From assembly GCA_964016885.1 (NCBI GenBank), contig OZ024740.1, forward strand, positions 136,462,001-136,526,000: a stretch of 64,000 nucleotides of DNA, written 5' to 3'. Both the position numbers and the translations under genes were made by a program. Under the pieces are notes generated by a model. It did no database searches. It had not been told where the DNA came from and saw only the letters and a program-made list of their open reading frames with translations. Source of the DNA: Eledone cirrhosa (Eukaryota). Below, one piece after another: positions 1-64,000 of the stretch; position 1 is the first letter of the stretch, and each line of letters starts with the position of its first letter.

Positions 1-63
1 CTAATACCTCAGAATTAAGCAGTCTGTGTTGCCTATGTACAATCTAATCTTTGATTCATTTTA

Positions 64-203
64 CCACCTCCTTAGAGGCGTGAAAAAATTGCGAAGAGCA
101 CCTTACAGGTGCCCTCCGCGGGGTATTGGGAATAGTTTTCAACTAGCAATAACCACGCCTCGGATAAACCTCATTGGCCATGGTACCGCCTCTGCGCAAA
201 GCT
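64..203 (-). ncRNA. RNU4: U4 spliceosomal snRNA, copy 1
   Basis: Reverse complement reads AGCTTTGCGCAGAGGCGGTACCATGGCCAATGAGGTTTATCCGAGGCGTGGTTATTGCTAGTTGAAAACTATTCCCAATACCCCGC...GCAATTTTTTCACGCCTCTAAGGAGGTGG. This is colinear with metazoan U4: U6 stem II, the Snu13 kink-turn, stem I, Sm site and 3' hairpin. The 3' end is approximate. Confidence 0.96.
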
Positions 204-356
204 GTCGGTAACTCATCACACCTGTTTATTTAAGGTAATATGAAAAATATTCATTCACTGATTCGTCTTCGCAGTTTATAGTTTATAATTAATTCCTATC
301 ATTCATTTCCATTAATCTTAAAATTCAGCTACTTCTACTTTGTTATGTTTAATAAT

Positions 357-773
357 TGTTTCTACTGTTGGCACAAGGCCAGCAAATATTCCAGTGTATT
401 ACTGGTACTTTATTTTATCGACCCCGTAAGGAAGAAAGGCAAAGTTAACCTCGGAGGTATTTTGAACAGAGTCCGTAAAGGGGAGTAACTGTGCTGCAAA
501 GCATGATTTGCAGCACAGTTACACCCCTTTACATACTGTGTTACGTCCGACGTATTTGTTATGTTTAATAATTGTTTCTACTTTAGGCACAAGGCCAGCA
601 AATACACAGTGCATTACTGGTACTTTATTTTATCGACCACGTAAGTATGAAAGGCAAAGTCAACCTCGGCGGGAAATAATTGTTTCTACTTTTGGCACAA
701 GGCCAGTAATTACCCAGTGCATTACTGGTACTTTATTTTATCGACCCCGTAAGGATGAAAGGCAAAGTTAACC
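357..773 (-). mobile_element. Cluster of MetaSINE-like tRNA-derived SINE pieces (2-3 per unit)
   Basis: Reverse complement contains GCCGAGGTTGACTTTGCCTTTCATCCTTACGGGGTCGATAAAATAAAGTACCAGT (Meta-domain-like). The first copy is bracketed by the direct repeat TTTGTTATGTTTAATAA. Confidence 0.7.
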
Positions 774-1160
774 TAATCTCATAACAGAAATATACAGGCC
801 CACATATTTTGTAAACAGAATAATAAATTAATTCGGTGTATCGTCTTTCTCAAGAATATTATTGACGTCACTACATAACTAATTTAATCCTTCGATGATA
901 GGTTGTTTTTGTTGTCCCTTATGGCCCTTTATTTCTGTTAGTTTTAGCTGGTTTCCTTTTCCTATTGCATTTTATAAGACTTTTCCATTGTTTTTTAATG
1001 ATTTTTGTGACAACCTGCCTTAAATTTTAAAGTTAATTCATATATATTTTAATACTATTTTCATAAAATAATGAAAAATCAGTCTTAAAAGATTTGCCAT
1101 GTATTTGGAGTTAGGGGACCATACATACATAAATGTATGTATGTATGTATATATGTATTA

Positions 1161-1763
1161 TGTCAGGTCACCAGTTGGTGCTACTGGTAACATGTATCCC
1201 AGTACAACCTGTCTCATAGTCGGGTCGTTGGCGACTAAACTGGCAACCCCACCAAGGTTTCTTGGTGAGGAGGGTGACTTTGGACATCCTGCAGGACTAA
1301 AAACAAAACCTGTCAAAGGGCAAAGGACCTCTTAAGAGTCAATGGCCATCCAAAATCACCGGGAGAGATGACCCCTTAGCCTTTGTCAAGGCAGAATTCT
1401 AGGAGAAGGAAAACTCTGATATAACACCTGCAGCCCTCATGGTATCCAATGATGTTGACTTGTTCTTTTTGGTAAATATCATCTTGGTTAAGAGAGTGGG
1501 ACTGGCTTTGTGCAGTGCCTTGCTCACTATTAAAGCTTCACGGCACAGACATTGCTTTATATCTGGAGATCTCTCTGCACTTGTCACATGCTACCATGGG
1601 CCCAGCACTATGTGTCAATAATTGTCACAAGTGTAGTGTTTGTACCAGAGTTTTCAAGTCGCTGGCTGGACTAAAAAGTCACACTCGTTCAGCGCATCGG
1701 TAGGGGTTCTCCTACATGGATATAAAGTAGTGGCCGTACTCGAAAACGAGTTGGCAGCCACCA
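1161..1763 (+). mobile_element. ~600-bp non-autonomous RTE-type retroelement with (ATGT)n tail; equivalent copies at 6726, 11701, 17226 and 22233
   Basis: RTE 5'UTR-like motif TCTAGGAGAAGGAAAACTCTGA. The 3' end encodes the C2H2 tail CSVCTRVFKSLAGLKSHTRSAHR*, followed by a GTGGC..CTCG-AAAA-CGAG..GCCAC hairpin and the microsatellite tail. Confidence 0.7.
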
Positions 1764-1848
1764 TGTATGTATGTATGTAAGTATGTATGTATGTATGTAT
1801 GTATGTATGTATGTATGTATGTATGTATGTATGTATGTATGTATGTAT

Positions 1849-2436
1849 GGTAACATGTATCCCAGTACAACCTGTCCCATGGTCGGGTCGTTGGCGACTA
1901 AACTGGCAACCCCACCAAGGTTTCGTGGTGAGGACGGTGACTTTGGACATCCTACCGGACTAAAAGCAAAGCCTGTCAAATGGCAAAGGACCTCTTAAGA
2001 GTCAATAGCCATCCAAAATCACCGGGAGAGATGACCCCTTAGCCTTTGTCAAGACAGAATTCTAGGAGAAGGAAAACTCTGATATAACACCTGCAACCCT
2101 GATGGTATCCAATGATGTTGACTTGTTCTTCTTTTTGGTAAATATTATCTTGGTTAAGAGAGTGGGACTGGCTTTGTGCAGTGCCTTTGCTCACTACAAA
2201 AGCTTCATGGCACAGGCATTGCTTTATATCTGGAGATCTCTCTGAACTTGTCGTCACATGGTACCATGGGCCCAGCACTATGTGTCAATAATTGTCACAA
2301 GTGTAGTGTTAGTACCAGAGTTTTCAAGTCGCTGGCTGGACTAAAAAGTCACACTCGTTCAGCGCATCGGTAGGAGTTCTCCTACATGGATATAAAGTAG
2401 TGGCCGTACTCGAAAACGAGTTGGCAGCCACCACCA
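1849..2436 (+). mobile_element. Second, 5'-truncated copy of the 600-bp RTE-type element (also at 12361 and 22889)
   Basis: Same sequence starting at GGTAACATG, directly after the (TATG)n tail of the first copy. Confidence 0.7.
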
Positions 2437-2870
2437 TGTGTGTATATATGTATGCATGTGTATATGTGTATATATATGTATGTGTGTATATGTATATGTT
2501 AGGTCATCAGTTGGTGCTATATTGCCCGTACATGTATTCAAAGTATGTATACATTTTTTTGGTGACACCTGCATTCATTTTTACAATAAATCCTGTATGA
2601 TAAGAGCTTATAAATTATTCAACTTAATTCTGTGTATGTTTAAGAAATGAACCCCATGACCCTTACAATATACAACAATACAGGTACATTTACTGTTTTT
2701 CATGCTTTAATGAAGGACGGTGAATTGGCAGTATTGGTTGTACCTGTATGTATGTTTGTATGTATGTTTGTATGTTTGTGTGTGTGTATGTATGTATGTA
2801 TGTATGTATGTATGTATGTATGTATGTATGTATGTATGTATGTATGTATGTATGTATGTATGTATGTATG

Positions 2871-3479
2871 TGTCAGGTCACCAGTTGGTGCTACTGGTAA
2901 CATGTATCCCAGTACAACCTGTCTCATGGTCGGGTCGTTGGCGACTAAACTGACAACCCCACCAAGGTTTCTTGATGAGGACGGTGACTTTGGACATCCT
3001 GCAGGACTAAAAACAAAACCTGTCAAAGGGCAAAGGAGCTCTTAAGAGTCAATGGCCATCCAAAATCACCGGGAGAGATGACCCCTTAGCCTTTGTCAAG
3101 GCAGAATTCTAGGAGAAGGAAAACTCTGATACAACACCTGCAACCCTGATGGTATCCAATGATGTTGACTTGTTCTTCTTTTTGGTAAATATCATCTTGG
3201 TTAAGAGAGTGGGACTGGCTTTGTGCAATGCCTTTGCTCACTATAAAAGCTTCACGGCACAGGCGTTGCTTTATATCTGGAGATCTCTCAGCACTTGTCA
3301 TCACATGGTACCATGGACCCAGCACTATGTGTCAATAATTGTCACAAGTGTAGTGTTTGTACCAGAGTTTTCAAGTCGCTGGCTGGACTAAAAAGCCACA
3401 CTCGTTCAGCGCATCGGTAGGGTTCTCCTACATGGATATAAAGTAGTGGCCGTACTCGAAACCGAGTTGGCAGCCACCA
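2871..3479 (+). mobile_element. Third copy of the 600-bp RTE-type element (also at 7931, 13375, 18427 and 23895)
   Basis: Same sequence, flanked on both sides by (TATG)n. Confidence 0.7.
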
Positions 3480-3498
3480 TGTATGTATGTATGTATGT

Positions 3499-3628
3499 TA
3501 GGGTGGTGAATTGGCAGAGTCGTTAGAACGTCGAATAAAAGTGTTTGTGATATTTGTCCCGGTCGTGGTCACCTTTGCCTTTCATCAATTCGAAGTCGAT
3601 AAATAAAGTACCAGTCTAGTACTGGGTT
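3499..3628 (+). mobile_element. Degraded MetaSINE-like SINE
   Basis: A-box-like head TGGCAGAGTCGTTAG followed by CTTTGCCTTTCATC..GTCGATAAATAAAGTACCAGT. Confidence 0.6.
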
Positions 3629-3678
3629 GGATTCTTCACCTATATCTCTTTCTCATTTCCTCTCTCTCACTTTCTAAC

Positions 3679-3881
3679 TTTCTCTGTACCCGGGTGTATT
3701 ATTCCCTGGTTACGCGTTCCTTGGTACAGATACCATCATAAGATATATTTTCATCTATCCCTTAGGTATCTGTAGCAGTCCTCCTCGGATATCGGTGAAA
3801 CAGTTAGGCCATTGATAAAAATGTTGCTAGATTAGCTTGTAGTTTTTCCCCGCTTTACAATCATATATGAACACTTATCCT
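3679..3881 (-). mobile_element. Reverse transcriptase fragment of an R4/Dong-like (RLE-type) non-LTR retrotransposon, present in every long unit
   Basis: Manual translation gives DKCSYMIVKRGKTTS*SSNIFINGLTVSPISEEDCYRYL/[frameshift]IDENISYDGICTKERVTRE(Y/*)YTRVQ. This matches the DKC..RGK...YKYLG...KERV.KEY..RV pattern of RT domains 6-7. Confidence 0.6.
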
Positions 3882-4818
3882 GTAAAGCCTGGTGTAGTCG
3901 AAGGGGCACTGTTGCGACATACGATGTGTTTGGGCATTGTAAATCTGGTGGAGCCCATCCCCTCTCCGGATCTAACACAACCGATTTCCTCTAAAGAGAG
4001 AGAGGTGGGTATAAAGAGAAAGACATTTCAATATGAATAATCGACTCCAAAGGACGACAGTCAAAGTTGACATTGACGGGGTTTGAACTAAGAGAGCCGA
4101 AACAACACGAAATACAAGAGGGTTACGGAGTATATTACCTCCTTTACAATTTGCAAGGCCTACAAGTGACGAGATAGGTCCAGTCAGTACATCGCTCGGA
4201 GAATCAAGGCGGTGCCTCCTAAATATCTAACACTAATCACATCGTAGCTCCTTTTAAATGGTGTAAAGAACACACCTCCCTCCAACATGTCTATTTTTTT
4301 TGATACTGAAAGCAACTTTGTACCGGCCATCTCGCACAAGTTTACGCATCTAATGGCAGTTTTTCTTTCTACGCTCAAGATCGTTTGTACGTTTATCTAT
4401 TGGACATGATCTATTGTTTATTTTTCTACTAAAGATGATCGATAGTATATTTTTCTTTTGACATGCTGGATTGAACGTTTTTTCCACTGGTCATCATCGA
4501 TTGTATCTTTTCCCACAGAAAATGATCGATTCTCCATTCTTTTGTTCGCCAACTTATGTACGAGCTTGTAATTCCTGGCGAAGCCCACAGCGTTCGTCTG
4601 TACACAACTGATTTCTTCCAGCGAAAGTGAGAGGGACAGTCTGAAAGATGGAAAAAAGTTTGGCATCGGCGACAATTGAACTAAAATTCGCTAAACGCCA
4701 AGACATTTCTGCTTTCTACCAACTATGCCAGTGTGGCGTCTAAATTTGTATATCGAATTCTACCTATATTTCTCAGATTAATAAAATTATAGAAGTTGTC
4801 TATTTTTGTATTTAAATA

Positions 4819-4872
4819 CCAACCTCGTGTGAGGTTTGTAAAAATTGCGTCTAGCACCTTATAGGTGGCCCT
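4819..4872 (-). pseudogene. Divergent U4 snRNA 3' half (central hairpin, Sm site, terminal hairpin); also at 9919, 15323, 20451 and 25842
   Basis: Reverse complement AGGGCCACCTATAAGGTGCTAGACGCAATTTTTACAAACCTCACACGAGGTTGG aligns to the main U4 3' part AGGGCACCTGTAAGGTGCTCTTCGCAATTTTTTCACGCCTCTAAGGAGGTGG. Confidence 0.8.
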
Positions 4873-5718
4873 TCATTTCTGTTAGTTTTAGCTGGGGTTT
4901 TTTTTCTATTGCACTTTATAAGACTTTTCCATGCTTTTGTCACATTCCTTAAATTTTACATTTAACATATATATAATGCTTTCATAAAGTAATGAAAAAT
5001 CAGATTTAATTCGTATCCGAAATGTTTCAGTGTTTACGTGCATTTGTATATATGTATGTATCTAACCCCTCGTGTATTGGTAGTGGTGTCATGACATACA
5101 GAATGTCGTGAGCATTTCATACATGGCGGAGTCATGGGGTAGGAAATGTATTTTGTGTGTAAATGTTAAACAGTTACAAAGGGAGTTATGTATTAATATA
5201 AACAAACATAGATTGGGAGGGTTCGAAATCCATATATGATCGAGCAGGCTCTAAATGTTTTCAGCCAATATACTAAAAATAACAGTAAAATCTCCCCCTA
5301 ATTATTAGTAGTGGTACAGTAAATGTTTCCGGCCGCTTCTCGCTGCACAACCCACCGTGGGGACCACTAGTTTCCTTGCTCCCTACACTTCTGATTTCCA
5401 CGATAAATTCAGAAGGACGGTGACCCACTTGAGGAAGGGGCCCGTAGGGTGGGGTAGCTGCTACAGCCGATGTCTCTAGTCATTCTCCGTGGTAATGCCT
5501 TTGTAATTTTACCTACGGTGAGGCACCGCTCAGACTGGGGTGTAGTGTCTGCCTCTCCCTTTAGTTGCATTAAATGTTTTGATTCTGTATATCCACTACC
5601 ATCAATATAACTACAACTAAATCTCATAGTTAGACAATAGCACTAACTGTAACGCCTAATACCTCAGAATTAAGCAGTCTGTGTTGCCTATGTACAATCT
5701 AATCTTTGCTTCATTTTA

Positions 5719-5858
5719 CCACCTCCTTAGAGGCGTGAAAAAATTGCGAAGAGCACCTTACAGGTGCCCTCCGCGGGGTATTGGGAATAGTTTTCAACTA
5801 GCAATAACCACGCCTCGGATAAACCTCATTGGCCATGGTACCGCCTCTGCGCAAAGCT
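5719..5858 (-). ncRNA. RNU4: U4 snRNA, copy 2
   Basis: Same sequence as copy 1. Confidence 0.96.
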
Positions 5859-8800
5859 GTCGGTAACCCATCACACCTGTTTATTTAAGGTAATATGAAA
5901 AATATTCATTCACTGATTCGTCTTCGCAGTTTATAGTTTATAATTAATTCCTATCATTCATTTCCATTAATCTTAAAATTCAGCTACTTCTACTTTGTTA
6001 TGTTTAATAATTGTTTCTACTGTTGGCACAAGGCCAGCAAATATTCCAGTGTATTACTGGTACTTTATTTTATCGACCACGTAAGGATGAAAGGCAAAGT
6101 TAACCTCGGAGGTATTTTGAACAGAGTCCGTAAAGGGGAGTAACTGTGCTGCAAAGCATGATTTGCAGCACAGTTACACCCCTTTACATACTGTGTTACG
6201 TCCGACGCATTTGTTATGTTTAATAATTGTTTCTACTTTAGGCACAAGGCCAGCAAATACACAGTGCATTACTGGTACTTTATTTTATCGACCACGTAAG
6301 TATGAAAGGCAAAGTCAACCTCGGCGGGAAATAATAATCTCATAACAGAAATATACAGGCCCACATATTTTGTAAACAGAATAATAAATTAATTCGGTAT
6401 ATCGTCTTTCTCAAGAATATTATTGACGTCACTACATAACTAATTTAATCCTTCGATGATAGGTTGTTTTTGTTGTCCCTTATGGCCCTTTATTTCTGTT
6501 AGTTTTAGCTGGTTTCCTTTTCCTATTGCATTTTATAAGACTTTTCCATTGTTTTTTAATGATTTTTGTGACAACCTGCCTTAAATTTTAAAGTTAATTC
6601 ATATATATTTTAATACTATTTTCATAAAATAATGAAAAATCAGTCTTAAAAGATTTGCCATGTATTTGGAGTTAGGGGACCATACATACATAAATGTATG
6701 TATGTATGTATGTATGTATGTATTATGTCAGGTCACCAGTTGGTGCTACTGGTAACATGTATCCCAGTACAACCTGTCTCATAGTCGGGTCGTTGGCGAC
6801 TAAACTGGCAACCCCACCAAGGTTTCTTGGTGAGGAGGGTGACTTTGGACATCCTGCAGGACTAAAAACAAAACCTGTCAAAGGGCAAAGGAGCTCTTAA
6901 GAGTCAATGGCCATCCAAAATCACCGGGAGAGATGACCCCTTAGCCTTTGTCAAGGCAGAATTCTAGGAGAAGGAAAACTCTGATATAACACCTGCAGCC
7001 CTCATGGTATCCAATGATGTTGACTTGTTCTTTTTGGTAAATATCATCTTGGTTAAGAGAGTGGGACTGGCTTTGTGCAGTGCCTTTGCTCACTATAAAA
7101 GCTTCATGGCACAGGCATTGCTTTATATCTGGAGATCTCTCTGAACTTGTCGTCACATGGTACCATGGGCCTAGCACTGTGTCAATAATTGTCACAAGTG
7201 TAGTGTTAGTACCAGAGTTTTCAAGTCGCTGGCTGGACTAAAAAGTCACACTCGTTCAGCGTATCGGTAGGAGTTCTCCTACATGGATATAAAGTAGTGG
7301 CCGTACTCGAAAACGAGTTGGCAGCCACCACCATGTGTGTATATATGTATGCATGTGTATATGTGTGTATATATGTATGTGTGTATATGTATATGTTAGG
7401 TCATCAGTTGGTGCTATATTGCCCGTACATGTATTCAAAGTATGTATACATTTTTTTGGTGACACCTGCATTCATTTTTACAATAAATCCTGTATGATAA
7501 GAGCTTATAAATTATTCAACTTAATTCTGTGTATGTTTAAGAAATGAACCCCATGACCCTTACAATATACAACAATACAGGTACATTTACTGTTTTTCAT
7601 GCTTTAATGAAGGACGGTGAATTGGCAGTATTGGTTGTACCTGTATGTATGTTTGTGTGTATGTTTGTATGTTTGTGTGTGTGTATGTATGTATGTATGT
7701 ATGTATGTATGTATGTATGTATGTATGTATGTATGTGTTTGTATGTGTGTTTATATATATATATATATGTGCATGTGTGAGGTATGTATGTATGTATGTA
7801 TGTATGTATGTATGTATGTATGTATGTATGTATGTATGTATGCATGTATGTATGTATGTATGTATGTATGTATGTATGTATGTGTGTATGTATTTATGTA
7901 TGTATGTATGTATGTATGTATGTATGCATGTGTCAGGTCACCAGTTGGTGCTACTGGTAACATGTATCCCAGTACAACCTGTCTCATGGTCGGGTCGTTG
8001 GCGACTAAACTGACAACCCCACCAAGGTTTCTTGGTGAGGACGGTGACTTTGGACATCCTGCAGGACTAAAAACAAAACCTGTCAAAGGGCAAAGGACCT
8101 CTTAAGAGTCAATGGCCATCCAAAATCACCGGGAGAGATGACCCCTTAGCCTTTGTCAAGGCAGAATTCTAGGAGAAGGAAAACTCTGATACAACACCTG
8201 CAACCCTGATGGTATCCAATGATGTTGACTTGTTCTTCTTTTTGGTAAATATCATCTTGGTTAAGAGAGTGGGACTGGCTTTGTGCAATGCCTTTGCTCA
8301 CTATAAAAGCTTCACGGCACAGACATTGCTTTATAACTGGAGATCTCTCTGCACTTGTCACATGGTACCATGGGCCCAGCACTATGTGTCAATAATTGTC
8401 ACAAGTGTAGTGTTTGTACCAGAGTTTTCAAGTCGCTGGCTGGACTAAAAATTCACACTTGTTCAACGCATCAGTAGGGGTTCTCCTACATGGATATAAA
8501 GTAGTGGCCGTATTCGAAAACGAGTTGGCAGCCACCATGTATGTATGTATGTATGTATGTATGTATGTATGTATGTATGTATGTATGTATGTATGTTAGG
8601 GTGGTGAATTGGCAGAATCGTTAGAACGTTGAATAAAAGTGTTTGTGATATTTGTCCCGGTCGTGGTCACCTTTGCCTTTCATCAATTCGAAGTCGATAA
8701 ATAAAGTACCAGTCTAGTACTGGGTTGGATTCTTCACCTATATCTCTTTCTCATTTCCTCTCTCTCACTTTCTAACTTTCTCTGTACCCGGGTGTATTAT

Positions 8801-10818
8801 TCCCTGGTTACGCGTTCCTTGGTACAGATACCATCATAGGATATATTTTCATCTATCCCTTAGGTATCTGTAGCAGTCCTCCTCGGATATCGGTGAAACA
8901 GTTAGGCCATTGATAAAAATGTTGCTAGATTAGCTTGTAGTTTTTCCCCGCTTTACAATGGTATATGAACATTTATCCTGTAAAGCCTGGTGTAGTCGAA
9001 GGGGCACCGTTGCCACATACGATGTGTTTGGACATTATAAATCTGGTGGAGCCCATCCCCTCTCCGGATCTAACACAACCGATTTCCTCTAAAGAGAGAA
9101 AGAGGTGGGTATAAAGAGAAAGACATTTCAATATAAATAATCGACTCCAAAGGACGACAGTCAAAGTTGACATCGACGGGGTTTGAACTAAGAGAGCCGA
9201 AACAACACGAAATACAAGAGGGTTACTGAGTATATTACCTCCTTTACAATTTGCAAGGCCTACAAGTGAAGAGATAGGTCCAGTCAGTACATCGCTCGGA
9301 GAATCAAGGCGGTGCCACCTAAATATCTAACACTAATCACATCGTAGCTCCTTTTAAATGGTGTAAAGAACACACCTCCCTCCAACAGGTCTATTTTTTT
9401 TGATACTGAAAGCAACTTTGTACCGGCCATCTCGCACAAGTTTACGCATCTAATGGCAGTTTTTCTTTCTACGCTCAAGATCGTTTGTACGTTTATCTAT
9501 TGGACATGATCTATTGTTTATTTTTCTACTAAAGATGATCGATAGTATATTTTTCTTTTGACATGCTGGATTGAACGTTTTTTCCACTGGTCATCATCGA
9601 TTGTATCTTTTCCCACAGAAAATGATCGATTCTCCATTCTTTTGTTCGCCAACTTATGTACGAGCTTGTAATTCCTGGCGAAGCCCACAGCGTTCGTCTG
9701 TACACAACTGATTTCTTCCAGCGAAAGTGAGAGGGACAGTCTGAAAGATGGAAAAAAGTTTGGCATCGGCGACAATTGAACTAAAATTCGCTAAACGCCA
9801 AGACATTTCTGCTTTCTACCAACTATGCCAGTGTGGCGTCTAAATTTGTATATCGAATTCTACCTATATTTCTCAGATTAATAAAATTATAGAAGTTGTC
9901 TATTTTTGTATTTAAATACCAACCTCGTGTGAGGTTTGTAAAAATTGCGTCTAGCACCTTATAGGTGGCCCTTCATTTCTGTTAGTTTTAGCTGGGGTTT
10001 TTTTTCTATTGCACTTTATAAGACTTTTCCATGCTTTTGTCACATTCCTTAAATTTTACATTTAACATATATATAATGCTTTCATAAAGTAATGAAAAAT
10101 CAGATTTAATTCGTATCCGAAATGTTTCAGTGTTGTCGTGCATTTGTATATATGTATGTATCTAACCCCTCGTGTATTGGTAGTGGTGTCATGACATACA
10201 GAATGTCGTGAGCATTTCATACATGGCGGAGTCATGGGGTAGGAAATGTATTTTGTGTGTAAATGTTAAACAGTTACAAAGGGAGTTATGTATTAATATA
10301 AACAAACATAGATTGGGAGGGTTCGAAATCCATATATGATCGAGCAGGCTCTAAAGGTTTTCAGCCAATATACTAAAAATAACAGTAAAATCTCCCCCTA
10401 ATTATTAGTAGTGGTACAGTAAATGATTCCGGCCGCTTCTCGCTGCACAACCCTCCGTGGGGACCTCTAGTTTCCTTGCTCCCTACACTTCTGATTTCCA
10501 CGATAAATTCAGAAGGACGGTGACCCACTTGAGGAAGGGGCCCGTAGGGTGGGGTAGCTGCTACAGCCGATGTCTCTAGTCATTCTCCGTGGTAATGCCT
10601 TTGTAATTTTACCTACGGTGAGGCACCGCTCAGACTGGGGTGTAGCGCCTGCCCCTCCCTTTAGTTGCATTAAATGTTTTGATTCTGTATATCCACTACC
10701 ATCAATATAACTACAACTAAATCTCATAGTTAGACAATAGCAATAACTGTAACGCCTAATACCTAAGAATTAAGCAGTCTGTGTTGCCTATGTACAATCT
10801 AATCTTCGATTCATTTTA

Positions 10819-10958
10819 CCACCTCCTTAGAGGCGTGAAAAAATTGCGAAGAGCACCTTACAGGTGCCCTCCGCGGGGTATTGGGAATAGTTTTCAACTA
10901 GCAATAACCACGCCTCGGATAAACCTCATTGGCCATGGTACCGCCTCTGCGCAAAGCT
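10819..10958 (-). ncRNA. RNU4: U4 snRNA, copy 3
   Basis: Same sequence as copy 1. Confidence 0.96.
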
Positions 10959-13900
10959 GTCGGTAACCCATCACACCTGTTTATTTAAGGTAATATGAAA
11001 AATATTCATTCACTGATTCGTCTTCGCAGTTTATAGTTTATAATTAATTCCTATCATTCATTTCCATTAATCTTAAAATTCAGCTACTTCTACTTTGTTA
11101 TGTTTAATAATTGTTTCTACTGTTGGCACAAGGCCAGCAAATATTCCAGTGTATTACTGGTACTTTATTTTATCGACCCCGTAAGGATGAAAGGCAAAGT
11201 CAACCTCGGCGGGAAATAATTGTTTCTACTTTAGGCACAAGGCCAGCAAATACACAGTGCATTACTGGTACTTTATTTTATCGACCCCGTAAGGATGAAA
11301 GGCAAAGTTAACCTAATCTCATAACAGAAATATACAGGCCCACATATTTTGTAAACAGAATAATAAATTAATTCGGTGTATCGTCTTTCTCAAGAATATT
11401 ATTGACGTCACTACATAACTAATTTAATCCTTCGATGATAGGTTGTTTTTGTTGTCCCTTATGGCCCTTTATTTCTGTTAGTTTTAGCTGGTTTCCTTTT
11501 CCTATTGCATTTTATAAGACTTTTCCATTGTTTTTTAATGATTTTTGTGACATCCTGCCTTAAATTTTAAAGTTAATTCATATATATTTTAATACTATTT
11601 TCATAAAATAATGAAAAATCAGTCTTAAAAGATTTGCCATGTATTTGGAGTTAGGGGACCATACATACATAAATGTATGTATGTATGTATGTATGTATTA
11701 TGTCAGGTCACCAGTTGGTGCTACTGGTAACATGTATCCCAGTACAACCTGTCTCATAGTCGGGTCGTTGGCGACTAAACTGGCAACCCCACCAAGGTTT
11801 CTTGGTGAGGAGGGTGACTTTGGACATCCTGCAGGACTAAAAACAAAACCTGTCAAAGGGCAAAGGAGCTCTTAAGAGTCAATGGCCATCCAAAATCACC
11901 GGGAGAGATGACCCCTTAGCCTTTGTCAAGGCAGAATTCTAGGAGAAGGAAAACTCTGATATAACACCTGCAGCCCTCATGGTATCCAATGATGTTGACT
12001 TGTTCTTTTTGGTAAATATCATCTTGGTTAAGAGAGTGGGACTGGCTTTGTGCAGTGCCTTGCTCACTATTAAAGCTTCACGGCACAGACATTGCTTTAT
12101 ATCTGGAGATCTCTCTGCACTTGTCACATGCTACCATGGGCCCAGCACTATGTGTCAATAATTGTCACAAGTGTAGTGTTTGTACCAGAGTTTTCAAGTC
12201 GCTGGCTGGACTAAAAAGTCACACTCGTTCAGCGCATCGGTAGGGGTTCTCCTACATGGATATAAAGTAGTGGCCGTACTCGAAAACGAGTTGGCAGCCA
12301 CCATGTATGTATGTATGTATGTATGTATGTATGTATGTATGTATGTATGTATGTATGTATGGTAACATGTATCCCAGTACAACCTGTCCCATGGTCGGGT
12401 CGTTGGCGACTAAACTGGCAACCCCACCAAGGTTTCGTGGTGAGGACGGTGACTTTGGACATCCTACCGGACTAAAAGCAAAGCCTGTCAAATGGCAAAG
12501 GACCTCTTAAGAGTCAATAGCCATCCAAAATCACCGGGAGAGATGACCCCTTAGCCTTTGTCAAGACAGAATTCTAGGAGAAGGAAAACTCTGATATAAC
12601 ACCTGCAACCCTGATGGTATCCAATGATGTTGACTTGTTCTTCTTTTTGGTAAATATTATCTTGGTTAAGAGAGTGGGACTGGCTTTGTGCAGTGCCTTT
12701 GCTCACTACAAAAGCTTCATGGCACAGGCATTGCTTTATATCTGGAGATCTCTCTGAACTTGTCGTCACATGGTACCATGGGCCCAGCACTATGTGTCAA
12801 TAATTGTCACAAGTGTAGTGTTAGTACCAGAGTTTTCAAGTCGCTGGCTGGACTAAAAAGTCACACTCGTTCAGCGCATCGGTAGGAGTTCTCCTACATG
12901 GATATAAAGTAGTGGCCGTACTCGAAAACGAGTTGGCAGCCACCACCATGTGTGTATATATGTATGCATGTGTATATGTGTATATATATGTATGTGTGTA
13001 TATGTATATGTTAGGTCATCAGTTGGTGCTATATTGCCCGTACATGTATTCAAAGTATGTATACATTTTTTTGGTGACACCTGCATTCATTTTTACAATA
13101 AATCCTGTATGATAAGAGCTTATAAATTATTCAACTTAATTCTGTGTATGTTTAAGAAATGAACCCCATGACCCTTACAATATACAACAATACAGGTACA
13201 TTTACTGTTTTTCATGCTTTAATGAAGGACGGTGAATTGGCAGTATTGGTTGTACCTGTATGTATGTTTGTATGTATGTTTGTATGTTTGTGTGTGTGTA
13301 TGTATGTATGTATGTATGTATGTATGTATGTATGTATGTATGTATGTATGTATGTATGTATGTATGTATGTATGTGTCAGGTCACCAGTTGGTGCTACTG
13401 GTAACATGTATCCCAGTACAACCTGTCTCATGGTCGGGTCGTTGGCGACTAAACTGACAACCCCACCAAGGTTTCTTGATGAGGACGGTGACTTTGGACA
13501 TCCTGCAGGACTAAAAACAAAACCTGTCAAAGGGCAAAGGAGCTCTTAAGAGTCAATGGCCATCCAAAATCACCGGGAGAGATGACCCCTTAGCCTTTGT
13601 CAAGGCAGAATTCTAGGAGAAGGAAAACTCTGATACAACACCTGCAACCCTGATGGTATCCAATGATGTTGACTTGTTCTTCTTTTTGGTAAATATCATC
13701 TTGGTTAAGAGAGTGGGACTGGCTTTGTGCAATGCCTTTGCTCACTATAAAAGCTTCACGGCACAGGCGTTGCTTTATATCTGGAGATCTCTCAGCACTT
13801 GTCATCACATGGTACCATGGACCCAGCACTATGTGTCAATAATTGTCACAAGTGTAGTGTTTGTACCAGAGTTTTCAAGTCGCTGGCTGGACTAAAAAGC

Positions 13901-16222
13901 CACACTCGTTCAGCGCATCGGTAGGGTTCTCCTACATGGATATAAAGTAGTGGCCGTACTCGAAACCGAGTTGGCAGCCACCATGTATGTATGTATGTAT
14001 GTTAGGGTGGTGAATTGGCAGAGTCGTTAGAACGTCGAATAAAAGTGTTTGTGATATTTGTCCCGGTCGTGGTCACCTTTGCCTTTCATCAATTCGAAGT
14101 CGATAAATAAAGTACCAGTCTAGTACTGGGTTGGATTCTTCACCTATATCTCTTTCTCATTTCCTCTCTCTCACTTTCTAACTTTCTCTGTACCCGGGTG
14201 TAATATTCCCTGGTTACGCGTTCCTTGGTACAGATACCATCATAAGATATATTTTCATCTATCCCTTAGGTATCTGTAGCAGTCCTCCTCGGATATCGGT
14301 GAAACAGTTAGGCCATTGATAAAAATGTTGCTAGATTAGCTTGTAGTTTTTCCCCGCTTTACAATCATATATGAACACTTATCCTGTAAAGCCTGGTGTA
14401 GTCGAAGGGGCACTGTTGCGACATACGATGTGTTTGGGCATTGTAAATCTGGTGGAGCCCATCCCCTCTCCGGATCTAACACAACCGATTTCCTCTAAAG
14501 AGAGAGAGGTGGGTATAAAGAAAAAGACATTTCAATATGAATAATCGACTCCAAAGGACGACAGTCAAAGTTGACATTGACGGGGTTTGAACTAAGAGAG
14601 CCGAAACAACACGAAATACAAGAGGGTTACTGAGTATATTACCTCCTTTACAATTTGCAAGGCCTACAAGTGAAGAGATAGGTCCAGTCAGTACATCGCT
14701 CGGAGAATCAAGGCGGTGCCACCTAAATATCTAACACTAATCACATCGTAGCTCCTTTTAAATGGTGTAAAGAACACACCTCCCTCCAACAGGTCTATTT
14801 TTTTTGATACTGAAAGCAACTTTGTACCGGCCATCTCGCACAAGTTTACGCATCTAATGGCAGTTTTTCTTTCTACGCTCAAGATCGTTTGTACGTTTAT
14901 CTATTGGACATGATCTATTGTTTATTTTTCTACTAAAGATGATCGATAGTATATTTTTCTTTTGACATGCTGGATTGAACGTTTTTTCCACTGGTCATCA
15001 TCGATTGTATCTTTTCCCACAGAAAATGATCGATTCTCCATTCTTTTGTTCGCCAACTTATGTACGAGCTTGTAATTCCTGGCGAAGCCCACAGCGTTCG
15101 TCTGTACACAACTGATTTCTTCCAGCGAAAGTGAGAGGGACAGTCTGAAAGATGGAAAAAAGTTTGGCATCGGCGACAATTGAACTAAAATTCGCTAAAC
15201 GCCAAGACATTTCTGCTTTCTACCAACTATGCCAGTGTGGCGTCTAAATTTGTATATCGAATTCTACCTATATTTCTCAGATTAATAAAATTATAGAAGT
15301 TGTCTATTTTTGTATTTAAATACCAACCTCGTGTGAGGTTTGTAAAAATTGCGTCTAGCACCTTATAGGTGGCCCTTCATTTCTGTTAGTTTTAGCTGGG
15401 GTTTTTTTTCTATTGCACTTTATAAGACTTTTCCATGCTTTTGTCACATTCCTTAAATTTTACATTTAACATATATATAATGCTTTCATAAAGTAATGAA
15501 AAATCAGATTTAATTCGTATCCGAAATGTTTCAGTGTTGTCGTGCATTTGTATATATGTATGTATCTAACCCCTCGTGTATTGGTAGTGGTGTCATGACA
15601 TACAGAATGTCGTGAGCATTTCATACATGGCGGAGTCATGGGGTAGGAAATGTATTTTGTGTGTAAATGTTAAACAGTTACAAAGGGAGTTATGTATTAA
15701 TATAAACAAACATAGATTGGGAGGGTTCGAAATCCATATATGATCGAGCAGGCTCTAAAGGTTTTCAGCCAATATACTAAAAATAACAGTAAAATCTCCC
15801 CCTAATTATTAGTAGTGGTACAGTAAATGTTTCCGGCCGCTTCTCGCTGCACAACCCTCCGTGGGGACCTCTAGTTTCCTTGCTCCCTACACTTCTGATT
15901 TCCACGATAAATTCAGAAGGACGGTGACCCACTTGAGGAAGGGGCCCGTAGGGTGGGGTAGCTGCTACAGCCGATGTCTCTAGTCATTCTCCGTGGTAAT
16001 GCCTTTGTAATTTTACCTACGGTGAGGCACCGCTCAGACTGGGGTGTAGCGCCTGCCCCTCCCTTTAGTTGCATTAAATGTTTTGATTCTGTATATCCAC
16101 TACCATCAATATAACTACAACTAAATCTCATAGTTAGACAATAGCAATAACTGTAACGCCTAATACCTAAGAATTAAGCAGTCTGTGTTGCCTATGTACA
16201 ATCTAATCTTCGATTCATTTTA

Positions 16223-16362
16223 CCACCTCCTTAGAGGCGTGAAAAAATTGCGAAGAGCACCTTACAGGTGCCCTCCGCGGGGTATTGGGAATAGTTTTCA
16301 ACTAGCAATAACCACGCCTCGGATAAACCTCATTGGCCATGGTACCGCCTCTGCGCAAAGCT
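16223..16362 (-). ncRNA. RNU4: U4 snRNA, copy 4
   Basis: Same sequence as copy 1. Confidence 0.96.
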
Positions 16363-19300
16363 GTCGGTAAACCATCACACCTGTTTATTTAAGGTAATAT
16401 GAAAAATATTCATTCACTGATTCGTCTTCGCAGTTTATAGTTTATAATTAATTCCTATCATTCATTTCCATTAATCTTAAAATTCAGCTACTTCTACTTT
16501 GTTATGTTTAATAATTGTTTCTACTGTTGGCACAAGGCCAGCAAATATTTCAGTGTATTACTGGTACTTTATTTTATCGACCACGTAAGGATGAAAGGCA
16601 AAGTTAACCTCGGAGGTATTTTGAACAGAGTCCGTAAAGGGGAGTAACTGTGCTGCAAAGCATGATTTGCAGCACAGTTACACCCCTTTACATACTGTGT
16701 TACGTCCGACGCATTTGTTATGTTTAATAATTGTTTCTACTTTAGGCACAAGGCCAGCAAATACACAGTGCATTACTGGTACTTTATTTTATCGACCACG
16801 TAAGTATGAAAGGCAAAGTCAACCTCGGCGGGAAATAATAATCTCATAACAGAAATATACAGGCCCACATATTTTGTAAACAGAATAATAAATTAATTCG
16901 GTGTATCGTCTTTCTCAAGAATATTATTGACGTCACTACATAACTAATTTAATCCTTCGATGATAGGTTGTTTTTGTTGTCCCTTATGGCCCTTTATTTC
17001 TGTTAGTTTTAGCTGGTTTCCTTTTGCTATTGCATTTTATAAGACTTTTCCATTGTTTTTTAATGATTTTTGTGACAACCTGCCTTAAATTTTAAAGTTA
17101 ATTCATATATATTTTAATACTATTTTCATAAAATAATGAAAAATCAGTCTTAAAAGATTTGCCATGTATTTGGAGTTAGGGGACCATACATACATAAATG
17201 TATGTATGTATGTATGTATGTATTATGTCAGGTCACCAGTTGGTGCTACTGGTAACATGTATCCCAGTACAACCTGTCTCATAGTCGGGTCGTTGGCGAC
17301 TAAACTGGCAACCCCACCAAGGTTTCTTGGTGAGGAGGGTGACTTTGGACATCCTGCAGGACTAAAAACAAAACCTGTCAAAGGGCAAAGGAGCTCTTAA
17401 GAGTCAATGGCCATCCAAAATCACCGGGAGAGATGACCCCTTAGCCTTTGTCAAGGCAGAATTCTAGGAGAAGGAAAACTCTGATATAACACCTGCAGCC
17501 CTCATGGTATCCAATGATGTTGACTTGTTCTTTTTGGTAAATATCATCTTGGTTAAGAGAGTGGGACTGGCTTTGTGCAGTGCCTTTGCTCACTATAAAA
17601 GCTTCATGGCACAGGCATTGCTTTATATCTGGAGATCTCTCTGAACTTGTCGTCACATGGTACCATGGGCCTAGCACTGTGTCAATAATTGTCACAAGTG
17701 TAGTGTTAGTACCAGAGTTTTCAAGTCGCTGGCTGGACTAAAAAGTCACACTCGTTCAGCGTATCGGTAGGAGTTCTCCTACATGGATATAAAGTAGTGG
17801 CCGTACTCGAAAACGAGTTGGCAGCCACCACCATGTGTGTATATATGTATGCATGTGTATATGTGTGTATATATGTATGTGTGTATATGTATATGTTAGG
17901 TCATCAGTTGGTGCTATATTGCCCGTACATGTATTCAAAGTATGTATACATTGTTTTGGTGACACCTGCATTCATTTTTACAATAAATCCTGTATGATAA
18001 GAGCTTATAAATTATTCAACTTAATTCTGTGTATGTTTAAGAAATGAACCCCATGACCCTTACAATATACAACAATACAGGTACATTTACTGTTTTTCAT
18101 GCTTTAATGAAGGACGGTGAATTGGCAGTATTGGTTGTACCTGTATGTATGTTTGTGTGTATGTTTGTATGTTTGTGTGTGTGTATGTATGTATGTATGT
18201 ATGTATGTATGTATGTATGTATGTATGTATGTATGTATGTATGTGTTTGTATGTGTGTTTATATATATATATATATGTGCATGTGTGAGGTATGTATGTA
18301 TGTATGTATGTATGTATGTATGTATGTATGTATGTATGTATGTATGTATGCATGTATGTATGTATGTATGTATGTATGTATGTATGTATTTATGTATGTA
18401 TGTATGTATGTATGTATGTATGCATGTGTCAGGTCACCAGTTGGTGCTACTGGTAACATGTATCCCAGTACAACCTGTCTCATGGTCGGGTCGTTGGCGA
18501 CTAAACTGACAACCCCACCAAGGTTTCTTGGTGAGGACGGTGACTTTGGACATCCTGCAGGACTAAAAACAAAACCTGTCAAAGGGCAAAGGACCTCTTA
18601 AGAGTCAATGGCCATCCAAAATCACCGGGAGAGATGACCCCTTAGCCTTTGTCAAGGCAGAATTCTAGGAGAAGGAAAACTCTGATACAACACCTGCAAC
18701 CCTGATGGTATCCAATGATGTTGACTTGTTCTTCTTTTTGGTAAATATCATCTTGGTTAAGAGAGTGGGACTGGCTTTGTGCAATGCCTTTGCTCACTAT
18801 AAAAGCTTCACGGCACAGACATTGCTTTATAACTGGAGATCTCTCTGCACTTGTCACATGGTACCATGGGCCCAGCACTATGTGTCAATAATTGTCACAA
18901 GTGTAGTGTTTGTACCAGAGTTTTCAAGTCGCTGGCTGGACTAAAAATTCACACTTGTTCAACGCATCAGTAGGGGTTCTCCTACATGGATATAAAGTAG
19001 TGGCCGTATTCGAAAACGAGTTGGCAGCCACCATGTATGTATGTATGTATGTATGTATGTATGTATGTATGTATGTATGTATGTATGTATGTATGTATGT
19101 ATGTATGTATGTATGTATGTATGTATGTTAGGGTGGTGAATTGGCAGAATCGTTAGAACGTTGAATAAAAGTGTTTGTGATATTTGTCCCGGTCGTGGTC
19201 ACCTTTGCCTTTCATCAATTCGAAGTCGATAAATAAAGTACCAGTCTAGTACTGGGTTGGATTCTTCACCTATATCTCTTTCTCATTTCCTCTCTCTCAC

Positions 19301-21350
19301 TTTCTAACTTTCTCTGTACCCGGGTGTATTATTCCCTGGTTACGCGTTCCTTGGTACAGATACCATCATAGGATATATTTTCATCTATCCCTTAGGTATC
19401 TGTAGCAGTCCTCCTCGGATATCGGTGAAACAGTTAGGCCATTGATAAAAATGTTGCTAGATTAGCTTGTAGTTTTTCCCCGCTTTACAATGGTATATGA
19501 ACATTTATCCTGTAAAGCCTGGTGTAGTCGAAGGGGCACCGTTGCCACATACGATGTGTTTGGACATTATAAATCTGGTGGAGCCCATCCCCTCTCCGGA
19601 TCTAACACAACCGATTTACTCTAAAGAGAGAAAGAGGTGGGTATAAAGAGAAAGACATTTCAATATAAATAATCGACTCCAAAGGACGACAGTCAAAGTT
19701 GACATCGACGGGGTTTGAACTAAGAGAGCCGAAACAACACGAAATACAAGAGGGTTACTGAGTATATTACCTCCTTTACAATTTGCAAGGCCTACAAGTG
19801 AAGAGATAGGTCCAGTCAGTACATCGCTCGGAGAATCAAGGCGGTGCCACCTAAATATCTAACACTAATCACATCGTAGCTCCTTTTAAATGGTGTAAAG
19901 AACACACCTCCCTCCAACAGGTCTATTTTTTTTGATACTGAAAGCAACTTTGTACCGGCCATCTCGCACAAGTTTACGCATCTAATGGCAGTTTTTCTTT
20001 CTACGCTCAAGATCGTTTGTACGTTTATCTATTGGACATGATCTATTGTTTATTTTTCTACTAAAGATGATCGATAGTATATTTTTCTTTTGACATGCTG
20101 GATTGAACGTTTTTTCCACTGGTCATCATCGATTGTATCTTTTCCCACAGAAAATGATCGATTCTCCATTCTTTTGTTCGCCAACTTATGTACGAGCTTG
20201 TAATTCCTGGCGAAGCCCACAGCGTTCGTCTGTACACAACTGATTTCTTCCAGCGAAAGTGAGAGGGACAGTCTGAAAGATGGAAAAAAGTTTGGCATCG
20301 GCGACAATTGAACTAAAATTCGCTAAACGCCAAGACATTTCTGCTTTCTACCAACTATGCCAGTGTGGCGTCTAAATTTGTATATCGAATTCTACCTATA
20401 TTTCTCAGATTAATAAAATTATAGAAGTTGTCTATTTTTGTATTTAAATACCAACCTCGTGTGAGGTTTGTAAAAATTGCGTCTAGCACCTTATAGGTGG
20501 CCCTTCATTTCTGTTAGTTTTAGCTGGGGTTTTTTTTCTATTGCACTTTATAAGACTTTTCCATGCTTTTGTCACATTCCTTAAATTTTACATTTAACAT
20601 ATATATAATGCTTTCATAAAGTAATGAAAAATCAGATTTAATTCGTATCCGAAATGTTTCAGTGTTGTCGTGCATTTGTATATATGTATGTATCTAACCC
20701 CTCGTGTATTGGTAGTGGTGTCATGACATACAGAATGTCGTGAGCATTTCATACATGGCGGAGTCATGGGGTAGGAAATGTATTTTGTGTGTAAATGTTA
20801 AACAGTTACAAAGGGAGTTATGTATTAATATAAACAAACATAGATTGGGAGGGTTCGAAATCCATATATGATCGAGCAGGCTCTAAAGGTTTTCAGCCAA
20901 TATACTAAAAATAACAGTAAAATCTCCCCCTAATTATTAGTAGTGGTACAGTAAATGTTTCCGGCCGCTTCTCGCTGCACAACCCTCCGTGGGGACCTCT
21001 AGTTTCCTTGCTCCCTACACTTCTGATTTCCACGATAAATTCAGAAGGACGGTGACCCACTTGAGGAAGGGGCCCGTAGGGTGGGGTAGCTGCTACAGCC
21101 GATGTCTCTAGTCATTCTCCGTGGTAATGCCTTTGTAATTTTACCTACGGTGAGGCACCGCTCAGACTGGGGTGTAGCGCCTGCCCCTCCCTTTAGTTGC
21201 ATTAAATGTTTTGATTCTGTATATCCACTACCATCAATATAACTACAACTAAATCTCATAGTTAGACAATAGCAATAACTGTAACGCCTAATACCTAAGA
21301 ATTAAGCAGTCTGTGTTGCCTATGTACAATCTAATCTTCGATTCATTTTA

Positions 21351-21490
21351 CCACCTCCTTAGAGGCGTGAAAAAATTGCGAAGAGCACCTTACAGGTGCC
21401 CTCCGCGGGGTATTGGGAATAGTTTTCAACTAGCAATAACCACGCCTCGGATAAACCTCATTGGCCATGGTACCGCCTCTGCGCAAAGCT
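21351..21490 (-). ncRNA. RNU4: U4 snRNA, copy 5
   Basis: Same sequence as copy 1. Confidence 0.96.
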
Positions 21491-24400
21491 GTCGGTAACC
21501 CATCACCCCTGTTTATTTAAGGTAATATGAAAAATATTCATTCACTGATTCGTCTTCGCAGTTTATAGTTTATAATTAATTCCTATCATTCATTTCCATT
21601 AATCTTAAAATTCAGCTACTTCTACTTTGTTATGTTTAATAATTGTTTCTACTGTTGGCACAAGGCCAGCAAATATTCCAGTGTATTACTGGTACTTTAT
21701 TTTATCGACCCCGTAAGGATGAAAGGCAAAGTCAACCTCGGCGGGAAATAATTGTTTCTACTTTAGGCACAAGGCCAGCAAATACACAGTGCATTACTGG
21801 TACTTTATTTTATCGACCCCGTAAGGATGAAAGGCAAAGTTAACCTAATCTCATAACAGAAATATACAGGCCCACATATTTTGTAAACAGAATAATAAAT
21901 TAATTCGGTGTATCGTCTTTCTCAAGAATATTATTGACGTCACTACATAACTAATTTAATCCTTCGATGATAGGTTGTTTTTGTTGTCCCTTATGGCCCT
22001 TTATTTCTGTTAGTTTTAGCTGGTTTCCTTTTCCTATTGCATTTTATAAGACTTTTCCATTGTTTTTTAATGATTTTTGTGACATCCTGCCTTAAATTTT
22101 AAAGTTAATTCATATATATTTTAATACTATTTTCATAAAATAATGAAAAATCAGTCTTAAAAGATTTGCCATGTATTTGGAGTTAGGGGACCATACATAC
22201 ATAAATGTATGTATGTATGTATGTATGTATTATGTCAGGTCACCAGTTGGTGCTACTGGTAACATGTATCCCAGTACAACCTGTCTCATAGTCGGGTCGT
22301 TGGCGACTAAACTGGCAACCCCACCAAGGTTTCTTGGTGAGGAGGGTGACTTTGGACATCCTGCAGGACTAAAAACAAAACCTGTCAAAGGGCAAAGGAG
22401 CTCTTAAGAGTCAATGGCCATCCAAAATCACCGGGAGAGATGACCCCTTAGCCTTTGTCAAGGCAGAATTCTAGGAGAAGGAAAACTCTGATATAACACC
22501 TGCAGCCCTCATGATATCCAATGATGTTGACTTGTTCTTTTTGGTAAATATCATCTTGGTTAAGAGAGTGGGACTGGCTTTGTGCAGTGCCTTGCTCACT
22601 ATTAAAGCTTCACGGCACAGACATTGCTTTATATCTGGAGATCTCTCTGCACTTGTCACATGCTACCATGGGCCCAGCACTATGTGTCAATAATTGTCAC
22701 AAGTGTAGTGTTTGTACCAGAGTTTTCAAGTCGCTGGCTGGACTAAAAAGTCACACTCGTTCAGCGCATCGGTAGGGGTTCTCCTACATGGATATAAAGT
22801 AGTGGCCGTACTCGAAAACGAGTTGGCAGCCACCATGTATGTATGTATGTATGTATGTATGTATGTATGTATGTATGTATGTATGTATGGTAACATGTAT
22901 CCCAGTACAACCTGTCCCATGGTCGGGTCGTTGGCGACTAAACTGGCAACCCCACCAAGGTTTCGTGGTGAGGACGGTGACTTTGGACATCCTACCGGAC
23001 TAAAAGCAAAGCCTGTCAAATGGCAAAGGACCTCTTAAGAGTCAATAGCCATCCAAAATCACCGGGAGAGATGACCCCTTAGCCTTTGTCAAGACAGAAT
23101 TCTAGGAGAAGGAAAACTCTGATATAACACCTGCAACCCTGATGGTATCCAATGATGTTGACTTGTTCTTCTTTTTGGTAAATATTATCTTGGTTAAGAG
23201 AGTGGGACTGGCTTTGTGCAGTGCCTTTGCTCACTACAAAAGCTTCATGGCACAGGCATTGCTTTATATCTGGAGATCTCTCTGAACTTGTCGTCACATG
23301 GTACCATGGGCCCAGCACTATGTGTCAATAATTGTCACAAGTGTAGTGTTAGTACCAGAGTTTTCAAGTCGCTGGCTGGACTAAAAAGTCACACTCGTTC
23401 AGCGCATCGGTAGGAGTTCTCCTACATGGATATAAAGTAGTGGCCGTACTCGAAAACGAGTTGGCAGCCACCACAATGTGTGTATATATGTATGCATGTG
23501 TATATGTGTATATATATGTATGTGTGTATATGTATATGTTAGGTCATCAGTTGGTGCTATATTGCCCGTACATGTATTCAAAGTATGTATACATTTTTTT
23601 GGTGACACCTGCATTCATTTTTACAATAAATCCTGTATGATAAGAGCTTATAAATTATTCAACTTAATTCTGTGTATGTTTAAGAAATGAACCCCATGAC
23701 CCTTACAATATACAACAATACAGGTACATTTACTGTTTTTCATGCTTTAATGAAGGACGGTGAATTGGCAGTATTGGTTGTACCTGTATGTATGTTTGTA
23801 TGTATGTTTGTATGTTTGTGTGTGTGTATGTATGTATGTATGTATGTATGTATGTATGTATGTATGTATGTATGTATGTATGTATGTATGTATGTGTCAG
23901 GTCACCAGTTGGTGCTACTGGTAACATGTATCCCAGTACAACCTGTCTCATGGTCGGGTCGTTGGCGACTAAACTGACAACCCCACCAAGGTTTCTTGAT
24001 GAGGACGGTGACTTTGGACATCCTGCAGGACTAAAAACAAAACCTGTCAAAGGGCAAAGGAGCTCTTAAGAGTCAATGGCCATCCAAAATCACCGGGAGA
24101 GATGACCCCTTAGCCTTTGTCAAGGCAGAATTCTAGGAGAAGGAAAACTCTGATACAACACCTGCAACCCTGATGGTATCCAATGATGTTGACTTGTTCT
24201 TCTTTTTGGTAAATATCATCTTGGTTAAGAGAGTGGGACTGGCTTTGTGCAATGCCTTTGCTCACTATAAAAGCTTCACGGCACAGGCGTTGCTTTATAT
24301 CTGGAGATCTCTCAGCACTTGTCATCACATGGTACCATGGACCCAGCACTATGTGTCAATAATTGTCACAAGTGTAGTGTTTGTACCAGAGTTTTCAAGT

Positions 24401-26743
24401 CGCTGGCTGGACTAAAAAGCCACACTCGTTCAGCGCATCGGTAGGGTTCTCCTACATGGATATAAAGTAGTGGCCGTACTCGAAACCGAGTTGGCAGCCA
24501 CCATGTATGTATGTATGTATGTTAGGGTGGTGAATTGGCAGAGTCGTTAGAACGTCGAATAAAAGTGTTTGTGATATTTGTCCCGGTCGTGGTCACCTTT
24601 GCCTTTCATCAATTCGAAGTCGATAAATAAAGTACCAGTCTAGTACTGGGTTGGATTCTTCACCTATATCTCTTTCTCATTTCCTCTCTCTCACTTTCTA
24701 ACTTTCTCTGTACCCGGGTGTAATATTCCCTGGTTACGCGTTCCTTGGTACAGATACCATCATAAGATATATTTTCATCTATCCCTTAGGTATCTGTAGC
24801 AGTCCTCCTCGGATATCGGTGAAACAGTTAGGCCATTGATAAAAATGTTGCTAGATTAGCTTGTAGTTTTTCCCCGCTTTACAATCATATATGAACACTT
24901 ATCATGTAAAGCCTGGTGTAGTCGAAGGGGCACTGTTGCGACATACGATGTGTTTGGGCATTGTAAATCTGGTGGAGCCCATCCCCTCTCCGGATCTAAC
25001 ACAACCGATTTCCTCTAAAGAGAGAGAGGTGGGTATAAAGAAAAAGACATTTCAATATGAATAATCGACTCCAAAGGACGACAGTCAAAGTTGACATTGA
25101 CGGGGTTTGAACTAAGAGAGCCGAAACAACACGAAATACAACAGGGTTACTGAGTATATTACCTCCTTTACAATTTGCAAGGCCTACAAGTGACGAGATA
25201 GGTCCAGTCAGTACATCGCTCGGAGAATCAAGGCGGTGCCACCTAAATATCTAACACTAATCACATCGTAGCTCCTTTTAAATGGTGTAAAGAACACACC
25301 TCCCTCCAACAGGTCTACTTTTTTTGATACTGAAAGCAACTTTGTCCCGGCCATCTCGCACAAGTTTACGCATCTAATGGCAGTTTTTCTTTCTACGCTC
25401 AAGATCGTTTGTACGTTTATCTATTGGACATGATCTATTGTTTATTTTTCTACTAAAGATGATCGATAGTATATTTTTCTTTTGACATGCTGGATTGAAC
25501 GTTTTTTCCACTGGTCATCATCGATTGTATCTTTTCCCACAGAAAATGATCGATTCTCCATTCTTTTGTTCGCCAACTTATGTACGAGCTTGTAATTCCT
25601 GGCGAAGCCCACAGCGTTCGTCTGTACACAACTGATTTCTTCCAGCGAAAGTGAGAGGGACAGTCTGAAAGATGGAAAAAAGTTTGGCATCGGCGACATT
25701 TGAACTAAAATCGCTAAACGCCAAGACATTTCTGCTTTCTACCAACTATGCCAGTGTGGCGTCTAAATTTGTATATCGAATTCTACCTATATTTCTCAGC
25801 TTAATAAAATTATAGAAGTTGTCTTTTTTTGTATTTAAATACCAACCTCGTGTGAGGTTTGTAAAAATTGCGTCTAGCACCTTATAGGTGGCCCTTCATT
25901 TCTGTTAGTTTTAGCTGGGGTTTTTTTTCTATTGCACTTTATAAGACTTTTCCATGCTTTTGTCACATTCCTTAAATTTTACATTTAACATATATATAAT
26001 GCTTTCATAAAGTAATGAAAAATCAGATTTAATTCGTATCCGAAATGTTTCAGTGTTGTCGTGCATTTGTATATATGTATGTATCTAACCTCTCGTGTAT
26101 TGGTAGTGGTGTCATGACATACAGAATGTCGTGAGCATTTCATACATGGCGGAGTCATGGGGTAGGAAATGTATTTTGTGTGTAAATGTTGAACAGTTAC
26201 AAAGGGAGTTATGTATTAATATAAACAAACATAGATTGGGAGGGTTCGAAATCCATATATGATCGAGCAGGCTCTAAAGGTTTTCAGCCAATATACTAAA
26301 AATAACAGTAAATCTCCTCCTAATAATTAGTAGTGGTACAGTAAATAATGTTTCCGGCCGCTTCTCGCTGCACAGCCCTCCGTGGGGACCTCTAGTTTCC
26401 TTGCTCCCTACACTTCTGATTTCCTCGATAAATTCAGAAAGACGGTGACCCGCTTGAGGTAGGAGCCCGTAGGGTGGGGTAGCTGCTACAGCCGATGTCT
26501 CTGGTCATTCTCCGTGGTAATGCCTTTGCAATTTTACCTACGGTGTGGCACCGCTCAGACTGGGGTGTAGTGTCTGCTTCTCCCTTTAGTTGCATTAAAT
26601 GTTTTGATTTTGTATATCCACTACCATCAATATAACTACAACTAAATCTCATAGTTAGACAATAGCAATAACTGTAACGCCTAATACCTCAGAATTAAGC
26701 AGTCTGTGTTGCCTATGTACAATCTAATCTTTGATTCATTTTA

Positions 26744-26883
26744 CCACCTCCTTAGAGGCGTGAAAAAATTGCGAAGAGCACCTTACAGGTGCCCTCCGCT
26801 GGGTATTGGGAATAGTTTTCAACTAGCAATAACCACGCCTCGGATAAACCTCATTGGCCATGGTACCGCCTCTGCGCAAAGCT
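26744..26883 (-). ncRNA. RNU4: U4 snRNA, copy 6 (one substitution)
   Basis: As copy 1 but ACCCAGCGG instead of ACCCCGCGG in the central region. Confidence 0.94.
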
Positions 26884-27693
26884 GTCGGTAACCCATCACA
26901 CCTGTTTATTTAAGGTAATATGATAAATATTCATTCACTGATTCGTCTTCGCAGTTTATAGTTTATAATTAATTCCTATCATTCATTTCCATTAATCTTA
27001 AAATTCAGCTACTTCTACTTTGTTATGTTTAATAATAATCTCATAACAGAAATATACAGGCCCACATATTTTGTAAACACAATAGTAAATTACTTCCGTG
27101 TATCGTCATTCTCAAGAGTATTATTGACGTCACTACATAACTAATTTCTTCCTTCGGTGATTGGTTGTCCCTTCATTTCTGTTAGTTTTAGGGGGGGGGG
27201 GGTTCTATTGCACTTTATAAGACTTTTCTATGGTGTTTTAATGCTTTTGTCACATTCCTTAAATTTTACATTTAACATATATATAATGCTTTCATAAAGT
27301 AATGAAAAATCAGATTTAATTCGTAACCGAAATGTTTCAGTGTTGTGCATTTGTATATATGTATGTATCTAACCCCTCGTGTATTGGTAGTGGTGTCATG
27401 ACATACAGAATGTCGTGAGCATTTCATACATGGCGGAGTCATGGGGTAGGAAATGTATTTTGTGCGTAAATGTTAAACAGATACAAAGGGAGTTATGTAT
27501 TAATATAAACAAACATAGATTGGGAGGGTTCGAAATCCATATATGATCGAGCAGGCTCTAAAGGTTTTCAGCCAATATACTAAAAATACAACTAAATCTC
27601 ATAGTTAGCCAATAACAATAACTGTAGCGCCTAATACCTAAGAATTATGCAGTCTGTGTTGCCTATATATAATCTAATCTTTGATTCATTTTA

Positions 27694-27833
27694 CCACCTC
27701 CTTAGAGGTGCGAAAAAATTGCGAAGAGCACCTTACAGGTGCCCTCCGCGGGGTATTGGGAATAGTTTTCAACTAGCAATAACCACGCCTCGGATATACC
27801 TCATTGGCCATGGTACCGCCTCTGCGCAAAGCT
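27694..27833 (-). ncRNA. RNU4: U4 snRNA, copy 7 (terminal variant with a different upstream flank)
   Basis: Full-length U4. The 5' loop is GGTATATCC and the 3' hairpin CACCTC-TAAG-GAGGTG is fully Watson-Crick. Homology to the array stops exactly at +1. Confidence 0.94.
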
Positions 27834-28339
27834 AAAGTTTAAATTTAGTGTTGTGTATTTAACTTCACAGTATTGTTTATTACATACAGGTCTAAGCTTT
27901 TAGTTTTTTTACTTTTATTAATTTTCTTTTGTAGATTACAGACATTTTATCATTGCTTTACATGTATTTTTTTATTTTTAATGATTTTCCCTATATAATA
28001 TTTTTTGTTATTTAAATGTTCACTATAACTGATTGCAAATGTTTCTAATTACCTATATAACTTTACTCCCTGCGATTTGCTTTCTATATTGTGGGAGTGG
28101 GAGGAAGGGCAGTGAATAAAATTAACTTCCTGTTATATAGAAGTTTGTATGAAAACAACATGGACAGAATTTTATCGAAGAACAAAAAGTAGTAAAGAAT
28201 AATCGCTTAACACTGGTAAAATAGACTAAAATACATATATAGATATCGATACAACTGACGAACACCGGTCCCAAGAATTAAGGTTCATAAAGCGTATATA
28301 ACTAAGATAAATAACATTTCAAATTGTTCACAATTCTTG

Positions 28340-28775
28340 CGGAATGAAAATGTGAACACATACAATAAATACAATTAACTATTGTTAGGAACTTTACAAA
28401 TACAACGCACCAAAATATACGATAAAAATGAGAGAAAGAAAAAAAAGGGGGGGGGGGACAAAAGCGACCATCAATTATGACAATATTATCTTAAAAAATA
28501 GGTGTGGGCTGGAATATCATGGAAGGTACTGTGTTGGGCTGTTTCAATCATGCCTGTCACTGATTTATATACCTTCATTGCTTGATTAAATTATTGGTCA
28601 CTATTTTATAGAGAATATATATTGTAGTATGACAATCGGCCGCACATCATGGTAGTTTTTGATCCCCCCACCCCGTTTTTTTTTTCTCTCCCTTTGATCG
28701 TATATTTTGGTGCGTTGTATTTGTTAATTGTATTTATATGTTTATATTTTCATTCTGAAATTCGGTCAAATAATT
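28340..28775. repeat. Imperfect inverted repeat (~130-bp arms), MITE/foldback-like
   Basis: CAAATACAACGCACCAAAATATACGAT (~28397) is the reverse complement of ATCGTATATTTTGGTGCGTTGTATTTG (~28697). The A/G-runs are mirrored by C/T-runs. Confidence 0.7.
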
Positions 28776-29950
28776 GTCACATTAACATATCTAAATTTAC
28801 TAACTTAACATTCATATTCAACCGTATATATTTTATAGATATATCTTTATCTGCGCATCAACCTCGCCATCACTGCGAGTGTGCTGGCTTGCCTCAAAAA
28901 TCATTAGAGTGGTTGCGACGTTGCTCTGGTGTTGGCTCCGTTGTTCACCCCTTCTTTTACATTTTCTTTAATATGAAGGAATATATCTTTCATTATATCA
29001 TCCTTTGTAATGTTACCGAGGCATTTGTAATGTTATTTATGTATATATTTAAAACATATTTGTTATGTTATTCTACTGTAAATTTATTTATATGCTCTGT
29101 TTATATTTTCATTCTGAAGGAACTTATCCACGTGTGTTGATATAAGTGATTTTATGACTTTCCTGTAAGCATTGTGTCATTATTATATATGTTATTATAA
29201 ACTTTCTAAATGACACCGTTCTTTATCTGTAAATATATTATTTTGTTTATGAACTTATTAATAAACCTACAGAAAAAATTTCTAGTCATTACTGTTTGTT
29301 AATTATGTGTTAATTTAATCGCTACTGACAAGTAAAATAGTTATTTATTTCATTCGAACTTCTCAGAAATTATAAAGTAAAAAGTAAAAACCTTTGAGCA
29401 AATTTATGACAAATTAAAGAAAATATATATTTAGAAATAAAATAATCAAGTCAATGTCGCGAATATTGGCCAGTATAATGACTCTTGCGGTATTATGTAA
29501 GGGAAATAACTTCAGCAGCTACAACAACGCAATAAAAAATTATTTGTTTTTGTCAAGTCAGTCCTAATCGGATAAAGCTATAAATCAAAGGCGTTTCACC
29601 CGAGACGGATTCGGCGAGAGGGGAATATTTATAAGATTATGTGATCTTTAAGTATAACGTACCAGTTTCAATTTCTCAAACTTGTATCATTTTCTTTTTT
29701 AGGTTTTATTGACGTCTTGTTGCGTTCAGCTTATTTATAATATTTTAAGTTTTGATTTATGTTGTTGTTTTAAGATGTTGAAGGTGTAACTATCAGATTG
29801 TTTAGAATGTTATTATAGATGTTGATGCACTGCTGTTTAAGATGAAATATAAATGTATATAACAGATCACCGTAATTTACAGTAAATCAAAATATGTTTA
29901 TATATTATGGAACGGTAAAGTCATGAAATAAATAAATAATTGAATAAATT

Positions 29951-30215
29951 ATAATAGAACATATTGTTTACGAATAGCAATCCTAATCTTTTTAAACGAT
30001 CGACCACCACCATACTCGTATGTGTCATTGCACCATCTCCACTGAAATTCTTACAATTAACTATTGAAAAGTTCTTTAGATGAATCATTCGTCCACTTCT
30101 GTGTTTTCTTGGCTTGAGACCAAAAGGACTCAAATACCTTGTCTGTGTATGCGTGGCGATTGGCAGGATTGACAAAATTCCTTTTGAGTATACCTTTCCA
30201 TTTTGAACAACAATA
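29951..30215 (-). mobile_element. Merlin/IS1595(ISXO2)-like DDE transposase C-terminal relic
   Basis: An unlisted minus frame reads SKWKG..NFVNPANRHAYTDKVFESFWSQAKK...SSKELFNS*L*EFQWRW....FKKIRIAIRKQY*. This fits the NFVDP..G.HT..IES.W...K...YL.EF.WR signature, with stop codons. Confidence 0.7.
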
Positions 30216-31328
30216 ACCAAATTCAGAGTTTCGCTTTGGGTATATAAAATGAAAATGATTGAAAACGAAATGAACCGGCTTTTTCGTTGTAAATCTTCGA
30301 CTTTGGCGTATTTTTTATTGATAAATTGAAATGATTTATTTGTGGAAAAAATTCTTCTTCTTCTCGATGGTCTTTCCATCTCAATTTGTAATTTTAATTT
30401 TATGTCCAGCTAAATTGTTTTTTGCTTGGAGAGCAGAAGGGCACTGCCAAGCATTTCTAAGGCCCATTGAAATGCCAGTTAAACATCTAGATTGGCACCC
30501 TAATGACTGGAAGCACCAGTTACAGTAACTTGATTGATTGAGAATTGTTAATAAATTATTAAAGTATAGAGATTAGTTTCTTAGTGCTGATTTCTTCCAA
30601 TAACTATACTTGTGTAAGACAAGTGATCATCTATTACAGTAAAGCTGTTGTATATTTTGTGTTAAATGCTAGTCATGCTGGAAATATGATGGTAACAGTG
30701 TGTGTGTGTGTTCATGAGAGAGAAAGGACAATGGTGGTAGCAGAAACACAGAACTTTTTATTTAAATCCCATACTGTAACAAATCTTTATGGAAATGTGA
30801 TAATAAGAGTGTGTATGTGAAAGAGAAAAAGAGAGGTGGTGGCAATACTGGCGGCAGGTACACTGAAAACTTTTTTTATTTGTGTGCGTAACTTTTAAAT
30901 AAAATATTTTAAATGTCATATAGATCTTTAATGCTTAGTGGTTGTTTCTAACTAACCATGGAATTTTTACAGGGTCAAAAACTGAAAGTCAAACTTAATA
31001 TTAAAATTGTGATAACAATACTTCAAGATGGCCTTTTCTTATGACAACTAAGAGCTGGTAAACTTATCTAACTGCATCAGAATTTACAGATGGTTTATGT
31101 CTTAGTGATACTCAAGCTTCATACCCTTATCTAATTTTCCTACCTTATAAAAAAGCTTAATGAAATGCCTTACTCAAGGACACAATGTTCCAGGTGGCAC
31201 ATTGTGTCCTTGAGCAAGGCACTTCATTTCACATTGCTCCAGTTCATACAATTGAAAAATGAGTATGAGCAATAGCTGGAGGTTAACATTGCATTGAACT
31301 AGTGTCCCATTGAAGTACTCTCAATTGC

Positions 31329-31557
31329 TTAACCCTTTAGCATTCACATTACTCTATATCTACTATTGTATTTTCGCGGTAAAGGTTTTATCTCACATAA
31401 TTATTCACATCGAATCTATGAGATTTTTATGATTTTATTATTTACTTTGAAAACAAGACCGTAACATCAGTATGAGTGGCTAGTTACAGCTGGTTTTAAC
31501 AGAAAGAGGTGAGAGAATTCTGGCCGGATATGGCCGCTTTAAATATTAAAGGGTTAA
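31329..31557 (+). mobile_element. piggyBac-type MITE with TTAA TSD
   Basis: Termini are TTAA-CCCTTTAG...TTAAAGGG-TTAA. Confidence 0.75.
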
Positions 31558-32176
31558 TGCCACAAGAAACTAGAATAAGCTCCAGCCTGATGAGCCCCTA
31601 GGTTTGAGAAAGACTAACCTTTTAAGTGTAAAAGCAAATAGTTTAGAAAGTGATTTCCTGTTCTATTGAACTGGTTGAGATAATCTTTTTTAAAACTGTG
31701 TTTATCAATAAGAATTGTTTCTGTCAAGTATAACTAATCTGTAAACAAGTAACTACCTTGTTTGCCTTGAAGCTAGTTTTTCCTCTCATGGTTAGATGAC
31801 TGAAATGGAGTTAGGAATAGGTTTGCAATGATAAAATGGCAGATAATCAGTATTGACTATATTGGCCATTTTGCTGATTATCAGCCATTAATGTTTTAGA
31901 GTAAGAACCCCATTGGTAACAGAAAAATGGTTCTGTAATACAAAACTGTTTATTTTAAAGTGTTTCTATTTATCTAACGTTGTTAGATTATGTTCCAAAC
32001 ACTAGCTTAATAATGAGAAAGTTAGTTATATTTCTAAATCACTCCAAATTCTTGATTATTTGCAAAATGATTTGAAAATCATAGGTTTCTTTTTCATTAG
32101 AAATATAGTAAAAGGTTACAAGCCTGTGTTCTTAAAAAATCAAAATTATGAAAGATTAGATGTAGGACAGCTGGCT

Positions 32177-32381
32177 TTAACCCTTTAATGTTAAAACCGG
32201 CCAGAATTCTCTACCTTTTTCTGTTGAAACTGGCTGTAACTGGTCACTCAAACTAATGTTAAGGTATTGTTCTCAAAATAAATACTTTCAAAATCTCATA
32301 GATTCGATATTATGTGAGGTAAAGCCTTTACCATGAAAATATAATAGGATATATAGAGTAATGTGAATGCTAAAGGGTTAA
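32177..32381 (-). mobile_element. Second copy of the TTAA MITE, opposite orientation
   Basis: TTAA-CCCTTTAA...CTAAAGGG-TTAA. The internal sequence is the reverse complement of 31329-31557. Confidence 0.75.
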
Positions 32382-33592
32382 GTACAAATGACAGCTTTCA
32401 GTTTTGTCAAATTCATAGTAGTGTTAATTTTATGTCATAACGTTCTGTTCATCTATCTGTCAGTACTTATGTACGTAGGTACATTTGAATGTATGCATGT
32501 ATGTTTGTATAGTATTTATATGTCTAGGTATATATACACGCACATACACATATCATCATCATCAGGATCATCAACATTTTACGGCCACTTTTTCATGTTT
32601 ACAAAAATACACCCTGCAACATTTTCTAAAGTAGCTGGCGGGCACCCAACCAAAGAATTAATGCCAAATATGGAATGCATTAAGCAAGATGAAGCTGCTC
32701 CAACCTAACTGTTCTGGGACCATGATAAACTGTCCAACCCATGCTAGCATGAAATTTGGATGTAAAATGATGGTAATGATGATGATATACGTCATACCAT
32801 CATCATCATAATCATTTTCCACACTAACATGGGTTAGACGAAATATATATATATGTGTGTGTATACATGTGTTCTGCCTAATCAGGGCAGGATTTATAAG
32901 TTGAGTGTCATCCGTTTTTTGTGGAATGATTATGTAACTTCATAATACTATCAACCTTAAAAAGGAACATTCAGCCTCATTTGTTTCTGAATGAGGCCAG
33001 CAGAGAAGATGAGCTTTTTTAAAAGTGATGATAAGGTGTTACATAATCACCATCGGTTAGCCTGCACATTAATATTTGCTCACAGAAACAATCATAAAAC
33101 AATGGATTAATTACTAACTCATTTTGTTTTTTCTTATTCTTTCATTGTCTAAGATTTTATATATATATATATATATTTAAGAAAAATCTTCGTCCAAGTG
33201 AGTTTGTTTCCTGATGATTTCGAAGCTCATGAATTTATCCTTGATCGGATATTTCCAAAAGCGAATGAAACTCCAAGGGTTAGAAACGTTATCTTGGTAT
33301 GTTTATATACATTTTTTCTTCTAACTTTAATTTTATACCTAATTGTGTATGGTTGACGATATATTTAATCGATTTCCACGTGCTATTGAAATGCTGGGTA
33401 AATATTCTATAGCTGTTGATCGCGAATAGATGGTTGTCATTTAATTATCTATTATTTCTTCATAGGTGCTTTTAATCTTATAGCCTGGTTTAATTGTTTT
33501 TTTGTGTGGTTGATTATGCTGATTGAGAGAGGAGATGGTGTATATATCTTATCAAATGATTCTATGGACATACTTTATTGTGTGTGTGTGTG

Positions 33593-33642
<50 letters not shown>

Positions 33643-33643
<1 letters not shown>

Positions 33644-33973
33644 CACATGGCTTAGTGGTTAGAGCATTGGCCTTGCAATCGAAAGGTGAGTTCAATTCTC
33701 AGACCGGGTGATGTGTTGTTTCCTTGAGCAAGACACTTTATTTCACATTGCTCCAGTTTACTCAGCTGTAGAAATGAGATGATAGGACTGGGGTCCATAT
33801 CATTCCACTGCAAATTGGTCGTGTAGGTGCCACAACAAAAAAGCACCCAGCACTCACTGTAAATGAGGTTGGTGTTAGGAAGGGCATCCAGCTGTAGAAA
33901 TCAAGCCAGAATCAGTTCCTGTCCCACCCTTGCGAGCAGGGAAAAGCAGACGTAAAATGATGATGATGATGAT
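33643..33973 (+). mobile_element. tRNA-derived CORE-like SINE with RTE-type tail
   Basis: A box TGGCTTAGTGG, B box GAGTTCAATTC, CORE-like CCTTGAGCAAGACACTT...CAGCTGTAGAAATG, and a tail ending GACGTAAAA(TGA)n. Confidence 0.85.
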
Positions 33974-33984
33974 CCAGCTCTATT

Positions 33985-34270
33985 GAAGAATCGGATGTAA
34001 TGTGCAAGATAAAAGACTGTGCCAGTATGGACAATGCATATGAACGGTGAACCCTGGGTGAAGAAGCACCAGGTGATGCCAGTGGAGAGGAGTTATGGCA
34101 GAGGAAGACCAAGAAAAACCCGGACAGATGCGGTTAGAGTTGATCTGGAAATACTGAACCTTACTGTTGTAATGAGGAAGGATGACTATGAATGGAAGAA
34201 AACTGAGCTGGAAAGGACCTATCAAACCCATGCAAGCATAAAATGGCAGATGTAAAAATGATGATGATGC
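33985..34270 (+). mobile_element. 3' fragment of an RTE LINE
   Basis: Encodes GRGRPRKT...VRVDL and ends in the ACCCATGC..GATGTAAAA(ATG)n tail. Confidence 0.7.
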
Positions 34271-34608
34271 ATGATTCAGAGTGATTAGAAACCATCACTT
34301 CAAGAATAGGAAATCATCAGGAAAGCTTTCCTGATGATTTCTTTTGAATGAAACAGTTCTAGTCCTGTAGAAGCCATTTCTATATTAATCTTGATGTTTA
34401 CACTATATTGAGTACCTTACTTACTGTGGTTACCTGCGACACACACACATCTTACACCAAAGATGATTGAATTGCGTCACGTTGAGTGCTTTTCATAATA
34501 TTGCATCATGGTTAACTGCACAGAATAAAATGTTCTATCCAGTAGTGAACCACCAATTTCAATGAATATATATATATATATATACATGCATTGTGTGTGT
34601 ATATATAT

Positions 34609-37395
34609 ATCATCATCATCATCATCATCGTTTAACGTCCATCTTCCACGCTTGCATGGGTTTGGACGGGAGTTTTCCCACTTGAGGCAAGATTGGTTGT
34701 CCTGCTCGTATAGGACTGTCTGGTGGGTTTTCTACGGCTGGATGCCCTTCCTAACACCAACCACGTTTACAGTGTGGACTGGGAGGTTTTTACCGTGTTA
34801 CCTACATGGCCACATTACAGCATGGACTGTGTTTTTTTGTCGTGACACCTACACGTCTGGTGGGTTTTCTACGGCTGGGTGCCCTTCCTAACACCAACCA
34901 CGTTTACAATGTGGACTGGCAGGTTTTTACTGTGTTACCTACATGGCAACATTACAGAGTGGACTGTGTTTTTTTGTCGTGACACCTACACGTCTGGCGG
35001 GTTTTCTACGGCTGGGTGCCCTTCTCAACACCAACCACATTTACAGTGTGAACTGGGAGGTTTTACCGTGTTACCTACACGGCCACATTACAGCATGGAC
35101 TGTGTTTTTTTTGTCGTGACACCTACACGACCTCATTTTTTTCGGAACGGATGTTGTAGTACCAACATAACTTCACATTTAAGGGGGTGGTGTGGATGGG
35201 GTGGGGGTAGTGGGACGGGGGTGTATTTTGTTAGAGGTGCCTACTGACTGTAGGTTTCGCTTTGTACTTAGGCAAGGCGGGTCTTCTGTATAACTGTGTA
35301 GCGCCAAAGATCTCGGTCCAATGACATTGTCTTGGCGAGGTGTAAGTGTGTGAGGTCGGAATTTATCAAGTCGTCCCAGGTTTTTCTGGGTCTACCTACT
35401 CCGTGGCTACCATCTATTTTTATCGCCCTGCACTTTTTTATACAGCTGTCGTCTTTCATGCGCATCACGTGACCGTACCAAAGTAGTCTTCTCTCGAGTA
35501 AACAACATCTGATCCCTCTTATTCCTAATTTCTCCCTTAGTTCGTTTATGCTTTGCCGTTCACGTATATTACTATTACACATCCAGCGGAGCATTCAAGC
35601 TTCGTTTCTCTCCAGACTGCGTATATCCTCTGCACACAATGCCCAGGTCTCACTGCCATGTAACATTGTTGTTCGTATGCAGGCATCATACAGCCTGCCT
35701 TTCATTTTTAGAGAGAACCCTTTAGCGGCCAATAGTGGTATAAGCTCTCTGAACTTTTTCCATCCCGTTCTGACTCTAGCTACTGTACTTTCAGAGCACC
35801 CTCCCCCACTGCTGATTTTGTCACCCAGGTAACGGAAGATGTCCACTATTTCTATAGAACCATCTGTGCAATGGAATGAGCTAGTATTCTGTGGGCACTT
35901 GCTGCTACTTATTGCAACAGAGCACCGGCCACATATAAAATCTATATTCTTAGTTAGCTTACCTGTGATCACACTACATCTTTTATGCACCCAAATTTTG
36001 CATTTGGGACATAAAATGGAGTTTCTACCTACTCCTTTCCCACACACTGAGCATGGCCATTTCCCAGATGGGACTGGTGCCCTATTTTCCTTCCTTCAAA
36101 CTAGAACTTTAGTCTTAGACAAGTTAACTTTAAGGTCTTTTGATTGTAGGCCATGCTTCCATGTTTGGAATTTCTTCTCTAGTTCAGCCATTGATTCAGC
36201 TATGAGCGTTAGATCATTTGCATATAGGAGTTCCCATGGGCAGCCGGTCTTGAACTCCTCTGTTATAGCCTGAAGGGCAATAATAAATAGTAGGGGGCTA
36301 AGGACGGAGCCCTGATGAACACCAACTTTTACGCTAAACTCTTCACTATATTCGTTGTTAATTCTAACCTTGCTGACTGTTTCTTTATACATGGCTTGTA
36401 TAGCTCTCACAAGCCATTCAGATAAGGGCCCACTAGATAATCGAGCGGGGTACTCTGTCAAAGGCTTTCTCCAAGTCAACAAAAGCTAAGTATAGGGGTT
36501 TACTTTTAGCTAGGTACTTCTCCTGTAGTTGTCGTACAATGAAAAGAGCGTCTATTGTACAAACCCGAACTGCATTTCGTCTGGATCAATTCACTCTCTG
36601 ATTAGTTGCGCTATTACTTTTTCTGTGACCTTCATGACCTGGTCAATTTATTTAATGCTTCTATAGTTTCTCCTATCTAGGGCATCACCTTTACCCTTGT
36701 AGCAGTTAATGATGCTGCTGCTGCGCCAGTCCTTCGGAACGACCCCATTCTGTATGACTTGGTTTACTATCCAGGTGACCATAGTGTATCCCACCGTTCC
36801 AGATGCTTTCAGCATTTCAGCAACTATTTCCGAAGGCCCGGCCACCTTGCCCGTCTAACTGTCTTTGATCGCCTTACTTATTATACTACCTTCAACTTGC
36901 ACTGCTGGTCCCTCTATTGGGTCGATGTGGGGCAGACTGTCTTTCTCCCAATTATTCTCCTCGTTTAGTAGCCTTTCGTAGTGACACTTCCAAGCTACCT
37001 TCTTATCAGCGTCAGTGATGGCAAGTACGCCATCATCATTAAGGACACACTTCTCCTCGACAATATCACTGTTTTCCTTGACACATTGCCTAGCAATCCT
37101 GAACACCTCACGTTTTTGGTCCTCGCATTGTAGAACATGCTTGAACTTTCTTTCCTCTGCTTCCCTTCTTACGAAGTACACTTGTCTCTTAGCTTCCCTC
37201 CTGGCCACTTGATAGTCTTCTCTACTTCCCCCATCCCGCCATGCTTTCCAAGCCTGCTTTTTGGCCTTGATTGACCCCTCACCTTACTGTTCCACCACCA
37301 AGTTACTCTCCTCCTGCCTATAGGTCTGCTCCAGCCACAGGTTTCATCTGTCGCCTTCAGCAGGTTAGCTTTCAGGAAATCCCACTGTTCCTCTA
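34609..37395 (-). mobile_element. 5'-truncated, decayed RTE-clade LINE
   Basis: ORF pieces TWWWN, YKGKGDALDR.NYR.IK, GVHQGSVLSPLLF, ELLYANDL, FRYLGD, HGSETW and GRPRKTW, with a (GAT)n tail. The 3'UTR has a ~138-bp internal triplication (~34718-35130). Confidence 0.93.
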
Positions 37396-39149
37396 TATAT
37401 ATATATATATACATGCATTACGTATATATACAAACAGTGATGATGATGATATATATATATATACAATCTTAAAATAAATATTCATGATGCATTTGATTGG
37501 CATGATGTATTGCAGAACTCAAATGAGCTAAATAAACAGCTAAGTATTGAAGGCATTGTGCCAATATATGCACAAGAGATGCAAGATGAGATAAGGAATG
37601 CAGGAGAGATGCTGAACAGCATGTAATGCGAATCGGCAATGAATAGGTGAATCAATGCTATGTGCTGCTGTCAGGGGAAGGAACCCATGCTAGAAGAAAA
37701 AGGACAGGAATACAAGGTTAGATCTATCTCAAAGATGATGGACCACTGGAGATCAAATGATAAATGATTGAAGTTAGTGGCAGTGAGATATAACAGCAAA
37801 TAAATATAATCCACACCAGGCATTAAAATTGTAGTGGTGAGGATGAAGATGAGGAGGGTACTGGTGATCATGCCATCCTCCACTTAAATAATTAGACCCT
37901 TGAACCAGATTGTTTTGTGATTGATGCCATCCATTCTGATCTCGGTGACATGTCATGTGTCTTTAATAAGTAGAAAATGGCTCAACTTTCTTTTTCCTTA
38001 TGTATAAAATGTGAGGCCCTGTAACTCCTGATGGAATTGTAGAGGTACCATGATAACCTGGGCACTTTAAACCTCCAGGTCAACACAGCTAATTTCATTA
38101 TCACCATTTTTATGTCCACTTTTCCAGGTTTGCATGGGTTGGACGAGTCCTTCCAGTACTGGACTGCTACTTTGTTTATCGACCTCAAAATGAAGAAAGG
38201 CAAAGTTGACCTTAGTGAGATTTTGAACATAGAGGCTGCAGAGAGCCAAAACGAATACCGTAAAGTATTCTATCTGACATCCTAATGACTACCAATTCAC
38301 AGCACTCATGCCTAAAATATATCTGGTTTATGGGGTTTTTCCTTCCATCTTCCATTTATTAATTAATTCCTACATTCATATATGTATACATGTAGACATA
38401 ATATGACCAAATGGTTAAGAAGTTTACTTTACAATAACTAAGTCATGGGTTCAATCCCACTGCGTGACATCTTGCGCAAATGTCTATTGTTATTGTTGTT
38501 GTTATTTAGCCTCAGAACAGCTTAGATCCAGCAAAGGCATTTCAGTCTTTTTTTTTCCGAGCATCTTACAAACCTAAAACTAATTTATCTAATGTGACCT
38601 ATTTTTAAGACGAGTTGGCTGCTATTTCTAGCAGGCCGAGACGGCTATATATAGGCTTTCTCATTAGATTGTTTATCTTAATATCAGCCCTATGATTAAA
38701 AGCATTCTAGCCATGACCAACTCGTCCTTTCCTTTGCCGAGAAAATAGAGAATGGTTTGGAGATTTGGCTGCTATTTCTAGCAAACCAGGCGCGATCAAA
38801 TAGTACGCAAACCCATCGTCTGTTATTGTTGATGGTAGTGGCGAGTGCGGACACTAAACTCTTAGCTAGCTGAGTCAGCAAGCCAAAGCTTTTGACTTTA
38901 CCAACTCCGGTACAGGAAAAGGCATGAATGTCATGACGACACGATTCTTCTTCTATGTGAATTATGTCCTTCCGAAAAGTGGGTTTGGTTTATGGAATTA
39001 ATGAAATGGGTTCGTTCGTCGTAACAACCCATATACAATTCTATTCTATCTGAAGCAGCTTGCGTAATTAAAAGAAATATTGTCATTTGTGATGTTATAC
39101 TAATAGGTGAGTGTACAATACACACATATACGTAGCGTTGAGCCCATCT

Positions 39150-39400
39150 TCCCGGAGTTGCTGCTACGCTGGGTTAGACATCGTAATTCATATGGATGCT
39201 AGTAGGATCCCCTAGGCCGTGCATTATAGTGAACTGAAATGTGAAAACTGTCGACAAGGACGGCCAAAATTCCGTTGTAAGGATGTCATCGGCGTCACCT
39301 GAATGAAGCAGGTAGTCTGATTAGGGCAATGAGAGAAAATAGCGACTGCCAACAGTAAAATGAAAGAGCTTTAGCGAAAAGAGTAAAAGTTACAGGAAGA
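39150..39400 (+). mobile_element. Old RTE ORF C-terminal relic
   Basis: Frameshifted reading LRWVRH..MDASRIP*AVHYSELKCENCRQGRPKFRCKDVI. Confidence 0.55.
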
Positions 39401-39958
39401 ACGAAAGAGAAAGTGGCAGAACAAGATCTACCACATTGGCACTACTGTGTTTTGCAATATATGTGGGCATGGCTGTGCCAGTGCTTTTGGTCTACAGTTT
39501 CTTCATTGTTTAAGTATAATAATAGGAAGAAAAAAAATCTAACACCATGTCATACTCTATTAGGGGAGACAGACAAGGATAGGACACATCATAATGTAGT
39601 AGTTTGTGGCAGACCGGTTTCAATTTTTAACTGAAAATCGCTTTCCTAGAAAAATAAAATCTTTTGCCTAAGCACGAATAATACATCCTTTTTTTTTTTT
39701 CTCTCTCGCAGTGTCCTCCAATCACCAAGACTAAACCGACATTTCCTGCCTTTGTATAAGAAACTATTAACAAGATAATTAACCAGTTTCGTTTATAATT
39801 ACCGCTTTTCTGCTAAGCAGTTAAATTTAATTAAAGGGAGGTTATCTGTCATTGTTTTGTAGTTGTAATAAAAATAAATAAATATATAAATATAAATAAA
39901 TATATAAATATATATATATATATATATTTATGTGTATAAAAAAAGTAACCATCGTTTG

Positions 39959-40077
39959 TGACGTAGCGTGTTTTGATTGGCTCTCTAGATGGTTCTCGAA
40001 TGTTCTAGAAGCGCACGTCACAGACTATTTATAAATAGCCAGAGCGTCTATCCATATACTTTTCACTCCGCCATTTT
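39959..40077 (+). promoter_or_regulatory. Hsp40 promoter: heat-shock element, CCAAT, CRE half-sites, TATA box, YY1-like motif
   Basis: gTTCtcGAAtgTTCtaGAAg at 39992-40011 gives four perfect alternating nGAAn units. Also ATTGG 39976-80, TGACGT 39959, ACGTCA 40015, TATAAA 40030-35 and CCGCCATTTT 40068-77. Confidence 0.85.
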
Positions 40078-40296
40078 ACGATGATGTTCTATAGTACCGT
40101 GTTGTGAAACTTTCACGTTTTAGGTATTTTTTTTTTAAACCATTATAAGTAAACAGTCTAAGAAATATTTATATATACTAATTGCTACGTGAATATTTGT
40201 TTATATAAATTGAGAAGGAAATTAAGCTTGATCTTATTCCCCATTCTTTAAAAATACATATATAATTTGATTTAAAACAAAAAAAAAGACGAAACG

Positions 40297-41091
40297 ATGG
40301 GGAAAGATTATTATAAAATCTTAGGTATAAGTAAAAATGCCACGGAAGATGATATTAGAAAAGCTTATCGGAAAATGGCACTCAAATACCATCCAGATAA
40401 AAACAAATCTCCTGGTGCCGAAGAGAAGTTCAAGGAGGTTGCTGAGGCATATGAGGTCCTGTCCGACAAAGATAAAAGGAAAGTATACGATTCATATGGA
40501 GAAGAAGGGCTTCGAGGAAATATCCCCGGCGGTATGGGTGGTGAACAAAGTGGAAACTATACATACTCATTCCACTGTGACCCGCATGAAACGTTTAGGA
40601 TGTTTTTCGGTGATGAAGGCCCGTTCAATTCTTTCATGTTCGGTTCATTTCCAGGTGATCAAAGACAACACCAATCTGGCGGCTTTGTTGGTGACGAGAT
40701 GGATGTAGATGAACCATTCTCACACTTCAGCCGCCAAGGTTTTAACATGGGTGGACCTTCGTTCCGAAGACAGAAAGAACAAGACAAACCAATTGTTAAG
40801 GATCTACCTGTTAGTCTTGAGGATATCTGCACGGGTTGCACGAAGAAAATGAAAATCACACGGACAATAATGGTCCAGTCAAACAAACAAGTCAGAGAAG
40901 AGAAAATCTTAACTGTGGATATCAAACCCGGTTGGAAAGCCGGCACGAAGATCACATTTCCGAAAGAAGGCGATCAGACCCCTTATAACATACCGGCAGA
41001 TGTTGTGTTTGTCATTAGGGACAAACGGCACCCTGTCTTCACACGTGATGGAAATGATATCCGATATAAAGCACGAATATCATTGAAAGAG
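40297..41091 (+). CDS. DNAJB4: DnaJ/Hsp40 subfamily B (DNAJB1/4/5-like), coding exon 1
   Basis: [11 protein letters not shown]-domain with HPD motif, G/F-rich linker and CTD ([24 protein letters not shown]). Ends ...ISLKE at the GAG/gtaagt donor, phase 0 (265 codons). Exact paralog assignment among B1/B4/B5 is uncertain. Confidence 0.96.
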
Positions 41092-44000
41092 GTAAGTGTC
41101 CATTATTTTGTCAGTATTTTTGTCCTTCAGAAAAGGGGGAAAAATAACCATCTGATTAAAATTTGGTTGTATTTTGAGTCATATAATTAAAGGCATTAAC
41201 GGTCTTGACTATCCAGTTCGGTCACTGATATATATTTCGGACTACATTGGGTAATTCTGGAGTTATAACGCACCGTTTTCAGTTGTCTCTGACATAAGAA
41301 TGATAGCAATTAAGAATTTTAAACAAATGACAATTATTGTTCGTGTATAAGCAAGAATAGTTGGCCATTGCTCGATCACCATATGTGTAATTTGCATCCA
41401 AATCAAACTACTTTTATATTATAACATCAAATCCATATTTTTCACGTACAATAAATTGAGAAAATGTTTACAGGGTCAAGTGAAAACTGTACGCTACTCC
41501 TATATGAATTACATTGTCCAGTGCGTCCGTAGAACGTGATTTGTGGGGGCATTTGTCTATTTCTAACCTATTGATCAGCTTGTTGGATCGAGTGTTTGTT
41601 TAATGCAAATGAGGGTTGCATTTAACAGTTGAAGTTTTTAAAGTAATCTGTATATAAGTACAGTGAACTATATACATATTTGAACGATTCAGAATTGGTT
41701 TAAACGAATTTAATGACAGCTTTTAAATTTTCAAGAAATATTGCATTTTATATTTCGAAATTATAAATCCAACAACCATTTTGGGTAGATAGAATAAAAT
41801 CATTTGGTTATTTAGTTTCTTGTATCTATCTGATGTTAAAAACTTAAGGCCCACTTCTCCCTTTCATTCAGGTTACTACATTTTACTAATATATCTTGCT
41901 TTCGTAATAGCATAATCTGATATAGAATTCATCATTTAATTTTTTTTTGTCCTTATATTGTCTTGATTTTCTTTTTATCAAAGACTAAATCATATCGTGA
42001 AAAAAAAATCCCATAACCATTAAAAAATCGTACAAATTTATTTCATGAAGTCAAAGATTTTCGTCGCACACTTTCCGACTTGGTCACTGACAATTCCTAT
42101 ATAAACCAGCCCTCTTTTTTCGATAATTTTTTTGGATTTCTGCATTTTAAATAAATACGAAATTACCATTCTTTTGTGGCCTGTAATGTATATTCTAACC
42201 AAGATACGAAACAGTAATATGTACATAATACATTTGAACATCTTAGAAGAAAACGAAACGCCCACAATATAGAGGGGCATCATACTATGAATATATATAT
42301 ATAATGTGCGTGTGTATATATATATATTCGTGTACACATACAGATCCTCGTTGGCTACACATAACCTTGGCAAGCACTCTTTGGTGTAGCGAAAATTCTT
42401 ACATAATAGTAAAAAGCTAACAATTTTTCTAAATATATTAATAGCTCTTCCTTCCTGTCTATATATACATACATACATATGTAGCGCAAATCGCTATTCT
42501 TATTTCATCTAACAACCACTACTAATACCTTTCGTTAAACATATATACACACACAAGGTACAATGTTTCCTGACACTTGAGAAAATAATAGTAACAATCA
42601 GCTGCTAGCATGTTTTAGTCTTCTGTCTTTAGCATTCCCCGACAACAGTTGCATTATTCTGGCAAAGTTCTAGCACATTCCTAACTACTCTATTGGAATG
42701 TTGGTCTCCTTATCAGAAGTAATTAGCATGTGGGTGTATATGTGTGGTTTAATGTCAATTAAGTTATGCGTGGGTGGGTGGATGTATGTGTGTATGTCTC
42801 CTTAATAACGGCGAGTCTGAGATAGAATTGTGACGTTCATGCTTTTCTCAACAGTGGTAATGGCGACTGGATTGGAAGAGGTCGTGTTTGGAATCTTTCT
42901 AGAAGCTTTTGTATTTTCTCTGAAATTGTAGGGAAATGTCTGTATGATGAATACTTGGTAAGAAACGACGTAACTATATTGTAAATTTGTTACAATATAG
43001 TTTCGCTCTTCTACGTTCTGAGTTAACATTTTTCCTGGGTCGATTCTATTTTTCTCCCTTCTAGTTTCTCAAGTAATGCCTATACATTTACCAACAGTTG
43101 TGGTTTGTAGAAAGATCTATGTGGACCTTGTATTTTTTTAAATGGCTGTAAGATGGTTCTAGAATTATTATTTGCTAGCAAACATTGCTGCTACTACTAC
43201 TACGATGGGCGATTATTTTGGCATTCTACCTCACAATATATATACTAATTAGTGTGTACATATAGATTTTGTATTTTATGCAGATTGTTTAGAGGTATGT
43301 ATGTAACATACAATCAAATGTTTGTATAGTGCGTGCGCACGCTCTATTGTGTGTGTGTGTATCAGCAGTTATAAACCTGTTGTAATGCTGGGGGAGTTAT
43401 TAGATTAAGTAGACCTGTAGCAAAATAAATTTTCTTGGTTTGGAACCACTTATGTGTTGTTTAATTTTAACATGATAGTTCAACATATGTAAGAGCAATT
43501 ACTTTTCTGTACACATTGTGCGTGTGTATAAGATAAACTCCTTGGGAAATGTAAGCATGTTACTTTAATCACAAACCTGGTTTTGTAGCCGACAACCGTA
43601 TTCATTTTCAGCAACTTTACGTCATGCCGTTTACTGTGTGCGACATCAGTGTTAGCACCACAGGTTGTTAGAACGATTCATCATAGAGTATTAATTTCTG
43701 GAACTCACTTTCTTGATTGATGTTTTATATTCTGTTAATGTGTTGAATGGAATTACCAGGTCGTTTGTTGCTTTGGTGTGTGCATCATTCTATGCACACT
43801 AATATAAATCAGGTCTAAATTACTTTTCATCCAAAGTTCGGAGTTGGTGGCAACACCCAGTGAAACCCCACCACCATCGCTGTATCTCTTACTCCCACAT
43901 TATACTCGAGTTATTTTCAGCTCGTTAGTTATTGACTACAGCTCTTCCATATATGTGAATGTAGACGGCAATATACGTCTCTAATAACTTGTGAAACCGA

Positions 44001-44484
44001 AAGCCAACGAATGAGGAAAACACGTTCAGTGAAAACCTGTTTGTAATATTTGTTGGTGAATCATTTCTCGTGATTTGAATTTCTGTGGGAGAGGGAAAAG
44101 AGATTCGTGACTATTTTTCAGTAATTACAGATTGTTGCCAGATATCTGGAAAGCAGTTCCGCTTACCTATCTTCTCTTCCTGTTTTATTAATTTAGTGTG
44201 TTTGTGTAACGTCTTGAAATTTGATTTGACATTGCATTTTTTAGTATTTTTAGTACATGAATACGTGTGTGTTAAATCCATGCTTGCATAGAAAAATGTT
44301 GTGCGTATGTATAGACACACACACATAGTTATACTTGTAGCATCATCATCTGCCCTGTCTAGGAGGGCAGTAACTCCGAATAATACCTGATTTGGACCGT
44401 GACGCTCCATACAAGCCATGGCATGATGAGCAAAAATAGACCTCAGTGACATTTAAATGCGGAAAGTGCACCGAATGGATATAT

Positions 44485-44541
<57 letters not shown>

Positions 44542-44782
44542 AAACCTGTTAATTCTCTCGTGTCGTACATACGTACACATTTATAGACATACACACATCC
44601 ATCACAATTTTCATTCGATCGCAATAACAGTCCACCACCACCCGATTGCAACTATCATAATCGTGATTAGGTGTTTAGTTCTCTCCGTTAGTGGTATCTG
44701 AACTCAAAACAAATTGCAAGACATCTACCGGGTCCCGATGCCTGATACTTATTTATCGAAACCCAGAAATAATGATTTCTAC

Positions 44783-44915
44783 AATAGGCACAAGGCCTCA
44801 GTGCATTACTGGTGCTTATTGACCCCGTAAAGATGAAAGGCAAAGCTAATTTCGGCGCGATTTGAACTCAGAACTTAAAGGGCCATAACTCTATGTTGCA
44901 AAGCATGATGTCTGA
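44783..44915 (-). mobile_element. MetaSINE-like SINE relic in the intron
   Basis: GACCCCGTAAAGATGAAAGGCAAAGCTAATTTCGGCGCGATTTGAACTC, same family as 357-773. Confidence 0.65.
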
Positions 44916-45095
44916 CGTACTACCGGGGGCATTATTCGAGACTGGAGATTATGTAGTAAACAAATCTGGTGATAACATGAAATTGACAATCTTTGTTTAA
45001 CTACTACCATAGTTTAGATGTCAATATTTAAACAAGATTTCAATTCCTCAGTGCCACAATTGTAGTTAACATAATAGTGTTTGATGATGATGATG

Positions 45096-45429
45096 ATCAT
45101 CATCATCATTACGTCCACTTTTCCCTGCTTGCAAAGGTGGGACGGGAACTGATTCTGGCTTGATTTCTACAGCTGGATGCCCTTCTTAACACCAACCTCA
45201 TTTACAGTGAGTGCTGGGTGCTTTTTTGCCGTGGCGCCTACACGACCACTTTGCAGTGGAGTGATATGGACCCCAGTCCCTATCATCTCATTTCTAGAGG
45301 TGAGTAAACTGGAGCAAAGTGAAATAAAGTGTCTTGCTCAAGGAAACAACACATCACCCGGTCTGAGAATTGAACTCACAACCTTTCGATTGCAAGGCCA
45401 ATGCTCTAACCACTAAGTCATGTGCCTCC
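45096..45429 (-). mobile_element. CORE-like SINE in the intron
   Basis: Reverse complement of the element at 33643 and 52381. Confidence 0.85.
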
Positions 45430-46395
45430 ATTAGATGGGTCGCTAAATATAGTCTCAGAAAAAGGATGTGCTCTCGCACATAAAGCTGAGTTTTCTGTCT
45501 TTATTAACTTAGTCTGCCATTGGATTAGTTCTCTAAATCTCTCACAAATTATGATTACATATACTCAGTTATATCATTTTACACCTGCTTTTTATGCTGG
45601 CATGAGTTGAAAGTGTTGTGAAGTCATTATATATATATATAGGGTGTGTGTGTGTGTTTATATATATATATATGCACATACATATATAACCATACATCAA
45701 GTGTAAAATTGTGTGTATTATATATATACACATGCAAAAGCTTACCTGTAAATAACTCAGATGCTGTTGTTGTTTTTTACATATTTTAGTGGCGAAAGGT
45801 AACTTACATGTGAATATATACAGTATGTATAATTGATTGTAGTAACTGAGGTTAACCAAAATCAATAAAGTAGTTAATACATGAAATATGAGTTATGGCT
45901 GGATGAGACTTGGAGGCAGATTTTCTATGGCAGGGTGCTCCTTTTGATAACTTACATTCTTTTTTGTTTGGTTTGGAATAGCTTTCTTAATTCCATTAAC
46001 CTATTGTCTCAAGAGCTTCACAGCATCAACTTCAGAATAAAAATATTTGTAGTAATGGTTGGTGTGGGAGCACTGGCGAAATCTTCAACATACAGTTCAA
46101 ACTTGAACACAGCTATGTCTTACACACACACCTGCACATATATGTATATATGGATAAGAACTTAACAATTAAAGAGTAGTAAGACAATTAATTGTTCAGC
46201 TTTATACTTCTTACTTTTCGTCTTAGTTATTTAATACATGTAAACCATATGGTCAAGCTTAAGCTTAACTGTTGGGTTTGTATATATGTATACACACACA
46301 TAGACAATAAAATGCTTACTGTACACACTGAAATATGAGCAAGATGTGGAAAATAATTGTTGAATGATGGTCTTAATGATGTTTGCATGTGTGTG

Positions 46396-46449
<54 letters not shown>

Positions 46450-46537
46450 GTAGGTATTTAATATACTGGTGCAGTGTGGTCATGAAGTTAACTTTGCAAC
46501 CATGTGATTCTGGGTTCAATTCTGCTGTGCAGCACCT

Positions 46538-46765
46538 TATCTAGATAGAGTATTTTGTAGGGAAATAGATAGGTTAGCATAGGCTGTCCACAATTCAAGA
46601 TAGTCAGCTACATGGACCACAAATTCGTGATGTGTGCTTGACTTAGATAGGCTTCATAGATGAGGACCCGGCTACTGGAAGCTAAACGCGTCCTTACCAG
46701 CGCACAAGGCCTACAGAGACCGGATTAGCGAACTAGTTAAGCGGGCGTTGACGGGGGCCATCGTA
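46538..46765 (+). mobile_element. L1/Tx1-clade ORF2 endonuclease-end fragment
   Basis: Frameshifted reading YLDRVF...VSYMDHKFV..LDLDRLHR*GPGYWKLNASL, with an SDH-like motif and the G.WKLN.SL motif. Confidence 0.7.
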
Positions 46766-47577
46766 GGCAAATGTCTTCTACAATAGCTTCAGGTTGACCT
46801 ATGCCTTCAGTGAAATTTGGCAGATGGAATCTGAAAAAAACCTGCTTATATGTATTCATGCCTGTTAATGTGATTAGCACTTTAACAATAAGAAATCGAT
46901 AAAGTAACCAGGCTTGATAAGAATGTGCAGGAGCCAATATGATGACCAGATCAAAGCAGTGTTCTAGCATGGCTGCAGTCTAATGATTAAAACCAGTAAA
47001 AGAAAAAAATATATATGTAAATAATGTTGGCATTAGGAAGGGCATCTACTTGTAGAAACCAAGCCAGAAACAAGGCAGTCATCTGATCTGATTTGTCTCA
47101 CGACAGGGCACCTTGTTTAACCCATGTTGGCATGATAAAATGGGTGTTAAACTATGATTTTAAATGAGAAAAAGTAGATTTTATGTATTTCTAGTGTTAA
47201 ATTCTAAGCCTTGTTTGTTTTAATTACATTGCTAAAAGATTACTTATGTAAATTAGACTAGCCATTTCAGTCCTAGTTTGTTATTATTAGGGACTGCTAT
47301 AAGTTCACCTAATTAATGGAAAGATTTAAGTATGTCTTCTGATGAGCAACCAACTAGCTGTGTAACATGTAAAGACAATCTCTTACATTTTTCTGTGTAC
47401 ACTTTCATTTTACAGGCTAGCTTATAATTTTAAATTGTAATTATATCTACAGTGAATATGTACATGCTATGTGCATTGCAAGTTTAAAATGCTTTTAAAA
47501 TATTCACTATGTAAACCCAATGCTTGTAAAGTTTTCGTGAATATTACTCCTAATAAACCCTTTTCATTTTCTTGTAG

Positions 47578-47808
47578 GCACTTTGTGGTACCACAATACA
47601 AATTCCAACCATCAGTAACCGAACAATCCCTTTCCGTCTCACAGAAATCATCAAACCTTCATCAACGAAACGAATACAAGGTGAAGGGCTACCTTTAGCT
47701 AAACAACCGATGCGCAGAGGGGACCTAATTGTTGAATTTGACGTCAAATTTCCTGATTCCCTAAGTGTTTATGCTAAACAAGCTTTATCAGAATGTTTGC
47801 CATCTTGA
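47578..47808 (+). CDS. DNAJB4: DNAJB1/4/5-like, coding exon 2
   Basis: Acceptor ttttcattttcttgtag/GCA. Reads ALCGTTIQIPTISNRTIPFRLTEIIKPSSTKRIQGEGLPLAKQPMRRGDLIVEFDVKFPDSLSVYAKQALSECLPS*. The joined protein is 341 aa. Confidence 0.95.
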   Translation, partial: ALCGTTIQIPTISNRTIPFRLTEIIKPSSTKRIQGEGLPLAKQPMRRGDLIVEFDVKFPDSLSVYAKQALSECLPS

Positions 47809-48092
47809 AAGCTGGACTTTAGGGGTTGTAAGAATGGCTTTGGGATGGGAAATAGGGGCTTGGCAACCAGTCTTATGTGATATGGCTGTAAAAACGGTCC
47901 TTTTGCTATGTGATCTTTCTGAAATAGCTAACAGAAAAAACTAATAATCGAAACATTAGTTGCCTACCAGTTGAATAGGGCAGTTGTTGCCCACCGATAT
48001 TGTCTAATTGCAAAAGACATGTAATTTCTGCCAGCTGCAATATTATTTATTGGAAGGCAACATGCTGTTGATGCTATGCATCCTAAGGAACT

Positions 48093-48122
48093 TGTAAATA
48101 AATTGGGAAAACTGTAAATAAA
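48093..48122 (+). terminator. Tandem polyadenylation signals of the Hsp40 gene
   Basis: TGTAAATAAA occurs twice (AATAAA at 48097 and 48117), followed by a GT/T-rich tract. Confidence 0.7.
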
Positions 48123-48204
48123 TTTGATTGTCTGATTAACTCTTTTTGGGTGTTTACATTCTAATTATTTTAGTCTCTCACTTTTGTCTTTTTTACACAT
48201 GCAT

Positions 48205-48590
48205 ATCATCATCATCAGCATCACCGTTTTACGTCCGTTCTTCCATGCTAGCATGGGTTAGACTGGTTGTCCTGTTGTGGGCAGTGTCTGGTCGGCTGAC
48301 TATGCCTTGCTCATACAGGAACTGATTTTGGCTTGATTTCTACAGCTGGATGCTCTTCTAACACCAACCTCATTTACAGTGAGTGCTGGGTGATTTTTCC
48401 GTGTGGGCTGGGTGCTTTTTGCCGTGGCACCTCCACGACCACCTTGCAGTGGGGGGTGTGGGGGCATATTGTCTATATGCTTCAGCTTGTACCCATGGGA
48501 GGTCGGGTACTGTATTACTGCGTGACGCCAGAGGTCACGGTCGTGTGTCATCGCCTTTGAGAGGTGTAATTGGGTAAGGTCGGCTTTTAT

Positions 48591-48592
<2 letters not shown>
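48205..48592 (-). mobile_element. 3' end of the second RTE subfamily
   Basis: Reverse complement of ~59835-60245, encoding IKADLTQLHLSKAMTHDRDLWRHAV. Confidence 0.8.
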
Positions 48593-48624
<32 letters not shown>

Positions 48625-48844
48625 AAATTGCGTTTGGAGGGTGGGAGCGGTGGGGCGCTGGGGAGATGGGGTTATGTTAGCCATCCGCAGTCGAAACAAA
48701 GAGGAGTCCTTGCATTCTCGTCCATGAGGTGAATTTGTCTTTATCTTTGGCATTGTCACTGAGTGTCCAGATTTTTTCTTTTCAAACTCTCCAGAATTCC
48801 GTAGTCCATCCATCATATCGAAAGGTAACCAGGTAAGCGATAAC

Positions 48845-51655
48845 AAACGAGACAATCACTTGAAAAAAAAAACGAGACAATCACTTGATTACCTATAGAT
48901 CGGGGGAACACACAAGCCAGGTAGATTATATCCTTAACAGGAGACGTGACAGTGTCTGTTGTAAACACTAAATCCCTCCCCCATGAAGAATGCACCTCTC
49001 AACACGCTCATAATTAGCGACCTCATAGTCAGGACGAGACGTATTCGACAACAGAAGAGGACTATCCTCAGGAGAAAAATATGGAAATTAAAGGACCCCA
49101 CAGCCATTAATAAATTTAAAAGCATATTACTTGATGCTTTTGATAGTGAGGAAGAGCAATTAGTCGTACGATATAGAGGAACAGAGGGATTTCCTGAAAG
49201 CTAACCTGCTGAAGACGACAGATGAAACCTGTGGCTGGAGCAGGCCTATAGGCAGGAGGAGAGTAACTTGGTGGTGGAACAGTAAGGTGGAGAGGTCAAT
49301 CAAGGCCAAAAAGCAGGCTTGGAAAGCATGGCGGGATGGGGGAAGTAGAGAAGACTATCAAGTGGCCAGGAGGGAAGCTAGGAGACAAGTGTACTTCGCA
49401 AGAAGGGAAGCAAAAGAAAGTTCAAGCATGTTCTACAACGTGAGGTGTTCAGGATTGCTAGGCAATGTGTCAAGGAAAACTGATATTGTCGGGGAGAAGT
49501 GTGTCCTGAATGATGATAGTGTACTTGCCTTCACTGACGCTGATAAGAAGGTAGCTTGGAAGTGTCACTACGAAAGGCTACTAAACGAGGAGAATAATTG
49601 GGAGAAAGACAGTCTCCCCCACATTGACACAAAGGACCAGCAGTGCAAGTTGAAGGTAGTATAATAAGTAAAGCAATCAAAGACGGGCAAGGCGGCCGGG
49701 CCTTCGGAAATAGTTGCTGAAATGCTGAAAGCATCTCGAACGGTGGGACACACTATGGTCTCCCGGATAGTAAACCAAGTCACACAGAATGGGGTCGTTC
49801 CGAAGGACTGGCGCAGCAGCAGCATCATCATTAACTGCTACAAGGGTAAAGGTGATGCCCTAGATAGGGGAAACTATAGAGGCATTAAATTAATTGAGCA
49901 GGTCATGAAGGTCACAGAAAAATTAATAGCGCAACTAATCAGAGAGCGAATTGATCTAGACGAAATGCAGTTCAGGTTGTGTCAGGTAAAAGTACAACAG
50001 ACGCTCTTTTAATTGTACGACAACTACAGAAGTACCTAGCTAAAAGTAAACCCCTAAACTTAGCTTTTGTTGACTTGGAGAAAGCCTTTGACAGAGTACC
50101 CCGCTCGATTATCTAGTGGGCCCTTAGAAAACTAGGTGTTGATGAATGGCTTGTGAGAGCTATACAAGCCATGTATAAAGAAACAGTCAGCAAGGTTAGA
50201 ATGAACAACGAATATAGTGAAGAGTTTAGCGTAAAAGTTGGTGTTCATCAGGGCTTCGTCCTTAGCCCCCTACTATTTATTATTGCCCTTCAGGCTATAA
50301 CAGAGGAGTTCAAGACCGGCTGCCCATGGGAACTCCTATATGCAGATGATCTAACGCTCATAGCTGAATCAATGGCTGAACTAGAGAAGAAATTCCAAAC
50401 ATGGAAGCATGGCCTACAATCAAAAGGCCTTAAAGTTAACTTGTCTAAGACTAAAGTTCTAGTTTGTAGGAAGGAAAATAGGGCACCGGTCCCATCTGGG
50501 AAATGGCCATGCTCAGTGTGTAGGAAAGGAGTAGGTAGAAACTCCATTTTATGTCCCAAATGCAAAGTATGGGTACATAAAAGATGTAGTGGGATCACAG
50601 GTAAGCTAACTAAGAACATAGATTTTATATGTGGCCAGTGCTCTGGTGCAATAAGTAGCAAGTGCCCACAATACTAACTCATTCCATTGCACAGATTGTT
50701 CTATAGAAATAGTGAACAGCTTCCGTTACCTGGGTGACAAAATCAACAGTGTGGGAGGGTGCTCCGAAAGTACAGTAGCTAGAGTCAGAACGGGATGGAA
50801 AAAGTTCAGAGAGCTTATACCACTATTGGCCGCTAAAGGGTTCTCTCTAAAAATGAAAGGCAGGCTGTATGATGCCTGCATACGAACAACAATATTACAT
50901 GGCAGTGAGACCTGGGCATTGTGTGCAGAGGATATACGCAGTCTGGAGAGAAACGAAGCTTGCATGCTCCGCTGGATGTGTAATAGTAATATACGTGAAC
51001 GGCAAAGCATGAACGAACTAAGGGAGAAGTTAGGAATAAGAGGGATCAGATGTTGTTTACTCGAGAGAAGACTACGTTGATATGCTCACGTGATGCACAT
51101 GAAAGACGACAGCTGTATAAAAAAGTGCAGGGCAATAATTATAGACGGTAGCCACGGCATAGGCAGACCCCAAAAAACCTGGGACGACTTGATAAATTCC
51201 GACCTCATACACTTACACCTTTCCAAGACAATGTCACTGGACCGAGATCTTTGGCGCTACACAGTAATAGAGGAAACCCGCCTTACCTAAATACAAAGTA
51301 AAACCTACTACAGTCAGTAGGCATCTCTAACAAAATACACCCCCGTCCCACTACCCACACCACCCATTTCAATGTAAAGTTATGTTGGTACCATCGAGCC
51401 CGAAACAAATGAGGTTGTGTAGGTGTCACAACAAAAGAACACACAGTCCACGCTGTAGTGTGGCCGTGGAGGTAACACGGTAAAAACCTCCCAGTTCCAC
51501 ACTGTAAATGTGGTTGGTGTTAGGGAGGGCATCCAGCCGGAGAAAGCCTGCCAGACAGTCCTATGCGAGAAAGACAACCACTCTTGCCTCAAGGGGAAAA
51601 CTCCCGTGCAAACCCATGACAGCGTGGAATATGGACGTTAAATGATGATGATGAT
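48845..51655 (+). mobile_element. Decayed RTE-clade LINE (APE end, RT, 3'UTR), same family as 34609-37395
   Basis: HLITYRSGEHTSQVDYIL, TWWWN, FVDLEKAFDRVPR, GVHQG.VLSPLLF, ELLYADDL, FRYLGD and HGSETW, with a (GAT)n tail. Multiple stops and frameshifts. Confidence 0.94.
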
Positions 51656-52380
51656 ATTATATATTTATATATATATTATATTATATATATATTATATTAT
51701 ATATATTATATTATATATATTATATTATATATATATATTATATTATATATATTATATTATATATATTATATTATATATATATATATTATATTATATATAT
51801 ATATTATATTATATATATATATTATATATATATATTATATTATATATATATATTATATTATATATATATATTATATTATATATATATATATATATTATAT
51901 TATATATATATATTATATTATATATATATATTATATTATATATATATATATTATATTATATATATATATATTATATTATATATTATATTATATTATATAT
52001 ATATATATTATATTATATATATATTATATTATATATTATATTATATTATATATATATATATTATATTATATATATATTATATTATATATATATTATATTA
52101 TATATATATATATATTATATTATATATATTATATTATATATATTATATTATATATATATATTATATTATATATATTATATTATATATATTATATTATATA
52201 TATATATTATATTATTATATTTATGTTATATATATATATTATATTATTTATGTTATATATATATATTATATATTTATGTTATATATATATATTATATATT
52301 TATGTTATATATATATTATATATTTATGTTATATATTTATGTTATATATATATATTATATATTTATAATATATAAATAAT

Positions 52381-52713
52381 GGAGGCACATGGCTTAGTGG
52401 TTAGAGCATTGGTCTTGCAATCGAAAGGTTGTGAGTTCAATTCTCAGACCGGGTGATGTGTTGTGTCCTTGAGCAAGACACTTTATTTCACATTGCTCCA
52501 GTTTACTCAGCTGTAGAAATGAGATGATAGGGACTGGGGTTCCTATCATTCCACTGCAAAGTGGTCGTGGAGGTGCCACGGCAAAAAAGCACCCAGCACT
52601 CACTGTAAATGAGGTTGGTGTTAGGAAGGGCATCCAGCTGTAGAAATCAACCCAGAATCAGTTCCCGTCCCACCCTTGCAAGCAGGGAAAAGCGGACGTA
52701 AAATGATGATGAT
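52381..52713 (+). mobile_element. Full-length CORE-like SINE
   Basis: GGAGGCACATGGCTTAGTGGTTAGAGC head, CORE-like body, RTE-type tail. Confidence 0.87.
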
Positions 52714-52734
52714 TTATATTATATATTTATATTA

Positions 52735-53522
52735 TACTAGCAGTAAAGCCCGGCGTTGCTCGGGGTCGCTCAGTAGCTGTGTTAAAGTTACAATGTTAAG
52801 TTTCTTTTTTGGCTTAAAAACTGTAGTGTCTACTGTGCAGACTTGCATGTGGTGTTTTTGATTAATATTCCCTCAACCAACAATATGCCTTATGAAGTTA
52901 AGAAAACATAACGATAACCCGAATGTTATAACAAAAGAGGATGCTGGGGATAAAAACTGCACTGGTTATTTATTAACAAACATCGAAAATGTAAACACTG
53001 CAACGCAGAGAAAAACATTAGCGTAACCAAATTATCAGTTATGTCTGTCTGCACGCCTATATCACCTCTCTGCACGACTGTCTGTCTGCACGCCTAACGA
53101 CGAAATATTTGCTTGTTTTACGTAGTCTTTAAATAGACTTGTTTTCAAGTAAAAATATTGTTTTAAAATGCTTTTAAATGGAAATGAAGCAAAACGCAAG
53201 CTTAGTGTTCGAACTGATGAATTTTGCAGGTCAATATTTTGCTGGCTCGACAACTGTTAAACCCAGCGTAATTTACGCAAGACGCTCAATGTAAACAGAA
53301 CAAAGGGAAATAACTGATAACTTACGCTCAAAAATCGATACATTATATTCGATTTCGTCACATAGGGTGGGTCAATTTGAAATTTTTTTTTTTTTCCGAT
53401 GTCTTCGCTAGAGCTCAATGTACAAGTATAGCAATTTCGGTGCAATTCCGTGAGAGATTCTAAGAGGAGATGTGTGCCAAAAATCGATAGACAGACAGAC
53501 AACCACAGTTTTATATATAGAT
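52735..53522. mobile_element. Non-autonomous Helitron/Helentron-like (Lep1/DINE-type) element
   Basis: One end is TACTAG plus the hairpin CCCGGCGTTGCTCGGG. The other end is (GACA)n...TTTTATATATAGAT. Confidence 0.65.
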
Positions 53523-54413
53523 ATATATATTATATATATATATATTTATATTATATATATATATATATTATATTATATATATATTTATATTATATATATA
53601 TTTATATTATATATATATTTATATTATATATATTTATATTATATATATTTATATTATATATATTTATATTATATATATATATTTATATTATATATATTTA
53701 TATATATTATATATATTTATATTATATATATATATATATTATATATATTTATATTATATATTTATATTATATATATATATATATTTATATTATATATATA
53801 TTTATATTATATATATATATATATTTATATTATATATATATATTTATATTATATATATATATATATATTTATATTATATATATATATATATTTATATTAT
53901 ATATATATATATATTTATATTATATATATATATATTTATATTATATTATATATATATATATTTATATTATATTATATATATATATATTTATATTATATAT
54001 ATATATATTTATATTATATATATATATATTTATATTATATTATATATATATATTTATATTATATATATATTTATATTATATATATATTTATATTTATATT
54101 ATATATATATATATTTATATTATATTATATATATTTATATTATATTATATATATTTATATTATATTATATATATATATATTTATATTATATTATATATAT
54201 TTATATTATATTATATATATATATATTTATATTATATTATATATATATATATTTATATTATATTATATATATATATATTTATATTATATTATATATATAT
54301 ATATTTATATTATATATATATATTTATATTATATATATATATATATATTTATATTATATATATATATTTATATATATATATATATTATATATATATTATA
54401 TATATATTTATAT

Positions 54414-54447
<34 letters not shown>

Positions 54448-54539
54448 ATTATATATATATTTATATTATATATATATATATTTATATTATATATATATAT
54501 ATATTTATATTATATATATATATATATATATATTTATAT

Positions 54540-54570
<31 letters not shown>

Positions 54571-54618
54571 TATATATATATATTTATATTATATATATTT
54601 ATATTATATATATATATT

Positions 54619-54656
<38 letters not shown>

Positions 54657-54693
54657 TATATATATATATTTATATATATATATATATTTATAT

Positions 54694-54728
<35 letters not shown>

Positions 54729-55118
54729 ATATATTTATATTATATATATATATATTTATATTATATATATATATATTTATATTATATATATATATTTATA
54801 TTTATATTATATATATATATTTATATTATATATATATATATATTTATATATATATTTATATATATATATATATTTATATTATATATATATTTATATTTAT
54901 ATATATATATTTATATTTATATTATATATATATATATTTATATTATATATATATATTTATATTATATATATATATATATATTTATATTATATATATATAT
55001 TTATATTGTATATATTATATATATTATATATATATATATATTATATATATTATATATATATATTATATATATATATATATTATATATATTATATATATAT
55101 ATGTATATATATATATAT

Positions 55119-55152
<34 letters not shown>

Positions 55153-55461
55153 ATATATTATATATATATATATATATTATATATATATATATATTATATA
55201 TGTATATATATATATATTATATTATATATATATATATTATATATTTATATATATATATTATATATATATATTATATATATATATATATTATATATGTATA
55301 TATATATATTATATATATATTATATATGTATATATATATATATTATATATATATTATATATGTATATATATTATATATGTATATATATATATATTATATA
55401 TGTATATATATATATATATTATATATATATATATATTATATATGTATATATATATATATTA

Positions 55462-55507
<46 letters not shown>

Positions 55508-55561
55508 ATATATTATATATGTATATATATATATATTATATATATATATATATTATATATG

Positions 55562-55595
<34 letters not shown>

Positions 55596-56530
55596 ATATA
55601 TTATATATGTATATATATATATATTATATATATATATATATTATATATGTATATATATATATATTATATATGTATATATATATATATTATATATGTATAT
55701 ATATATATATTATATATGTATATATATATATATTATATATGTATATATATTATATATATTATATGTATATATATTATATATATTATATGTATATATATTA
55801 TATATATTATATATATATATATATTATATATATTATATATTATATATGTATATATATATATATATTATATATGTATATATATATATATATTATATATATA
55901 TATATATTATATATGTATATATATATATATATTATATATATATATATATTATATATATATATATATTATATATGTATATATATATATATTATATATGTAT
56001 ATATATATATATTATATATGTATATATATATATATATTTATATTTTATATATAGTAGAATAATCGAGTATCGAAAAATCGGCACATGAGTTCACGATAAA
56101 CATTCGACATGAGTGGCAGACGGCTCAATAATTCAGATAAATCAGAGCTATAACTATCGTTAAAATACCAACACACAAAGATTATGTCTAAAATCACCCA
56201 TACGACCGAAAATTTACGATCAGGAAGATTCGGGTCACTCAGATAAAATATCAATAAATCATATGAATGTAAAAAGCTTACCCATATTTATATTATATAT
56301 ATATTTATATTATATATATATTTATGTTATATATATATATATTTATATTATATATATATTTATATTATATATATATATATATTTATATTATATATATTAT
56401 ATATATATATATATATATATTTATATTATATATATATATTTATATTATATATATTATATATATATATATATATATTTATATTATATATATATATTTATAT
56501 TATATATATTTATTTATATTATATTTATAT

Positions 56531-56878
56531 TCATCATCATCAAAGTTTAACGTCCGTGTTCCACGCTTGCATGGGTTTGCACGGGGGTAGTCCCACTTGA
56601 GGCAAGAGTGATTGTCTTGCTCGCATAGGACTGTCAGGCAGGTTTTCTACAGTTGGATACCCTTCCTAACACCAACCACATTTACAGTGTGGGTCTGGGA
56701 GGTTTTTACCGTGTTGCCTACACGGTCACATTACAGCGTGACACCTACACGATCTCATTTGTTTCGGCCTACACGATCTCATTTGTTTCGGCTTGGATGG
56801 CGCGGCACCAACATAACTTTACATAGAACGGGGTGGTGGGGGTGGGACGGGGTGTATTTTGTTAGAGATGCCTACTGT
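56531..56878 (-). mobile_element. RTE LINE 3'UTR fragment
   Basis: Matches 34620-35250 and the reverse complement of ~51310-51650. Confidence 0.8.
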
Positions 56879-56936
56879 ATTATATATATATATTATATTT
56901 ATATTATATATTTATATTATATATATATATTTATAT

Positions 56937-56972
<36 letters not shown>

Positions 56973-57072
56973 ATATATATTATATATATATATTATATAT
57001 ATATATATTATATATATATTATATATTTATATTATATATATATATTTATATTATATATATATATATTTATGT

Positions 57073-57192
<120 letters not shown>

Positions 57193-57519
57193 ATTTATAT
57201 TATATATTTATATTATATATATATATTTATATTATATATATATATATATTTATATTATATATAATATAATATATATATTTATTTATATATATATATATAT
57301 TTATATTATATATATATATATATTTATATTATATATATATATATTTATATATTATATATATATATATTTATATTTATATATATATATATTTATATTATAT
57401 ATATATATATTTATATTATATATATATACTATTTATATTATATATATATATATTTATATTATATATATATATATTTATATTATATATATATATATTTATA
57501 TTATATATATATATATATT

Positions 57520-57572
<53 letters not shown>

Positions 57573-57694
57573 CATATATATATATATATCATATATATAT
57601 ATCATATATATATATATATCATATATATATATATATTATATATATTATATATTATATATATATATATTATATATATATATATTATATATATATA

Positions 57695-57747
<53 letters not shown>

Positions 57748-57763
57748 ATATATATATATTATA

Positions 57764-57796
<33 letters not shown>

Positions 57797-57831
57797 ATAT
57801 TATATATATATTATATATATATATTATATTA

Positions 57832-57875
<44 letters not shown>

Positions 57876-58012
57876 ATATATATATATTATATATATATAT
57901 ATTATATATTATATATATATATATTATATATATATATATATTATATATTAATATATATATATAATATATATATATATATATACTATATATATATATATAT
58001 TATATATTATAT

Positions 58013-58095
<83 letters not shown>

Positions 58096-58099
58096 TATT

Positions 58100-58133
<34 letters not shown>

Positions 58134-58385
58134 ATATATAATATATATTATATATATATATATTATATATTATATATATTATATATATATATTATATATA
58201 TATATATTATATATATATATATATATTAATATTATATTATATATATATATTATATATATATATTATATATTATATATTATATTATATATATATATTATAT
58301 ATTATATTATATATATATATTATATATTATATATATATATATTATATATATATATATTATATATATATATATTATATATTATATA

Positions 58386-58433
<48 letters not shown>

Positions 58434-58447
58434 ATATATATATTATA

Positions 58448-58502
<55 letters not shown>

Positions 58503-58597
58503 ATATTATATATATATATTATATATATATTATATATATATATATTATATATATATATTATATATATATATTATATATATATATTATATATATATAT

Positions 58598-58639
<42 letters not shown>

Positions 58640-58867
58640 ATTATATATATATATATTATATATATATATATATTATATTTATATATATGTATATTATATA
58701 TATATCTATTTATATATATTATATAATATATATATATATTATATATATATATATTATATATATATATATATAATATATATATATATTATATATATTATAT
58801 ATATTATATATATATATATTTATATATATATATATTATATATATATATATATTATATATATATATAT

Positions 58868-58909
<42 letters not shown>

Positions 58910-59201
58910 ATATATATATATATATTATATATATATATATATATTATATATATATATATATATTATATATATATATATTATATATATATATATTATATAT
59001 ATATATATTATATATATATATATTATATATATATATATTATATATATATATATTATATATATATATATTATATATATATATATATTATATATATATATAT
59101 ATATTATATATTATATATATATATTATATATATATATATTATATCATATATATATTATATATATATATATTATATATATATATATTATATATATATATTA
59201 T

Positions 59202-60249
59202 ATGCAAATGCAAACAATGGGTACACAAGAGATGTAGCGGGATCTCAGGAAGCTTAATTAAGAATGTAGGATTCACATGCAGCAGCTGTGCTGAAACAGC
59301 AAGCAAACAGCCACAGGAAACAAGTACCACCAATCTCTGGAGGGCCCTGTAGAAACAGTAGACAGCTTCTGCTACCTAGGTGACCGAATTAGCAACGGAG
59401 GTGGGTGCTCAGAAAGTACAATAACTAGGGTAAGAACGGGATGGAAGAAGTTTAGGGAACTACTACCACTGCTAGCTGCAAAAGGCTTCTCCCTCAGAAT
59501 GAAAGGCAGACTGTATGATGCGTGTATCCGAACAGCGATGTTGCATGGTAGTGAGACCTGGGCACTGAAGGTGGAAGACTTACGTAGATTAGAGAGAAAC
59601 GAAGCCTGCATGCTCCGATGGATGTGTAACAGTAATATACGTGAACGACAAAGCATAAAGGAATTGAGAGAGAGACTGAGCATAAGAGGAATCAAATGCT
59701 GCGTGCAGGAGAGGCGGTTACGCTGGTATGGACATGTGATGCGTATGAAGGATGACAGCTGCATAAAAAGGTGCAGAGCACTAGAAGTTGATGGAAACCG
59801 CGGAGTGGGGAGACCCAAGATGACTTGGGATGAGGTGATAAAAGCCGACCTTACCCAACTACACCTCTCAAAGTCAATGACACACGACCGTGACTTCTGG
59901 CGTCACGCAGTAATACAGGGTACCCGACCTCCCATGGGTACATGCTGAAGCATATATACAATATGCCCCCCCCCAACCCCACCGCAAGGTGGCCGTGGAG
60001 GTGCCACGGCAAAAAAGCACCCAGCCCACACTGTAAAGTGGACGTGTAGGCGCCACGAAAAAGCACCCAGCACTCACTGTAAATGAGGTTGGTGTTAGGA
60101 AGGGCATCCAGCTGTAGAAATCAAGCCAGATCAGTTCCTGTATGAGCAAGGCATGGTCAGCCAACCAGACACTACCCACAACAGGACAACCCGTCTAACC
60201 CATGCTAGCGTGGAAGAACGGACGTAAAACGGTGATGATGATGATGATG
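59202..60249 (+). mobile_element. 5'-truncated RTE LINE, second subfamily
   Basis: CKQWVHKRCSGI, F.YLGD, GRLYDACIRTAMLHGSETW, RLRWYGHVMRM and GRPKMTW, with a (GAT)n tail. Confidence 0.9.
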
Positions 60250-60678
60250 ATATATATATATTATATATATATTATATATATATATATCATATATATATGA
60301 TATATATATATATTATATATATATATATTATATATATATATATATTATATATATATGTATTATATATATATATCATGTATATCATATATATATATATTAT
60401 ATATATATATATCATATATATATATCATATATATATATATTATATATATATATTATATATATATATATTATATATATATATATATATCATATATATTCAT
60501 CATCACCGTTTTACGTCCGTTCTTCCACGCTAGCATGGGTTAGACGGATATTATATATTATATATATATATATTATATATATATATATCATATATATATA
60601 TTATATATATATATATCATATATATATATATATTATATATATATATATTATATATATATATATCATATATATATATAT

Positions 60679-60709
<31 letters not shown>

Positions 60710-60933
60710 ATATATATATATATGATATATATATATTATATATATATATATTATATATATATATATTATATATATATATATTATATATATATATCATATA
60801 TATATATTATATATATATATATCATTATATATATATATCATATATATATATATCATATATATATATTATATATATATATCATATATATATATTATATATA
60901 TATATTATATATATATATATCATATATATATAT

Positions 60934-60968
<35 letters not shown>

Positions 60969-61174
60969 ATATATATATATATATTATATATTATATATAT
61001 TATATATATATATATTATATATATATATATTATATATATATCTATATTATATATATTTATATTATATATATATATATAATTATATATATATATTATATAT
61101 ATTTATATTATATATATATATATATATATTTATATTATATATATATATATATTATATTTATATTATATATATAT

Positions 61175-61205
<31 letters not shown>

Positions 61206-61529
61206 ATATATTATATATATATTATATATTATATATATTTATATATATACTACTATATATTAATATATATATTATTTATATATATATATATATATATTAT
61301 ATATTATATATATATTATATATATATATATATATTATTTATATTATATATAATATATTATATATATATATATTATTTATATTATATATATATATATTATA
61401 TATTATATATATTTATATATATATATATATATTATATATATATATATATATTACATATATATATATATTATTTATATATTATATATTATATATATATATA
61501 TTATATATTATATATTATATATATATATC

Positions 61530-61560
<31 letters not shown>

Positions 61561-61604
61561 ATATATATATATAATATATATATTATATATATATATTATA
61601 TATA

Positions 61605-61643
<39 letters not shown>

Positions 61644-61646
61644 TAT

Positions 61647-61983
61647 GGAGGCATATGGCTTAGTGGTTAGAACATTGGCCTTGCAATCGAAAGGTTGTGA
61701 GTTCAATTCTCAGACCGGGTGATGTGTTGTTTCCTTGAGCAAGAGACTTTATTTCACATTGCTCCAGTCTACTCAGCTGTAGAAATGAGATGATAGGGAC
61801 TGGGGTCTCTATCATTCCACTGCAAAGTGGTCGTGGAGGTGCCACGGCAAAAAAGCACCCAGCACTCACTGTAAATGAGGTTGGTGTTAGGAAGGGCATC
61901 CAGCTGTAGAAATCATGCCAGAATCAGTTCCCGTCCCACCCTTGCAAGCAGGGAAAAAGTGGACGTAAAATGAAATGATGATG

Positions 61984-61985
<2 letters not shown>
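61647..61985 (+). mobile_element. Full-length CORE-like SINE
   Basis: Near-identical to 52381-52713. Confidence 0.87.
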
Positions 61986-62016
<31 letters not shown>

Positions 62017-62182
62017 ATATCATATATATAATATATTATATATATTATATATATATCATGTATATATATATTATATATATTATATATATATATATATATA
62101 TCATATATATATATATTATATATATTATATATATATATATATATCATATATATATATATTATTTTATATTATATATATATAT

Positions 62183-62216
<34 letters not shown>

Positions 62217-62666
62217 ATATTTATATTATATATATAATATATATATATTTATATTATATATATAATATATATATATTTATATTATATATATAATATATAT
62301 ATATATATCATATATATATATATTATATAATATTATATATATATTATATATATATATATATATATATTATAATAGTTATATATATATATATTATATATAT
62401 ATATATCATATATATTATATATTGTATATATTATATATATATATATCATATATATATATATCATATATATATATTATATATATATATATTAATATATATA
62501 TATATCATATATATATATTATATATATATATATTATATATATATATTATATATATATATATTATATATATATATATATTATATATATATATATCATATAT
62601 ATATATTATTATATATATATATCATATATATATATATCATATATATATATCATATATATATATATC

Positions 62667-62697
<31 letters not shown>

Positions 62698-62705
62698 ATC
62701 ATATA

Positions 62706-62749
<44 letters not shown>

Positions 62750-62845
62750 ATATATTATATATATATATATTATATATATATATATTATATATATTATATA
62801 TATATATATTATATATATTATATATATATATATATTATATATATT

Positions 62846-62890
<45 letters not shown>

Positions 62891-63098
62891 ATATTATATT
62901 ATATATATATATATTATTTATATTATATATATTTATATTATATATATATATATATTATATATATATATTATATATATATATATATTATATATATTATATA
63001 TATATATATATTATATATATATTATATATATATATATATTATATATATATATATTATATATATTTATATTATATATATATATATATATTTATATTATA

Positions 63099-63147
<49 letters not shown>

Positions 63148-63345
63148 TATATATATATTATATATTATATATATATTTATATATATATATATATTATATA
63201 TTATATATATATTATATATTATATATATATATTTATTTATATTATATATATATATTATATATATATATATTATTTATATTATATATATATATTATATATT
63301 ATATATATTTATATATATATATATATATTATATATTATATATATT

Positions 63346-63377
<32 letters not shown>

Positions 63378-63383
63378 ATATAT

Positions 63384-63416
<33 letters not shown>

Positions 63417-63552
63417 ATATATTATATATATATATATATATTATATATATATATATATTATTTATATATTATATATATATTTATATATATATATATATAT
63501 TATATATTATATATATATTATATATATATATTATATATATATTATATATATA

Positions 63553-63592
<40 letters not shown>

Positions 63593-63753
63593 ATATATAT
63601 ATATTATATATTATATATATATTATATATATATATATATATATCATATATATATATATTATATATATTATATATATATCATATATATATATATTATATAT
63701 ATTATATATATATATAATATTATCATATATATATATATTATTTATATTATATA

Positions 63754-63805
<52 letters not shown>

Positions 63806-64000
63806 TATATATATAATATATATATATTATATTATATATATAATATATATATATTTATATTATATATATAATATATATATATATTATATATATATATTAT
63901 ATATAATATATATATATATTATATATATATATTATATATATTATATATATAATATATATATATATATTATATATATTATATATTATATATATTATATATA

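Follow-up and report, generated by a model that had tools for sequence, protein, structure and literature searches.

Among the closest described systems is the primate RNU2 locus, a U2 snRNA array reportedly treated by Pavelitz et al. (cited in PMC4291461). It holds 5-82 copies of a 6.1-kb unit (PMC4132748). Arrays of U snDNA carrying U1, U2 and U5, often together with 5S, are also described from fish, molluscs and cnidarians (PMC3464664, PMC10532334, PMC5011920), and in a characid fish U4 probes give a single FISH site (PMC8056886). Additionally, a frog study describes a 138-bp satellite with U4/U5 similarity (PMC12054243), and the giant-squid paper gives ~1,300 U2 loci, with no U4 count in its text or searched supplements. 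Outside the survey of Marz et al. 2008 and two papers by Azambuja on the U4 snDNA of fish, which may bear on the point, the literature searched gave no cephalopod U4 array or sequenced U4-only tandem unit. A U4 motif search returned 10 loci in metagenome contigs and none in viral or prokaryote contigs. L010, a metagenome contig from another animal, carries a 1751-bp unit of U6 and U4. Its two ends share an exact repeat of 127 nt, and with this overlap it is likely a collapsed tandem unit, although the circular contig could be another kind of assembly-graph cycle. Given this unit and the characid FISH site (PMC8056886), the preliminary description, in taking U4 to be usually low-copy and dispersed, overstates how rare U4 arrays are.

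We analysed a window of 64,000 nucleotides from the octopod Eledone cirrhosa. Scanning the whole window with cmscan gave eight matches at gathering score, of which seven are U4 (RF00015, model 1-138 of 138; 117.4-121 bits against a cut-off of 46; E 5e-27 to 5e-26) and lie without exception on the minus strand; the eighth is a weak tRNA fragment. The seven full-length minus-strand copies claimed beforehand were thus recovered, every one with a significant full-length match to the Rfam model, and seven is a minimum because the array continues past the left window edge. ARAGORN returned 0 tRNAs, and an E-value Rfam scan of 20500-34000 gave no further ncRNA, its 27 non-U4 rows all lying below cut-offs and being mostly microsatellite look-alikes. 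As previously described for five of the copies, copies 1-5 show no differences over 137 nt; copy 6 has one change (nt 84) and copy 7 three, at nt 37 in a loop, at nt 123 in a linker and at nt 125, where a G-U pair becomes A-U. Judging from the folds, 4/4 of these coding changes are structure-neutral. The 5' stem-loop with its kink-turn, the Sm site, the 3' stem and the terminal hairpin are present in the covariance-model alignments and in the folds of copies 2, 6 and 7, in which both stem-loops and the 3' stem fold alike. Copies 2 and 7 pair with the U6 of L010, from another animal and not the species' own, as stems I and II in a Y-shaped cofold, with a binding energy of -19.9 kcal/mol against -12.1 and -13.1 for the best of 300 shuffles. 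The intact U6-pairing stems, kink-turn and 3' hairpin read earlier from the letters are therefore confirmed. Between copies 7 and 5 the gene differs at 3/137 positions and the flank at 24/540, which gives no significant sign of constraint on the coding part (Fisher p = 0.17). We rejected a processed U4 retropseudogene, as the copies are full length, no poly(A) tail lies behind any copy in the array, and the 3' flank is common to all seven.

The U4 start-to-start spacings are 5655, 5100, 5404, 5128, 5393 and 950 bp (Table 1). The five long units lie head-to-tail, are 98.4-99.9% identical over 4.7-5.4 kb, and alternate between a type A (5.4-5.7 kb) and a type B (5.1 kb), forming a ~10.5-kb dimer. 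The short end unit lacks the LINE, SINE and 316-bp insertion and aligns by BLAST at two places on the long unit, with 93% and 80% identity. The preliminary description missed this dimer and the 950-bp end unit, as well as the relics of U4 3' halves and the different upstream region of copy 7. The far end of the window is ~10 kb of (AT)n.

Table 1. Positions of U4 copies, repeat units, spacer elements and upstream features in the window.
Feature	Position	Strand	Remarks
U4 snRNA gene copy 1	67..203	-	RF00015 121 bits; same as copies 2-5
U4 snRNA gene copy 2	5722..5858	-	RF00015 121 bits
U4 snRNA gene copy 3	10822..10958	-	RF00015 121 bits
U4 snRNA gene copy 4	16226..16362	-	RF00015 121 bits
U4 snRNA gene copy 5	21354..21490	-	RF00015 121 bits
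U4 snRNA gene copy 6	26747..26883	-	117.8 bits; changed nt 84 unpaired in fold
U4 snRNA gene copy 7, end copy	27697..27833	-	117.4 bits; own upstream region
Unit U1, 5655 bp, A type with B-type promoter-side end (mosaic)	204..5858	-	alignment, gap patterns
Unit U2, 5100 bp, B type	5859..10958	-	99.86% to unit U4, 7 substitutions/5084 columns
Unit U3, 5404 bp, A type	10959..16362	-	99.4-99.5% to units U1 and U5
Unit U4, 5128 bp, B type	16363..21490	-	
Unit U5, 5393 bp, A type, edge unit	21491..26883	-	26 private substitutions
Short end unit, 950 bp	26884..27833	-	copy 7 + 3' flank + copy 6 upstream region; BLAST map against unit U5, alignments
Three tandem ~650-bp non-LTR retrotransposon 3' ends, (ATGT)n tails	22205..24522	+	95.5-97.8% between copies
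Triple LINE 3' ends in other A units	1133-3498, 11673-14002		
LINE 3' ends, two copies each, in B units	6694-8600, 17198-19128		
Two 108-bp pieces of dispersed SINE-like repeat, between flank and promoter	21638..21846	.	relatives 38153-38212, 44766-44860
316-bp GC-richer insertion in U4 3' flank of long units	26316..26631	.	absent from short unit
Decayed U4 3' half (U4 nt ~90-137)	4817..4870	-	78% identical; BLAST E 2e-6; fold; alignment
Further U4 3'-half relics	9917-9970, 15321-15374, 20449-20502, 25840-25893	-	relic in 5/5 long units
Upstream region P, common to copies 1-6, predicted promoter	26884..27036	-	98.7% to 21491-21643
TATA-like box, -30..-20 of copy 6, unchanged in copies 1-5	26903..26913	-	10/11 bases as in copy 7's box
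Unique upstream region of copy 7, predicted ancestral-type promoter	27834..27903	-	box 27852-27862; aligns to L010 U4 upstream
CRE-like palindrome, -249..-242 of copy 6	27125..27132	.	also 863, 6424, 11403, 16928, 21935

Like primate RNU2, the octopod array consists of head-to-tail multi-kb units (6.1 kb in RNU2, 5.1-5.7 kb here) with one Pol II-type snRNA gene per unit and near-identical spacers, and the concerted evolution of RNU2 has its counterpart in homogenised units with signs of exchange. It differs from RNU2 in carrying U4 and not U2, in its alternating 10.5-kb dimer, in its short end unit and in the other upstream region of its end gene; copy-number variation is described for RNU2. 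Clustered tandem snRNA genes are shared with the fish, mollusc and cnidarian arrays, and a U4 cluster can be mapped in a characid fish; the units of those arrays, however, measure for the most part ~1-6 kb and combine several gene types, whereas the octopod array has U4 alone plus a U4 relic, and is available as sequence where the fish U4 data considered here are FISH sites and not sequenced units. Compared with L010, the U4 is 97.7% identical over the first 87 nt and shares a box at about -30, but L010 includes U6, has a short unit and differs in the U4 3' domain.

Next, we considered the spacer. LINE-end blocks make up 43% of the A unit, and 54% together with the SINE-like pieces and the 316-bp insertion, so that of the earlier claim of a spacer that is mostly transposable-element debris, repeat derivation stands for about half of it and "mostly" does not. 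The retrotransposon 3' ends, presumably of the RTE clade, encode a C2H2 finger before a stop, with Pfam E-values of 6e-5 to 1e-4 that stay under the gathering score; a protein search with the zinc-finger piece gave no matches. The 108-bp pieces probably derive from a SINE. As a MITE the 316-bp insertion was rejected, since its terminal inverted similarity is weak. The U4 relic, 22% diverged, retains an Sm-like run and the terminal hairpin, and no significant alignment links its 3' flank to the functional one, whether 70 nt (p = 0.37) or 120 nt (p = 0.71) are compared.

All long units are distinguishable, with 95 variable ungapped columns (49 transitions, 46 transversions) against 7 small indel blocks, plus large type-specific indels. 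Signs of exchange between units comprise the mosaic unit U1, a chimeric LINE copy in B and a tract round U4 in which A and B are not told apart. The LINE copy in B units reads as copy a and then copy b, a pattern that marks type B as the product of a clean recombination between these two. None of 36 A/B-diagnostic sites falls inside a 2002-column tract, of 4724 columns, round U4 (0 of 100000 permutations, the tract being defined and tested on the same data, only through the longest-run statistic). Inside this 2-kb tract unit U3 differs from units U2 and U4 by 1 and 2 and from the edge unit U5 by 29; outside it the differences from units U2, U4 and U5 are 40, 42 and 3. Polishing with multi-mapped reads could mimic such a tract. 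Overall, the concertedly evolving multi-kb array of the preliminary description is upheld as regards homogenised units with exchange signs.

Upon examining the upstream regions, we observed that the break between copies 6 and 7 lies exactly at +1, with 5/25 bases alike up to -1, and that the 3' flank is common to both, gene and flank being 94-95% identical. The likeness of the two boxes at -30, 10/11 bases, is reached by 6 and 11 of 4710 background 70-mers. Beyond this box P does not resemble the copy 7 region (score 15, equalled by 2219/4710 background 70-mers), nor does it resemble the L010 U4 upstream (score 23, equalled by 612/4710). The copy 7 region aligns to the L010 U4 upstream with a score of 45 (reached by 0/5000 shuffles, 3/4710 background 70-mers and 2/2042 GC-matched ones), this being the best of six pairings tried and L010 a single outgroup, a metagenome contig. 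Within L010 itself, U4 and U6 carry a common box at about -30. No perfect octamer was found within 500 nt upstream of copies 2, 3, 6 and 7, where there is one 7-of-8 partial, and the literature searched yielded no PSE consensus for this taxon. The likeness of the 3' box to the vertebrate consensus is only loose. The CRE-like palindrome is displaced to -452, -573 or -667 in long units by the SINE-like insertions; a role as enhancer is a guess from its position.

We favour, with a probability of about 0.6, a real U4 array. Two U4 genes that lay next to each other and had different promoters would have undergone unequal crossing-over, and the resulting macrosatellite, probably expanded and homogenised by later exchange, is predicted to be a source of extra U4 RNA. 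An old paralogue pair or short cluster, arranged as promoter X-U4-flank-promoter P-U4, would have recombined inside the U4 coding region, the sole common sequence, giving internal copies P-U4-flank and an end copy that retains X. Two ~950-bp units may then have been fused into the long unit by a deletion, with the U4 3'-half relic as its remnant, a step that is loose because the relic's 3' flank is not significantly alignable with the functional flank. LINE 3' ends, SINE pieces and the 316-bp element would subsequently have inserted and been carried along; a crossover between adjacent LINE ends would have lost one, giving type B, before the A+B dimer was amplified; and in the inner units the 2 kb surrounding U4 may recently have been made alike by conversion or crossover. 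As is usual for Pol II snRNA genes, the array copies are predicted to be transcribed from P, and their RNAs to undergo 3'-box processing, Sm assembly and TMG capping. In another animal, loci L004 and L009, which share one assembly prefix, have matching U4 5' sequences and unrelated upstream sequences, and so show the same state as copies 6 and 7, alike in U4 and differing upstream. With its seven or more genes, the array probably belongs to an ordinary class of small-RNA gene arrays whose copies stay alike through recombination.

In sea urchin and Xenopus the early snRNA class is the tandem one. Developmentally switched classes are described for Xenopus and chicken U4 and sea-urchin U1/U2 (PMC4291461), and as there, two variants of one snRNA here have different upstream regions. 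A two-class system, in which the end gene with the ancestral promoter would be constitutive and the amplified copies, behind another promoter, a high-output oocyte or embryo class, homogenisation being centred on the 2 kb that contain the gene, is a tentative and rather doubtful extension. If true, it would be the first such case found for a mollusc or a sequenced U4 array, with the switch readable from small-RNA data at three nucleotides; nt 37, 123 and 125 are allele-marking sites for telling promoter use. The array indicates that amplification into an RNU2-like macrosatellite extends to U4 and is not confined to U1 and U2. It also offers a readable record of start and turnover, in the end gene with its own upstream, the 950-bp early unit, the U4 relic, the LINE-mediated A/B split and the gene-centred homogenised tract. 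Since the role of U4 is unchanged and snRNA arrays are well known, its value is that of a clean case and not of new biology, unless the two classes prove developmentally switched.

The array could instead be real and largely silent, with the true promoter in copy 7 only and copies 1-6 behind former downstream flank, through duplication or a copied read-through transcript from +1, which would make it a U4 macrosatellite without output. We consider this unlikely. The exclusive match of copy 7's region to the L010 U4 upstream points that way, as do the homology that begins exactly at +1, the SINE-like pieces that in long units have landed 150 bp ahead of the start, and the snRNA copies without promoter reported in fish (PMC10532334); yet P retains a -30 box like that of copy 7, and copies 1-6 are intact whereas the relics beside them in the units have diverged by 22%. 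A copied transcript also sits poorly with the missing poly(A) tails, and the L010 match, as one outgroup's best of six pairings, counts for less. Sea-urchin PSEs, moreover, reportedly function with minimal sequence similarity (study cited in PMC1761439).

It is improbable that the seven copies overstate the genome through an assembly in which one or two loci, such as a pair of haplotypes, were duplicated or interleaved. Across 5084 columns units U2 and U4 do differ by just 7 substitutions, the strict alternation of A and B could in principle reflect two haplotypes, transitions are few among private sites (3/17 in unit U1, 1/5 in unit U4), and the (AT)n at the window's far end is a hard region. 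However, there are five distinct long units and a differently built short one, the 95 substitutions to 7 small indels are unlike long-read error, units U1 and U5 have in common 6 variants absent from units U2-U4, and in B two LINE copies are cleanly recombined. Collapse, leaving more copies than shown, is a commoner assembly error than duplication.

Finally, it is very improbable that U4 travelled with a retrotransposon, as the head or tail of a LINE or SINE, and that the array consists of such elements in tandem: every long unit has two to three LINE 3' ends, but these run antisense to U4 and keep a distance of at least 0.7 kb from every U4 copy, 36 of 49 frames of at least 50 aa in the spacer of unit U3 gave no reverse transcriptase or endonuclease, and copies 6 and 7 are separated by a short unit that lacks a LINE. 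A SINEU-like, snRNA-bearing LINE or SINE was rejected, the snRNA not being fused on the same strand to an element.

No RNA run was among the matches listed for a word search with 24700-29500, which listed seven sequencing runs under one organism label, three of them carrying 0.61-0.63 of the words. These three are one sample, possibly the assembly's own source and so not independent; the other runs comprise one with a small share and three RAD-seq additions.

We found seven full-length U4 snRNA genes on the minus strand, numbered here as copies 1–7 by rising position, scoring 117.4–121 bits against a cut-off of 46 bits in an Rfam scan of the whole window at gathering threshold; this significant covariance-model result is the check that the preliminary description had proposed, and besides U4 the scan returned one weak tRNA fragment. 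Copies 1–5 are identical in sequence, as had been claimed, copy 6 carries one change (nt 84) and copy 7, at the end of the array, carries three (nt 37, 123 and 125). Copies 2, 6 and 7 fold alike, the change at nt 125 replacing a G-U pair by A-U, which supports the claim of intact structure. The U6-pairing stems, also described as intact, are confirmed as well: when copies 2 and 7 are paired with the U6 of L010, a metagenome contig of animal source used as outgroup and the one source of a related U6 available, stems I and II form at −19.9 kcal/mol, against −12.1 and −13.1 for the best of 300 shuffles. The preliminary observation of the array thus holds throughout. Divergence in gene and flank did not differ significantly (3/137 versus 24/540, p = 0.17). 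The U4 array is genuine and well preserved. Concertedly evolving tandem arrays of snRNA genes are an established kind, and we regard this one as probably active, with its copies predicted to be transcribed (probability about 0.6). Its readable history and two upstream regions lift it slightly above routine.

Coordinates of the features in the window and in the outgroup contig
Feature	Position	Strand	Basis
U4 copies 1–7	67–203, 5722–5858, 10822–10958, 16226–16362, 21354–21490, 26747–26883, 27697–27833	−	Rfam
U4 3′-half relic	4817–4870 and four equivalents		BLAST-type match to U4, E 2e-6
54-bp palindrome	477–530, ~6132–6185, ~16636–16689		DNA fold −25.5 kcal/mol, z −9.7
DnaJ B4/B5 (Hsp40) first coding exon	40297–41091	+	94% to Octopus vulgaris protein, 88% to Argonauta hians
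Broken LINE copies	49164–51556; 34992–37398	+; −	Pfam RVT_1 E 2.5e-16, PHD E 2.8e-7
(AT)n satellite	51654–52380, 53512–64000		GC near 0
Partial tRNA-like matches	33648–33700, 52390–52447	+	
L010 (metagenome contig, animal)	1–1878		
L010 U6	342–447	+	
L010 U4	1239–1377	+	

Start-to-start distances between the copies are 5655, 5100, 5404, 5128, 5393 and 950 bp. Identity among the five long units is 98.4–99.9%, and type A (units U1, U3, U5) alternates with type B (units U2, U4) as a dimer of about 10.5 kb, with 7 substitutions in 5084 columns between U2 and U4 versus 41–76 between A and B. On the U4 strand, each long unit starts with U4 and its 3′ flank, which is split by an insertion of 316 bp. 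The decayed remains of a U4 3′ half (the relic) follow, then about 1.3 kb of unassigned spacer and the ~650-bp repeats, three of them in A and two in B. A further, diverged copy of part of the flank (80%) and SINE-like pieces lead to 153 bp of an upstream region, P, before the next U4. The relic, found in 5/5 long units, is 78% identical to U4 over 54 nt. Despite several changes it retains an Sm-like run and a terminal hairpin that pairs well, which hints that its source was a diverged U4 paralogue that once functioned; a short microhomology marks the point where the relic joins the flank. The 950-bp unit is without the insertion, the ~650-bp repeats and the SINE-like pieces, and since it maps at two places on the long unit (93% and 80%), this suggests that the latter may be two short units fused. 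Copies 1, 2 and 4, and no others, have a near-perfect palindrome about 270–330 bp upstream, between two SINE-like pieces.

On the plus strand, the ~650-bp repeats read as the close of an open frame containing a C2H2 finger, followed by a stop and an (ATGT)n tail; of 36 scanned spacer frames, two matched Pfam zf-C2H2, at E 6e-5 and 1e-4, short of the gathering score. Such a frame end, stop and short-repeat tail form the ending of 5′-truncated non-LTR retrotransposons, and these LINE ends are probably of the RTE clade. They occupy 43% of the A unit, or 54% when the SINE-like pieces and the insertion are added; the spacer is thus repeat-derived as previously stated, though about half rather than mostly.

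Copies 1–6 share P, and the upstream region of copy 7 is unrelated and AT-rich (5/25 bases match as far as −1), yet over gene and 3′ flank copy 7 is 94–95% identical to the others. As only the transcribed part is common to both, the boundary exactly at +1 would be the expected trace of unequal crossing-over between two U4 paralogues. Two metagenome loci of one assembly prefix, L004 and L009, likewise have matching U4 5′ sequences and unrelated upstream sequences. An array that is silent, with output driven only at copy 7, is unlikely; it would agree with the last 70 upstream bases of copy 7 matching the L010 U4 upstream at a score of 45 (reached by 0/5000 dinucleotide shuffles, 3/4710 real 70-mers and 2/2042 GC-matched ones), whereas P scores 23 (612/4710 real 70-mers), a likeness that we treat as a lead because it is the best of six pairings with one outgroup. 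It is opposed by a TATA-like box at −30, of which P and copy 7 share 10/11 bases, a level attained by 6 and 11 of 4710 background 70-mers; the U4 and U6 of L010 share a 10-base box in the same place, at about −31 to −22. A CRE-like palindrome, found at −249 in copy 6, is moved to −452, −573 or −667 in the long units, and any regulatory role for it is conjecture; in insects, snRNA promoters have two parts, the second lying near that place (excerpt of PMC1761439). No mollusc PSE consensus was found in the literature search. U4 isoform switching in development is described for Xenopus and chicken (excerpt of PMC4291461); that the array represents a novel case, a developmental switch between two U4 classes, is rather unlikely, but directly testable because the upstream regions differ and three sites mark the alleles.

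It is very unlikely that assembly inflation explains the copy number. Copy number and unit order are those given by the assembly, and transitions are scarce among private sites (3/17 in unit U1, 1/5 in unit U4), but all five long units are distinguishable, 95 ungapped columns vary (49 transitions, 46 transversions) against 7 indel blocks of at most 3 bases, and six variants are common to U1 and U5, so that the differences are not the pattern of one locus written repeatedly or of long-read error. Three public runs of one sample, which may be the assembly's own source, contain 0.61–0.63 of sampled words of 24700–29500. A U4-bearing retroelement as the nature of the array was tested and rejected, with next to no probability.

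Exchange between the units of the array is also apparent. In type B one LINE copy stands in place of two (a and b), following copy a over the initial ~390 bases and copy b from there on, so type B would have been born from a crossover between neighbouring LINE ends; unit U1 is an A type with the promoter-side end of a B type. Columns separating A from B number 36 of 4724 ungapped, and a stretch of 2002 columns round U4, spanning about −220 to +1780, contains none of them (a run of that length arose in 0/100000 permutations). Within this tract, 1 and 2 columns separate U3 from U2 and U4, and 29 separate it from the edge unit U5; beyond the tract these counts are 40, 42 and 3. Homogenisation round the gene thus appears more recent than in the repeat-rich half for the inner units, with U5 bypassed, a pattern that polishing with multi-mapped reads could mimic. 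The concertedly evolving array of the preliminary description therefore stands as regards homogenised units with signs of exchange (their identity, the mosaic U1, the chimeric LINE copy and the tract).

According to excerpts of the cited sources, RNU2 has 5–82 copies of a 6.1-kb unit (PMC4132748), multi-copy snRNA genes are generally said to evolve in concert (PMC4291461), U snDNA is tandem in fish (PMC10532334, PMC3464664), and Hydractinia carries U1/U2 inside a ~700-copy histone repeat (PMC5011920). The view of U4 as low-copy holds in these excerpts for Drosophila, with three genes (PMC4291461), while human has over 90 copies, mostly defective (PMC8457000). In a characid fish, however, U4 probes give one FISH site (PMC8056886), and the ends of L010 overlap exactly by 127 nt, so that this contig, in which the partner snRNAs U6 and U4 are joined, is probably a tandem unit of 1751 bp that has collapsed (one of ten metagenome loci fetched, 1/8 examined for repeats). 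Six of the ten loci have U4 cut by the contig end (L001, L002, L004, L005, L006, L009), as expected of multi-copy identical genes. The literature searched described neither a U4 array from a cephalopod nor a sequenced unit with U4 as its one gene, a weak negative, the major survey (Marz et al. 2008) and most subscription papers lying outside its scope.

Elsewhere in the window, the DnaJ B4/B5 exon offers a handle for the orthologous locus; by its protein identities, the DNA belongs to an octopod, though probably another species than O. vulgaris. Two inverted broken LINE copies, ~92% identical, carry a reverse transcriptase and a PHD-like finger and belong to a different family from the LINE ends of the array. 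An irregular (AT)n satellite extends over more than 10 kb with short repeat fragments within, and the partial tRNA-like matches, each heading a ~340-bp dispersed repeat beside (AT)n runs, are likely tRNA-derived SINE heads.
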